Source: Bilabrum cf. latius (lineage: Eukaryota). Taken from it: a stretch of 64,000 bases of DNA. The position numbers and the translations under genes were made by a program. Positions within the stretch are counted from its first letter, which is position 1, and every line of letters begins with the position of its first letter. The notes under the pieces are model-generated. The model searched no databases. It was given only the letters and a program-made list of their open reading frames with translations, and was not told the origin of the DNA. The stretch covers positions 124,001 to 188,000 of the forward strand of contig OZ237773.1 in assembly GCA_965178125.1 (NCBI GenBank), in the 5' to 3' direction. Of the stretch, positions 1-64,000 are shown piece after piece.

Positions 1-1
1 G

Positions 2-1297
2 CCAGCACGCCCGTGCCGCCACAGCAGGTGGCGGCCGGGCAGGCCTTCAAGGAGACGGCGGCGCCTCTACACGCAGGAGAGGCGCCGCCTCCGGCGACTA
101 CATGCACGGCGCCTGGAGCAGGGGCTCAAACGCTGTGTTCGGGAATGGAGGCGGGGCCGTGCCAGAGGACTTCTCTCACCTCTGGTACAACAGGACCTGT
201 CCTTCCGTGGGTAGGATTGTGCGCCGGTCGCTTCGGTGGCCGGCTTCTCGGGATGGCTTCAGCAACGGACAGTTGGGTCGGGGAACACTCAACAGCTGAA
301 TGAGGAGCGGAACGTATACGACGGCAGTTTCGGACGGCAGGACGTGGTCACTAATGCAATTGGGCAGCGGTGGTTACAGTAGCCACGACGTCATCGTCAA
401 GTCAGCGGGGAAGTACCAGCGGAGGGTGCAGCAGCAGTGCATGCGGCCCAGGAGATCCGTGTCAGCTACCCTGCAGCATCGACTACGTCAGCAGCGTTAC
501 CGAGGCTTCGGCCACGCACCCCTACGCCACGGGTGCGCGACCAGGGCCAAGGTGACCCTGACTGGCAGCTCTGCAAGCCAGTAGTGGACCGTAAGCGGCC
601 CCTGCTGTCCTTCGCAGCGTGTCAGGTGCTACATCGAGGCATCGGGAACAATCAATCCCACGCCTTGGTGGATCCCACTGCCGGGGGCAGTGGTTGGGTC
701 CTCCGAGCCTGGAGCTCGGAGAGGTAGGGCGTGAGTTCAGATCTGAGCAGTTCTCCATCGGAAGAGGACGAGCTGCTGGGCTCAAGCCAAGGAAATACGT
801 GGGGCACTTCTGACTGGGCCGAATGGCTATCCGCCTCGTCTGTCGTGCCAGTGGAACCGTGGGTTCCTAGCAGTTGGGATGACTCAGCTGCGCCATCGCA
901 AACGTGGGCAGCCTGGATGCGATCCCTGCAGGATGCGGAGGGGCGCAGTCGTGCCAAAGAGGCACCGCCAGCGCTTGGTAGACAGCACCAGCGACTGGTG
1001 GCCCACCTGACAGCGGACCCCATGGTGCTCACGGGCGACCCCGAAGCAGCACGCGCCACCAGAGCGAAGCAGGTGCAGTGGGCTACGTACCTGCGTGCAG
1101 CGTGCCCGCCTCGTACCTTCCGAGCCAAGGACTGGAAGGCCATGTCACCGGCTGAGCGGACGCTGTGTGGATTTGCCCACGGTTTCCCGATGGGCCGCAC
1201 AGCAGCTGTCCAGCAGCAGGTCAAGCTGCCGACAAACTCCATCCCGACTGAGGCTGCGGCTGCAGTGCACTGCGAGCTGGGAGCCAGATGTCAATGA
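2..1297 (+). mobile_element. Possible degenerate YR-retrotransposon (Ngaro/DIRS-like) internal fragment; ORF runs off the window edge
   Basis: Frame 2 is open from base 2 to TGA 1295-1297 if TAG=Gln. The 3' part (AARATRAKQVQWATYL...ERTLCGFAHGF) loosely resembles the N-terminal domain of DIRS/Ngaro tyrosine recombinases. No catalytic motifs seen. It abuts an unrelated truncated ORF at ~1285. Confidence 0.25.
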
Positions 1298-2326
1298 GAG
1301 ATGCAGTAAAGAATGGTGTGTTCGTCTGGGACCCAGAGAGGGACCCGAACAACGTCTTGCAAGAGCCACTGGCGATCTAGGCTGTGGAACAGGTTGGCTT
1401 GGAAGAGGTTCTTAACAAGGAAGCTAGCGATGACTTCATGCTGCACAGCTGGGCTGTAGACGTGGTGCACAATGATTACCAGAAAGGCAAACTGCTGGAG
1501 TAGGCAGTGGCCTGGGTGCTGCTGCGGGCGTGTTCGGGCGGCCCAGTGCCGTTGCAAGATGCCCTGAAGGGCCTTGTCGTTAGCAAGGTGGTGAACGACC
1601 GCACCGCAAATTATCTCAGCAGCACCAAGATCGATATCTAGCACGCGGCGCCAGTATGTAGGAAGTCTTTGGGGACATTGGAGCTTGACGACTGGAGCTG
1701 CACGGCAGATCCTCATACGGTATGGCACTCGTTCGACTAGTATTCAGGGATGGGCCTCTTCATGCGCACAGAGACTGGCAGCCCAATCGGGATCCAGGTG
1801 AAGTCGGGCAATGGTTCTTTTGCTGACGCTGTAGCCAGCTGCACCATGGGCTGGCAAGGTCTGTCGAGGGAGGAGGGAAAAAGTTACTAGCAGCACGCCG
1901 CTCGTGCTGCAGTCCTCAACTCTGACATTGCGTGCAGCGACCAGCCCCACGTGCGTTTGGTGGTGTCAGCGAATGGCTTCTCGACCCATGCGATTAAGGC
2001 CGCGCGTGAACACAATGAATTGCATCCTGAGTCTGCCATCCTGCCATGTACGGTTGAAGATTCTCTCTTCGGGCCATTGGCGTCAACCATCAAGGATGTG
2101 AACTAGAACAAGACCAAGTCTTCATCTAGTCTGTCATTTCGGCGAAGCCGACAGCCTGCCGAACTACTTCTTTGCCAACCTGTGGGGCATTCCGAGTCGT
2201 TTTTGGGCCTAGGTATGTCATGGGCACAATATCTGGCCTCCAGGTCGGAACCACAAGGAGGCGGTCGAAGCTGAGATGGACTGCGACCTGGTGAGGGGCG
2301 CATCCGAGCCGTTGCCAATTTTTTGA
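1288..2326 (+). pseudogene. 5'-truncated Crinkler (CRN)-like protein with a PD-(D/E)xK-type nuclease domain
   Basis: Not in the ORF track. Frame 1 is open 1288-2274 with 6 TAGs: LQEPLAIQAV...KGKLLEQAVAWVLL...SGMGLFM...PIGIQVKSG, resembling CRN REase modules. Probable frameshift near 2130 to a frame ending ~2326. The expected catalytic Asp appears to be Gly. Confidence 0.45.
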
Positions 2327-2415
2327 TTCGATTCGCTCAAATTGTGGTTTCTTTTAGTCAGTAATCTTACAATCTCACAGATCATAGGTGAACCTTGTTT
2401 GCATCAGATACGAAT

Positions 2416-5400
2416 TCATCGTGCAGGCGGGCTCACGACCCTCATTGCAGCCCCCTTGCCCTCGGCAATCACCAGGATCGCAAACCGACGCACCCTCTGC
2501 AGCGCGTCGGTTGCAACAGACGAGTAATCGAAGGCCCCGCGCACGTCAGTGTAGCCGTCCTTGAAGAAGAATGCGTCTGCCGCCGGACCCGCAGCGGTGC
2601 TCGTCCCAAATGCCTTCACGTACGCCCGGGGAACAGCAGTTCCGGTCTCTCGATCGCGCACCGTCAGCCGGCCGAATTGCTCAGCCACAGACACCCGCAA
2701 GCCAGACCGAAGCACTGTCGCCGATCTGGACTTGCCTCCGCCGTCCACCCTCACCAGGGCGTCTCCGCCAGCTTTGTCCAGCGGAAGAAGCACTTCCGTG
2801 ACCTGAAAGGTTCCGCTGGACCGCACGGCGCCGGTCGCAACCTCGAAGCAGTGGTTTGGTCGCACCACCGAGAACTTGCCCGCGTCCCCCCCGCCGTCGC
2901 CCCCGCCACTGCTGCCCATGGCGAAGGGGCTGGTGGAGAACAAGAGCTCCACGTCCATGCCGTACAGCGATACAGTGACCGCGTCCAGGTGCGACGTGGT
3001 GATCTTGGCCGCGTGTTGGCCCGAAGTGCTGCGAACCAGTTCGAGCTCCAGCGAAGGTTCGGTAGACGCCATTCTGGCCTGCTGGCGCTCCCTTCCCAGC
3101 TCCTTCCCCTCCACGTCAGAGTCACGCTCCCCCTCCTTGAATCCTTCACTTTGTCCACCCCCAGATCTTCGTGTCCGCCACGACTCGGCCTCCTCGATCT
3201 GGGACTTCATCTCGCGGAACTTGGCCTGCCACCTGGGCACAGGGTGCTCTGCGTAGGCGGCAGCAACGCGGCGCGCGACCGAGAGCGGAGGCTCTGCTGT
3301 TCTCTGAGGACCAACACTCCCCGAATCACCACCGTCCTCCTCCCCGCCATCACCAGGTTCGAAAAAGTCCAGGTACCCGGCCATGTAGTCGTACTGCAGA
3401 ACCATCCAGTTCCGAGAGCCTGCACCACCATGCGATGAACCTGCTCCGGCACCCGCGCTTGCACGTGCACCGGTCCCAGCAACAGCACCACCGTGCGCTG
3501 CAGCCGCCACACTGCCCTCTGGGGCGGCAACCGCGGCGAACACATCCCGGGCCTCATTGGTGCGGTCCTAGCACAGCAAAAAGTACGAAAGCACGAGCAA
3601 GTTGCCTGGGCTCAGGCCGCTGGGCGACATGGCGTCGTACCCGGCCACCTCAAGGAACCTTCGGTACTGGTTCTTTAGGTCCCTGTTGGTGATCCTCTCC
3701 TGGGAGCCGAGCCTGTGCGCTCTCGCGTTGACGAGAGGACTGTACTCGAAGTGGGTGTAGGTGCCGGCCGCACGGGGGTCTCTACTCCGATCGAATCGAG
3801 GCACCAAAGGCGCTGTTTGTTCCCCGTAGTCTCCGACGTCCGGCTGGGAGCCAGTTGTGAGCAGCTTGCTCCGGATTGGGGGCCAGGAGGCGTCTTGCCC
3901 TGAGCTCGTTGCATGCCAGTGCTGTTGCACGAGGTCTTGCACGGCACGCAGGTCTCGGTGCAGGAACCCATATGCCCACACCTCCACACTCGTCATGCCT
4001 CTATTCCGGATGGCCTCAGTGATGACCTCGTAGCTGCTCCGATCCTTGCACCGCCACGCCACTTTGGCCAGGTCGATTTTCCTCGCGTGGAGGTTCCAGT
4101 CCCGGATGCACGCGACCACCTGGTCCAGCGTGCCTTCGGAAGCGATGTAGTCCCAGGACTCGAGGTCGATCTGGGTGGGCACTGCCACAACGGCAACCTG
4201 CCCGAACCCCTTGGAGGCAATGCACCTGCCCTTGCTGGCGGCCTGCACGCCGTAGTGGTCAAACCGGCCGGTGGAGGGGAAGTAGAAGAAGTAGTCGATC
4301 ACCTTGGTCTGGTAGGAGCTGATCTTCTAGGTGGCACTTCCGGTCACCACGCCCTTCCGCAGCGGCAAAGCGCCCTGGGGTATCTGAGTCAGCACGCTGA
4401 CGGTCTCTTGCCTTCTCGACACGTTCGACACTACGACCTTCACTCCGTACTGCTTGTTCCTCAGGAGCTCCGTCCCGTCCAGGTACAGATCGACCTGCTC
4501 GCCCGCCTCCATCTTGAACGAGTCCGCGGGGTCGAAGTACTGCTGCCCCACCAGCACGGTGGAAGAGGTCGGCGGGTCCACGGAGCGGACGTCACGGCAG
4601 AACAGGATGGTGGGCTGTTCCCTGGGAGTGATGGTCATATGTCCTCCCGCCACTGCTATTTCCGTCTTCTGATCTCTCTTGAATGGCAGGCCGAGCACAG
4701 CCAGCACGCAGAGGGCTTCGTTGAGGGAGGAGCGGCAGTAGGCGAAATGCGGCGATGTCGACGAGCCTTCCCCCCCTTCGCCATCAGCACCATCGGCACC
4801 ACTGGTGCCTGCTGATGCCGCGCCTGCTCCACCATCTGAACGACGCCGCAGGAAGGCTGCGATTTCCGCCCAGAACAGCGAGTTGGTGAACTGCGGCGTG
4901 GCGGAGGCCTGCACCTTGTAGTACTACGACTCGGCGAATTCCTCGGTCTTGTCCAAGCCCCTGTAGGCGGGACGGCGCGCCTGGTTTTGGACAACCTGCA
5001 TCTGCTCTCTTGTTTCCGCGAACGCTGCGAACTTGGATCTGGACAACGAAAATCCGGCGGACTGCATCTCTTTCTTCTGCAATTGTAGCCTCTTGCCCTT
5101 GGACTTCTTGCTCTTGCCCCGCCTATCATATTCCTCGAGGTCAGACACGTCAGACTCAGAGGAGTCAGAGCAAGACGAGTCAAAGTCAGAAGAGTCGGCG
5201 CCAAAATCATCGTAGTCCTCCTCGCACCTTTTCATCTCGAAGCTGTCAAACTCTGCACCGCAAGCCATGCCCCGCTCTTCGTATTCGTCACTAGACTCCC
5301 GCCGCATGGCCTGTTCGGCGGCACGCTCAGCTTCCAGCTGCGCCATTGCTTCGGCCGCTTCGCTCGCTTCCGCTGCAGCGGCCGCTGCCCCACCGAGAGC

Positions 5401-8400
5401 GTCACTCGTCAGCGCGTTCCGGAAGACGATCTCTTTCTCCGTTTGTCCCGGCCCGCCCGCAACCGCCCCGTCTCGAAGCTCCTTCACGATACCCGCACCT
5501 GCCGCAGCTGGGGTCCGACCGGCCAGCAGAGCTTTCTCAAGGGGATTCAGGCCCTCGTACCTGGACGGCGCGAGGTAGGCGCTGATATCGTGACCCAGCA
5601 CGAAATGGTCCACCAGCTGCTTGGCGCGCTTGCACTCGATGTACGGCCGAACCACAGAGTCGAAGAAGGACCGGTCCTTGAAGTACAAGAAGAGGTGCAG
5701 CTCGTGGCACGCGTACTTGCTGTACTTGGCTCGCTTGTCCTTCTCCTTTAGATCATCCCACTGAGAGATGAACAGCCAGTCCGTCTGCAGGGAGCCAAGC
5801 CGCCCCAGCTGCATGAGAAGGCGGGAGGCATCGTCGATCGTGCCGACCTCTCCGGTGCGAGTGTCCGACGAGTCGGTCAAAACCACGCTCTCACCGGCTG
5901 CGACCGACAAGGAACGTTCCTGAAGCGTCTGGTGGGTGCCCCGGGGCAGCGTCTCGGTCAGTGCCAAATTGCGATGGGCTCTCGAGCGGAAATCCACAGA
6001 GTCTTCGCCATCGTGGCCGCGCCCGCCCGCGCCCGATGCGGCTCCAGACCCGTTGCCCGGGCTTGCCCTTGCAGCGTCACTCGGGCACTCGTCCTCTAGC
6101 CCCCCAAGATCCACGTCGATGCCCCTTGTCGCGGTCGAGAATGCGTCCTGCGCGATCAGACTGACGAACACCGGGCCGATCTGGCCGTCAGAGCCGAGCG
6201 CACCGGCATGCAGTGCACCCACAAGGGCATCCGCATCGACGGTCAGGCATCCCTCCGAGTCGGGCTTAAGATTGTACGCAGCTACACCCGGCGCGGCCAA
6301 GAAATCGAAGCACTGCGGCCCTCCGTGGGAACCGGCGCCCGTCTCGGCCGACCTCGCACGCCGGGCGTGGATCATGCCACCCATGCCGCGCGCCCTGTGC
6401 TCCGTGGCGAGCCGCCCCTCCGCTGCGAATGCAAGTCCTTGCGCTGCGGTCTGCTCATCCGTCGTGGTGCCCTTCTGTGCCCACGGGTTGAGCAGAAGGG
6501 ACGGCCGGGGCAGCTGGTTGCCTGGGTGGGCCTCCTTGCCCTGGCGGTTCATCACGTACGTGGCTTCGTCACCGAGCGGAACTGTGCCAAGGTACGCGCA
6601 CCGGGGTTCGGATCCCGCCGCCTGGCACCGACCCAGTACCGACTCCGGGTCCATGGCCACCTGCCCCAGCGCGTGGAAGGCGTCGTCTCTGGCTGGGTAG
6701 AACCTGCTCGCCAGCACGTGCACCCTTGCCCCGCCCTCTGGGTCGACAGATGGGATCCCGCCCGCCACCCTAAGCTTGAGCTGGCGATCGGCAGCATCCC
6801 AACGAGCCTCCGCGATGGTGATCGGGTCGGGCTCGAAACCCGGAAGCAGCTCTCCCACCTCGCGGGGTGTGGTCGGGGGAGTGACGAGGTGGGTCCGGTC
6901 GCTCTCGCCGTACACCGTCAGGGTGTGCTCTTCCGTGCGGCGGTGCACGGGGGAGGGCCTGTGCACCGCAATGCGATACACCCCTGCGGGCAGCCCTCCG
7001 ATTTCCAGGAAACCGTCCGAGGTTGCAACCGCGTGCTCCGTGTGGGTCGCGATCAGGCTTCCGTCTGGCGACACGCTCGTCACACTGACGTCAGCTGCGG
7101 AAACCGCCCCGGTTGCAGCGCCCGTGGAGGACGGTCCCGGGCCTCCGCCGTCAGAGCGCGCCGGTCCGGGCGCACTACTGCCCGACCCATCGGACGCCCG
7201 GCCGCCCTCGCCGTGTCCCGCAGGCTGGGCCGACGACTGCCGAAAGGGGAGCTTCATCTGAAGGGGCGCACCTGCCGCTGCAGTGCGTTGCACCCGCAGG
7301 TACCTGTGTCCGTCCAGGTCGCCCAGGTGGAACGTGCGGGATGGAACCCGGATGGTGGGTGTCTCTGAGTTCACGAGGAGGTCGATCGTGTTGGGCATGT
7401 GGCCCAGGCATGCTTCTCCCTTACCATCGGTCTTGATCAGGGCTAGCTGGACGGCACTAGACAGGATTGTGGTGTAGGCCTGTACGCGCAGGCACACCCC
7501 AGGCACGGCCTCGCCAGACCTGCCCAGCACTGACAGGACGAGCCCCCGCACCGGCTCTTTACGGAGATACACGTCAGCGATTTGGTCCGTGTCCAGGATC
7601 GCGTTCGTCTCGATCTGGTGTGACGATTGTAACGTGCACTTTCCCCCGGTGTGGCCCATCTCGATGGTACCGGTTAGCCTGAAGCTAAGCCTCTTCAGCC
7701 CCGCAGGCACGAGAAAGCTGAGCTCCGTCTCACCGGACTCCGCAAAGCTGACAGAGTCGTACGTCCGCTCGCTCTTTGACCTGTCCACGTCTCTAGACTC
7801 CACAACTACTTTCCAGTCCTTCACGCGCTCCAGCGGAACAGCCACCAGACGCGCGGCGCCGCTCTTCAGGAACACTCGCGGGCGGATGGCCACTGCAGCG
7901 TGCCGGCTGTCTCGCACCAGCTGCTACCTGTCGACGTACCAGCCGCACTCCATGTCGTATTCTTCCTTGTACATATGCAGCTAGTGCAGGGAGGAAAAGG
8001 ACCAGACGCCGGAATCCGATTCCGAGTCGCCGGCTCCGCTGGCCGCCCCGCCCGCCCCGCTGGAATCGGGTAGCACGGTTACGATCATCTGGGCGGTCGT
8101 CTCCCTGCCCAAATAGGGCACGTAAATCTCCTCCACGATTCCGGCGCCGCGCGATGATCCTGCGGAACCGCTTTCCTTGCCCTCGCCGGCCCCCTCGGCG
8201 TTGCCTCCAGACACGTCCCCCATGCGGGCATAGTCTACGCCATTGATCGTCACCTTGACCCTGTCCGACGGCAAGGGGTTATTCTGCTCGTCTAGCACCC
8301 TAAGCGCCAGTCCAGCCGGCTTGCACTGCGCGAGGTACCGCAGGGCACCCTTCCGGATCAGGGCGCGGATGCACTGGCCCTTGCCCACCACCTCCATGAT

Positions 8401-10570
8401 GAAGACCCCGCGCCTAGGTTCCGCAAGCAGCGGCGCCGCGACGGTCTCTACGTGCACAACCACCGGGGGATACCTGTCCTCGAAGTCGAGCACCTGCTCC
8501 CAGGTTGGTCGCAAGCCCTGCAGGTCGACAGAGGTGTCGATCTCGGTGAGCTTGCTCTGGTAGTAGGCCGTGGTGTTCACCTCGAACAGGCGAACCTTCA
8601 CCTGAGGAACGTTCTTCACGCGGATACGTACCTCCGCCGCCTCGGACACTCCGAACTGCTTCCGGTTTGACTTGTCAAAGACCAGCTCAGATGAGGTCAT
8701 CATGTCCCTGACCCGCTGGTCTCCGATCACCTTGGCCGCTTCGAGTAGGTCACTAGACCCGGCCGAAACGACGCCCGAATACACTTTCTGCACCGCTTGT
8801 TCTCTGGCTAGAACTTCACGCGGCATCATGTCGTCCAGGTGGCCAAACTCGCCGTCCGGTAAGCCCCGCAGCATGTCGCGGATGCCTTGAGTGAGGAGCT
8901 CCGAGTCCTGCGTGGTCGAGGGAAATCGAAGGTTCTTCGGGGTGGGGAACCCGTACCCTCCCCGGACGGCAATGTAGCTGGCCAATGGTTCAGCCCCGGC
9001 GTTGCCGGGCCGCTCCTTGAACGAAATGACTGGGAACGGATACGAGGCGCGGTCGATCGTAGCGAACGCATCGAAGGCCGCCGAGTTGGTCGCTGGTGAA
9101 CCCGTCCTCTCCCAATCGATCCGGAGTCGATGGTACATAAGATAGAATGGGATGTAGCTGAAGGCCCTGCCGAGTCGGATACGATCGAACGTTGCCTGTG
9201 CGTTGTCGAGGTACTCCAGCTGGCCCTCATAGTCGCCTTGATGCGGCGCACCGTGCTGGGGCAGAATCCTCTGGAATATGGCGTGCACCCACTGCCTGTC
9301 GTTCTTGAGATCGTGCGTATTACCACGGGACTGCAGCGAAATGAGCTGCTCCAGGGAGAGCAGCCTATAGTACTGAGCGCTGCTGCCTCTGGTCCCTTTG
9401 GGCTTGGGGTTCGGCAGCACGGCACCGAACGTCACCGCGCTCATGATGCCCCTGGCCAACGAAGGGTTTTCGGGCATCACCACGTCCCTATCGGCGGGAA
9501 ATTCGGTCAGAATCGCCTCAACGCACTCGACGGGATCCATGCCCGCTGGGAAATGGTTCTTCTGCACGACAAAGTGGCGCAGATGCTCCTTGTACACGGG
9601 CGTACCGCATTCGCTCTTGATCCTGTTCAAAATGCGCGTCACAAACGGCGACCGCGATGCCCCGTACCCGTCCTTGAACTGGCTCATCCAGCCAAGCCGA
9701 AGCCCCTGCTCCTTGAGTTTGCCTGCCTGGGGCAACCCTCCAGCCTGTCGGACGGCAAGCTCAAACAGCTTCTCCTCATTCGTGGGATCTGCGGCGCTTG
9801 TATCTATCGCAGATGGTGTCTTGTCTTCAGCTGCACGGGCAGCCGCGCCTCGCGTGCCTGCGACAACCTGCCTCTGGCGCTGGGTCGACAGCCGCAGGTC
9901 CTGCTTTATGTGATCCAGGAGCGCCTGCGATCCAGGGTGTAGATTTCGAATAAAGGGATTGACTGTTATCAATAATACGCCCCAGACAAATGTATTCGTC
10001 ATCGTGAGTGCCCTTTAAGTGGATTCTGCCGCTGTTGCAGCACTCTAGCGAAGCACCGACGGATCTCCAAGAACACGCTGATTCGAGCAATTCTGGGCAC
10101 TTCATGGGCGTTGATCTCACAGAATCATCTTGAGATGTACCATCTTGAAAGCGGATGAGCTTCTTTCTCAACTGTGCCGTCTGTTGCGCGGAAACGAATC
10201 CGAAATTACTTGCGTTCGTATCGAAAGCATGCTGAATTTTCTCTTCCAACTCCTTAGGGAACCCTGGGGACCAGAAGACACGAGAAAATAAATCATGTCA
10301 GTGGGTGTCCCTCCCATTTGCGAATGGGGGCAAAGGGGGTAAGCAGTAACAAGAATTAGATGAAGATCGCAGAAGCCTCACCATGGGCCTCAGATACAAG
10401 CGATAGAAGGCGAGTCTGCTACAAGCTACCGGCAACTGTGTTCTCATTAATCCACGCAATTGGATCCTGCGAGTATTGTAGTAGAGCAAACATTCAAAGA
10501 CTGTTGGCGAAGCATGAGACTCGATGCATGCAGATTCACAGAATTCCGCAGATCTAGCCTCATCGAACAT
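2416..10570 (-). CDS. Giant (~2,500+ aa) conserved protein with probable macroglobulin-like beta domains
   Basis: ORFs 7981-10002, 4924-7917, 4327-4914, 3568-4302 and 2416-3543 are in one frame, separated only by TAG; terminal TGA at 2416-2418. The C-terminus FFKDGYTDVRGAFDYSSV...RFAILV...VVSPP and the motifs YSKYACHELHLFLYFKD and HFEYSPLVNARAHRLG match, from recall, a family shared by planctomycetes/myxobacteria and protists. 5' exons (~10130-10570) and the start are uncertain. Confidence 0.8.
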
Positions 10571-10823
10571 GGATTAGGCAGCGACGCTCCACGTACTTAC
10601 GCCAGATAGTATTAGCTACTCGAGCTGGTCTGTAGACAAGTTTTCCATTCTTGCAATCAGCGCTTATGCACTATTCTCGAGGCTGGCGCCACGTTTGTCT
10701 ATCCCGGTTGTAACCAATGAATTAAATTTCAAGATGAAGATACCGCCAACTTGCCAGCAAAGTCCAACCCACCTAGGTGCAATGGATCCCTATTATGCTA
10801 CAAGAAGCACCAAAATGATTCGA

Positions 10824-11958
10824 TCACTGCCTGCCCGCGTCACCGGCAGCAGCAGCCCCCCCCGCAGCGGCCCCAGCCGACCCCGCTGCCGCCTTACCGC
10901 CGAGAATCTCCCAGACCGTCTTGGTCGCAGCCACCGAGTGCTCCCACAGAGCCTTGCCGGTCTCGGGACCATCGGTCCGCTTGTCTGCCTCCTGCACATC
11001 GGGGTATCCAGACAGTCCGGGCGGGCCGACGTACGACGCGGGCGGCACGTCACCGAATGCAGCCATGGCCGTGGGCAGGCAGCCCATGTACTGCGACTGG
11101 GCCACCAGAGCGTTTGCAATGGTCGCACCCGTGACCTCTCTCTGCAGCCGGGTGGCGCTGTAGCCCGGGTGGCACGCCACCGCCGTGACCCCCTTGTCAC
11201 CGGCGATGCCAGCAGCCTCCAGACGGCGCTAGAGCTCCTTGGTGAAGAGAACGTTCGCGAACTTGGTGCAGCGGTACTGCATCCACTTGTCGTACCCCTT
11301 CTCGGCTGCCATGTCCTCCAGCACGACTCCTTTCTCGGTCGTGTTTCCCATCGTGTGGTACGCGCTCGAGACATTCACCACTCGGCTGCCCGGCCGCTTC
11401 GCGAGAAGGGGCAGCAGCAGAGACGTGAGCGTGAAGTGACCGTAGTGGTTGGTGGCCATCTGAAGCTCGAATCCATCTTCGGTGACGCGACGATCAGGGG
11501 TGGCCATCACTCCAGCGTTGTTGACGAGCACGTCGATTCCTTCGGGGTGTGCTGCTGCCACCCGAGCTGCGGCTTCGCGTACGCTCTTCTGTTTAGATAG
11601 ATCACACACCTGGATTTCTACATTAGGGGCGTCGGTATCTTTTCCTTTGCCGCGTTCTTTTACGCCCACGTCACCAGCTTTGCGCACCTCTGCGGCAGCT
11701 TCCTCCAGCCTCTCCTTGGATCTTCCCATCATGACGATGTCAGCACCTTTCTTTGCAAATATTTTGGTTGCCTCGAAGCCGATCCCGCTGTTGGCTCCTG
11801 CGAACAATTGGGATACTATTGGTTCGATGTGCGGCGTGCTTATTACCGCGTTAATTGTTCAGTCATTCAGATTTTGCTACCTTACCAGTCATCACAACAA
11901 GCTTCCTCGTTAGTTCGGGCACACTCGATTCATCGAACTTGCTCGAACTTCCTCCCAT
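10824..11958 (-). CDS. Short-chain dehydrogenase/reductase (retinol dehydrogenase/WWOX-like), predicted N-myristoylated
   Basis: Exon 1 MGGSSSKFDESSVPELTRKLVVMTG (11958-11886), GT-AG intron 11885-11798, then GANSGIG, NNAG and YRCTK (YxxxK). TAG at 11229-11231 falls in ANVLFTKEL*RRL (family consensus ELQRRL). TGA at 10824. Confidence 0.92.
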
Positions 11959-12362
11959 GCTGGCTCGATTTAGACAATATTTAAAGTGGCCAAGGAGACG
12001 TCATCTTGATCATGCACTTTCAGTTCCGGTTTTTGATTTCGGAAGCGTGCCAGTGGGCATGCCACAGTGTTGCCTCAGAGTGGGGCATGGGTAGAGCAAC
12101 GTCGATGAGACTAGCGAATCAGACCTTACCAACAGGCTGGTTGTTATAGCCGGTAAGGGAAGTACGCGGTGCATCCTCGCGACCCGCTGTGCCTACCACA
12201 TGCCATTTCGAAGTGCGGTAATGCAACGACGAGGCGTACCAATACCGTAACCAGGCACCAGCAGCGGCTGCGGCTTAAAAAGACAATAAAATGTAGGTCA
12301 GAATAGGGAGATCCAAGGACAGGGTCGAGGAAAGGTGCCGCAGAGGTGCGCAAAGAAAGGTG

Positions 12363-12481
12363 CCGGCAAGGCTCTGTGGGAGCACTCGGTGGCTGCAACC
12401 AAGACGGTCTGGGAAAGTTTTGGCTATAAGGCGGCAGCGGGGTCGGCTGGGGCTGCTGCGGGGGGGGGGCGCTGCTGTCGG
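12363..12481 (+). repeat. Inverted, diverged copy of the SDR 3' coding end (10843-10960)
   Basis: ccggcaaggctctgtgggagcactcggtggctgc... is the reverse complement of 10843-10960 with several substitutions. Confidence 0.9.
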
Positions 12482-12779
12482 CATTGATGGCCCAAATGGT
12501 CACGAAAGGTGGTGGCATGCCGCGCCCTAGGATTAAATTGCTCGGAGCTTGCAGATCGATTGCCAAGGGTGCCATGCTGCTTTGACTAGACTGGAAAACA
12601 ATATCAATCCCGAGAGGAACTGTAACAACTGGAGTAGGCCACTACAGGCGATTCCCAGCCCGTAGCTCCCAACTGCAACTCGGCTCCGCTATCGCGCGGC
12701 GCTAGGCGTTGGCCAGGGGTCACGAACACTACTCAGGTATCCCCCCCCGTATTACCTATTTTGCCTGCGAATTCAAACA

Positions 12780-15700
12780 ATGGCAGCAGCTCCATAGCAT
12801 GAAAATCCTATGCACGATACCAAAAATGGACGAAGAGGGAGGAAGAGGCGAGATGTTACTCTTGAAACGAAAGAAGCCGAGCCTCAACCTCAGAGTACTG
12901 CTGCGACTTCTGGCAAGACTCTAATTGGGCTTGGCGTTACATTTGGGGTGCTTGTCGTTGGTGGTGCTGTTGCATTGGCCCTCGTTAGTACCGGTGGGGG
13001 GATGAAGGGGGATCGTCCGACTCTGGCTTGCTTGATGCTCACGCTGCTGCTGCGTGCAGGCCCGACCTAGCTGCAATCGTTGTTTCATCGGCAGGGTACA
13101 TTTAGCTCACCCTTGCCGTGTCGAATGTAAGAGAAATCAAGAAAGTCATATTTCTCGATAGAGAATGGATGTATCACTTTCGGCTACCGCATAATCGTGC
13201 TATGCTTCACTTGCTCTCGCAGTTCGACTCAGGGTGCAAAGCTGCTGCTGCAATCTCCGAAGCCGCGACACAAGCAGTAGGCAAGACCATCGCTATAATG
13301 CAAGGTATGAACATCACGAGTAGTGTCGATTACGGCAGCAACCTCGCAGCGACCATGCAAGACCCTCAGCAGGACTCCGAGCCGCTCAGCCCCGCCGCAA
13401 ACTCCTCTTCCAACGTGACCGTGTTCATCGCGCCGGCAGCTGCAAGCTCTGAGGACGACAACACGCCCACTCTTGACGAGATTGAATCCGCGTCCTGGGC
13501 GCTGATCAACGCCGGGAGCGGTAGCGGTACCGTGCTGTCCGAGATGCGAGCAGGCCTGCAGCAGACTGCAGGCATCAGCATGGACTACGTCGAGGACGGC
13601 AGGGGAAGAGCGCGGGGAAAAGCGCAGCGGTGGCCATTGCCGAGCCCCAGCCCCAGCCCGACTTCGAGCCCGAGCCCCACGGCCAGTAGCAGCACGCTGC
13701 CGCCGGGAGTGAGCAGAGCCCCGGCCTCGCCCGCCTCCTCGCCAACTGCTTCAAGTTCATCGGAGGCATCGTCGCCGACACCATCCTCAACACCCTCAGC
13801 AACTCCTTCATCATCATCAGCACCCACCCCATCCACGACCAGCGCGCCAACCCAGGGCCCCATGAGGGTCCCCATCGACTCCATGCAGGTGACCACCTAC
13901 GACCTCGTGCACACGGCTTGCTCGGGAGCCATGATTCGGGCCGTGCAAGCACTGCCAACGACAGCGGCCTTTCTCATGGTGGGTATCGTTGGTAGAAACC
14001 CGCCGCCTGCCAACGAGCACGCGTTTTGCGACCCGCCCGCCAACGACACCGCCCTCTACCTCCGGAGCCTCCTGCCGCTCGCCGTCGAGGCAGGCGACCT
14101 CTTCGCCGGCCGCAACCCGACGGATTCCGGATCCATGGCAAGGGACCTTTTCGGGTTCGGGGCAAACGGAACAGGCGCCGCGGGAACTGCATCGTTCCTT
14201 GGGGTGGACCGCGGCGCGAGGGCGTACCCAGGTGCCGCCGCCAACGAGTCATCCGTGTCGACGCTGTGGGCCTTCGCGACCGAGGCCGATGCAAGGAGGG
14301 CAGCGGCCGCAATTGCAAGAGCCACGGCTCCCGGTGCTGACACTGGACGCATTGGTGCCATCCATGACCAGCTGCTCAACGGATCTACTTTGCTGGAACC
14401 GGCTTTGGACCACTCGGGAGCCGCGCGCCTCCAGCTCACCGTGATGACCAGGCCTGACCCAGCCATCGACCAGCCCGTTGCGCCGGCGGAGGCGCAGAGC
14501 GTGGAGGGGGTAATGCGCACGTCCGAGGGGCTTCTGCTGGGCAGCACGAGGTCGATCGTGCCGGTGACCAATCAAGGGGGGTTCATTCACGTCAGGGCCA
14601 CCAAGTTTGGCGATGGTGCCGTGGAGCAGTCGATGGGGGTACCCGACTTGAACGTGGACAGCGACCTGTCACTGCACGAGGGGGTGATTCCAGCCGGCAT
14701 GAGTGACCTTCATGCCGCTGATTTGTTCTTCGGGGAGTCCAAGGAGCACTTCCTCATGGAGGGCAGGACGCAGGGCGGCGAGCCCAATGGGCTGTTCCGA
14801 GCATCCGCGGCCGGTGGCGACGCCCCGGTGCGGGTGCACACGCTTCCCAACGGCACGGTGACGAGTCGGATCGTGTGGCAGGGGCGCGCCTTCATCGGTG
14901 TCCAGAGCGCCGAGGGACAGAGTGCTGGGATCCTGAGCATCGGGGGCACGGAGACCAGCATGACGCTCGTCGCCAACCTGACGGACGTTGGCGCGCCCAC
15001 GCACATGCAGCTCGTGCCCCACGCAAACCCAGGCAGGCGATTGTCGCAGCGGAGGCAGGAGGACCTCGACATGGTGTTCATCGCCGAAGAAGAGGTGTAC
15101 ATTATGAACAGCACGGCAGGCCCGCCCGTCCGCTTGCAGGACTACCACCGGCTTTCATACCCAGAGCCGGCAGATCAGTCGACGTTCGAATCTGTCTGGG
15201 CGAAACTCCATCGTGGCGGGATTCAGATGCTGTGCTGATCACCGGTGCGACCAAAGTCTGGCGGTACGATGGCGTCACTGGCGAGCTCAGCCAATTCACC
15301 GCTCTCGAATCCGCGCTGGGAGGCAGCAGTTTCTCCAATTCTGCTCCGAGGGGCGAAGGGCTCATTCTGGATGACGGAAGGGCGGTAGTGGTGACGACCC
15401 GACACGGGGGGTGGGGACAGTAGTCTCTCATTTTGCTGGACGATGCTCCGAGTCGTGACATGGGCAAGGAGTTGGTCAAGAACGCGTACATCGAGGCCGG
15501 GCCCATCGCGGTGCGTGCGGGATTCGACCCTACCGCCAACTAGTTTATCCCAGAGGTGACGGACGAGTTCTGCGTGGTGGTACGGTCGGGTTGGGGAGCA
15601 ACTACGCCGCTCACCGTCAAGTGTGCTCGGCGGCAGCCAACAAAGGACCAGTCGAGCGAGACGGTCCTAAGCGAAGACAGGCAGGTCCCCGACGAGCCCG

Positions 15701-17853
15701 GCGTCGTGGTGGCGCATGGATTCGCTGGCCGACTCGCCTACATTACCGAGCCAGCGAGCGAGACGCTTCGGGAGGACGATTTCTACCCGGTCAGGCGCCT
15801 GCACGTGTACTCTGGCACGCCTGGGCAGCCTATGGGCGACGGAAGCCCTGCTCATGATGATCTCCCGGCCCCGGTTGTGCGCCCCGCGGCGTATGTGCAG
15901 GTCGAGCTGTGTGACGAAGACCACATCGATGCCATCAGCGCGCTGACCCCGGAGGTGCAGCTCCTTCGAATGGATATCAAGATCACCATGCCAGCGTCTT
16001 TCGTGAGCTACTCATGCCACAACGCCGAGCAGCTCGCTCGCGATGTGAGCACCAAGATGTTTGGGAACTCCTACGACGTCCGAGTCTTCCCCCCTTCATA
16101 GACCGACTGGAATTCTTAGACTGCAACGGGCGCCGAAGGTATCGTCCCTCTATACTTCTTCCCTACGGTCGGCGGTGATGAAGCCCTTCGCAACGTGCAC
16201 GAAGCCCTGTAGCAGTACACCAGGACGCGGGAGGGTTCCGACTTCCTGGCCGAGAAAGTGGATGAGAACTTCAACAGGGTACAAGGCAAGGTGTTTTACG
16301 TGCAGAACATCACAAATCCCGCGAATGCATCGCAGCGCATCACAGACGTGCGCTTTCAGCACATCGTGGCCTCTGCAAACACCACCGTGGTCATGCCACT
16401 CTCGGAGGCTAAAGACCTTCAGGGTCGCGGCATCATCAGCGACAACAAAGGACGTCTTATCCGCGACGGCCGTGCGAACGGCCTGCCGCGATTCATACTC
16501 AGCGACGGGTTTCCACTCTCAGGCATGAGGCCCAAGTACACTGGGGACCCCTACCCATCGCAGTCTTCGTTCGGATCCGACCCATACGAGTACGCTGCCT
16601 GGACCATGGACTTCTCGGACCCGGCAAACGTAGTGCCGCGTATTGCAGTGGAAGACCGGTTGCAGGGCACCCAGCACGACCCCGAGAAACAGATCCTCAA
16701 GGGTTAGGAATCTGGTTCGGCGACTGCCACCAGCACCGGCGCGGTATACTTCCGGAATTACACTCTGTAGGGCGATAGTCGGATCATGGCCCAGCACCTG
16801 GAACGCTACGACCCATCGTCGGGCGCAGTGGAGCGCATGTTTACAGCCGTTGAGCACGAGTCGCTGCAGCGTGTGATCGCCTGGAAGGGCGGCGTGGTGA
16901 TGACTTCATCCAAGCTATACGGGGGTGGCAACTTCTTCAAGTTCCGGTTCTTTGCAGGCAACTCGGGCGAGTCGCCAGTGCTACTAAAAGAGGTGTCGCT
17001 GCAGAACTCGCTTGGCTCAACCTTTATTGGCCTGTGCGCAGGAACTGGCGTCGCGGCAGGCACGGCAAACAGCATGAACAGCGACATGTACTATTTGGTG
17101 AACAACGTGGTGTATCGCATCACAGATCCCACGGGTGCTCAACAGGCTGCCAATGCCGATGACACGGCCGTGTACGTGAACAGCCCTGGGGGTCCCGCTC
17201 ACGACGGCAACGCCCAGAACCGTATCTTTCAGCGCTACCGCCAACAGTCCTACGGCGCGTATGTGATTGGGGATCACCTGCTGTTCATGTCCGCTGCCGA
17301 GGAGGCGTGGGCCTACTCCTGCAGCAACCAGGAAGCATGGCCCCTGACTAATTTCACCGCGTCCACCACCCTCCTCGACCTGCAGCCAGACCCGTCCTCG
17401 CCGGGGAGGCCGCTGACCTTCTTGGCGCAACACAGCGGGCAGAGCTACAACTACCAGTACATCGTCCGATTCAGCGAAGACGACATCCAGACGGACACGC
17501 GGCCCGAAGTGCTGTACCCCACGACCGCACGCTACTTCGACCGCGGGACCTCTTTCCTGGGCCACACGGTGGGCGTGCTTGCACTCGGCGGGGCTCCTGG
17601 CCCTCATCCCCTCTCGATCTGCTGGGCCACTGGGGCAAACAACCGGGGTACACTCATGTGCGGCCAGCTGCCGCGTTTCAACAGCACGCAGGTGGTGGAG
17701 ATACCGGTCGGCAACCAGTGGTATACGGCCAGTGCAAGCATCGTGAATGCAACGGAGGGCAGGCTCATGATTCAAATGGAGAACCCGAGCAGCGGCGCCG
17801 TGGTGTAGAAGCGCGCCTTCGTCGTGGACGTGTTTGACTATTTGGGGGATTGA
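12780..17853 (+). CDS. Large type-II membrane-anchored surface glycoprotein with a Ser/Pro/Thr stalk and beta-rich (propeller-like) ectodomain
   Basis: ATG 12780, MAAAP*HENPMHD..., hydrophobic anchor LIGLGVTFGVLVVGGAVALALV, short introns at ~12.99-13.22 kb, PSPSPSPT stalk and many NxS/T sites. One frameshift at ~15197; the second frame then runs through 7 TAGs to TGA 17851-17853. Confidence 0.75.
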
Positions 17854-19275
17854 GCCGGCATACCGTTTGTCCGCTTGTTTGCTTGAATTCGAATGCTACT
17901 TGCTTGCTTGTTGTTGCTTCCGCTACAGCAGTGCGCGGCGCCGCCGAAGCTGGTTCCGCTCGCCGGAACGAGCATTCATCTAGTCTAGTCAGTACTTCTT
18001 CTTCGTCCATCGGATCTTCAAGACTTAAAGTCCACAAAAATGACGGTGGGGGCAGTAGCTTCGATAGGTTTTGCAGCAGCTTCCGTCGTAGCTCTGAATG
18101 TGACGCCGGGACAGCTCCATATCAACTATGGCGACCAGGGTGCCGCTACTTCAATGCACTTCACGTGGAGCACTACCAACGCCACATGCTCCCAAGTGCG
18201 TTACGCTGTGGCGGGTACGCAGCAATGGCTGATCGCAAACGGTTCTGCCACCGCGTTTGATGCCCCGAGTCAGAGTATTCACGTAGTGAGGGAGAGTCCG
18301 ACGTTGCATGTCTTGTTTAAGCGGCTCACAGCAACTACTCCTTCGGCGCCAAGGACACGGATGACTGCCACAACGGGGAGCATACCCTCATCCGCAGCGG
18401 CACCTACGGACTCGAGCCCCTGGCCATGAAGTACGGCGTGGACTGGGCATTTGCCGCGCACGAGCACTCGTACAGCCGCACGTATCCCGTGTGGAACGAG
18501 ACCTTCGAGGGCGGACCCTCGGCCTACACCAACCCCCGGCTGCCCGTGCACGTCATCACGGGAGCCGCCGGGTGCCCCGAGATGGAGGAGCCATGGACAC
18601 CCAACCCCCCGGGGTGGTCTGCCTTCGAGGCGAACGGGTACGGCTTCGGGGTGCTGGAGGTGCTGAACGGGTCCCATGCGGACTGGAGCTTCGTGCAGAC
18701 TCCCTCGGGGGATATCATCGACAAGGTGCACTTTGTGCAGGAGAGCCACGGACCCTTCCCCATACCGTCGTCGGGCTGAACGCATCGAGCTTCTGTGACA
18801 TCCGTGGGGCGCCCAGCGGTTCGTACGTTTCCCACTTACCCACCCCTCCAGCTGTGGCTACCCATCAAAGAACAGGTACACGTGCACGTGCACCCACCCC
18901 CCTTGGCAGCCGACTCTGTCCCGTAAAAGGGAAAGGCGAGCGCCTCCACGTCCTGCAGGGGGCCTGGGCGCTCTCGCGTAAAGTGCTCTATCCATCCCAG
19001 CAGGCAATCGAGGCACTGCCGCAGTAGTTCAGGCAGCCATGCGCAAGACCTTGGTCAGGCTGTCCAGTGTGGTGTAGAAGCGCGCCTTCGTCGTGGACGT
19101 GTTTGACTATTTGACTATTTGGGGGATTGAGCCGGCATACCGTTTGTCCACTTGTTTGCTTGAATTCGAATGCTACTTGCTTGCTTGTTGTTGTTGTTTT
19201 CGCTACAGCAGTGTGCGGCGCCACCGAAGCTACCAGTGGTTCCGCATATCGGACACCAGCGTTCATCACCTAGCT
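17800..19275 (+). repeat. Imperfect direct repeat of ~185-205 bp (17800-~17985 and 19069-~19275)
   Basis: gtggtgtagaagcgcgccttcgtcgtggacgtgtttgactattt...gaagct occurs twice, with small indels. Confidence 0.9.
18040..18779 (+). pseudogene. Purple acid phosphatase (ACP7-like) with most of the catalytic core deleted
   Basis: Signal peptide and N-terminal domain (PGQLHINYG...SMHFTWST...SQVRY) joined out of phase to the C-terminal part (DDCH...GLEPLAMKYGVDWAFAAHEHSYSRTYPV...PVHVITGAAGC). DxG, GDxxY, GNHE and HRP motifs are absent. Confidence 0.8.
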
Positions 19276-19382
19276 TTACAAGGGGGGCCACAACCGGTGA
19301 ATCTGCTGTTGGTCTACGAAGCACCGCACACATTATTAGTTGGATCTACCCGCTACGCGAATCACGTTGCCTTTCCTAGTCC

Positions 19383-21965
19383 ATGTATTCGAACGTAGTT
19401 GCACTAGCAGCGCTGCTCGTCATTCATTGCGTTCGTGGATACCCTGTGAGCTTCAATGCTGCAGATGATAATACCGGTATCCATGTGAACATAATGCGAA
19501 ACGCGAGACCCTGGGGGACAACAGACACGCCGTGGGAGGGAGCTGTGACAGTGGATCGCAACACGGGATTTCCAAGTGAAGACGCTGGAGTGACGATTGA
19601 CGTCCTTGTCTACAATACAAGCCAGAGCTACTTGGCTGCAAATCCAGCAATAGAAACAATGCGCCCCGACGTGGCGTCCCGAGCAAAGGCGGACTACGGC
19701 TACATGTTTCGAGCCATTTGCTCGCCGAAGTAGGACGCACCAGTGGTTGAGGTTGAGCCTCACAACCAAGGGGAGGCATACAACACAACTTGGGATCCAA
19801 CCACTGGATTGCTCACCGCTCGCCTGGTTCCCTCATCTGACCGCGAATCCTTCATGTTCCGGTTCCTGAACAGCACCGGGGGCTGCGAGAACGTCACGCT
19901 TACGATGCCGGGATTCGATCCAGTCAAGGACGCTGCGGCATTCAACCCGCAGTACCTCAGCAACATCGAGATGTTCACGAAATCTGCCGGCGCGAAGTCG
20001 GGCGACGTGTGGTTCCGCACGATGGGTTTGCGCGGAACCAACGACAACCCCGAGTCTGAGTGAGGAGCTGCAATGCAGTGCATTTATCTCGCAGATGCCC
20101 GAGCCATTGCCAAGCACATTTCACTGTTGCACTTTATCGTCTCGACCGTCCTATGCAGCTGGGCTGACAGGCCCCTGCCCTCGTGGCCAAGCTACCGGTG
20201 GGGCGTGCCAGTCGCACCCAAGGGGCCCCCGGGCTCTGACTGCTCCAACGCAAGCTACAAAGGTGATTGCTGGACGTCAAAGCCGGACCAGAACCATCCC
20301 CTGTTCGGCGGAAAGAGCGTGGTCGCTCACGGGTGGCCTTGGGAAGCTGTCGTCGACCTCGCCAATGAGGCAGGTCTCAGCGTGTGGATCAATGTGCCTG
20401 CCATGGCCACTGACGACTACATCGAGAATCTCGTGCGGCTAGTGGACGACAGGCTGCACCCCGATCTGAACGTGATGGTGGAGTACTCCAACGAAGTGTG
20501 GAATGTGAGTTCAGCACCGATCGCGTATCAGCGGGGACCCTTTCAATCGTAGTTGCTATCACTCCTGGATGCTTGTGATTGTCGCACTGAAAGAAGCCCT
20601 GCGAGTCCCATTCAACCACTTACCAAAATCCCACACAGCATAGCTGCCATACTCCCACACCACTTTCTGCCGCCTATCGGGACCCCTTCAACTCCTGCCC
20701 CGCGCAGTACATGTTCACTCAGGCCCACTACCAGCTGTACATGGCAAACACGTCCGTGACCCAGCACGGCGACCCGGAGGGGCTGAACTACACGCAACCC
20801 GACGGGTCCGTCTCCGGCGGTGTGTACCAGTGGCAGGAGCGTCGCACGGCGTACATGATTACCCACGTGGCTGAAGTCATCGAGTAGACGCGCGGTCCCA
20901 ACGCGCCTAGACCCGGCCCCAGTGGCAGGTGGAGGCCCGTCCTTGCGGGCCAGGTCATGGGCACACCTCAGCTGGAGGGGCTCAGGTACCTCTGGAACTC
21001 GCGAGGAATTGCTCCCGACAGTAAGCTGCATGCCACGGCCAACGCGCCCTATTTCGCCATTTGGCCGGCGAAATCTGCCAGCCGCACTAGCAAGAACTGC
21101 TGGTCCAATCTGACGGAAGCCGACGTACTCACGGGTCTTTCGACCGCCGTGGAGAAGAGGTTTGACCCGGCCTTGCCTCCCCGGGGAGACCACAAGCAGT
21201 TCATCACCTACGCCAGGCTGTTCAACCTGTCCGTGTTCTCATACGAGGGCGGCCCTGACACGTCCTGCTTCTTCAACCACAACTCCAGTACAGAGGCGAA
21301 GGACGCAGCCAACCCTGAGCCCCAAGATGCAGCCCATCATCCAGCAGTACCTGCAGCACCTGCGTGCCATGGGAGAGTACACGCTCTCGTACTTCACCTG
21401 CTGCACGGGGGCGTGGAGCATGTTCGGGCAGTGGACGCTGGCACCGAACCAGACCACGTACGCCGACGCACCCAAGCGACTCGCAATCCAGGGGGAGCTC
21501 GCTGCCAGCGAACCTTCGCAAGGGTTCGGTGCGGTGGTCCCGGGCACAGTGGATCCCACGCTGGGTGCAGTCTCGACGGACGACGTTGACGCGCCGACCA
21601 GCGGTCCGTGGACGCGACCTGCAGTCGGACAGTCCCGCTACTACCCCATCCGGCCCAGCGGCGCTCGAGCCAGCGAATCGGGTCTTCAGGATGTGGAAAG
21701 AAGCCTACAGCTCCGCTTCAACGTCACTACGGAGATCGGGGCTGGCGCGATCAACGCCACCACGTCGGGCGATCCGAACTCCATGCAGACCGTGCGGGTG
21801 CCGCTCGGTGCGAAAGGCGAATGGACTCTGTCGGACCCCATCAACATCGACGTGAACCCGCCGTTTACCACCCTGCAGGTGACGATTGCGTCGCAGATAC
21901 CGGGGCCTGGAGTGCTGGGTCAGAGCGGCAACGTGACGATCGGCAGCCTCGTCTTTGAGAAGTAA
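19383..21965 (+). CDS. Secreted clan GH-A-like glycoside hydrolase (bacterial 'cellulose-binding protein' type)
   Basis: Signal peptide; motifs WADRPLP, VDLANE, WINVP..ATDDY, VEYSNEVWN (acid/base-like) and SYEGGPD (nucleophile-like). GT-AG introns ~20060-20158 and ~20505-20707. TAGs at 19731 and ~20885 read through. One extra C at ~21312. Ends TAA 21963-21965. Confidence 0.75.
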
Positions 21966-22262
21966 AGTTGGCCAACTGATCCGATTGTGTGAGCGCAGCG
22001 GAACGGTGCCACACTGCCACTCGTCACGACGCCTGCACATTTAAGCTTCGCCACGCTAGATATTTAGATCCTGCTTCTTTGCGTATGCAATGACGATGCA
22101 AGTGGATTTCACGCGCACATCAATTTGATCATCATTGGATCGTCAATCAATATATCTAAGTAGCTTCAGCTTTAGTAGCTTGGTGCAGTGAGGGTGGATC
22201 GACATGCCCCAAACCCATGGGCCATGAGACCCCATGCCCGCACATACTTCTCAGCGAAGTTC

Positions 22263-23609
22263 TCACTCCGTGGCCAGAGGCTGCAGGCTCGTAAAGACCC
22301 AGTCGGTGCCTTGCCTGCCCTGCCGGTCATCATGACTCACGTTTCGATCCGATCCGATCCGATCCGAACCGGTGCCAGTGCCGGTGCTGCTGCTGGCGGG
22401 CTACACGCCGTTGACGAGGTGCGTGGGCGTGCCCGTGCTCCGATCGATTATGACGTAGTGCCTCTCCCTCCGACTAAGCTCCACCACGCCGCCGCCCTGC
22501 AGCGCGATCTCTTTCTGAAATGCGGGGTATGGGTTGACGTTGTGTCCCGAGCCGGGCGTGGCATACCACGACAATCCGTCTTCTGACCAGGCCATGGACA
22601 TGATCTTATCGCTGCAGCACGTGTGGAATATCATGTGGAACGTGCCGTTCTGCTCCCAGACAAACGGATCTTCGCCCATGATTCCCGTGCTCCTCACGAA
22701 TTCGAAGGATGCATTCCATTGCGGTGCACGGGCAATCTCCATGGTGCGCACGCCGTCCACCATGCCCTTGTAGATCATCAGCGTGGTTCCGTTGGGGAAG
22801 ATCAGGGGCGCAGGGTTGTTGAAAGCCCAGGAGCTGTGGGAGCCTTGCAGCGCGGTCCATGGGCCGGCTGGGTGAGGGGCGCTGGCGACGACGGCAGGTC
22901 CCATGTCGTCTCCCGGTGATAATGAACGCTTCCTTGCCCGGAGGTGCGTCGGCTCATGGGCGTTGTACGCAGCTGGATGGCTGCCAGTGCCGCAGTCGGT
23001 GCTGCCCGTGGATCCGTCGGAGCAGTGGCACACAGGTGGACGATCGGGGCCGTTTGCATGTCCGATGTGAAACATGAGAAACGCATCCGCATCTCCGCTT
23101 TTAGCAGCAGGGTTGACCCTTGCTTGCGTGTTGTGGCTGAACAGTGGCTGGACGAGCGTGCCAGTCGCATTTTCTTGCCCTCCGTTCGGCCCGTAGGGTC
23201 CCGCAGCACCCCCCTTTGATGGCATCTGCCGGGACTCTGAATTGTGCTCCCACGAATTCAGACCGCACTTGTTGGCCATGTTACTGAAGATGATGTGAAA
23301 CGAGCCATCGAAGTCTTCAACAACGGATCCACCCCACGAGGACCAGTTCTGACGTTGCAGGAGAGCATATCCGGCACCTCCAGCGCTGTTTAGTTTCGGG
23401 GCCGGAATTAAGTTTAGAGCTGTGCAATTGGGCCCTGCAAAAGTAGGCCAGCACTCGCAAACATGGTCAATACAGTCTCCCCCAAAGCCACAATCGAGTG
23501 CGCTACCGCAACGGGCTCCACCGCGTGGTCCGGGCCAGTTCTGCGCCTGGGATGCAAAGAGCCCAACAATCATACACATGACTATGTTGCAGAATAGTGT
23601 TGTCTGCAT
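22263..23609 (-). CDS. Secreted EGF-like plus five-bladed beta-propeller (GH43/GH32 superfamily-like) protein, 448 aa
   Basis: Signal peptide MQTTLFCNIV..., EGF-like Cys cluster, SSWGGSV, CGLNSW, NNPAP, EDPFVW, SEDGLSW, RRERH, PTHLVNGV. Reading through TAG 22401 restores the family's typical C-terminus DWVFTSLQPL before TGA 22263. Confidence 0.8.
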
Positions 23610-23803
23610 TGAATCGGTGCAAGATTGTAAGCAGGCTTGATCGAGCTGCCCGTCATCACACTCGATCAAGTGCAACTCACCGGCCGGGGGACGCTAATCA
23701 AATGCAAAATTTCATTGTTTCGGCAATCAAAGCTGGGAAGTCATTCGAACTCAACATTGGTCAAACGCTACACCAAAGACGAGAGGGCAGCACCAGGCCT
23801 GCC

Positions 23804-26800
23804 TCACATCACGCCCATGCCGGGCCCAACGCCCCCCGTCTCGCCGCCGGCAGGCCGTGGCTACGCTGAATCCACAGGCGTATCCCCAGAAGCACCGGAG
23901 GAATCAATTGCTGCGTGTCCAGCTGCTTCCGTGCTCGCACCACCGCTCGCAGCCTCCCTCGCTTCGAGCTCGGCGGACTGCCGGATCAGCGCCTCGCCCT
24001 TGCCCAGATCGGGACCGGCCGCGCCCTCCCGTCCTACTAGCTCCTCTTCTTGATCAGCATGACCCGCGCTCGACTAGGCAGTGACAGTGCTGCCGTGACC
24101 CTCAGGCGCTGGCACTGAAACGCTCGCACCTGCCCCAGCTGCAGTTGCGTGCGCCGCGTCCACTGAATCAAGAGGTGCGTCGCCGATATGGCGCTACTCG
24201 TCATCATTGTGTTGTTCCTCGGTGATGCATGCTCCAGAGCCAGAGCCAGCTGGCTCCGACACCAACGGCATTGTGCCAATGCCATTATCACTACCGGTGG
24301 TTGCAGGTTCGGATGCGCTTGCACCTCCGTTCGATGCACCCGCCACGAGTGACACGGCAGGAGTGACATCCGAACCAGCTGCCTATGCGCTCACGAGTGA
24401 CACAGCAGGAGTGCCATCCGAACCAGCTGCCTGTGCGCTTGCACCTCCGTTCGATGCACCCGCCACGAGTGACACGGCAGGAGTGCCATCCGAACCGGCT
24501 GCTGCAGGAGGGCTTGCAAGAACGCCTGACAAACTCGACGGACTGGCTGCAGCAGCGTGGTCACCGCTCCTGACCGCGGCCCCCCCGCTAACCTGGTCCT
24601 GAGACTGGCCCGGTAGAGCCGGCGGGGATACTACCGCAGGGCCTGGGGCAGATGCTGAAGGCTCTTGCTGCTCAGGCTGAGGCTGAGGTTGGGCCTGTGC
24701 TCCTGCCTGTGGCTGAGGCTGGGCCTGTGCTCCTGCCTGTGGCTGGGGCTGGGCCTGTGCTCCTGCCTGAGGCTGAGGCTGGGCCTGTGCTCCTGCCTGT
24801 GGCTGGGGCTGGGCCTGTGCTCCTGCCTGAGGCTGAGGCTGGGCCTGTGCTCCTGCCTGTGGCTGAGGCTGGGCCTGTGCTCCTGCCTGTGGCTGGGGCT
24901 GGGCCTGTGCTCCTGCCTGTGGCTGAGGCTGGGCCTGTGCTCCTGCCTGTGGCTGAGGCTGGGCCTGTGCTCCTGCCTGTGGCTGAGGCTGGGCCTGTGC
25001 TCCTGCCTGTGGCTGAGGCGGGACCGCCACCATGCCCATCCCGGGTGGTGGTGGGGGGGGCGTCACGCCGGAGTGTGCACCGTCATTGTGCTGCACACGT
25101 CTGTTGCGGCCCAGTCGATTGCCAGTCTGGGTACCAGCGGCAGCGTTGGACGACGGGTCTGCAGGGAGTCCGAATCGGAGCTGGGGCCGAGGCTGGGGCG
25201 GCACATGGTCTCCGCCGAGGTCGTGTGGTGGCTGGCTTGGAGGTGCTATCACTGGCGCTGCTGGCATATGGGATGCCGTTCCGTCCACCTGCACCTGCAC
25301 CTGTCCCTGCACCTGCCCCTGCACCAGGCCTCCACCCGATTGCGAGAAGGACGAAGCACCATTCGGGCCGATCGGTGTGGGCGTAGCGCGCGCGACCGAG
25401 CCTCCGGAGGCAGCCGAATCCGGCTGGCTGCCTGGTTGCTCTACTGGACCACCACGCTGGACACTCGTCACATTTGAAACACTCATCACACCTCGAATCA
25501 TCGGAGTGGTGTCGGATGGGACCCAAGGGAGGTCCCTAGCGCCCTGCCACGCCCCCGCGCCTCCCACCCCAAAGCATCTGAACGCCTCTCTCACCGCCAT
25601 GACCCCCCTCGCAACCTGCTCCTCGACGTCGTGCGACCCCAGGAACTGCCTCCTCACCTGCCTGTCCCACATGGTCGCCTCTTTCTTCATGAGCGGCTTC
25701 ACCCTGCCCAGCATGCCCTCTTCCTCCCAGCCGTACAGCGACCTGGTCCCAGCCGAGGGAGGCCTCAGCACCGCATCCGGGCCTGCGTTGGCGATGGCTT
25801 TGTTGGCCTCGCCAGGACCTGCGAGGCCGCTCGCGCCGATGGAGGGACCGAACGGCACGTGTTCGCCCACGCAGCCCATGGACATCCTGTTGGCCAGCTT
25901 CTTGTTGTCTCGGTCCGTCGCGATCTGCTCCCCTGGGATATCGCCCCGCTCGCGCCTGGTGGGAATGACAGCCTGGCCCGCAGCATGAATCACTGCATTG
26001 CGGGCCGCTGCCTCGATCTCAGAGTGCTTGCCGGCCTGCGGAGCATCAGGTCCTCCAGCACCGCTGGCTGGACCGACGGGTGCACTACCGTGCAGTGCAG
26101 GCGGCGCGGGCGGCAAGTCCGTTTCCGCTTTGTCGAGGAGGTCAGCCTCCACCGCCACCATGCTGGGGGGCAGGCTACCTTGGATCGCGTCAGCTCCGTT
26201 CAGGTAAGCCCTCTGGTCCTGCACCCAGGACTGCATGGCACTTGCAGCGGCGGGGTGTGCGGCATCAGATGCTGCAGCACCGCTTGCAGGCACACCTGGG
26301 AATGACCCGACGTTCTCAGGGCCGTAGAGCGCGCACAGCAACGCGCTGATGGCCTCATGCTGGGGCATGCGCCGGCTAGGCTCCGACTGCAGCAGCCCAC
26401 GAAGGATCGCCTCCAGTGCGGGCGGGCACGACGATGCATCAGGCAGCCGCGGGATCTCTGCGTCAGAGTAGAAGCCGCGATCGGCAGCGCTTGGCAGCTG
26501 ACCCACACTGGCTCCCCTGGCCTGGGCTTGTTTCGCGAACATCTGCCAGATCATGCGGCCCGCGGCCCACGCATCCGAGCACGCAAACAGCTGGCCCAGG
26601 TACCTCACCGGCTCGCCCCTCGGATCCCTGACTGCATGCACCCCCTTGTCTACCGCGACTCTGACCTCTGGTGCTGCCGCTCCCATGCCGCCGAATTTCC
26701 ATGAAGGGTCATCGTCAAGCGTGGCGGGCTTTGCGCCGCGCCCGCAGCCCACGAATAGAATAGGATCAGCACCAGTGCTACCGTCCATATCATCGTCAGG

Positions 26801-29800
26801 CACAATGAATGTAGCGTGCACGTCAATCGGACCCTCATCAGATCCCATTTTGCCCGCCGGTCCCGCAGCGCCGAGCGCTGCGTGGTGCGAGCTTGCCTCC
26901 ATCGCAGTCTCCATGGAAACAACCTTCGCCGCGACATGCTCTGCAGTGGTTCCGGGTCTAGGAACCCCGTCCGCTGCGTCCTCTCTCTGCTCAACGGATA
27001 CATACTCCCTGTTCCAGCTCGCGACCATCTCGTCCACGGAGCGCCGCAATCCACCCTTGTACAGGAAGCTGGCTTCCCCCCAGTCGCCCAGCACGGCCCG
27101 TCCGTCCGCCGACATAAAGACGTTGTCGGACTTGACGTCACGGTGCACGACCCCCCGGGACCGGGCGTGCTCCAGTCCCTGCAGCACCTGCAGCAGCCAC
27201 AGCGCCGCCTGTCTCCCCGTGAATCCCTGCCGGCTGCCTGTCGTGAGCGAAGCTGTCACTGCCCCCTCCAGCGTGGTGGGGAACCGCTCCATCAGAGTCC
27301 AGGTGGTGCATCTGCTGTTGATGATATCGTTGAGCCAAGGCAGCATCAGCTGCGTGGAGCCCAGCCAGGCGTGGTGCACGGTCAGCACGTTTGGGTGTCC
27401 GTGCAGGACCACGTGTCCTCGGGAGTCGCGTCTGTCGCCGATCACGAACGGATAGATCGCATCGTTGTGCTGGGAATCAGCCCCGGGATACGCTCCCTTT
27501 AGTGCACCCTGCCAGCCGAACGGCCACACAGATCGGGCGGGTCCATCAGATCCATAGACGTCACCCATAGGCTGCGACTCAACGGCTAGCACCAGGCCGT
27601 TGCTCCCTTGGCCTTCCGGCGCTGCCGTCGAGCCAGTGGCAGCAGACGCCGACCCATCCCAGTAGATGGGTCTGGCTCGCGTGTGCTGGTGAAACGCAAG
27701 GTGTGCCGGATCCCCACCGTGCCTCTTTGAGACACCGCCGTTCACGAGATTTAGGATAGACCCAGAACCGGGACAGCCGGACGGTACTGCGATCTGCTCG
27801 ATGATGTTGGGCTCTGCTACGGACCTGATATCGAGCATTCCATACGGCTCCCCGGGCCTCGGTGCCAGTCTCCTCAGTCTCGGGTGGTGAGACATCATGT
27901 TGCCGCGGATGCGACGCATGGGCGCGCCTCGCACCCTGACCGCGAGGAGGACCCGCTTGGCCCGCGCGTTGATGACCTCGGCCGGGTCCGTACCCACCCG
28001 TGCCATCTCTTTCGCGTTCTCGGCGTCTCGAGTCAGCGACGCGCTCGCTGCCAGCTTGAGACCGGCCTGCAGCAGCACGCGCCGCTCGCGGGAGATCGCT
28101 TGCATCTCGCTCATCGTCTGCTGCAACATGCCGCGGAGACGCTCTGCTTCTGCGATCGCTTCTTGCCCTTTCTGCTCCGTGATTCGCTGCACGTACTGAG
28201 AGGCCTCCATGGCGACCGCAAGGCAGGCCTGGTTCTGCTGCACGGCTGCATTTGCCGTGAGCTTGGACGCCTCCTGCGCCACCTGGTCTCGGTCGAGGTG
28301 TTCCCTGGACATCTCGTAGGCCCCCTTGGGCAGGTTGTCCACGTCGCAGTCCCTGATGATGAGGTACATGCAGAGCTGGGGGAAGCTGGCGCCCACCGTC
28401 ATGGCGTTCTTGAACGCAGCCATGGAGGCATCCCCAGGGATCGCCTCGGCTGGGGTAGTGCCGTCGTTTGCTTTGATGACCGGATCGGCACCGGCTTGCA
28501 GCAGCAGGAAGGCAGTAGCGACGTGCCCGTTGGCACAGGCGTGGTGAAGGGCCGTCTGTCCGTCCTGCGGTGACAAAATGGACGGGTGTAAGCAACCTCG
28601 GATCGGATGGTCGTTAGAATCCGTGGCAAGAGAAGGGCACTACACCCAGACGCAGGTTTGGCTGCAGGCATAACGCCTGGACAAACTAATGATGGTTGCT
28701 ACTCACAGCATCAACTCCATTTACTTGCGTGCCTGGAAATTCCGCAAGATACTTCGCTACAGCCGCGTTGCCACAGTGAGCGGCCGAGTGCAGGGGCGTG
28801 CTTCTAGATTCCTGCGACATGTGGATCCTACCCAAGATGCACAAGACCGGGTCGATTTCGGCGACTCTAAATAGTTGTGACTGAACGGTGTGCTTTTGAA
28901 ATTAAAATGGTCCTCACAAACTCTTGTGCGGCGACGCTAGCGCCCTCGCCAGTCAGGTAGACCACCACTTCAAGGAAGCCACCGAAAGCGGCCCAGTGCA
29001 GGGCTGTCGCGCCAGACTGCGCATGCATACAAAACACTAGAAGAATATCATTGACAGTGTGTGGCAACTAACACGCCCCGTATCCTACAGGATGCTGCGC
29101 TCAAGCACTGGCAAAACATCGGGACTGTCCCTGACCACCTGAGCACAACCAGCCAAGGTTTATACTAGATTGTATTATTGCACGAGATCTTTCTGGGAAT
29201 ATGGTCATATATCTCATACCAAGTTCTACAACTGATCTTACGGGAGCCTATGCGTCCACCATTGTTTCTGGCGATTGCAAAATTCGTGCGACGGCGTTCT
29301 TGTGGCCGTATGCGGCCGCGTAATGCAGCGGCAGCGCACCCGCCTGCGAGTTGGACTCATACATATAATATCGGTGCATAATGACAGTACAACATGACGG
29401 CAGGGGACTCGAAACATGCTGGGCTACACAAATGATTCTCTCACTAGATCAGCTACCCGAGGGCTCGCCCCTGCCTTCAAAAGCATGTCACAGCAAGCCT
29501 CTACACCTTGAGTGGCAGCTAGTGCAAGTGCTGTCCTGCCTTGCTGCGAACGCCAGTAAGTCATTATGTTGCTCGTAAATCGTATTCGGATGTGCGCAGC
29601 AAGACAGACCGAATAAGAACCAGAATTCCGGCCTGGGTACTAAAATCACTTACAGGATCCTTCGCATCGATTCCATGTAGTATCTATATATCTGTCAATA
29701 CTACTTGCAGCGCCTCTGGGTGTATCGCAGCTTGATGCAGCCTCTATGCTGGAGAAAGGTCCCTGCACGGAATCAATAAAGGAGCAATGCCCGATCCATC

Positions 29801-29861
29801 TGTTGCATGTGTGCAAGCTGAATGCATGTCCAGTATACGATCTTTGAGATTGTTCTCACAT
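23804..29861 (-). CDS. Ankyrin-repeat, coiled-coil, PINK1-like Ser/Thr kinase with a long low-complexity tail
   Basis: Small exons encode ankyrin repeats (LHQAA, GRTALALAA, ALPLHYAA, GATALHWAA, STPLHSAA, then GQTALHHAC at the start of the large exon). Kinase motifs HPNVL, LMERFPTTL, LLQVLQGLEH, HRDVKSDN, GDWG, AAPEV, SDAWAAG. Continues through 4 TAGs past 24383 to TGA 23804. The predicted ATG is split by an intron (29763-29859). Confidence 0.85.
24677..25017 (-). repeat. Coding 30-bp minisatellite, ~11 copies, encoding QPQAGAQAQP
   Basis: gggcctgtgctcctgcctgtggctgaggct tandemly repeated inside the kinase gene. An additional ~120-bp tandem duplication lies at 24313-24500. Confidence 0.95.
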
Positions 29862-30020
29862 GAATAGCGGGGTCAATCCCGGATGAATACGAGACTAACT
29901 GCTGAGAATGGATACGGAAATGGCCTTGTCCACCCGAGCTTCAGCACGCTACAAACATGTTTTATATCACACATTATCAAGAAGGCAGGGAGTGCTGTTT
30001 GTTAACAATCTGCTGGTGTC

Positions 30021-30969
30021 ATGGCTTCAATCGGGAGTAAGGCAGCGACTAGAGTGTCCTGGTATGCTGGGTCCAAAATAATAGCGGTGGGGTCATGCAA
30101 ATCCTTGCGCTGATCCCGTTTGTCTTGCTGCAACGAATGATGATTGCAATTTCAGGTCCTTCGTGCTCATGTTGCTTCGATGATTGCAGATTGGGCGCAA
30201 TTTCGCGAAACACGCCCTAGAAATGGGTCACGATGGCGCTAAACCTGCTGCTCCATTCTATTTCTTTAAGCCGAACAGTAGGTACGAATGCAGTCGTAAA
30301 TGTAGCGGTGCAAGGTGACTGGCCTATGTAATGATCTTGTACTTGGAAGTGTGTGCATTTTGATCATATTGCAGTGTAACGTATCCTCCTGGACCCATAG
30401 TCAAGCCCACCGATTTAGGCTCGCTGCACCACGAGGTCGAACTAGGCGTTGTGATCGGGAAGCGAGCAAAGGGTGCCAAGAGCGAAGACTGGGCCAACTA
30501 CGTGAGCGGCTACTGCCTTGCTTTAGATATGACAGCCAGGGATGCCTAGGCAGCGGCAAAGGAGAAGGGGCGCCCCTGGTCCCTGTCCAAGGGGCTGGAC
30601 ACCTACTGCCCTTTGGGAGCTCTGCTGCCTGCCCGCCCGGACGGCTCGGTTGCAACCGGGGAAGGGGCGACCGATTCGGTAGACCCACATGCGCTGCGCG
30701 TGCGCCTGGCGGTGGACGGCGCCGTGAAGCAGGACGGAAGCACCTCATTGATGCTGCACCAGATCCCTTCCCTGATCGAGCACGTCAGCAAGTACGTCAC
30801 ACTAGAGCCCGGTGACGTGATTTTGACAGGCACGCCCGAAGGCGTGGGACCTGTGGAGGCCGGCTAGACGATCACCGCAACTCTGCTTGTGGACGGGGTC
30901 GGGGATGATGAGGGGAGCACCGAGCAAGTGCTCGACGAGTTTAGCATCCCGGTGGTAAGCTCTGTCTGA
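30021..30969 (+). CDS. FAHD1: Fumarylacetoacetate hydrolase domain protein (acylpyruvase/oxaloacetate decarboxylase)
   Basis: Three exons give KIIAIGRNFAKHALEMG...FFKPNSS...LHHEVELGVVIG...LDMTARDA*AAAKEKGRPWSLSKGLDT...GDVILTGTPEGVGPVEAG*TI. The first TAG occupies the conserved Gln of DxTARDxQ. TGA at 30967-30969. Confidence 0.93.
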
Positions 30970-31372
30970 TGCCGGCAAGGCGGAGGAGTCGTGATGATAA
31001 TGATGATATCGATGCTTGAAAAAATGTATATTCTGCTTGTGGTTTGTGCAGTGTGTCCCTGAGTAGCATCGCACTGTGCAGGAGCTGCTGCAGCTGCATG
31101 CCTCGCGGTCCACCCATGGTTTCGTACGATAGGCTTGTCGCTCGTGCACTCAAGACATCAAATATGCCAGCGGCTGCTGCTTACATGGGCGTGTTGATGC
31201 CTGTCACGGATCGCATAGCCTCCAATATCCAGGCTGTTCTGTTCGTTGGGGAAATTGGGAATGTACTCCTCGGGGCGGGCGGTCTTCGTCTTCACATTTG
31301 GCTACTGGACAAAATTCGTTCCGTGGCAGCACGTTGGGAAAACACATTCTGGGCAAGCTGAGAATAGATTCA

Positions 31373-34300
31373 ATGGCCAGTACGCCGACAGAAGAACCTA
31401 GTACGGGTAAAGGATCCATAGATTCAAGCATTGAAGATCAATCAGCGACCGGCGGAGCAGAACCTATTGGTCCATGCGCTGCCTACCAGATCCCCGCCGT
31501 TTGTAGGGTACTCGAGGAGGCTCGGCGGATTACCATCGAGGCTACGACGCTGGAGCGTCACAAATTCGTCAAACAAGTGCTTGCGACTTCCAGCAAGCCG
31601 AACGACGGGAGGCTCCTCCGTGGGGATGGCACCACGACAGCGACGTTCAAAATGGCGTGCGCACATGATTCCGGCGCTGCTTCCGCGGCTGAAGAGCACC
31701 CGAGCGAGGCTGTAGTGAGTATTACATTTAATTTAGACGACATGACTTCAAGGCGAGCCCCGATCCCGAGCCAGCGCTAGTACGAGGTGCTGCGAAAGCT
31801 GCCGGCTCATCGGAACGTCGGTCGGCTGCTGTTCGAATGCGTGGCGCAACCCCCGACCTGGATGGTGCATGTGCTTCGCGATCCAACCGCGGCATGTGTT
31901 CCTAGCATGGATGCAGACCCTCATGCACCGTTGGTGCCCAGGAAGGCGCACATCGTGGGGACGGAGTCATTCCCCCGCAGCATGGCTGACCACCTTCTGG
32001 TCCTGGAGCGAGGAGAGGAGGGGTCGATCTCGGAGGAAGCGCTAGCTGTATTTGCGCTTGACATCGCGGCGGGTGTGCATCACCTGCAACGAAACGGCAT
32101 CGTGCACCGTGACCTGAAGCTGGACAACGTGATGTGGGACTCGAAGGGGGGTCCGGAGGGCGTGGGTCGGGCGGTGCTCGTCAGTCTCGAGCACTGCCTT
32201 TCAATCGCATCGCAACAATTTCCGACCAAAGACAAGCCATCGCCAGATGATCCACAGCCAACTGCTGCATCTGCCGCTTCAGGGGAAGACCCGATAGCCC
32301 TCGATTCAGCCGCAGATGGCGGGAGAGTTGGGCCGCCGGCCGACTTCACCAAAGCAGTGCTTGACGCGATGACCTATGGAGGGCTGTGCAGGAGTGGTGA
32401 CGAGCTCGGCGGCAATCAGGCCCACTTGGCCCCCGAGGTCTTGGATGGGTGGAGCACTGGGCTGTCTGGTGATGATGCAGCTGCTGTACCGTTCGGAAAG
32501 CAGGCGTCATGGGAGCTGGGCGTGCTGCTGCACGAGCTGGCCACGGGAGGGCAGCACCCGTTCGGGCCCGACTACCCGATCAAGCTGCACGATGGGACAG
32601 ACATCTCACCTGGCAGGCTACAAGGAATACTGAACGAGCAGGACCCGCTGAGGCTGCACGCAGATATGCTGGTCAAGAGGCCCACGTGGTTCAAGACAAT
32701 TCTCCGCGGCCTGCTTCAGGCCGACCCGGCACAGCGCCTGCCACTCGACAAAGCTCTTCGTATGTTGCGCGCGGCCACAGCCGCAACGCTGTTCGACGTG
32801 TCGAAGGGGCGGGTGCATGGCACTGTAAGTGCGATGCTGCGGCCGCTTGCGCCAGCACTCAGGGAACCGGGGCCCGCGTGCGACGATGCGGTGAACCAGC
32901 TGAATGACGTGCTGTGGGGCGTGAAGGAGACGGGAGACCATGTGGGTCTGATGCAGCTGATGCGGGTCATTCGCTTGGACACTGGAGCCAGTTGTCCTAG
33001 CGAGCTCCCCGATGAAGTTGATGAAGTTCTTACTGGAGCTCGAAGCGAACTGCAAGCCATTTTGGCCGAACCCAGCAACAAGCACAAGTTGACAAGCACA
33101 GTGTGGGCACTGACGGACGACTCCACACCACCTGGCAGGGAATGCGCAGCTTTGGGACTATGGCAGGTAGCCTGGGTTAGCACGAGTAGTAGCTAGCTAG
33201 TGGCTGGGGCTGGGGCAGTTCCAGGACTCGTGAAGCTGCTTGCGTCGGATTGCGCGAGAGAAGCCGAATGCGCCTGTTTCGCCATGTTCAATATGAGTGG
33301 CAGAACGAACGAGCTGCGACTGAACCTTGTAGACAATGGTGCTGTGCCCCTACTTGCTAACAGGGTGTATTCTGAGCAGGGCAAGACCGGGTAGATTGCG
33401 ATGGGTGCCATTCGGCGCATAGTATCCGGCTCTGGTGCCGTCCTACTCGCGACCGTGAACTCGGGCTCGTTGTCGAAGCTCGTGGAGCAAGTGTCTAGTA
33501 GTAATGACACCGATCTGCAAAGAGTGCGAGGTTCAATACGCACGCTAGTCATGTTCGTAAGTAAGGCGCGCTCCTGCAAGGCATCCGTTCGCGCGAGGCT
33601 CCAGGACGCAATCATCAAGTCTGGTGCCATACCTGCTCTGGTTGGTGCGGTTCAGAGGCATGCCGCTCATGCGGCGCCAGATGCGATTGACGCGCTTGAC
33701 TAGATGTTGCTGCTGTGCAATGAGCGTGCCGATTTGCCTCATCAACTCAATGCCTGCAATGCTGTTGCCGAGCTTGTCAGGCTGCTCGGCTAGATCGAGT
33801 GCGTTGGCTTCATGCCCCAGGTGGCAGGGCTACTGGTCCAGCTATCGTCGATATGTGACGATGTGTGGCCACATGTGTTGAAGGAAGGTGCCATCGCAAG
33901 AATCACGAGCTACATGCAGCCCGATGCGGATGAGGGCGATGATCCGGCCGCAGATGATGGGTCTGCTGAGGAGGAAATGACAACGCAGGAGTTTGTGGCA
34001 GCGACACTTGCTGAGTTAGTGAGAGGGTCTGAGGAGATCAAACAAGCTATCATTGATGCAGACGCAGTCAAAGGGCTCTGCGATGTGCTAAAGTCGTCCT
34101 ACGAGGAGGCCGCGCTGTCGGCAGCCGAAGCGGTCTGTGAGCTCGCTGGGACCTCGGAGGAAACGTGCAGTGCAGTTGCCGACCAGGGTGCATTCGAGGC
34201 TATCTCGAGCCGGCTCAAGTCTAGAATCGCCGAAGATCAGACGATTGCTGCAGAACTCGTAGAAGCAGTCCTTGGTAGCCACTGCGCCGCGCCACGAGTT

Positions 34301-37300
34301 GCACTTGAGTCGGCTGGGATCCTGCCTGCACTCGTGGTCATGCTGAATTCAGGTGATCCCAAGGTAGCTCGCTGCGCAGCCAAGGCCGTTGCCGAAATAG
34401 CTGTTTGTATCGATGAGGACGAGCCAAGTACTGGGATTGCATCTGCTGGTGCCGTGCCTCGGTTGCTCATGCTGCTCGCTTCCGATGACCCAGACTGTGC
34501 TGCAGCAGCCGGCTTAACCCTCGCGCGTATGGCTGCCGGATCAGAGGGCGATCGCAAAGCGATGAACAAGGCGGGCGTGCTGCAGAAATGCGTGGAACTT
34601 CTCTCGTTGGAGCCTCCTTCACCAGTGCAAGATCACGCTTTGGACTGCCTCGCATAGTACGCAGAGGCATCTGGTGAGTGGCGGCAATCGCTCGTCGATG
34701 CTGGTGTGCTAACTGCATTGATCCCGGTATGCAAGTCTGACGGCAATCGCAGGCATGCAATTCGGGCTATTCGGCTTTTGGGCAGCTCCTGCCATGGGCC
34801 AGCCAGCCTTGTTGATGCTGCCAAGCAAGCCGGCATGTTTACGCTTCTTGCCGAGCTCATTTCAAATGCACCTGCGTTCGCTGCAGCTAGCGCTGCCAGG
34901 TCTGTGTGGCAGCTTACCAGCTATCGGAATTCAATGGCTGCAATTGTGGAAGCAGGCATATTGCAGGCGGCAGCCAAGCGACTGCCGAGCGTTAAGACAG
35001 ACCGCATGTACTTGTTTGCCATGCCTGTGTTCATTCTCGCAAGGGAGCGGGAAGAGCTGGCAAAAGAGGCGGATGAGCTCGGTGCATTTAGTGCCCTCAA
35101 ATCTATGTTGGAGTCTAGCAATAATAGGGATGTTTCGTTGGCTATCCGAACGTGTTTGGCAGCGGATACGCGCATGGTGTGCTATGCGGTGGCCGCGGGA
35201 GTACTGCCCCAGCTAGTCTTCCTGCTTGCGTCTGACCACGAGGACAGGTCAAACCAGGCCGCCCGAGCGCTTGCACATACCGCACAAGCGTCAGATGAGA
35301 TGTGCTAGGCTGTAGTCGATTCATGTGCCACGAACAGGTTAGTTGATTTGATCGGATTGGAATCGACAGATGAGAAGCTGAGGGGCTTGGACGGCCTTGG
35401 CGTGCTCGCAAAAGCGGGGGATCCTCTGCGGAATGCTGCGGTGGAGGCGGGCGCGCTGGATGCAATCGTCCCACTGATATCGTCCGAGGAGCCCACTCTT
35501 GCATGTGCTGCAGCCAAGACGACTGGTCTTATTGCGGAGGGCGCATCAGACCTGAAGCAAGCCGTTGCTGACGCCGGTGCAATGGAGCCGCTGGTAAACC
35601 TTCTCCGTGCAGGAGCCACAGCGGACCATGGCACAGCCAGCTCCGCCCAGAAAGCAGCTTTCGCACTGTGTGCCATCAGCGAAGGCCATGATGCCAATAC
35701 GGCGGCCATAGTGAAGTCGGGCGTGATTAAGACGCTGGTGGCCATGCTGGACCCGCATCACCTGGATGGCGTCCGTGTCGCGACCGATTTTCTCGAGGCA
35801 TTCGCAGAGCCAGGGACGGTGCACAGCGATGTTCTAAAGTTGGTTAAGTCTGAACTATTTGATACAGACCTCTTCGATCGCGTCCAGCGCCTTCTAACAT
35901 CAGACGATCTGGATATGGGTATCGTTTTGTCTGTCCTGACAATGACCAAGAGTGTGCTGGTTCAGGCGTTTGGAGGTGCAGTGTCTGCCATCGTGAAGAC
36001 AGGGCTGGTGCGCACGCTACTCGAGCTCGTGAATGCAAGCGATACTAGTGTTGCTGGCGTGGCAGCACGGCTGTTTTGTTCGGTTGTGCAGCTGTCACCT
36101 GTCACGTCATAGGGAGCTGGCCTTCTGAACCGGTTGTTGGAGTAGCTCGGGAGCTTGGAGCCCCTGTTCGAGTCGATCCAGAGCGACGAGCCCAGCCTAT
36201 CAGTGCCAAGTGTGAAGGCAGTCCAAGCCCTGATCGAGCACTACCCCGATGCGAGCGGCGCCCATACATTTTGCTTGACTTCGAAGCAGTTGGCAGGCGT
36301 GGTAAGCTTGGTGCCCGGAGGTGCAGCACAGCGGATTGAAGCCGTTCTGGAGCTGCTCCGCGCCGTTCTAAACAGCAAGCAGTCGTTTCCAGAGAAGGAA
36401 CTCGTCGACGCAGGGGCTGTGCTTGCATGCGTTGACCTGCTTGCGCCGAACAAAGGCAAGCAAGGACAATTGTCCGCATATATACTGTCACGGATAGCAG
36501 ATTCATGCGATGATCTCGCACACCATGTGCACGAAGCAGGTGCGGGCGAAGCCTTGGTGGGGCTTCTAGTCGAGTCTGATGCAAGCTCGCAGCAACACGT
36601 GATAGCAGCGATCGGTAGCCTGTGCAAGAATAGCGAACCCAGCGTAGGCGAAGTCGTGGGTGCCGGCGCCATTCGTGCACTGGCAAGGGCTTTGCAATCC
36701 AAGGACGGCAGTATCCGAGAGCAGGCGGCACGTGCACTGTACCACATGTCCCGTAGGTCTACCGCAGTCATGGGACAGGTATCTGAGTCAGGTGCATTAG
36801 CAAGCCTTGTCGAGATTGTCCCCTCTGATCACGGAATCGAGGCGTGGCACGCCATGCGGGTGCTACGATCCGCATGCCGGGTCCCACAGCTTGCTCTTGC
36901 TGTGTCTCGATTGGGCGGTGTCAAGGCCTCGATTTAGCTTCTTCAAACTCATGACCGAGGACTGGTCGAGCTGGCAGCGCAGCTGCTTGGATGCGTTGGT
37001 CGCTAGAACGAACAGCTTCACTAGACGCTGCTGCTCGGCGGTGCCGTGGTTTAGCTTGGGGCCCTGCTTGATTCGTGTGACTTAGAGTCATCCGATGAGG
37101 CTGAGGCTAGCATGGTGGAACACGCAACCGGTGCGATCCTCGGCATGTCAGATGGCACGCTATGCATGCAAAATGCTCTGTGCGGAGACGGGCTCTCAGC
37201 GAAGCTCGTCGCGCTTGTCAATTCGCTTTGCTCCAATGAACACCGGCTCATTGTAGACGAGTATCAAGCGGCGATCCATAACTCGCTTGGGGTACTGGCG

Positions 37301-38137
37301 AACTTGAGCAAGAGGCTTGATACCATGCGCGATCACGTAATTGCAAGTGGCGCACTCGAAGCAGCTCGTAGCGTGCTTCAGCTCGACTCAAAGCTCGGCG
37401 TGAATACTGAGTCTGCCCGACGCTTGATCCGAAACATCTCTGCCGGGTCTGAGCGCTGCAAGCAGGCCGTGGTGGAAGCCAAAGTGCTACCGTTGATTGT
37501 AGCACACCTCGAGATGAGCAATTGCGCTATTGTGCTGGAGACATTTTGCTAGCTTGCTGCTGGACCGGAGGTTGTCAAGCGAGCAGTATTGGATGCAGGC
37601 GCGGTGTCGAGGCTCGTGCAGTACCTAGAAGAGGACGATCTGCACGCTCTCATTTCTGTGCGTACTGTTGCTCGTCTGTCCGCGGGAGATGACTCGATCA
37701 AGACCGCTATTTTGGAGCTCAAGGTGACAGATGGGCTGGTGAGTCTCCTTAGGCGAACAGAGTAGCAGCTTGCTGTGGAAGCAGCGACAGCGCTGGGACG
37801 GCTTTCACTAGCTTCTGGCGATGCCCGCTCCAAAATTATAGAGTCTGGTGCTGGTGGTGCATTGGTGCGTATCGTTGCTGCAGGTAGAGCGACAAGGACA
37901 TCCCCTTCAGTGGCTCGAGCAAGGCTTCGAAGGGCAGCACCCCCCATTCCCAGTGCGAAGCAGGTGGCGGCGGCAACGGCCCTCAGCTCGATCGTGCGCG
38001 AAGATGCGCATGTCGCTGAGCTGGCCGAGGACATGGACGCTGACGACAAGTCTAATTTGCTTGCGGTGCTGAGGGCCATTGGTGGTTGGTGCGTGGAGGA
38101 TCTGGTTAATAGGGTCGAGCGGCTGGGATAGAATTGA
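31373..38137 (+). CDS. PINK1-like pseudokinase fused to a long armadillo-repeat array (2,254 aa, single exon)
   Basis: Ten listed ORFs share one frame, interrupted by 16 TAGs and no TAA/TGA until 38135-38137. HRDLKLDN and GGNQAHLAPEV are present; DFG is replaced by SLE. Many ARM units follow (AGAVPGLVKLL, SGAIPALV, AGAMEPLVNLL). Confidence 0.88.
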
Positions 38138-38453
38138 GCACATGGCACACGGTTTGTCGCTTTGCTTGCACAATTGCTCAGAGTGCAGTGCATATCACTT
38201 GAAACCAACTGCAGCAAAGCACATCCCCCGAGTCGGGGCCCCGACAGCATGCATCATGATACAACATGCTCGACAGGTGCAAAGGCTGACCACCGCACCA
38301 CATGCCGACGCTTCATTCATACAATTGACTTCGTTTGTTTTATTCCGTTGGGATTATATTCAGCATACCCCAAGGAGAACTGCCGGACGGGGGGGTCTGA
38401 TATTTCGTGGACTCAACTCAAAAGCGCACGCTATCACGAAGAAATATCTGGAA

Positions 38454-39006
38454 CACGTGCAGGCAGTGGATGCGAGGCGATGCGGCGGCTGCTCTTGCCG
38501 CCACGGCCACGCAAGAGCTGATAGCGGCAACCAATGCGAACGCTCGGCTACAGCGACGGATGTTTAAGCCCCACGGCTTGCTAAGGGACATAGAGAGGCA
38601 ATGGGCCAAAGGCATGAGCGCGTGCATGCTAGCCTCTCTGAAGGACCGTGAGACGCAGAGACGGTCATGGAGGAGGAAATGGTGGGTCCCGGCAGGGGAC
38701 CCTGATGTGGGACTGGACCGCGCTTTGTGCCGGGCACATGCTCCGCACCTGTATGCTTTCTCCCTGTGAAGGCATCAGGCTGAGGGCTTGTGGGGGACCA
38801 CATTGATGGCGAATAAAGGGGACTCGGCGGTGTAGGCTGAGATTGGGGGGCCTTTGGCCTGAAAGGGTCGGGGGTCTTGTAGTCCTTGTTTGAGGACTCC
38901 TCTGGATTCAGGTGATCACTCGAACTCCTTCGGGGGCAACGGTGCATCTGGGTGCTTGTGGAATCTTTACCCAACAATGTATTTCTGTATTTCTGTATTT
39001 CTGGAA
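38454..39006 (+). mobile_element. 5'-truncated LINE copy (last ~105 codons, 3' UTR and (TGTATTTC)n tail)
   Basis: Close match to 50892-51443, with mostly synonymous differences in the coding part. Ends aatgtatttctgtatttctgtatttctggaa. Confidence 0.9.
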
Positions 39007-41508
39007 ATCACGGTGGGAGAGTACCCCAGCGCGCTCTCTGTCACGCTCGTAGCAGAGATCACGAGGGTGCCCATTATGAGCATCGCAGTTGCAGGAGAGA
39101 ATTTCTCCCTCCAGCGCCACCTGCCGAGCTCGACTCAGACGATGGGATCGATAGGGGCATGCGGATGCGTCAGGATGTCAGGAGGACATTATTCCGCGGT
39201 ACGGCTAGCGGACCTGCCACTGAGTATGAGAAATGACACGGGGCTGCGCGGCCCCACATTTTCGTCAGGAAGCAAGTCCCTTCAGCAAACCCTTACATCG
39301 ATCCCACACAGTGTTGCCGAGTACCTTTGGGGCCCTAGTGGTGGTGGAACTGTGCTATTGACCTCCCCGTATGATGCACTTGAACCACTAGTAGTAGGAG
39401 TCAGCAGTCTCTTTGGTCCTCCAGAGCGTGTATCCTGGTAGGGGTGCGCGTAGCTCCCTCTTGCGGTCCTGTCTGGCCTTGACCCAAGCTCCATCACCAT
39501 GAACGATCTCCGCACTTTCTTTGGTGAGACAGGGGAAGGTATATAGGGCCTCAGCCTCCGAGGACTTACACTAGCGGTTATGGCCTTGGCACAGCGCCAG
39601 GGGGGCTCAGTGCGGTTATACCCAGCAGACAAGGAGGGGAACAGCCTTGCTAAGTGGTGCGAGCGTCTCAGCTCGGAGGCCATCGATGCTCAACCGATTC
39701 AGGGCTTGGTAAACATTGCCATCTCCCACACCCACTGTGAGGTCTTTGTCCCTACTGGACTTAATCCACCAGGTGGGAGCAGGGCCAGGGAGCATGCCTG
39801 CATGATGTTACGACCTGAGCAACGCGAGGAGGATGGAGATGCGGATGTCAGAATTGTTCGCACACTGTCGACGAGAGGGGAGCTGAACATGGAACCGGCC
39901 ATGGTCCTATCAGTCCGCCTTGGAGATCAGCGGAGAACACCAATGGCTGGGGCGGCACTACTCGGAGACCTCCGAGCTATGCTCACGGATGAGCAAAGAA
40001 ACGACAGGTCCTGGGTCCCGGAGTGTTTTCCTATCATCGGCACCAACTCTGCAATGTTGGCAGAGAGAGAATCTGTGTGGTTGGTCCCCCCAGGGACAAG
40101 CACGGCCCATCAGCCACGGGGCAAACAGGACGAAACAGGAGGCTGGGGCCTGCACAGGATTAGGGACACGAGTCTTACCTCCAAGCAGGTCCGGATTGCA
40201 ACCAAGAACCTGGGGCGTAAAGGGAACCTGGAGGCGATTGAGGTTGCCCTCACGGAGACCTAGATGCCTGACGTGTTCATTGGCACGGAGATTCAGGACG
40301 CGAGAGGACGCTACGTCACCGATGTCACAGACCTGTACGCGATAGAGACCAGAGCAGGAGACGGGGCCCCGCACGGGGTATGTATCGCCGTTAAACGCGA
40401 CTCAGGTCTTATATTGAGACGGTGGGCAGACATGGAAGACGAAGACCTGGACGCGCCGGACTGTCTTGTATCGGTAAGACTTGGGATCAGGCCCGACTGA
40501 TTCCGAGTCGTTCGGGTCCTGGTTTGTGCTCCCGAGGCACTTCCCTTGAGGCAAGTGCTCGAGTGGAGGCTGAGACGCAACACGCAGCGCCACAGATATA
40601 AAGATCTGGGCACTGGAGTTCTGTTGAAAGGTGGTGCCCACGAATTCTCTGGAATTTACCGACTGTTGGCCACCGACGGGTCCGAAATGCCAACACTCAC
40701 GCTGCAACTCAACGCCATGCGTACTCGCCTGCTTAGCGTATCACTCTTAGTGCGAATGTTGGTTTGAACTATTAACGAACTATTGGAGGGCGTACAAAGT
40801 GCGGCCGGTAGCGAGTTCCCGGGGTATCTGAAGTTAACCGCAAAATTTTGACCCGGCTCGTGCCGCATCCGTGACGGCCTGGGAGCCGCAGCCGCAGCCA
40901 AGCTTACCTTTTGTGGATGCAAGGAAGCACTAGCGGAACCGGAATGCGCGTATAAGTCATGCGAGACCGCGGACCAGGCACAGCAACGCCGGCGAGATCA
41001 TTTTCTCGTCAGCATGGCTCCCACTCTAGTTCTCTTCACAGAAATGAGCTCGAAACCACGGCCACAGGCGGTAGCAGCCATGGTCGACTCTTTCCCTAAG
41101 CTAGGGCGGTCCGCCGAAGGCGACGAGTCGCCACTGATGGTGCGGGTGTTCCGGTGGACCATGCTCGACGGCACGCCAACAGGTGCGCAGCTAGCGTGCG
41201 ACCTCCTCCAGATGACGGCGATGCGGCACCTCATCAGCCTGCAGAACGCGGCAATAACTGGGGCAGTGGATACGGCGGCAGCCACCGGGTGGCCGAGGCG
41301 AACGGCACCCACGGAGTAGGCGCCCGGCGGGCCTGACGTGTCGAGCACGGACGCCGTAGAGCTGGAGGACATCAAACCGTAGTGCTGGAGGAGGCCCAGC
41401 TCGTGAAGTATCTGGTGGCTGCCAGCCTCGAGCTCTCCGCATCGTGGAACTTCTCAATCGCGCAGGAGAAGGCGGAGGCAGCGGCGCCCGGTGCAGGAAG
41501 TGGCGCAA

Positions 41509-44500
41509 GGAGAGTGCTCCGACGTCGCCGCGCCACTACTCCGGTAGCGGCAGCAGTGGGGTACCCTCGGGCGCTGAGGTTGTAGCTGGATCAAGCAGGA
41601 GAGCGTGACCTACACCCGTGCGCCAGATTCCGCTGCTGAACGTGCCAAGGCGACGCTGGCTGCCAGACGTGGGGCCAGCCGCATCGCCGCGACACAAGTA
41701 CTTGGCCGGGGCGGGGCCTCAGGTAGTGCTTCTTCGTCATCGTCTTCCAGCTCCGTTCCTAGAAGGGATATAGCCGACAGTAGGGGGAAAGATGGGCTTG
41801 GACTCACACTCCTACCGTCGAGCGGGTCCCACGCTGGGGTGGCTGTGCGGCACTTACGGGCCCCGCCCAGCTCTGCTTTGCGTACAACCGATCAACTCTC
41901 GGGAGACCTATTGGCTGCCTCTCCTTCAGCCCCGGATGTGCGTCTGCCCTCTTATAGGGCAGATCTGCCGGGGCCTCGGGGGTTGACGCCGTAGGCTCTA
42001 TTCAACGAGGGCTCGCCGGTGGGAAACAGGCAGAGGTATCTGATGGGGATGACGACGAGGGGGCAGCAGACTCTGCGGCTGGTGAGAGCCGAGCACATCG
42101 TGGTGTAGACTCTGCGGCTGGTGAGTGCAGCGCCATCTTGGGTTTACTTGGGATGGCGTGGTCTTGATGGCACCAGCGTGCGCCTGCTGCGGACCGCCGT
42201 GCTGTGGATGTCAGCCTGGCGAGCCCTTGGCGGGTCGCTTTGCGTCATCTAGTAGATCGACTTGGGCTTGATTGGTCTTCAGAACGCCAGTGTGCGCCTG
42301 CCATAGACTGTCTTGCTGTGGAGGGCAGCTTGGCGAGCCGGTGGGAAGGGCACCCACGGAGTGCAGGTGCTCGGCGGGCCTGACGTGTCGGGCTCAAGGC
42401 GCAGTCAAGCTGCAGGACGTGCAGACCGTGGTGATGGAGGAGGCCATACTCGCAAATGATGTAGTGGCCGCCGTCCTCGAGCTTTCCGCAGCGGGGAAAT
42501 CCTCCATAGCGCAAAAACGAAAGCGGCGGCAGCAGCGCCCGGTTCAGGAGGGACGCCGACGTGGGCGGGGAGAGTGCTCCGACGTCGCCGGCGCCACTAC
42601 TCCGGTAGCGGCAGCAGTGGGGTACCCTCGGGCGCTGAGGTTGTAGCTGGATCAAGCAGGAGAGCATGACCTACACCCGTGAGCCAGATTCCGCTGCTGA
42701 ACGTGCCAAGGCGACGCTGGCTGCCGGAGGTGGGGCCAGCCGTATCGCCGCGACACAAGTACTTGGCCGGGGCGGGGCCTCAGGTAGTGCTTCTTCGTCA
42801 TCGTCTTCCAGCTCCGTTCCTAGAAGGGATATAGCCGACAGTAGGGGGAAAGATGGGCTTGGACCCACACTCCTACCGTCGAGCGGGTCCCACGCTGGGG
42901 TGGCTGTGCGGCCCTTACGAGCCCCGCCCAGCTCTGCTTTGCGTACAACCGATCAACTCTCGGGAGACCTATTGGCTGCCTCTCCTTCAGCCCCGGATGT
43001 GCGTCTGCCCTCTTATAGGGCAGATCTGCCGGGGCCTCGGGGGTTGACGCCGTAGGCTCTATTCAACGAGGGCTCGCCGGTGGGAAACAGGCAGAGGTAT
43101 CTGATGGGGATGACGACGAGGGGGCAGCAGACTCTGCGGCTGGTGAGAGCCGAGCACATCGTGGTGTAGACTCTGCGGCTGGTGAGTGCAGCGCCATCTT
43201 GGGTTTACTTGGGAGGACGTGGTCTTGATGGCACCAGCGTGCGCCTGCTGCGGACCGCCGTGCTGTGGATGTCAGCCTGGCGAGCCCTTGGCGGGTCGCT
43301 TTGCGTCATCTAGTAGATCGACTTGGGCTTGATTGGTCTTCAGAACGCCAGTGTGCGCCTGCCATAGACTGTCTAGGGTACCCACGGAGTGCGGGCGCCC
43401 GGCGGGCCTGACGTGTCGGGCACACGCAGTAAAGCTGGAGGACGCGCAAACCGGAGTGATAGAGGAGGCCACACTCACGACGGGGCTGGTGGCCGCCGCG
43501 CTCGAGGCCTCCGTAGCAGCAGTGTTATACCGTTGAGCGCTGAGGTTGTAGCTGGATCAAGCAGGAGAGCGTGACCTACACCCGTGAGCCAGATTCCGCT
43601 GCTGAACGTGCCAAGGCGACGCTGGCTGCCAGACGTGGGGCCAGCCGCATCGCCGCGACACAAGTACTTGGCCGGGGCGGGGCCTCAGGTAATGCTTCTT
43701 CGTCATCGTCTTCCAGCTCCGTTCCTAGAAGGGATATAGCCGACAGTAGGGGGAAAGATGGGCTTGGACCCACACTCCTACCGTCGAGCGGGTCCCACGC
43801 TGGGGTGGCTGTGCGGCACTTACGAGCCCCGCCCAGCTCTGCTTTGCGTACAACCGATCAACTCTCGGGAGACCTATTGGCTGCCTCTCCTTCAGCCCCG
43901 GGTGTGCGTCTGCCCTCTTATAGGGCAGATCTGCCGAGGCCTCGGGGGTTGACGCCGTAGGCTCTATTCGACGAGGGCTCCCCGGTGGGAAACAGGCAGA
44001 GGTATCTGATGGGGATGACGACGAGGGGGCAGCAGACTCTGCGGCTGGTGAGTGCCGAGCACATCGTGGTGCAGACTCTGCGGCTAGTGAGAGCCGAGCA
44101 CATCGTGGTGCAGGCCCGGCGGCTAGTGAGAGAAGCGCACATCGGGGTGCAGACTCTGCGGCTGGTGAGAGCCGAGCACATCGTAGTGCAGGCTCGGCGG
44201 CTGCTGTGAGCAGCGCGCCTCGCTGTAGATGCCAGCTGCCTCTCCTCCCGCTCCGGATGTGCGTCTTGCCCTCTTTAGGGCAGCTCTGCCGAGGCGACTA
44301 GGGTTGACGCCGTAGGCTCTATTCAACGAGGGCTCGCCGGTGGGAAGCAGGCAGAGGTATCTGATGGGGATGACGACGAGGAGACTCTGCGGCTAAGGTG
44401 AGCAGAGCATATCGTGGTGCAGGCCCGGCGGCTGGTGAGAGCAGAGCACATCGTGGTGCAGACTATGAGGCTGGTGAGAGCAGAGCACATCGTGGTGCAG

Positions 44501-45210
44501 ACTCTGCGGCTGCTGTGAGCAGAGCACATCGTAGTGCAGACTCAGCGGCTGGTGTGAGCAGAGCACATCGTGGTGCAGACTATGAGGCTGGTGAGAGCAG
44601 AGCACATCGTGGTGCAGACTCTGCGGCTGCTGTGAGCAGAGCACATCGTGGTGCGGACTCAGCGGCTGGTGTGAGCAGAGCACATCGTGGTGCAGACTCA
44701 GCGGCTGGTGTGAGCAGAGCATTTCGTAGTGCAGGCTCGGCGGCTGCTGTGAGCAGCGCGCCTCGCTGTAGATGCCAGCTGCCTCTCCTCCCGCTCCGGA
44801 TGTGCGTCTTGCCCTCTTATAGGGCAGCTCTGCCGAGGCGACTAGGGTTGACGCCGTAGGCTCTATTCAACGAGGGCTCGCCGGTGGGAAACGGGCAGAG
44901 GTATCTGATGGTGATGACGACGAGGAGACTCTGCGGCTAAGGTGAGCAGAGCACATCGTGGTGCAGGCCCGGCGGCTGGTGAGAGCAGAGCACATCGTGG
45001 TGCAGACTCAGCGGCTGGTGTGAGCAGAGCACATCGTGGTGCAGACTCTGCGGCTGCTGTGAGCAGAGCACATCGTGGTGCAGGCCCGGCGGCTGGTGAG
45101 AGCAGAGCACATCGTGGTGCAGACTCTGCGGCTGGTGAGAGCCGAGCACATCGTGGTGCAGACTATGAGGCTGGTGAGAGCAGAGCACATCGTGGTGCAG
45201 ACTCTGAGGC
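41509..45210 (+). repeat. Nested tandem repeats: ~0.9-1.06-kb units (three) and 39-bp minisatellite arrays
   Basis: MTYTRxPDSAAERAK ORFs recur at 41605, 42666 and 43571. The unit gtgagagcagagcacatcgtggtgcagactctgcggctg forms arrays at ~44030-44210, 44385-44750 and 44927-45210. Confidence 0.92.
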
Positions 45211-45479
45211 TGGAGGGATCAGAGTGCATTATGGGTATACTTGCTCTTGCTGGGGCTTGATGGCGCATGTGCGCGCCTGCCAGTGGCCGCCTTGCTGTCA
45301 AAGTCAGCCAGGCGAGCCGGGGTGGGCTGCTTCGCGTCGGCTGCCACAGAGTTGGGCTTGCTTGGTCTCGATGGCGCTTGGGTGCGCCTGCCATACGCTG
45401 CAGTGCGGTTGATGTCAGCCTGGCGAGCCGGCGCGAGTGGCTTCGCGTCGTCCAGTAGGTAGACTGTTGATAGACTTCG

Positions 45480-46340
45480 GCCCCAACGGCACCACGATTG
45501 CGGAGGCGATCAAGAATCTTGACCGGATCCCTGCCCATATGGTGCTGCGCATGGAGCGCGGCAATCTCCAGGGCTCCACGCTCAGGTCAACCTTCTCCAC
45601 GTGTCGAGATATATCGACGTGACGGGCTGCATCTCCATCCCCCGACACATCCGGAACGACCAACACGGTGATGGTAGGCAGGGACAAGAGGCTGCACGAC
45701 GTGGGCAACCGGAAGAAGCGTGCTCCCATCATCTAGATGGAGCACCGCAATGGTCACAGACGGCGGGCCCAAGGCGGGCAAACCCGAAGAGATCCTTGCC
45801 CTCGAGGCTCCACTAGTGGGCATCGGCGGCACGTGTCGCGGCAACGAGCTGCGGTCCCGGACCATGGATGACGCGAGTATGATGTACAAGGGCAAGTGCA
45901 CATATATGGCCATGTTCTCTCTCTGGAAGACAACAGCTGTAAGGGACACGCTGTAGGCAGTGCTCATCCCAATGGGCCAGACCGCACTGAAGCGACTGGA
46001 CGAGGTGCATCAGCGAACCACGATCTGGGGGACATTGCAGTAGACTAGCCGGCTGCGGCGACGACCCTGCTGACTCCAAGACCTATCGGTTCGTGAATTC
46101 GGACGCCAAGACAACAAAGCGTTGGTAAGCAAGCTGGACGACAGCCATCAGGAGGATGATGGAGGCGTACTGCACGGGCACGAGCGAGATCACGGAGTCC
46201 TTCAGCACGCACTCTAGGCGAACAGGCAACAGTTGCCGCCGTGGGTGTTATGTACAAGCACGCCGACTGGAAGTCGTTGGAGAATGCCGTGTACTGCATG
46301 AGCAAGGACCACTTGCCCAAGCTGGCTGTGGCGTTCAAGA
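45480..46340 (+). pseudogene. Tyrosine recombinase remnant
   Basis: Frameshifted motifs in the expected order: LQGSTLRSTFS, GTCRGNELRSRTMDD (box I Arg), LWKT (Lys), FSTHSRRTG (HxxR), KHADWKSLENAVY (Trp...Tyr). Confidence 0.75.
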
Positions 46341-49300
46341 AGGCAGTAGCGGAGCTCTAAGGAATGAGTCAGAATGGCGAGAGGACAACGGACGGGCGCC
46401 CCTCCCGTCCGAGTAGCATCAATGTGGTGTGGGGCTGCCGAGGCGGGCAGCCCTTGGGTGAGGCTGGTGCGGGCCAGCTCACCCCGTCCCCATCGCCGTC
46501 TTTCTCAGCAAATACCAACCGGCAGGTTGGACAGAGATTAATTATGCCATCGTATTATAACAAATCGGGACCCGGTAAGACTTGGGATCAGGCCCGACTG
46601 ATTCCGAGTCGTTCGGGTCCTGGTTTGTGCTCCCGAGGCACTTCCCTTGAGGCAAGTGCTCGAGTGGAGGCTGAAACGCAACACGCAGCGCCACAGATAT
46701 AAAGATCTGGGCACTGGAGTTCTGTTGAAAGCCCGCCCACCCGTGAGCTCATGGAGGGTCTACGGCAGGACAGACTGGCTGCGGTGCAGGATGCTACCTG
46801 CTGATCCGGCCAACTGGTCCCTGCTTGACATGTTTTATGTGTGATTGATATCAAACCTGCCGGCAGGGAGCTCACGTTCCCTGACGACGACCGGGACGTG
46901 GTGGTGTGGGGCTGCCGAGGCGGGCAGCCCTTGGGTGAGGCTGGTGCGGGCCAGCTCACCCCGTCCCCATCGCCGTCTTTCTCAGCAAATACCAACCGGC
47001 AGGTTGGACAGAGATTAATTATGCCATCGTATTATAACAAATCGGGACCGCGATGTCCTGCACCATGGTCGATGCATGCTGACTGTGATAGCCTGCTACA
47101 ACCCACCACAAGGAGCTGCCCTTGGAGCAGAAACGAGAGGCTCAGTACTGGGCAAGGCTTTCGTGGTCGACTCACATCTGACCCTAGGGCAACGACGGAG
47201 CCAAGGACCGGCAGGTAACTTTACCAGGGACCGACTCGTGATTGCCGGCGACTTCAACCCGACACAGGAGCGGGACCAATCCGGATAGGGAGCTGGCCAC
47301 ATGGACTGGTACCTGGAGAATGACATGGGAATGATCGACATGTACCGCGCACCCGCAGGAGACGGGCCCACGCATAGAAGAGGCAACACATTAGATGCCA
47401 TCTGCATCTCCACATCAGCGCAGCTGCAGCTAGTTTCCAGTGAAGTGGCCCAGGAGCCAGGCACCTACTCAGACCACACGGGAGTAATTACAGACTTGCT
47501 GGTCGCTATCCCTGAAGCGGAGGAGGAACAGGCAACCCGGCGAGTAGACGAGGCCCCAACTGCAATGGAGCAAGATAATGACGCCTCCTTCAGGGCAGCG
47601 TACTCACGGATGTTTGGCATGCAACTGCAGCAGCAACGCCTGGTCTGGGACCACTACGTCAAGGAATTTGAGTTCGTCACAAGCACAGCCCGTGACATTA
47701 CGTGCCGCGTGCTCGACGCAATCCGCGACTTCAAAAGAACGATGGGTACTCCGGCTGACCGAGATGCTGCAGGGCAAGCGGTGACGCAGGCTGTGTCCTC
47801 CGTCAAGCTGCTTCTGCAAGGATGCTTCACTGCAGCAGTCGATACGGTGGCAGGCCGACAGACGACGAGGACTGCACAGGAGGGGCACGCGGAGGTGTCA
47901 CGAAAGCGCCACCATAGGATCTGGGCGGCACGGACAAGATGGGCTGAGACCTGGGGAGAAGCCCAAGCTAGCCTGAAGGCCCTCATAGCGGGACCCGCTA
48001 CTGAGCAAGCACTCTCAGAGGCCAGAGCACGCCTAGCAGCGCATCGCCGAGCCAGCCTACGCCTCCAAGAGCGACAGAGGGGGCTCGATGGACGGATGCA
48101 GGCAACATTCTGGGGTAGCACGGAGGTGAACCAGCAGGCACAGGAGGGGTAGGAGTACTGGAAGATGCTCCTCTCCAACCTGGACCACGACCGACGAGCT
48201 GTCTTCGAGACCACAGAGAGAGGAGCTCGCAGGACGGGCCAAGCATTACGGAACATGCTGGGAACAGCCAGCCCGAGGGAAGCCCACCGACGGATTACCG
48301 ATGCGATCTCTCGGAGGCAACGGTCTGTACCAGGACTGGAGCCGATCACCAACCCAGAAGGAGAGGTACTCATGGATATCGAGGACGTCCTGGAGGCACA
48401 CGCACAGCAGCTCTCTCTTGCAGGAGGAGATGGAAGTGCGGATGTGGACGGATTCATGACCAGGGTTACGCCACACATGCCCAGGGCAGCGGCACCACTC
48501 AACCTGTACTGCAGGTCGAATGCAGAGGTGGACCAAGCACTGGACAGGATCAAGCACAACAAAGCTGTGGGACCGGACGGGATCAGGGCTGAACTGCTGA
48601 TCAAATGCAAGCCCAGCTCCGAGGAGGATGGGCACATGCGGCGAAGCGATGCGCTGCTGTTCCTACTCAGAGCCATCTATAATCTCACCCTCTTCTCGGG
48701 AATACAGCCCGAGGCCTTCCAAGAGGGGTTCATGAGGCCGGTCTCCAAGCGCAAGCAAGGCACAGGAGTCCCAGGAGTCGACGAATTCAGGCCAATATGC
48801 TGGACATCGGCGCTTTCGAAAGTGGTGAGTACTATCGCAAACCAGAAGGTCATGTGGTACTGCGAAAAGCACGGACTCTTTGGACAGGACCAGGCTGGTT
48901 TTCGCATTGGAAAAAACTGTCAGCAGGCCTACTCAGCGGTGATGGAATGGATCACTCAACGAGGAGGGGCTGGAGGTTTCCTGGTGTTCTTCGATATCAA
49001 GGGAGCCTTCGACAGCTGCAAGTGGAACGTCACCGAGGCCATCATGACGGAGCAAGGATGGGGACGCCAGACGATACGCTTCCTGATGGCCCGCATGCAG
49101 GTGGCCATCCGCGTCCGAGACCCACACACCAGAAAGGTCTCTACCAGAGTGCAGAAGACGGCGGGCACCCCACAAGGGGAGATCCTGTCCCCCACTATCT
49201 TCCTGGTACTGATGGGGGTCCTATTGGAGACGCTACGGAAAGAGAGGCTCCAACACGGACACCAACAAAGGATCATTACCGTCACTGGACGATATGTGGA

Positions 49301-51894
49301 ATGTGGACAAGTCGGGTATGCGGACGACTACGTGGCACTGACATCGCAATGGAACGAGGCAGTGATGGTCACGAAGCTAGTCAAGAGCCTGTTCGCACTC
49401 GCCGGCATGCAGCTGGGAATCAAACCTCTGACCGCACAGGGCCAGGGGACCAAGACAGCGATGATGGCCTTTGGCTACGCCCGAGACTCAATCCCTGGGG
49501 ACATGCCAGACGGTGTCGCATGCAGAGCAGCGGATGCGGGAGATGCTGAAGGCGAGTGGACCATCCCACTTGCCTCATCTTACCTCTACCTCGGGCTACT
49601 CATCTCAACTCAATCGGTGCGAATCAGCCCAGATGAGACAGTCGGGCTCCTGCAGGCTAGAGACATCTGGGTGATCGACATGGTACCACACGTGCGCAGA
49701 AGGCTTGCTATGGCGTACCGGGCGGCTAGAGATATCACACGTGCGGCGGTTAACGGAAACTGGGCAGTCTCTCTGCACGCTCAGCTGCTGCACGCAGGAG
49801 CGATCACGAGTGCATTCTACGGAGCAGAGGCAGCGGCATGCGCAACAGGATGGGACTGCTTGTCAGGAGTAGGACAAGGTACTGGCATCTTCTACGGGAT
49901 GAAGCTAAACCTAGAAGTCCTCAGGATGCTGGACAAATTCCTGCTGGACATGCGCTGGATGATTGCCAGCGGATCGACGCAGGTAAGGCCATTCTCCATG
50001 GGAGGCCGATATGTGCCAAGCCTTGCGATGAACGCCGAGCTGCTCACTGCAACAGCAGCGGGACGAGTTGCAGTGAGCCTGCTAGATCTGATTGAGTGCC
50101 CCCTGAAGAAGGGCCTTGACGTAGCAGCCAGGTACATGTACCAGGGCCGACACCTGCAGGGACCACCGCTACAGACGGGCCCCCTCGGGGCCGCCCTGGC
50201 ACTGGGATACAGAATCAAGATGCCTGGGCGGATTCTACATGCTGACGACGCGAAGGACTGGCTGGGATACCAGGAGACTGCGAAAAGAGTCACGAAATGG
50301 AGGCGATCCACGTCCGGAGCTGCGGAACGGGCATTCACAAGCCTTAGCCTGGGATGCTCGCACGATCCAGCACTGTCAGACCAAGACCGGGAGCGCGCCG
50401 CGTGCGGAGTGGTGATGGTTAACCGGTTTGCAACGAAAGGACGGAATGCTTTCGGACCAGGAGCCATGGTGACTACAGCTGCAATGCAGGAGTACGGTCA
50501 TCAAGGAAGACGAATCCTGCGCATCCGAGCTGGACAATACCCACAGCAGGGAACGCCCAACCTCCAGGTATCGGGCACCGCGGTAGAGCAGATGGAGCGG
50601 GCTGAGCATGAGCGTCACGCCGAAACGAAGCCGTGGCAACCTGATGCCGGGGATCAGAATAGAGGGAGGTCGCCCGCCTCTCTTCGGAAGGCATGGGCGA
50701 AGACAGCTCTCGCCCTGGATCCCTGGGACGAGAAGCTGGAGCACACCAACAGGGCCTAACCAATCGTCGAAGGCGCGCTCATTCGGATAGAGCGCACGAT
50801 TGCACGGTCCTCGGAACGTACAGCTGTCAAGGTGCTGGCTAACCGAGTGGTGCAGGTGCTCCGAAACCAGCTGCGCCAGCAGGAGCAGCTGACATGCAGG
50901 CAGTGGATGCGTGGTGATGCGGCGGCTGCCTTAGCCGCCACGGCCACGCAGGAGCTGATAGCGGCAACCAATGCCAACGCCCGACTACAGCGACGGATTT
51001 TCAAGCCCCACGGCTTGCTAAAGGATATAGAGAGGCAATGGGCCAAAGGCATGAGCGCGTGCATGCTCGCCTCTCTGAAGGACCGTGAGACGCAGAGACG
51101 GTCATGGAGGAGGAAATGGTGGGTCTCGACCGGGGACCCTGATGTGGGACTGGACCGCGCCTTGTGCCGGGCACACGCTCCGCACCTGTACGCTTTCTCC
51201 TTGTGAAGGCAACAGGCTGGGGGCCTGTGGGGGACCACACTGATGGCGAAGAATGGGAACTCGGCGGTATAGGCTGAGAACGGGGGGCCTTTGGCCTGAA
51301 AGGGTCGGGGGTCTTGTAGTTCTTTGTTTTAGGGCTCCTCTGGATCTAGGTGATCACCCAAACCCCCTCGGGGGCGACGGTGCATCTGGGTGTTTATGGA
51401 ATCTTTACCCAACAATGTATTTCTGTATTTCTGTATTTCTGGAATGACGGCCCGGGACTTACCAGACTTCAAGCTTCAGCTGCAATGGCCTAAACCACCT
51501 AAGCTCCACCCTGGGGACCCATTTCCCCCTGGGGAGCGTCAGCATTCACGTTCCCTCCAGCGCCCGCTGCCGGCACCCCGTCCTGCTGCCCGTTCTGAGC
51601 CAACCCTGCCTTGACGTTGGCGATCGCCACGGCGAGGTTGTTGTTTTCGGCTGCCCCTACAGCCAGGTTGGCAAAGTCCTCCCGGACCGCCCTTGCGAGC
51701 GCCTGTTTGGCCTTCGCCGAACTGCCGGACTGGTCAGAATTGTACAGTGTTCATTTACCTTTCACGATTAAACCAGATCCGTTGGTGGCCACAAATTTCT
51801 TTCTCCCACTCTTTCGGCAACCCCTAGAATCCCGTGACTATACGCGATCCATAGGTCAAAGGAAACAAACGAGTGAATCGTAGTCTTCTCAAGG

Positions 51895-53211
51895 ATGTCT
51901 TCTGGACGCTCGCGAGTTCGGATACCTAGCCAATCTTCATCAAGGCAGCCACGTTTGGCAACGATGTCCTCGTCGTCGGCTTTGATGCCTTCTACATCGG
52001 CCCTGCTTTCACTTATAGGACCAGCTTCAGATAAGACGGAGGGATCTTTGACTGGACCGCAAGCTGGGTAGAAAAGAAGCCGTGCGGCAGCTGCCGCCGC
52101 AGCCGCCGCAGCAGCAGTTGCTGCTGCGGCGGCGAACGGCTCGCCACCTTCATCGACAAGCCGCCCGGCATCTTCTGCGAAAGTATCTTCGATGAAACCA
52201 CCTCTGGAATGCAAGCGTAGGCGTCTGCAGCACGGAGCGACTTCCATCTGCGACTGTGAAGCTTGCGTGCTGAAACGGTCACAGGATTCACAACCTCCAA
52301 AGGCTGCGAAGGGCGCAAAATCCACTCGAAAAGGCGCGAAGCCGTAGAAGGAGAGGCTAACGACGTGCCCGATATGCGGTAAGGAGTTCGCGTACGCCGG
52401 ATATCTGGACATGCACATTTCAGTGGTTCACAGGAAAGAAAAGAAGCACCAATGCGCCATCTGCGGGAAGCGATTCGGACAGGCAGGCAACCTCAAGACG
52501 CACGTGTCGACCGTCCACAACAAACAGAAGAAGTACGAGTGCACTATTTGCGGCAACAAGTACGGCTCCAAGTATTACCTAGCAAAGCACGTGTCGGTCG
52601 TCCACAACAAAGAAAAGAAGCATCGCTGCACGACCTGCGGCAAGTCCTTCGGTCAGGCAGACAACCTGAGGAGGCATGTTGAAGTCGTGCACCAGGGCCA
52701 GAAAAAGCACCCGTGCAGCATCTGCGGCAAGCGATTCGGCACTGCGAGCTACCTGAAGCAGCACGTCGCCATGGTGCACAACGGGGAGCGCAACCACGAG
52801 TGCCACGTATGCGGCAAGCGATTCGGGCTGGCGGACAATCTGAGGAGGCACATTGAAACGCTTCACAAGGGCCAGGGGACGGGCCAGAGGTCTGCTGAGA
52901 GCGGGTCATCATCTTCAGCTGCATCATCAGCATCAGCATCAGCATCAGCATCGGGATCGGGATCTGGGACCGTGGTTCGATCTGGTGCTGGTGCTGGTGC
53001 CGGTGCCGGTGCCGGTGCCGGTGCCGGTGCCATTCGTGTGGCGCGAGGCAGTGCCCGGGCTGCTGCTACTGGTAGATCTACATAGGGGGGCGATGCATGG
53101 GCAGGTGCGGGCGGAAGAACGGGAACGGGGATGGCGGTGCGGCCGGCAGTGAGCGTTGCTGCCAGGCAAGCCGCAGCTGCAGCAGCGGCCGCTGCCCGAC
53201 GGTCCAAGTGA
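51895..53211 (+). CDS. C2H2 zinc-finger protein with six fingers (438 aa)
   Basis: ATG 51895, 3 TAGs read through, six CxxC-x12-HxxxxH fingers (first CPICGKEFAYAGYLDMHISVVH), Ala/Ser/Gly tracts, TGA 53209-53211. Confidence 0.9.
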
Positions 53212-53361
53212 TATTCATGCCACGAGGTATACGCCGCAGATGCGCAATCCGATACTAGGTCTGTTACTTGCTTGTTTATCCATTACCCAATACCCTTGCT
53301 TTTGTTGATTGACTGCATGCCATGCGTATCGGATCAGATCGGTGGGCCGCACAGGCACGTG

Positions 53362-55689
53362 TCACACCCCACACCTACCTTTCGCCCTGGCAATGCTGCT
53401 ACGAAGCTCCTCAAGGCGGTCCCTATGCTAGCGAACCTTCGCCTTGGTTCGCTGCAGCCTCTCCTGCGCTTCGGCAACGCGACGGGCCCACCTCGCTGGG
53501 TCTGTGCCGGACCTCGTGCTGTGGTCAATGGTCGAACCACCGTGCGCTGCACCCCATGACCCATCATCCTGATCGTTGCCAGGCTCAGACGCAGTCAAGT
53601 CAACGCCTCTGTCACTCGTCACACCTCCACTGACCTCACCATCCGCGTCCTCTTTCTGCTCACCATGCCCCAAACCCAAGGTCGAGGCAGTCGCAGCGGC
53701 TGCGGCTGCTGCAGCTTCTACGCTCGTCATACCGGGCAACAGCCATGAGACTCTGTCCAACCAATCCACCCGAGGGTCCACGCCTGGCCTTGTTCCGGTA
53801 TTCCCGGCAGCATCTGCCCCCGCATACCCTGCGCGCCCCTCGCTTGTCTACGCTTCGCTGGCTGGTGCAGGCTCCGGCACAGGCACCGGCACAGGCACCC
53901 CCTCTTCCTGTGCCACTCGGAGCCAATTTGATTCGTCCCCGGCCGCTACGAGGAGACTACCAGCAGGAATCGCAGCCGCGTGAGAACCGCTCTGGCTCAA
54001 TCCACCGGTGGATTCAGCAGCGCCCTCAACGCCGCCGCCGCCGCCCCACACGGGAGCTAGACCAGCCGCCTCGTCTGCGCCGGCATCACTTTCATCGTTG
54101 GTACTAGCAGCAGCACCCGAGCTCCAGCCATTTAATTCGGCTCTGGACTACACCTGGATGCCTAGGGCACTAAGAAGCGGGCGAACGTCCCCGAGATCGT
54201 TCCATGCCTCTGTCTCGCGACCCTGGTCACCAGTCGCAATCGATGCCTCGCCAGAATCGAGGATCGATCGGAGCCGGAACGCCGCCGCACCCGCGCGCCT
54301 GTGGGCCTCTTGGCGCTTTCGACGAGCAGTCCGGGTTGCACGCTGCGCACTCGTCACACCCGTTTCCACGCGTGCCCCGCTGGCTGCCAGCGACAATGCA
54401 ACGGACTGCAAGGCCAGTCGAGGCGCCGCGCGATCACTTGCGGAACCTGACTCGTATATAACTCCCGGATAGGATGGTGTCTTCCAGGGAACAACGCACC
54501 GCGCAGCTTCCTCAATGGATGCGTGCCGAGAAAGGGTGCGGGCGGCCAACAGCTGCAGCTGGTGCCACAGTGGACCCAGGATCGCCCGCGACGAACGTTC
54601 TCCGAGGGCTCGGGGATCTGCTCCAGACCCGAGCTGCCCCGATTCCACAGCCACTGGGATACGCCCCTTCGCCACGAGCAGTCGAGATGCCTCACTGTGC
54701 TCCGATCGCATGGAAACGCGCTCAGCCGCGGCTCGTTGCTGCCCATGCACGGCTCGCTGCCGCCGTGCCACCGCGCGAGATATGCCCGCGGCGAGTTGGT
54801 CGCAACTTTGGGCCAGATCGGTCCGGCTCATCATGGCCGCGTGGATCCTTGGGTCGCTCGGCGCCGCGCCTTGCGGAACCAAGCCGAAGGGCAGCGTGGC
54901 CGTCGACCCTCCCCTGCCACCAGGCAAAGCCCCCTGGTTCGGATCGGATCGCTTGAAGCCGCGCCGTCGTTGCTGCTTCTACCTTGTAGGTGCATTCATA
55001 CCTACCCCGGCTCTAAGTGATGTTTCTCGCTTTCCTTGTTTGCCCCGATCTCGCCCACTCAGTCTGCTAGATCTATGTTTGTTCGTGAGCCGCTTGCGTT
55101 GCTGCGCCCCGCTATGCCCGTCGCGAGTAAGGCTACCACTCGGCGAGCTGGCTCGCTATTTCACGGCAAGACTTCTCTCGTCACTTATTTCGGTCTGGCT
55201 ATAGTGCTGAATTTCGTTGGTGCCGTCGGCCAAGCGAATACCACCACCTGCCCTGCCGCTGTACAGCCTGTCTGCTGCGGTTCCAAACAGAACGCTCGCA
55301 TCGCTATCGGATCCCGATGCGTCTTGACTAGTATTACTGCTCAGAACGTACTCGCCAGTCTAGTTTGGTGCATATCCTGCTTGCATTGCTCGAGAACTTG
55401 CACCAACGGACCTGAACTTGTTTGTCTCTTCAATAGCCCCATTTCTCCCGCCTGATCCTGAGCTACGACCATGACCTGGGTTTAAAACATGTTGGTTTAA
55501 TTCTGACTGATCTTCCAATGGCTCCGAGCTATCAGAAAGCATCTCAGCTAGGTACTATCGAGTTGCAGTTGGGGCGCTCGATGCCGCTTCGCCCGTTGAT
55601 GCACCCCCCTGAAGCTGCTTTCGGATGGAACCTACCAATTCATCAATTGAATTCACGCTCTCCACGTCAGAGTCATTTCCGCTGCTCAT
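53362..55689 (-). CDS. Hypothetical low-complexity/coiled-coil protein (~775 aa)
   Basis: One frame from ATG 55689 (MSSGNDSDVESV...) through 7 TAGs, joining ORFs 55360, 54148, 53848 and 53428, to TGA 53362. A terminal intron near 53376 is possible. Confidence 0.7.
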
Positions 55690-55788
55690 TGCTCAAATGT
55701 TTCGTAGTTTGGCTGGTGGTGCCAGTCTTCATCTTCGAATCATCATGATCCTGATTGATGCTTGTTGTTGTAGCAGATGCATTGAGAA

Positions 55789-58700
55789 TTACCTGTATTG
55801 CGCATTCAACAAACCCCTTGCGATCAGCCCGCCAGCCGCCCCAAGCATCAGCACCCTCTCCAGCTCATGCCGCAGCCCCGAGGCAGCCCCTATAGGCATG
55901 CCTGCACCTGCACCAATGCGCTAGCCAAACACGCGAAGCACAGCTGGATGCTTGTCCAGAAGATCCTTTGCCTCCTACTCATTGAGCAAATTGGAACTGT
56001 CTCCGCCGATGTTGCTGCTGTTATCCACTGCCAGTGGAAGCCTAGAGCCGCCTAACAGCCGGTGCAGTTGACTAACGCTTGCCAGTGGTTGGGCCCTGGC
56101 GTTGCCGACAGATGATGTGCTCGCATGCCCCCGAGCACTTGCTCCGCTAGTTTTGCTCGCCTCTTCGATACCATTGCCGATGCCAGCCGCTGTCCGAATC
56201 GACTCATCCAAAGCAGGCCACACCACTCCGGGATATCGAGCATTCAGGCTCCGAATCGCAGAGATGCACTCTGCTCTTGAGAGCACCGGCACCTACTCAG
56301 ACCCGAAATGAGACGCAGAGCTGCCCCCTCTGCTCCCTCTACCACCGCCAAGCAGCATGCGCGCCAGCCACGCAGCCACATCGAAGACCCGCCGGAGATC
56401 GACAACATCCGTTACGCTACCCATACTGCCCACCACAACGGCTGAGTCGCTGTTCCAAACTGCACGCAACAACGAGATATCGTTCGGAGGCGCCCAGTGC
56501 AGGAAGCCAGGCACCGAAGCAGCGCCAGAGGCGAAGGGCTACGGGGAAGGCGGACTCCGGCCGAAACCCGCACTTCCGGATTTCAGTGGCGTTGACTTGC
56601 TGCTCCGGGTCCCGCTGGTAGCCCAGCTGCCTTCAACATCGATGAGGTCGGCTGAGACAGACTCAGTTTGACCGAGTCCAGCAGCAGTGGCTAATGCGCT
56701 GCACGCCATGGAGGCCCACTCGGGTGGCACGCCGATAGACCCCGACGCAGCAGCTGGGATTCCTCCATCACCATCAACACCCATGGCAGCGGCACCTGCC
56801 CGCACCACGTCCGTCGCCCACTTGTACCCGACGAATCCACCGAACGTTCCATCGTCGCCCTCGTCACACCGCTCAGGCAGCGGCAGCCGCACCACACCCC
56901 CAGACCGCTCAGACGCCCCCACCACCCGAACCAGCGAGCGTGGCAGTGCCCCAGGGAACACGACGAGGTCGAGGAGGCAGCACGCGCGGGCAAGGCGCAC
57001 GAGAAGCACCAGGGGCACGGCAGCGTGAGCGAAGGGGATAGGGTCGTCGGGCAGAGCTAGGAGAGCGTTGCCGCAGCCGTCCAGGCACTTGGCCATGGAG
57101 CGAAGCAACGGGGCAAGGGCGGCGCGCATCGCAGCCTCGGCTGCTGCGTGGGAGCACGATCGTGCAATGCACCTTATCGCGTGCACCATTCGCGCAGGAG
57201 CCACCGACGGCTTCGGGAGCTCCTGGATGCCAGGGAACAACGATCCTGGGTGAGAGTGCGGCGACAGTCCATCGTCAGCACCGGCACCATCGCCTGCTTT
57301 GTTGCTGCCCTTGCGCCGCTTTGATTTGCCGGCTTGAGGCCTTTGACCCGATGGCCCGCTCGCTCGGCCGCTGTTGCTTGGCTAATCGTCTTGGTTCGGC
57401 TAGTAATCCTCGTCACTGTCGGCAGTGGCTCGCTACTAAGGAATGATCCACGAACCCGCTGCCCCCATTGTTGCAGTACCAGAGCCGTTAGGTGCGCCCA
57501 CTGCGCTGCCCCACTCCTGCTGAGCCACTTGAGCCCGGTCCGCGCCCGCCGTCGGCCGCTCCACCGATGCTTCTGCGCTGCTTGCATTGCCACTGCTACC
57601 CCCTTTGCTGCCTACATCCTCATCCTCATCGTCGTCCTCATCACCATCGTCATCCTCATCGTCATCCTCATCGCCTCCGCCGTACCGCGAGGGACGGGTC
57701 ACACGCCTGCCAGCCCGTCGAGTGAACGTTCGTTTTGGCAAGGGAACCGAGGACTCGGAGTCCTAAACCAGCAGGAAGGCCTGGCTCGCCGCCGCCGACA
57801 GCGCGCACGCGATGCGAGCGACGTCCCCTGCTGCCGAGTCTTCCTCCACAGAGCTGCCGCCTGCAGCAGCGGCGAACGATGCCCTTCTGGACATCGCGCG
57901 GCCGCTACGGCTGCGGGCCCACGCTACCGCAATGCAGTGCACCTTGACGAGCAGCCGGCTCGACTGTTCCCTCACGAGAGAGAGCAGTGCCCCGCGGCCC
58001 GAGCCCACCCAGCCGAGCCACGCCTGCCTCGTCGCGACTTCCACAGCCTGCGCAAGGGCCACCCAATCCACCGGTGGACTCGCCGATGCACGGCCCGCGG
58101 CTCTCCGCCCTCGCAACGAGGACGAGGCTGCTGCCACTTGCTCAGCGGCACTCGTCACAGTAGCCACGGCTCCACGCAGCGCAGCCACGGCTGGGTTCGC
58201 TTTGAGCTTGAGCAGGGAGGCGCCGTCCCGACCGCATGCAGCTGCCTGCAGCAGAAAGAGCTGGCCAGTGCGCGCGATGCCTGCCCTTACCTGGTGCACA
58301 AGCGCGGTCTGGCCAACGTGAGAAAGCTCCGAGGTATCTCCCACAGCACTGCGAGAGTCTGCCATAGTGAGCTAGGGCTAGTGCTGACTCCGAGTTCTGC
58401 GCCCGTGCGATGGGTTCGAATCAGCTGGTCCGCTGCAGCAGCCAAGCACAACCAGCCGCCCAAGCCCCTCCAGCAGCATCATCCCTTCAGGAGTCGTGAC
58501 AGCCTGGCTCTTGACAGACACGGAAACAGCTGCCGACGGCATACTCGAACCAGAGGGGTTGTCAGTAGCGTCGGTACCAAACGATGCAGACGAGGAATTC
58601 CCGTCTCCGTCCACTCCGCTGCCAGCACTGTCGGTCTCGGGATCAAGACCCAGACGCACCCGCTCCCTGTCTCGCTTTTCTTTTTTCTTTCGTAAATCTG

Positions 58701-61700
58701 CCACCCAAGCTGTCTCAATGGGTGTGACGAATGCACCGTGCAGGACGGATGCGGCCAGCTCCGGCAGCAGCGTCGGGAAAATGCTGGAAATATTGACGTT
58801 TGACGTGGAGAGAGCGCCTGCGCTTTGGCCTTGCTACGAATCGCCAGTGCTTGCTTCCTTTGCACCTGTTGCCGTTGCGACAATCTCGCCTCCTGCCGCC
58901 ACCAGGCACTGACGAAGCAAGGCCGCAAGAAGCTGTGCCTTGCCTTTAGCCATCGCTCCTCGATCTATAGTAGAACTCGTCACGCCATTACCCGCCCCGC
59001 TAGTGCCGTCATCTATCCCACCCAGGAGAAATGCTTCAATGCCATCTGCGATTGTCCTGTGCTGTACCGCTTGCTGTGAGAGTCCAGACGACGACAAGCC
59101 GTCACCGCTAGGTTTGCCGCCCCTGTTGCCAGAGGCCTTCTTCCCACTTTTAGAGCACAATGCATCGATCTTTTGTAGCTGTTCCTCGATTGCCCGTGAC
59201 AGAGCCGTTGGTGACCAGCGCTGCAGCGCCCGAATCCGCTTGATGTTCTGGCGGTACAAGGGCACGTCGGACTGCAACCTGTGGTTGGCTGCTACCCCTG
59301 TCGGGCCGTCGGCAACATTCATCGGAGCTGGGCTCGCTTTCTGGAGCTCAACGGCTAGTTGGTGCGACATTGTGCCGAGCAACGTGGAAACGCTGCTGCT
59401 GGCATACAGCAGCTGAGACCTGGGGGTGCTGCCGCTAGTGCTCGGAGATCCTGCCTGCTCGGCTCCTGCGGCCGCTGACGCTGCTGCCGCTGAGATCTTC
59501 GATCGCAACCCAGTCGCACGATCACTCGTCATCATGCCAACCAGAGCAGCTCCTGCGGCCCGGACTACCCAGGAACTGGCTCGCAACGAACCCGTGTAGT
59601 CGTGACGGGTCGCAGCCAGTACCAAATGCGCGGCGAGCTGCAGCGGAACCAACTCATGCGCACTCGCCACACGTGTCATTTTCTTCGTGTCGCTCCTTGC
59701 TGTACGACCTGCCTGAGGTATGGTTGTTGCCATCGCTGGCTACCCAGCCGAGGAAGAAGACGAGGATATGGAGGAAGACGACGAGGACTGCGGTGCTGCC
59801 GACACATTGGAACTCAAAGCTGGCTATTCCAAGGTAGACGAGTGCGACTGCAGCGCATTGTAAGTTCCGCGACTAGCGTCCACTGCTTCGAGCACGGCAT
59901 CGGCAAGAGCATGACCCGCGGATGACGTCAGCGCCAACCGGTCCGCAAGCGCTGCAACTGGCTGGAGCAAGCCACCGGTGCTGCCTCCGCTGCTGCTCGC
60001 CTGCTTCACCATCGCCCTACCTGATGCAGAAGTCCTGCCAGTACCAACAGCTCCACTCATAGCTGGTTGTACATCTGACCGTAGTGCACCAGTGCCATGC
60101 CTCAGGCCAGCACTGCGGTCGCTCCTGGATCCTCCCAGCACGGCTTGTGCCATGAGCGCGTCGGCCACATCGAGCCCTACTCCAGTGGATCGCTCCATGC
60201 AAGCAGCAAGCACCGCGCGCCAGCCCGAGGACAGCACTCTAGCGCTCCGATCGGTTGAGGCATCACCTGCGCCGCCTTGTGAGGCAACATCACCATCCTC
60301 GATTGGAGCCAACGCGCACGCGCCGGCCAGAGCACCCGACCACAGGCCCAGGCGTCGCAGGGCAGACGCATGCTCAAGCCCCTCCTTGCCCTGCACGCCC
60401 GCTTCAAGCGAGAGGTCTCGCAGGTTGCAAACCCGCAGCGCCACTGCAGCCGCCTCAGTGCATCGCACAAGGACGGACCCCGCCACCGATGATCCCTCGG
60501 TCACCTGTGCTCGTCCGGCCCCCGGTCCTGCATGATTGAAGCAGCTGACGGCGTACAGAAAGAGGCTTTGCAGCGGGGAAGAAAGCGATGCTTTGACGCA
60601 TGCAACGACCCGAAATGCCTCGCGCTGCAGCCTTGCGAGCCCTGCTTCACCTGCAGCTGCAGCCTATGAGGAGGCAGCTGACGACGGCTGTGGCGGATCC
60701 GAAGCGTCAGAACAGCCCTGCATAGCGGATCGCACCGCACTTGCCACACCCCCGGGTGCCACGGACCTACCCGAAAGCAAGCGATGCAACAACGTAGCAG
60801 CTGTGCCTGCCACGAGGTTATCCGAAGCCTTCGTCTATCGGAGTGATTCTGTGGTTGCAGCTCTGTCCGTTTCGTCATCGTCATCATCATCGTGCATGGC
60901 AGTCTGGGACGTCTGCCTCGACGCTGCGGCCGCGGCTGCAGCGCCAAGCACCCTTGACCCTATCTTCTCCATGGCGCTCCGAGTGGGAGTCACGATGTCC
61001 AAAAACGTGAGCTCGACAGTCCGTAGGATGCTCTCAATGTCGCGGCTCATCTGAATGGCACGGATAGTTCGGTTGCGGCGCTTCCGATCTGCTGTAGGCC
61101 GGGGCCTTGCGGTGTGCAGCACTGCACGAGTCACCAGCAGCAGCACGCCGGGGTCACATCTTGGGAGGGCTCCCAGCACAGACTCGAGAGTGGTGTCAAT
61201 TGATGCTACGTCGCTGCTTCCCGACGCTGCCTGCTGCAGTGCGTTGCACCCGGCCACTTGCCGCAATCTCGCAGCCAGCCGTGTCTGCAGCTGCCCCATC
61301 ACTCCAGTGCTTCTATCATCGCCACCTCCTGCGCTGTTTGGATATTCAGACCCACTGTCATGGCCGGGTTGTACATCCCCGCCCCTCCCGCACGCGACTA
61401 GGAGAGGACACACCATGTGGTCAGGCACCCCCTCGAGGGCCCTGGCATCGCGCGCAACGGCTTGTAGCACCCACCCGGGGATATCCGCAGAACCACTGGA
61501 CACGGAGCTGCCGATGGCGGCCTCGACAAGCACAGCCTTGTCGGCTGCTTTCGGCTCGGTGCTACCTGCACTGCCACACTTGTGGTCTAAATCTCGGATC
61601 AGCCTCGCCAGTATAGACTGCTGCATCTGCCACTCGTGCTCCTCGGGCTGCGATACAGAAAACATACATTGGACCATACGGTGCAGCGCACGGTGCTGCT

Positions 61701-64000
61701 CCTGCCGTAACTCCGCAACGCTCAAGCGAAGTGCTGCCCTGACGGCCAGCTGCATGAGCGGGGGCTAAGCGCAAGACGTCATTAGCGGCTGAAGCCTGTG
61801 CTGACGGACCAGACGACCAAGTGATGTGGCGTAGTCCACCGGTGGGCAGCAAAGAGATACCGCTGCAATCACGCGGCGGCTTGCCCGCGTCCACTAGAAA
61901 GCACCGGCACCTTCTGGTCCTTTGCGCAGTGCCACTGCCACTTTGGCCATGATTGCGACGGCTTGCGACCACTACTAGGGCCAGCTAGCTGCGGAGCTGT
62001 TCTGCAGAAGAGCAGAACCACCCGAACTGGGTATCCCGCTTCGTTCTGACGCGCTGCCGTGCCCGCTCTTAGTCTGCCCTGCAGTATTGGATGGCTGGCC
62101 AGCAGACTGCTTCTTTCGGGCTGCTCGCTATGCCGACTGATCCGATCCCGAGTCACCAGAGGGCAGCAGCCCGGCGGCAATGGCCAGCTGCAAAGCTGCA
62201 AGCGATGCCAGGGCGATGACCTGCCTCGCGCTTGGCTGCTCCATTAAGCTACCAAGGGCATGACCCCCACCATCAGAGCCGAGTCCCTCTGGCGATGCCG
62301 TCGGTGACACGCCAGCAAGCGGAGATGCTGCCATGGGACTTGACGAGATTCCAGGCCCAGGTTCCCCGCTTGCAAGCACCTGCATGCAGTCGGCTAGCTG
62401 TGCCAATACACTGCCGATCGACGGGACTGGGTGCCTGCTTGCGGCACACGCCGCGGTTCCGAGGCTCGTCCATGGCATGCGGGAGGCAAGGAGTGCTCGC
62501 TGGAGACCGTGTGACGAGTGACTTGGGTCTACCATGGAGGGGCCGATCGCGTCTCCGCAGGCGCGCGCAAATGCAGCAGTCTCCAGAGAATTGAGTCCAG
62601 CCCACGGGGCACCAGCTGCGCCGCCACTTTCAAGAAGTTTCTCAGGAGTATCGGCCGATGCACCGTGCCCGCTAGCACTGCCCGGCTACTTCGAATGGGC
62701 AGCACCACCGCCACCTACTTGGTACCGTGCGGCCAGCAAAGTCCTGTGCACCATCGCGGCTTTCTCCTGGGCCACCCGGTGCGACGAGTGCCGCGGTCCA
62801 CCGGTGGATCGATCCGATCCCTGCGACCTAGCGGATGACGAACGGCCCATGCCCGAGCTGCTGGCGATCGCTCCAGCCCCTGCAGCACCACGTCTGCCCC
62901 TAGCGGCCGAAGCGCTGTCGCTGTCGCTCGGCATAGACACTGACAACGATGAAGACGATCTGCCCATCGGTCCATCAGCAAATCTGATGGGGGCGTCAGA
63001 CTCCATGTCATTGTTAAGGTCTAGCCCGTGGCATGCCTCTAAACCGTGCAGCAGCACAAGCGCTATGCATCTGGGAGCTCCCTAGGTCTGGGCCGGCACT
63101 GAGCTCTGCTTGTTGGGCTCGTACGGCTGCAGCGCAAGCACCTGCAGCTTTGCAGGCCGGCCATCCGAAGCATGCGATTGAACTGCACCAGAATCGGCTC
63201 TTTCCATAGAAATCTGTCCTGCTGCTGCCTGGTAAGATGCTTCGCGACTCTCCGTCGTTCCCACGCCGCCAGGCAGGGATGCCTTCTCGCCGGCTGACCC
63301 GAGGAATGCGGCCGATGGCAGCATAGGCGACTGGCTTGAGCTGCTGCTATCAGCAGCATTCTGCAGGAGCACGCCTGCAGTGCACTGCTGAGCAATATGG
63401 CTGGTCCCAACTGTGACGCAGGCGGACCGCAGCAGCTGGCTGAACGCCTCCCTTGCCGCTCGACCGGTCGCAGTCTGTTCCTCCCGGGCAGCCGCTGCCA
63501 GCTGCGACCGCAAGCCGCCTCCAGCAGCTCCTGACACAGAGCCGATACTTGATAAAGCGCTACGATAAGGCTGATTGTTACTGGAATTAGCCGCTGCGGC
63601 GCCGTCACCGCCCTCACCATCCGCAGTGCCAGCGCCCTCACGATCGGATCGCACCGGTGCGGCCAGAGACAGCACAACGTCCTGAAGGACTGAGTCGTGG
63701 ACTCGGAGCGATATATCCATCGCCGGTGGTAGCAGGGTCAGAGTGGCTCCAGCCGCGTGGACTGACGCATTCCGCTACCCATACCCAAGCCACTGCCGCT
63801 GCCGCTGCCGCTGCCAGGATGCCTGAAGGTGACTGGCACCAAGCCATGCATCCACTACCCGACGCATCGACAAACTGACCGCCTCCATCGAGTTGCGACC
63901 AATCTGCGTAGAAGCACCTGCTTGCTCGCCTTCGGGCTCCCCAGACTGTTCCAAAGTGGCGTGCACGGAAGCAGCGAGGGACTGCTCCTGGGACCGAAGC
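55789..64000 (-). CDS. Giant hypothetical alpha-helical protein (>2,700 aa, start lies outside the window)
   Basis: Thirteen listed ORFs share one frame. More than 8.2 kb contains no TAA/TGA, only TAGs (including TAG-TAG pairs). Ends at TAA 55789-55791. No domain recognised with confidence. Confidence 0.82.

What the first reader, a model, noticed from the sequence alone, without database searches (positions are those of the whole stretch)
2416..64000. Variant nuclear genetic code: UAG = Gln while UAA and UGA remain stop codons
Seen: every long gene is broken only by in-frame TAG, never TAA or TGA (16 TAGs in 31373-38137; >8.2 kb at 55789-64000 including TAG-TAG pairs). Genes end in TGA or TAA (21963, probably 55789). 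Amino-acid identity is supported by FAHD1 DMTARDA*, SDR KEL*RRL, and a CAG/TAG swap in an internal duplication. Established: most nuclear reassignments move UAA and UAG together; UAG-only cases are rare (Iotanema spirale Gln, a rhizarian Leu, some ciliates). Inference: if the host is a Cafeteria-like stramenopile, this may be an independent origin requiring a tRNA-Gln(CUA) and an eRF1 that ignores UAG. I cannot confirm from the sequence whether it has been reported.
Basis: partly seen in the sequence, partly recalled or inferred. Interest (0 to 1): 0.95.

Follow-up and report, generated by a model that had tools for sequence, protein, structure and literature searches.

The report
Nuclear code reading TAG as glutamine
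This stretch of an unidentified GC-rich eukaryote's chromosome reads the stop codon TAG as the amino acid glutamine while still ending genes at TGA and TAA, a rare but already described kind of genetic-code change.

Summary
In 12 trimmed gene models (14,184 codons) the in-frame stop-like triplets are TAG 73, TAA 0, TGA 0. Off frame they are TGA 553, TAG 209, TAA 93. Reading TAG as sense raises the longest ORFs from 1418/999/868 aa to 2736/2532/2376 aa; TAA-sense and TGA-sense controls do not lengthen them.

The DNA is eukaryotic and nuclear-like: contigs of two runs skip GT..AG introns of 93-110 nt. These spliced contigs keep five TAG codons unchanged in two genes, so TAG is neither edited nor spliced out there.

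TAG means Gln:
- FAHD1 column 1 is Q in 120 of 120 homologues; column 2 is Q in 77 of 120.
- The one SDR TAG aligns to Q.
- At 20 TAG sites a relative has Q 11, E 4 and five other residues once each.
- 6 of 7 internal ORF breaks in that relative fall on our Gln or TAG codons.

TGA ends 11 of the 13 ORFs and TAA ends two, plus a further ORF at 21963.

This matches NCBI table 15, known from Iotanema and a few ciliates. The organism, its tRNA and its eRF1 could not be examined. Verdict: a real new member of a known kind.

The parts
2416..10014 (-). ORF of 2532 aa with 5 in-frame TAG, ending in TGA; no Pfam family
10824..11858 (-). Short-chain dehydrogenase exon with one in-frame TAG at 11231-11229; ends in TGA
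   Evidence: Pfam adh_short E 1.8e-30. The TAG aligns to Q in the nearest solved homologue, 3rd5_A.
14722..17853 (+). ORF of 1043 aa with 8 in-frame TAG, ending in TGA; a lineage-restricted protein
   Evidence: Only 5 hits among 1.84 billion representatives, 3 of them fragments of a relative at 85-86% identity.
22263..23711 (-). ORF of 482 aa, EGF-like plus GH43-like by Atlas features, with 2 TAG; ends in TGA
23804..28702 (-). Ankyrin plus protein-kinase gene with 5 TAG. It holds a 48-nt tandem duplication (24344-24439) whose two copies differ by TAG versus CAG.
   Evidence: Pfam; TAG list; TRF; alignment of the two copies
29101..29966 (-). Ankyrin-repeat gene with three introns (about 29343-29443, 29544-29653, 29762-29858). 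TAG codons at 29746, 29686 and 29250 lie in exons covered by spliced contigs.
   Evidence: Joints with CT..AC ends in X6 (depth 62) and X7 but not in X1 or X5; X6 record 17 and X7 record 23 show 0 differences. Coordinates.
30021..30969 (+). FAHD1-like acylpyruvase gene with two introns (about 30086-30188 and 30280-30372). TAG at 30547-30549 and 30865-30867; stop TGA at 30967-30969.
   Evidence: PDB matches to FAHD1 at E 9e-41. TAG columns are Q in 120 of 120 and 77 of 120 homologues. Spliced X6 contig covers 30373-31352 with 0 differences.
31373..38137 (+). Protein kinase plus armadillo-repeat gene with 16 in-frame TAG; ends in TGA
   Evidence: Four fragments of a relative at 77-90% identity over the aligned part.
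47019..50759 (+). Non-LTR retrotransposon ORF (reverse transcriptase) with 2 in-frame TAG; ends in TAA
   Evidence: Pfam RVT_1 E 6e-16
51877..53211 (+). C2H2 zinc-finger gene with 3 TAG in the ORF; ends in TGA
53362..55692 (-). ORF of 776 aa with 7 TAG; ends in TGA
55789..63999 (-). ORF of more than 2736 aa, open at the window's end, with 24 in-frame TAG including two TAG-TAG pairs. It ends in TAA at 55791-55789, followed by an AT-rich stretch.
   Evidence: Two fragments of a relative.

Best explanation
The window is nuclear DNA of an unidentified eukaryote with about 60% GC. In this organism UAG has been reassigned from stop to glutamine, and UGA (mostly) and UAA still terminate translation. 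That is the code of NCBI table 15.

Shown here:
- TAG is the only stop-like triplet inside coding frames.
- TAG stays unchanged in spliced mRNA.
- TAG sits at positions that are Gln in homologues.
- A related organism shares the trait.

Inferred from what is known of other such codes:
- A tRNA-Gln with anticodon CUA reads UAG. It would have arisen by one anticodon change from tRNA-Gln(CUG), and it cannot pair with UAA.
- The release factor eRF1 has lost or weakened its recognition of UAG.
- TAG codons then arise mainly by C-to-T change from CAG. They now make up about 11% of Gln codons (83 of 742).
For: 1. ORF structure and triplet counts: in frame TAG 73, TAA 0, TGA 0 in 14,184 codons; ORFs of up to 2736 aa appear only with TAG as sense.

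2. Independent DNA: contigs of run X5 (another study and another organism label) show 0 differences over 15 of the 18 TAG codons of FAHD1 and the kinase-ARM gene.

3. RNA: contigs of X6 and X7 skip five GT..AG introns that X1 and X5 do not skip. These spliced contigs cover 5 TAG codons (30547, 30865, 29746, 29686, 29250) with 0 differences.

4. Amino-acid identity:
- FAHD1 TAG column 1 is Q in 120 of 120 best homologues. Column 2 is Q 77, D 21, S 11, E 7, N 2, C 1, K 1.
- The SDR TAG aligns to Q in 3rd5_A.
- At 20 TAG sites aligned to 10 ORF fragments of a relative (77-94% identity) the relative has Q 11, E 4, and Y, L, V, G, N once each. The control is CAG to Q in 50 of 55. Log-likelihood is best for Q (-46.6) against H (-68.3) and E (-69.0).
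- Of the relative's 10 fragments, 7 end inside our ORFs. At 6 of those 7 our codon is CAG (3), CAA (1) or TAG (2); the seventh is AAG. Gln codons make up about 5% of codons.
- The two copies of a 48-nt tandem duplication differ by TAG versus CAG.

5. Stops:
- The FAHD1 ORF ends at TGA about where its homologues end.
- Two of the relative's fragments end exactly at our TGA stops.
- TAA ends three ORFs.
- After the TAA at 55789 the frame turns AT-rich and meets TGA 20 codons later.
- If TAA were Gln at the CAA:CAG ratio (162:497), about 24 in-frame TAA would be expected beside 73 TAG. None is seen.

6. TAG codons are spread along genes, with 25 of 73 in the last fifth and one two codons before a TGA. 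No fixed downstream context appears: the next base is C 29, A 17, G 15, T 12.
Against: - Only 64 kb could be examined. No tRNA gene lies in it and eRF1 was not seen, so the mechanism is inferred.
- At 9 of the 20 sites compared with the relative, the relative does not have Q. Sites where both have TAG are invisible in fragments broken at TAG, which enriches for changed sites, but that is my explanation and was not tested.
- In the five solved FAHD homologues shown the second FAHD1 TAG aligns to D.
- The relative's DNA was not seen, so its breaking codon is inferred to be TAG.
- TAA as a stop rests on three ORF ends, none fixed by homology.
- Whether some genes end at TAG cannot be told. Only FAHD1 has a C-terminus supported by homologues.
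- Assembled contigs drop rare variants, so partial RNA editing is not excluded.
- The tool labels X6 'RNA? (probably DNA)'. Only its intron-skipping contigs are shown to be RNA.
Confidence: 0.85

Rival explanations
1. Ambiguous code: UAG is read as Gln inside genes but also ends some genes, depending on context, as in Condylostoma or the karyorelict ciliates.
For: The window cannot exclude it. A gene ending at TAG would simply read on to the next TGA or TAA in my ORF models. In the kinase-ARM gene a TAG lies two codons before the TGA.
Against: Every one of the 13 ORFs has a TGA or TAA end. The FAHD1 ORF ends at TGA about where its homologues end, and two gene ends shared with the relative fall at our TGA. 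TAG is not depleted near 3' ends: 25 of 73 lie in the last fifth.
Confidence: 0.1
2. Ordinary table 6: both UAA and UAG mean Gln, and TAA is merely rare in frame because the genome is GC-rich.
For: GC3 is 0.58-0.75, and TGA ends 11 of 13 ORFs.
Against: CAA is not rare: 162 against 497 CAG. About 24 in-frame TAA would therefore be expected beside 73 TAG, and 0 are seen. Reading TAA as sense lengthens the host-gene ORFs listed by 0-29 codons. Three ORFs end at TAA. The TAA at 55789 is followed by AT-rich sequence.
Confidence: 0.03
3. UAG is sense but codes another residue such as Glu, Tyr, Leu or Ser, as in some ciliates, the rhizarian exLh or Scotinosphaera.
For: At 4 of 20 sites the relative has E and at 1 it has Y. 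D stands at the second FAHD1 column in the five solved homologues shown.
Against: Q stands in 120 of 120 homologues at FAHD1 column 1 and is the commonest residue at column 2. The log-likelihood for Q is more than 21 units better than for any other residue. 6 of 7 internal breaks in the relative fall on Gln or TAG codons.
Confidence: 0.02
4. No code change: pseudogenes, assembly errors, RNA editing of TAG, or leaky readthrough at special contexts.
For: None specific was found. One TAG-bearing ORF is a retrotransposon, which could be decayed.
Against: - Decay would give TGA and TAA as well, and none is in frame.
- The same letters stand in contigs of runs from other studies.
- Spliced transcripts keep TAG.
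- Conserved, expressed genes (FAHD1, SDR) carry TAG at Gln columns.
- No shared downstream context appears.
Confidence: 0.01

Closest known systems
Iotanema spirale (Fornicata): UAG = Gln, UAA kept as stop (Panek et al. 2017, PMC5304391; passages read)
   Same: Nuclear code of a non-ciliate eukaryote in which only UAG was moved to Gln. A tRNA-Gln(CUA) and an altered eRF1 are the proposed mechanism there too.
   Different: In Iotanema UAA is the dominant stop, whereas here TGA ends 11 of 13 ORFs. Iotanema was known from a transcriptome only; here genomic DNA with introns and retrotransposons is in hand. Whether the two are related is unknown.
Ciliates with NCBI table 15 (Protocruzia tuzeti, Hartmannula sinica, Trochilia petrani; McGowan et al. 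2024, PMC11687900; passages read)
   Same: The same codon table: UAG = Gln, with UAA and UGA as stops. UAG is spread along genes like a synonymous Gln codon.
   Different: Those genomes terminate 93.5-100% of aligned genes at UAA. This window has 60% GC, TGA-dominant stops, introns of 93-110 nt and a LINE-like element. From my own knowledge, not from a call here, these traits are not ciliate-like.
Table 6 lineages (UAA and UAG = Gln): ulvophycean green algae, hexamitin diplomonads, Streblomastix, Amoeboaphelidium protococcarum
   Same: Stop-to-Gln reassignment with TGA as the usual terminator.
   Different: TAA is not sense here: 0 seen against about 24 expected. Amoeboaphelidium genomes have about 40% GC (PMC10608142, table 1) and are reported to read TAA as Gln as well (PMC6299283).
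TAG-recoded phages and giant-virus genomes (code 15)
   Same: TAG read as Gln.
   Different: This locus has spliceosomal introns removed in RNA, protein kinases, ARM and ankyrin repeats and a non-LTR retrotransposon. It is therefore cellular and eukaryotic.

Membership tests
UAG-only stop-to-Gln nuclear code (NCBI table 15) | UAG occurs in frame at many places in coding sequences | tested here: met
   73 in-frame TAG in 14,184 codons of 12 gene models. Long ORFs appear only with TAG as sense. TAG is kept in spliced RNA contigs.
UAG-only stop-to-Gln nuclear code (NCBI table 15) | UAG positions correspond to glutamine in homologues | tested here: met
   FAHD1: Q in 120 of 120 and 77 of 120 homologues. 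SDR: Q. Relative: Q at 11 of 20 sites, with the likelihood best for Q. 6 of 7 breaks in the relative fall on Gln or TAG codons. CAG/TAG swap in a duplication.
UAG-only stop-to-Gln nuclear code (NCBI table 15) | UAA is not a sense codon and still terminates | tested here: met
   0 in-frame TAA against about 24 expected. Three ORFs end at TAA. The frame turns AT-rich after the TAA at 55789. The sample is small and no TAA end is fixed by homology.
UAG-only stop-to-Gln nuclear code (NCBI table 15) | UGA terminates | tested here: met
   0 in-frame TGA although TGA is the commonest off-frame stop triplet (553). 11 of 13 ORFs end at TGA. The FAHD1 ORF ends at TGA about where its homologues end. Two gene ends are shared with the relative.
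UAG-only stop-to-Gln nuclear code (NCBI table 15) | UAG is no longer used as a terminator | tested here: inconclusive
   No gene in the window needs TAG as its end, and TAG is not depleted near 3' ends. Only one C-terminus (FAHD1) is supported by homologues.
UAG-only stop-to-Gln nuclear code (NCBI table 15) | A tRNA-Gln with anticodon CUA | not testable with these tools
   No tRNA in the window, no Rfam match, and no genome held.
UAG-only stop-to-Gln nuclear code (NCBI table 15) | eRF1 N-domain changes (GTS, NIKS, YxCxxxF motifs) that weaken UAG recognition | not testable with these tools
   The eRF1 gene is not in the window and the organism's other DNA could not be reached.
UAR = Gln code (NCBI table 6) | UAA also occurs in frame as Gln | tested here: not met
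   0 in-frame TAA. Reading TAA as sense adds 0-29 codons to the host-gene ORFs listed.
Programmed stop-codon readthrough | A shared sequence context downstream of the leaky stop, at a few sites per genome | tested here: not met
   The base after TAG is C 29, A 17, G 15, T 12. There are 73 sites in 12 gene models, up to 24 in one gene.

The most novel reading that the evidence does not exclude
A previously unreported, independent origin of the UAG-only-to-Gln code. It would lie in a GC-rich, TGA-terminating, intron- and LINE-bearing eukaryote lineage that is neither a ciliate nor a fornicate. It would be shared by at least two species that differ by about 15% in protein sequence, so it would be older than their split. 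Because genomic DNA and RNA already sit in public runs, the tRNA-Gln(CUA) and eRF1 predictions made for Iotanema in 2017 could be tested directly.
Probability: 0.45. Interest if true: 0.75.

Novelty: new member of a known kind. Interest (0 to 1): 0.6.

Why it matters
UAA and UAG almost always change meaning together. Lineages that separate them are few: Iotanema, a rhizarian, Scotinosphaera and some ciliates. They are the natural test cases for how a tRNA(CUA) and eRF1 tell UAG from UAA.

A further case on a different genomic background would help to show whether base composition or stop-codon usage drives such reassignments. Here that background is 60% GC with TGA as the main stop, whereas the ciliate and Iotanema cases mainly use UAA.

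There is also a practical point. Standard gene callers break this organism's genes at every TAG. The fragments of 149-385 aa found for its relative in the public protein collection show this. Its proteome in databases is therefore fragmented until it is re-called with table 15.

Tried and rejected
**Material that could not be reached**
- No whole genome is held for the window. ARAGORN found no tRNA and Rfam found no family, so tRNA, rRNA and eRF1 could not be examined.
- Sequencing runs: no RNA holder is listed on record. RNA status was inferred only from intron-skipping contigs.
- The search for related loci in metagenome contigs with the kinase-ARM protein found only two distant kinases at 27% identity, so no DNA of the relative was obtained.
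- The search of earlier findings found nothing on this genome or this sequence. By words it found one note on another genome, a giant virus reading TAG as Gln. A viral origin is rejected here because of spliced introns and the retrotransposon.

**Annotation attempts**
- Pfam found nothing for 11 of the 17 ORFs scanned, among them 2416-10014, 12866-15238, 14722-17853, 22263-23711, 38863-40500, 53362-55692 and 55789-63999.
That protein was then not searched outside, so its 5 TAG columns remain untested.

**Placing the organism**
- The Atlas on the ORF at 22404-23693 gave a nearest cluster 'commonest Cercozoa', with the phylum known for only 5 of 63 members. This is a weak lead only.
- The Atlas on the RT ORF gave mixed taxa.
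- Named FAHD1 hits at 45-55% identity come from plants, early fungi, a dinoflagellate and molluscs, and do not discriminate.
- The idea that this is an aphelid (Amoeboaphelidium) is rejected. Those genomes have about 40% GC (PMC10608142, table 1), are reported to read TAA as Gln too (PMC6299283), and have NCBI proteins, yet no near-identical named hit appeared.

**Other readings tested**
- A readthrough context was sought and not found.

**Literature**
- Ten full-text searches found no paper on a GC-rich non-ciliate eukaryote with UAG-only = Gln other than Iotanema.
- The library lacks most subscription journals and supplements were closed, so this does not prove that it is unpublished.
- PMC6733595 and PMC12560768 were opened and were irrelevant.


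Full report
**What is in the window**

The 64-kb window has about 60% GC throughout. Under the standard code its longest stop-to-stop ORFs are 1418, 999 and 868 aa. With TAG read as sense they become 2736, 2532, 2376, 1632, 1246 and 1043 aa. Reading TAA as sense changes almost nothing, and reading TGA as sense does not lengthen the longest ORFs.

The ORFs that appear include:
- an ankyrin plus protein-kinase gene;
- a kinase plus armadillo-repeat gene;
- a short-chain dehydrogenase;
- a C2H2 zinc-finger gene;
- a non-LTR retrotransposon with a reverse-transcriptase domain;
- several long ORFs without any Pfam family.

A FAHD1-like acylpyruvase gene interrupted by introns lies at 30021-30969.

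**Check of the observation**

- 16 TAGs lie between the Met at 31373 and the TGA at 38137.
- 24 TAGs lie in 55789-63999, with two TAG-TAG pairs.

In 12 gene models trimmed to likely coding parts (14,184 codons) the in-frame stop-like triplets are TAG 73, TAA 0 and TGA 0. In the other two frames of the same DNA they are TGA 553, TAG 209 and TAA 93. Gene decay or sequencing error would therefore have produced mostly TGA.

The ORFs were delimited by TAA and TGA, so the fairer control is to ask whether they grow when TAA is also read as sense:
- Six of the nine listed host-gene ORFs grow by 0 codons, big2736 by 20 and big2532 by 29.
- The retrotransposon ORF grows by 207 codons.
- An unannotated ORF at 10518, opposite the SDR gene, also grows, from 488 to 930 aa.

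Eleven of 13 ORFs end in TGA and two in TAA. A further ORF ends in TAA at 21963-21965.

**Eukaryotic, expressed and not edited**

One 12-kb stretch (29000-41000) was laid against contigs of four public runs carrying four different coded organism labels.
- X1 and X5 cover it collinearly.
- X6 and X7 hold contigs that skip five short stretches with GT..AG ends (CT..AC on the other strand). Three lie in a minus-strand ankyrin gene (skips of 101, 110 and 97 nt). Two lie in FAHD1 (103 and 93 nt).
- X1 and X5 show no such joints.

These contigs therefore derive from spliced RNA, and the locus belongs to a eukaryote with spliceosomal introns.

TAG is kept in those spliced contigs:
- The spliced X6 contig over FAHD1 (30373-31352, depth 56) has 0 differences from the window and contains both FAHD1 TAG codons.
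- The spliced contigs over the ankyrin gene contain three more, at 29746, 29686 and 29250.

So TAG is neither spliced out nor edited in these transcripts, as far as contigs can show. Contigs drop rare variants, and the tool itself rates X6 as 'probably DNA' overall.

X5, from another study, agrees letter for letter over 15 of the 18 TAG codons of FAHD1 and the kinase-ARM gene. This argues against assembly error.

**Which amino acid**

Five lines of evidence bear on this.

1. FAHD1. Among the 120 best homologues out of 3806 found, the column of the first TAG is Q in 120 of 120. The column of the second is Q 77, D 21, S 11, E 7, N 2, C 1, K 1. In the five solved structures shown, the second column is D. 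That column alone would not decide.

2. SDR. Its single TAG aligns to Q in the nearest solved homologue, 3rd5_A.

3. Residues of a relative at our TAG sites. The public protein collection holds ORF fragments of a relative at 77-94% identity. They comprise one fragment for FAHD1, four for the kinase-ARM gene, three for the 1043-aa ORF and two for the 2736-aa ORF. One kinase-ARM fragment is listed with the same longest-contig length (3555 nt) as the FAHD1 fragment, which suggests that the two genes are neighbours there too.
   - At the 20 of our TAG sites that these fragments cover, the relative has Q 11, E 4, and Y, L, V, G, N once each.
   - As a control, our CAG sites are Q in 50 of 55.
   - With substitution frequencies taken from the same alignments, Q is the best reading by more than 21 log units over H and E.
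   - The lower conservation at TAG sites is expected, because sites where both organisms have TAG break the relative's predicted ORF and cannot be seen. I did not test this explanation.

4. Where the relative's fragments end.
   - Two end exactly at our TGA stops.
   - One runs past our stop.
   - Seven end inside our ORFs. At six of those seven our codon is CAG (3), CAA (1) or TAG (2), and the seventh is AAG. Gln codons are about 5% of codons.
   - So the relative's own in-frame stop codons sit at Gln positions, and the trait is shared by at least two organisms.

5. Internal duplication. A 48-nt tandem duplication in the ankyrin-kinase gene has TAG in one copy and CAG in the other.

**TAA and TGA**

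TGA behaves as a stop:
- It is never in frame, although it is the commonest off-frame stop triplet.
- The FAHD1 ORF ends at TGA about where its homologues end.
- It coincides with two gene ends in the relative.

TAA is also absent in frame. CAA is common (162 against 497 CAG), so a TAA read as Gln would be expected about 24 times beside 73 TAG. None is seen.

The TAA that ends the 2736-aa ORF is followed by an AT-rich stretch and a TGA 20 codons on. This speaks against table 6. The evidence for TAA as an active terminator still rests on three ORF ends without homology support.

**What could not be settled**

- Whether TAG also ends some genes. TAG is not depleted towards 3' ends (25 of 73 in the last fifth), which fits full reassignment, but only a genome-wide survey of C-termini can decide.
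- The mechanism. A tRNA-Gln(CUA) that cannot read UAA, plus an eRF1 that no longer recognises UAG, is inferred from what is known or proposed for Tetrahymena tRNAs and for Iotanema (PMC5304391, passages). The window has no tRNA gene, and no other DNA of the organism could be reached.
- The organism.
   - Named FAHD1 hits do not discriminate.
   - One Atlas lead to Cercozoa rests on five records.
   - An aphelid origin is rejected on GC content and reported code.

**Comparison with what is known**

UAG = Gln with UAA and UGA as stops is NCBI table 15. Passages read in PMC11687900 list the cases:
- Iotanema spirale, Protocruzia tuzeti and two phyllopharyngean ciliate lineages for UAG-only = Gln;
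- a rhizarian and other ciliates for UAG = Leu;
- Scotinosphaera for UAG = Ser.

In the ciliate and Iotanema cases UAA is the main terminator. Here it is TGA, in a 60% GC genome with introns of about 100 nt and a LINE-like element.

Ten full-text searches found no report that fits such an organism. The library is incomplete and supplements were closed.

**Verdict**

It is a new member of a known kind of code variant, possibly an independent origin in an unplaced lineage. It is of solid interest to specialists but is not a new category.

Noticed in passing
window 38223-39024 and 40228-41000: High-copy repeats. Summed contig depth in X1 reaches 1389-4398 and 162-534, against about 18-23 for the flanking single-copy DNA. 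Many variant letters and loose ends occur there in all four runs. The kind of element was not determined, and no tRNA or Rfam match was found.
   Followed up: no
window 31807-32608: Part of the kinase region of the kinase-ARM gene has raised depth (112-157 against 18-23 in X1). X1 also holds contigs that skip 304-327 nt between about 32166-32178 and 32483-32494 without intron-like ends. This points to paralogous copies or a structural variant.
   Followed up: no
window 47019-50759: A non-LTR retrotransposon ORF (RVT_1) carries 2 in-frame TAG and ends at TAA. With TAA read as sense its frame stays open for 207 more codons. Either it is a decayed copy or the element has lived long under the host's code.
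   Followed up: partly
window 24677-25019: A 30-nt unit repeated 11.4 times (96% matches) encodes a Pro/Gln/Ala-rich decapeptide array inside the ankyrin-kinase gene.
   Followed up: no
window 43880-45450: Nested tandem arrays with a 39-nt unit (4.6 and 21.7 copies), a 348-nt unit (1.9 copies) and a 111-nt unit. They lie in a region without a recognised gene.
   Followed up: no
window 14722-17853 and 12866-15238: Two long neighbouring ORFs on the same strand; the upstream one has a Ser/Thr/Pro-rich stretch. The downstream ORF has only 5 matches among 1.84 billion representative proteins, 3 of them from the close relative. This looks like a lineage-restricted protein family.
   Followed up: partly
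window 29101-30969: The only introns seen by RNA joints are 93-110 nt long and lie in two small neighbouring, divergently oriented genes. The giant ORFs of 2376-2736 aa read through without any detected intron.
   Followed up: partly

Follow-up and report, generated by a model that had tools for sequence, protein, structure and literature searches.

Results and Discussion

Locus and architecture of the element

The window, a 64,000-nt stretch of the Bilabrum cf. latius genome, contains a LINE retrotransposon whose endonuclease is interrupted by an element with split direct repeats (Table 1). In the host genome TAG is a sense codon that most likely encodes glutamine, and the standard-code reading of open reading frames was dropped once this became clear. 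The LINE contains several such TAG codons, which would pass for stops under the standard code. A search for a tRNA-Gln(CUA) with a 13-base pattern gave one match that is not a tRNA, which is no evidence of absence.

Table 1. Features of the interrupted LINE and the inserted element (window coordinates).
Feature	Position	Strand	Remarks
5' part of target LINE	39008..40471	+	includes first half of endonuclease
Whole non-autonomous split-direct-repeat element	40472..47049	+	6,578 bp; present in 10 near-identical copies
A1 repeat	40472..40630	+	159 bp
gag (ORF1) remnant	40930..41232	+	match to L121 ORF1
Internally duplicated block	41292..45465	+	takes the place of most of gag and all of pol
~114-bp repeat units of shared module	42146..42346; repeated at 43207-43375	+	common to two other non-autonomous families
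Further 39-bp array units	44032-44203	+	4.4 units
39-bp tandem array	44382..45213	+	21.4 units by TRF
Two 111-bp units of shared ~112-bp module	45239..45460	+	73-83% to L122/L123 and L166 arrays
Tyrosine-recombinase (YR) remnant	45656..46345	+	three frames; frameshifts, stop, deletion
B1 repeat	46424..46572	+	149 bp
A2 repeat	46573..46731	+	159 bp; B1/A2 is the putative template for the circle junction
A2-B2 spacer	46732..46900	+	starts with CCCRCCCRCCC-like motif
B2 repeat	46901..47049	+	149 bp; exact right end
3' part of target LINE	47050..51441	+	rest of endonuclease, RT, premature TAA

All repeats are direct and follow the order A1...B1A2...B2, with A1 matching A2 and B1 matching B2 as in Ngaro elements. 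A single mismatch separates A1 from A2, and B1 and B2 are identical, a combination of length and identity far beyond chance. B1 adjoins A2, and this internal junction (GGGACC/CGGTAAG) equals the right end of the element joined to its left end, as in a circle junction. Both the repeat arrangement and the junction had been described in an initial annotation and were borne out. The motif at the start of the A2-B2 spacer occupies the same place in six of the seven families compared, four of which also carry a short hairpin before B2. Possible recombinase arms at the junction (an ACC-C-GGT inverted repeat) were dropped because sister families do not conserve them, and an Rfam scan of one full element copy gave no match.

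The flanking sequences (...cttgtat and gcgatgtcc...) join on removal of the element to give a continuous frame, APDCLV-CDVLHHGRC, as the initial annotation had proposed. A genome search with the left flank returned 15 matches, all scored, one of them the window itself. The other 14 LINE copies are uninterrupted across the site with no base gained or missing; the two closest (97-99%) carry the exact cttgtat/gcgatg join, and 12 at 84-85% read ctcgtat/gtgacg. All 14 being colinear, nothing was duplicated or lost at insertion. A missing duplication is nothing unusual: an Ectocarpus table lists a target-site duplication (TSD) of 0 for each of its 14 complete families of Ngaro and PAT-like type (PMC12477816, supplementary file 1).

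The 3' part of the LINE encodes a reverse transcriptase (RVT_1, E 3.4e-16, about 48777-49412) and a match to Exo_endo_phos_2 that falls below the cut-off (E 0.0019). The claim that one retroelement has disabled another holds for the insertion into the endonuclease, but the disabling itself is unproven. The window LINE may already have been dead before insertion, because it carries a separate in-frame TAA at 50757-50759, where the two closest copies have AAG; its divergence from these copies is 1.4-1.8%, as against about 0.05% among copies of the element.

Loss of autonomy and candidate helpers

The initial assignment to an Ngaro-type element agrees with the split-direct-repeat architecture of a YR retroelement but overlooked that RT/RH is missing. 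The gag remnant matches ORF1 of L121, a decayed relative at C32 (34% over 101 aa, E 2.5e-10); an ESM Atlas search with it was uninformative (top score 0.80). The YR remnant matches the YR of L121 (35%, E 4e-18) and that of the intact element L105 (45% over 51 aa, E 2e-5), and retains a box-II-like STHS-RRTG at 46201. Pfam RT, RH and YR models gave no match in the nine interior frames tested, and four intact pol proteins found nothing in the element as tblastn queries, whereas YR queries did recover the remnants. An autonomous element, with intact gag, RT/RH and YR frames, is thus ruled out, and the sequence identifies a non-autonomous derivative. Of the interior, 4174 of 5793 bases (72%) consist of internal duplication: a 1061/905-bp triplication, repeats of ~350-540 bp and 39-bp arrays, the unit of which is 81% similar to a 39-bp unit of the L123 family.

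Intact split-direct-repeat elements encoding gag, RT/RH and YR are present in the genome (L099, L101, L105, L125 and L168). The closest intact YR is that of L105 (28%, E 3e-11), followed by L101; homologue searches with the relatives' proteins returned only unnamed proteins. An intact parent was sought with A, B, both interior ends and the YR remnants, and none with matching ends was found among the scored candidates (40 each for A and B, the counts being lower bounds). A putative helper would therefore share at most short motifs with the ends of this family. In a second non-autonomous family, L166, the ends are 88-97% identical to those of L105, which makes trans-mobilization by L105 credible in this genome.

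The element descends from an ancestor with gag, RT/RH and YR that was akin to L121 and to the intact L105 family; pol was then lost, gag and YR were broken and the interior was refilled by tandem duplications. Transcription, reverse transcription and packaging would be carried out in trans by the proteins of an intact family, for which L105 and L101 are the most plausible candidates. As a whole, the explanation as a young non-autonomous retrotransposon of Ngaro architecture, mobilized in trans, is very probably correct.

Non-autonomous families also have a sequence in common. A ~112-bp repeat is found in three of them with unrelated ends, whereas seven coding relatives lack it (nhmmer over these seven and three non-coding relatives gave E 0.13 at best). 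Derivation of the unit from the start of pol was not accepted on a weak resemblance (blastp E 0.08). A conserved RNA hairpin in the unit is not supported: the fold is compatible over 18 units, but a compensatory change occurs in only one of 27 pairs and z-scores range from -3.9 to +1.0 in five units. We suggest that non-autonomous Ngaros would trade this module between families and amplify it in tandem, which would keep their length close to the 6-8 kb of the helper elements; it could act in cis as a parasite-specific packaging or expression aid that coding elements do without.

Junctions and integration

A genome-wide search, as the initial annotation had advised, showed that the same A and B repeats bound nine further 6,578-bp copies at unrelated sites. 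No target consensus of the kind it envisaged emerged from 13 sites, although G at +3 in seven of them could reflect a weak preference. Target identity to the junction amounts to 16 of 39 matches at +1 to +3, against 11.0 expected (p=0.056), and to 10 of 39 at -3 to -1 (p=0.64). The literature records a 3-bp target identity in DIRS1-like elements, those with inverted repeats; we did not find it described for Ngaro in the literature searched, which did not include the founding Ngaro paper. The suggested parallel with Ngaros in virophages proved weak, and virophage targeting is ruled out as a rule: one of ten young copies lies in a Polinton/virophage-like element, as against 82-91% in virus-like elements for Cafeteria burkhardae types 1 and 2a (PMC8547959).

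The two ends of the element behave differently. In the window family the right end is exact in 13 of 13 copies and the left end in 10; duplication is absent at the LINE site, and three family copies are exceptions to this rule. In L166 the corresponding counts are seven of seven and five of seven. Together (the 12-copy L168 family was left out of the counts), all 20 right ends are exact and five of 20 left ends are altered. Four of these five events, on which the left-end pattern rests, carry a 1-7-bp copy of the target, and the fifth (L167) shows no duplication.

The copies lie in essentially arbitrary targets, joined with no need for sequence identity and, at the LINE, no duplication, the window LINE being one chance target among mostly coding ones. 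A borrowed YR acting on a regenerated B/A junction would account for this outcome, the split repeats restoring that junction from the internal B1/A2 copy and making A1 and A2 identical in each round. The B end is always joined exactly and the A end is completed less reliably, being patched in about a quarter of copies with 1-7 bases from just right of the cut and/or losing its first bases. We propose that a single strand exchange by the recombinase attaches the B end to any target, as would be possible with single-stranded cDNA, and that the A end is then closed by repair or replication of the host, slips leaving target copies and 5' losses. That the B end comes first and the A end is closed by repair has, on the junction pattern, slightly less than an even chance.

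The rival view, in which a double-stranded circle with a mismatched overlap recombines by the usual two-strand YR reaction and the altered left ends are later repair scars or chance, is close to an even proposition. This is the standard view within the order; both ends are exact in 15 of 20 copies, and the 5-7 bp duplications have the length of a typical YR stagger. Resolution of a mismatched overlap by replication should, however, about as often yield copies with target bases at the left end and element bases at the right, a combination seen in none of 13 copies (a one-base swap would be invisible at the four sites whose target starts with C), and all five altered junctions are at the left end. 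The cDNA of DIRS-1 is reportedly linear and single-stranded for the most part. Integration by the recombinase is described, for DIRS-1, as experimentally untested (PMC7192593). In short contigs a circle junction is indistinguishable from the internal B1/A2 junction. One-end-first integration together with a traded cis-acting module is, as a joint proposal, tentative and rather unlikely to hold in full. Neither left-end duplication nor the shared module was found described in the literature searched (from which the founding papers on Ngaro and TOC1 were absent), which does not prove that they are unpublished.

Lineage and recent spread

Origin from a PAT-like or VIPER-like lineage was considered as an alternative to Ngaro, since A...BAB repeats are common to all three, the non-autonomous PAT-N1 of Ectocarpus also has tandem repeats and the order has a known non-autonomous member in TOC1. 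Against this, the coding relatives carry gag, RT/RH and YR on one strand with YR last, as described for Ngaro, and the remnants keep this order, with gag 5' and YR directly before B1. A PAT-like element would have a methyltransferase in pol; the window element has no pol, and no Dam methyltransferase was matched in the pol proteins of five relatives, although a divergent methylase could be missed, while a genome-wide search gave no candidates (its control was positive in E. coli only). The L105 pol ends about 90 aa past RNase H and therefore leaves little room for a methylase. A PAT-like or VIPER-like origin is thus improbable.

The ten 6,578-bp copies have 16 variable sites and a mean of 3.2 differences (99.9% identity), five being identical, which indicates recent spread; solo and deleted forms, including A-B forms, are also present. 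Several recent copies with intact ends and no coding capacity are what is expected of a non-autonomous Ngaro-N family. In the established split-repeat model, A1 and A2 are made identical again in each round from the internal B1/A2 (cited in PMC6681497), and one copy (L055) shows, as this model predicts, a private change at A position 111 that A1 and A2 share. DNA-level segmental duplication or an assembly artefact could produce such high identity and five identical copies, but has almost no probability; the evidence refutes it already, short of raw long reads failing to span single copies. Identity ends precisely at the borders of the element, all ten flanks differ, insertions split the frames of unrelated genes, there are solo and deleted forms, interior contigs of run X5 are ~12x deeper than flank contigs (contig depth does not give a true copy number, and X5 is possibly the source sample itself), and the C9 junction appears as a loose end in a different sample, X1.

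The insertion itself is ordinary. Its interest lies in a genome with several very young YR-retrotransposon families (copies 99.9-100% identical), for which paralogues and reading frames allow the empty site to be rebuilt. Standard-code gene and transposable-element calls are wrong in this genome, since TAG is sense. The left-right asymmetry of the junctions yields a concrete, countable prediction on Ngaro/DIRS integration, and the ~112-bp module could be a cis element through which YR retrotransposons are parasitized.

Comparison with known systems

DIRS1-like elements are, like the window element, YR retrotransposons described as having no TSD and an internal copy of the circle junction; their inverted terminal repeats, ICR, methyltransferase and 3-bp target identity were not seen here, where the repeats are direct only. 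TOC1 of Chlamydomonas, with split repeats and a 76-bp array, and PAT-N1_Ec32 are further non-autonomous members of the DIRS order, but are assigned to the PAT side, whereas the relatives of the window element show no methyltransferase. PAT-N1_Ec32 resembles it in its split and tandem repeats, as tabulated in PMC12477816.

The Ngaro types 1-4 described from Cafeteria burkhardae have the arrangement A1-[ORFs]-B1A2B2, lengths of about 6-7 kb and solo AB repeats (PMC8547959). The same description includes ORF1-deleted variants and occasional insertion into endogenous virophages; these Ngaros have RT/RH and YR, whereas the window element has no pol and a broken YR. The table rows for Ngaro-N1_Ec32 of Ectocarpus mention neither an asymmetry of the junctions nor a repeat module common to several families, as found here (PMC12477816). 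In those rows, this 7,756-bp element is otherwise like the 6,578-bp window element, by description rather than by sequence: it is non-autonomous, of A-int-BAB structure with a variable internal tandem repeat, and has a TSD of 0. The window element is thus a new member of an already known type.

Insertion into the LINE

The insertion into the LINE is real and seamless. The LINE left flank has 15 genome matches, the window itself among them; the other 14 are all colinear across the insertion site with no base gained or lost, and the two closest copies (97–99%) contain the exact cttgtat/gcgatg join. This empty-site comparison bears out the initial annotation, which had predicted such a join once the element was removed. 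The split repeats that it described are also present (see table), and the internal B1/A2 junction does correspond to a circle-type fusion of right end and left end, because B1 abuts A2. The observation is confirmed, and the interpretation is supported in part. That the LINE was disabled by a Ngaro is not established: a second lesion, TAA at 50757 in place of the AAG found in the two closest copies, may have come first. The LINE differs from these two copies by 1.4–1.8%, about thirty times as much as the element copies differ among themselves. It terminates in short TGTATTTC repeats.

Features of the window and of related loci (window positions unless a locus is named)
Feature	Position	Remarks
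A1 / A2	40472–40630 / 46573–46731	159 bp, one mismatch between them
B1 / B2	46424–46572 / 46901–47049	149 bp, identical
gag remnant	40930–41232
~112-bp units	42146–42346, 43207–43375, 45239–45460
YR remnant	45656–46345	broken across three frames
CCCRCCCRCCC-like motif	46732–46742	directly 3' of A2
Target LINE	about 39008–51441	single frame, endonuclease and RT
LINE 3' fragment, same family	38455–39006	553 bp, head-to-tail directly upstream of interrupted LINE; 92% identical to LINE 50892–51444
Loci with TAG read as sense	31007–38137, 38863–40471, 47019–50759; L137:3240–4595
Large proteins	23804–28702 (−), 31007–38137 (+)	segments resembling kinases and ankyrin or armadillo repeats, read from translations
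Polinton/virophage-like element (L104, L130, L131)	G000:C27, about 152800–167000	about 47% GC
Apparently intact split-direct-repeat family	L168 (G000:C1:411586–419900) and 11 or more similar loci	at least 12 copies
Solo repeat of L099 family	L086:1279–1740	inside the YR remnant of one of the element's old relatives
AT-rich stretch	L100 near 1400–2100 and 9300–9900	interrupts or adjoins element ends; suggests a second virus-like low-GC insertion

Genetic code

In several copies, TAG was the sole stop codon within the YR matches. With TAG translated as glutamine, the window yields a host frame of 2,376 aa containing 18 TAGs, and the pieces of the LINE frame are joined; in an uninterrupted LINE copy this frame spans 2,547 codons with 17 TAGs. 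Long frames terminate in TGA or TAA. TAG is a sense codon genome-wide, with TAA and TGA still acting as stops. Alignments indicate that it most likely encodes glutamine: of 24 distinct TAG exchanges among paralogues, 13 are with Gln codons (CAG 11, CAA 2) and two each with Glu and Lys, the next most frequent, some rows lying outside true coding parts. In a Vps4 gene with two TAGs, Gln is the top residue at the first TAG (35/120 homologues), and the second aligns with Lys in 108 and Gln in 11 of 120. A search of the genome with one narrow pattern did not find a tRNA-Gln(CUA). All frames described here use this code. Iotanema and some ciliates are listed as reassigning UAG alone to Gln, and no stramenopile case turned up in the literature searched; the present one is possibly an unreported instance.

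Coding content and family

No RT, RNase H or YR Pfam match was found in nine interior frames of the element, and four intact pol proteins of this genome used as queries gave no match in it. YR queries revealed a remnant with 35% identity to the decayed relative L121 (E 4e-18) and 45% over 51 aa to the YR of the intact family L105; a less damaged relative of this remnant has a Phage_integrase match (E 0.0028). The gag remnant is 34% identical to L121 ORF1 (E 2.5e-10). Between the two remnants, internal duplications make up 4,174 of 5,793 interior bases and contain the longest ATG frame (302 aa); they comprise a 1061/905-bp triplication, the ~112-bp units and 39-bp arrays. The element is a non-autonomous derivative whose gene order is that of Ngaro.

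Nine further copies, each exactly 6,578 bp, are 99.89–99.95% identical; once the first 20 bases are set aside, 16 sites vary, with a mean of 3.2 differences and five copies identical. Single-copy forms comprise older variants of 6,221 and 4,764 bp, a mini copy of 1,017 bp, solo A-B forms and an A-B deletion. One private change in copy L055 is present in both A1 and A2, as expected if both are copied from one template each round, according to the model in PMC6681497. Words of the 3' part are found in nine runs from four studies (77–97%), and in run X5 the interior contigs have about 12-fold the depth of the flank contigs; this is a weak indication, and X5 may be the source sample. A sister non-autonomous family (L047, L087, L088, L089, L144) has a B repeat about 75% similar and 55-, 86- and 130-bp arrays. 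At C43, a 131-bp array exceeding 10 kb adjoins a sister-family element and holds a copy of the element under study; the sister family may be a source of satellite DNA.

Split-repeat elements with intact gag, RT/RH and YR are L099, L101, L105/L125 and L168, with the less fully delimited L100 and L103 also counted; none has a DNA-level match to the ends of this family. The nearest intact YRs are those of L105 (three copies, pol frameshifted in one) and L101, and we infer that an intact element of this genome acts as helper in trans. No Dam methyltransferase was detected in the pol of intact relatives or in the genome, a result in keeping with Ngaro and not with DIRS1 or PAT (PMC7192593 among sources). 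The C-rich motif occurs in six of seven families, autonomous and non-autonomous (with equivalents in L089, L099, L101, L105 and L122), and a short hairpin precedes B2 in four of the families compared; both are candidate priming or packaging signals.

Insertion sites and junction asymmetry

Of the ten young copies, one lies in the LINE of the window, one in a tandem array of a sister element and one in a KTR-like glycosyltransferase gene (PF01793, E 6.5e-5). Another retroelement-like frame holds one, a duplicated host gene family has been hit in two of its members, and two copies sit in long host frames. Of the remaining two, one is at a further site without assigned identity and the other in a chromodomain gene. 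This gene belongs to the Polinton/virophage-like element, which also has pPolB (PF03175, E 3.5e-9) and D5-like genes and is split by the insertion; five of its long frames lack any TAG, and it was not seen in three of four runs compared, although contigs show presence, not absence. The target consensus that the initial annotation proposed to derive did not emerge from 13 sites, where identity of target to junction was 16/39 at +1 to +3 (11.0 expected, p=0.056) and 10/39 at −3 to −1 (p=0.64). The short target identity that the initial annotation expected belongs to DIRS1-like elements, for which 3 bp are described; all 14 complete Ngaro and PAT-like families tabulated for Ectocarpus have a TSD of 0 (PMC12477816).

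Both ends are present in 13 copies of the family; the right one is exact in all of these and the left one in ten. In the C27 and C9 copies the first base is A instead of C, A2 retains C and the right flank starts with A; the flanking coding frames stay in register only when that A is counted as an additional copy of the target base, and short-read contigs have the same base. The C38 copy has lost 19–20 bases of A1 and repeats at the left 5–6 target bases from the right of the cut, as confirmed by the glycosyltransferase frame. Seven L166-family copies, a count omitting two whose right end fell outside the sequence compared, have exact right ends and five exact left ends; one altered left end lacks 24 bases and carries a 6–7-bp target copy, the other lacks 74 with no target copy. 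Neither end is altered in three L105, two L122/L123 and two L089-type copies, and one L123-type copy has no recognisable A1.

These five events suggest an order in which the B end would be joined first, exactly, and the A end completed later by a less reliable step, which agrees with DIRS-1 cDNA being reported as mostly single-stranded and linear (PMC7192593). Classical two-strand recombination followed by later repair of the left ends is about as likely.

Shared module and comparison with known elements

The ~112-bp unit is 70–83% similar to arrays in the L122/L123/L178 family (20–34 units) and the L166 family (16–45 units). The ends of the three families are unrelated, those of L166 matching L105 (88–97%); the unit was not found in L105 or six other coding elements (best E 0.13). 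Among 139 genome matches, all inspected loci are non-autonomous derivatives, with L177 and L179 incomplete. Movement of the module between families by template switching would be the simplest account. A conserved hairpin in the unit received no support from covariation. The multiplied derivatives measure 6.1–8.8 kb and coding relatives 6.9–7.7 kb or more, and short derivatives are single-copy. L166, L167 and L170–L176 form a second young non-autonomous family with L105 ends (at least nine copies, 6.6–8.8 kb, 99.3–100% identity over the 3' part); their 112-bp and 107-bp arrays vary in copy number.

What makes the element of interest is the asymmetry of its junctions, which can be tested, together with the shared module, rather than the nested insertion. 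It is a non-autonomous Ngaro-type element of the same kind as Ectocarpus Ngaro-N1, and probably a Ngaro in the strict sense; Ectocarpus is already known to have large non-autonomous Ngaros whose interior carries tandem repeats (PMC12477816).
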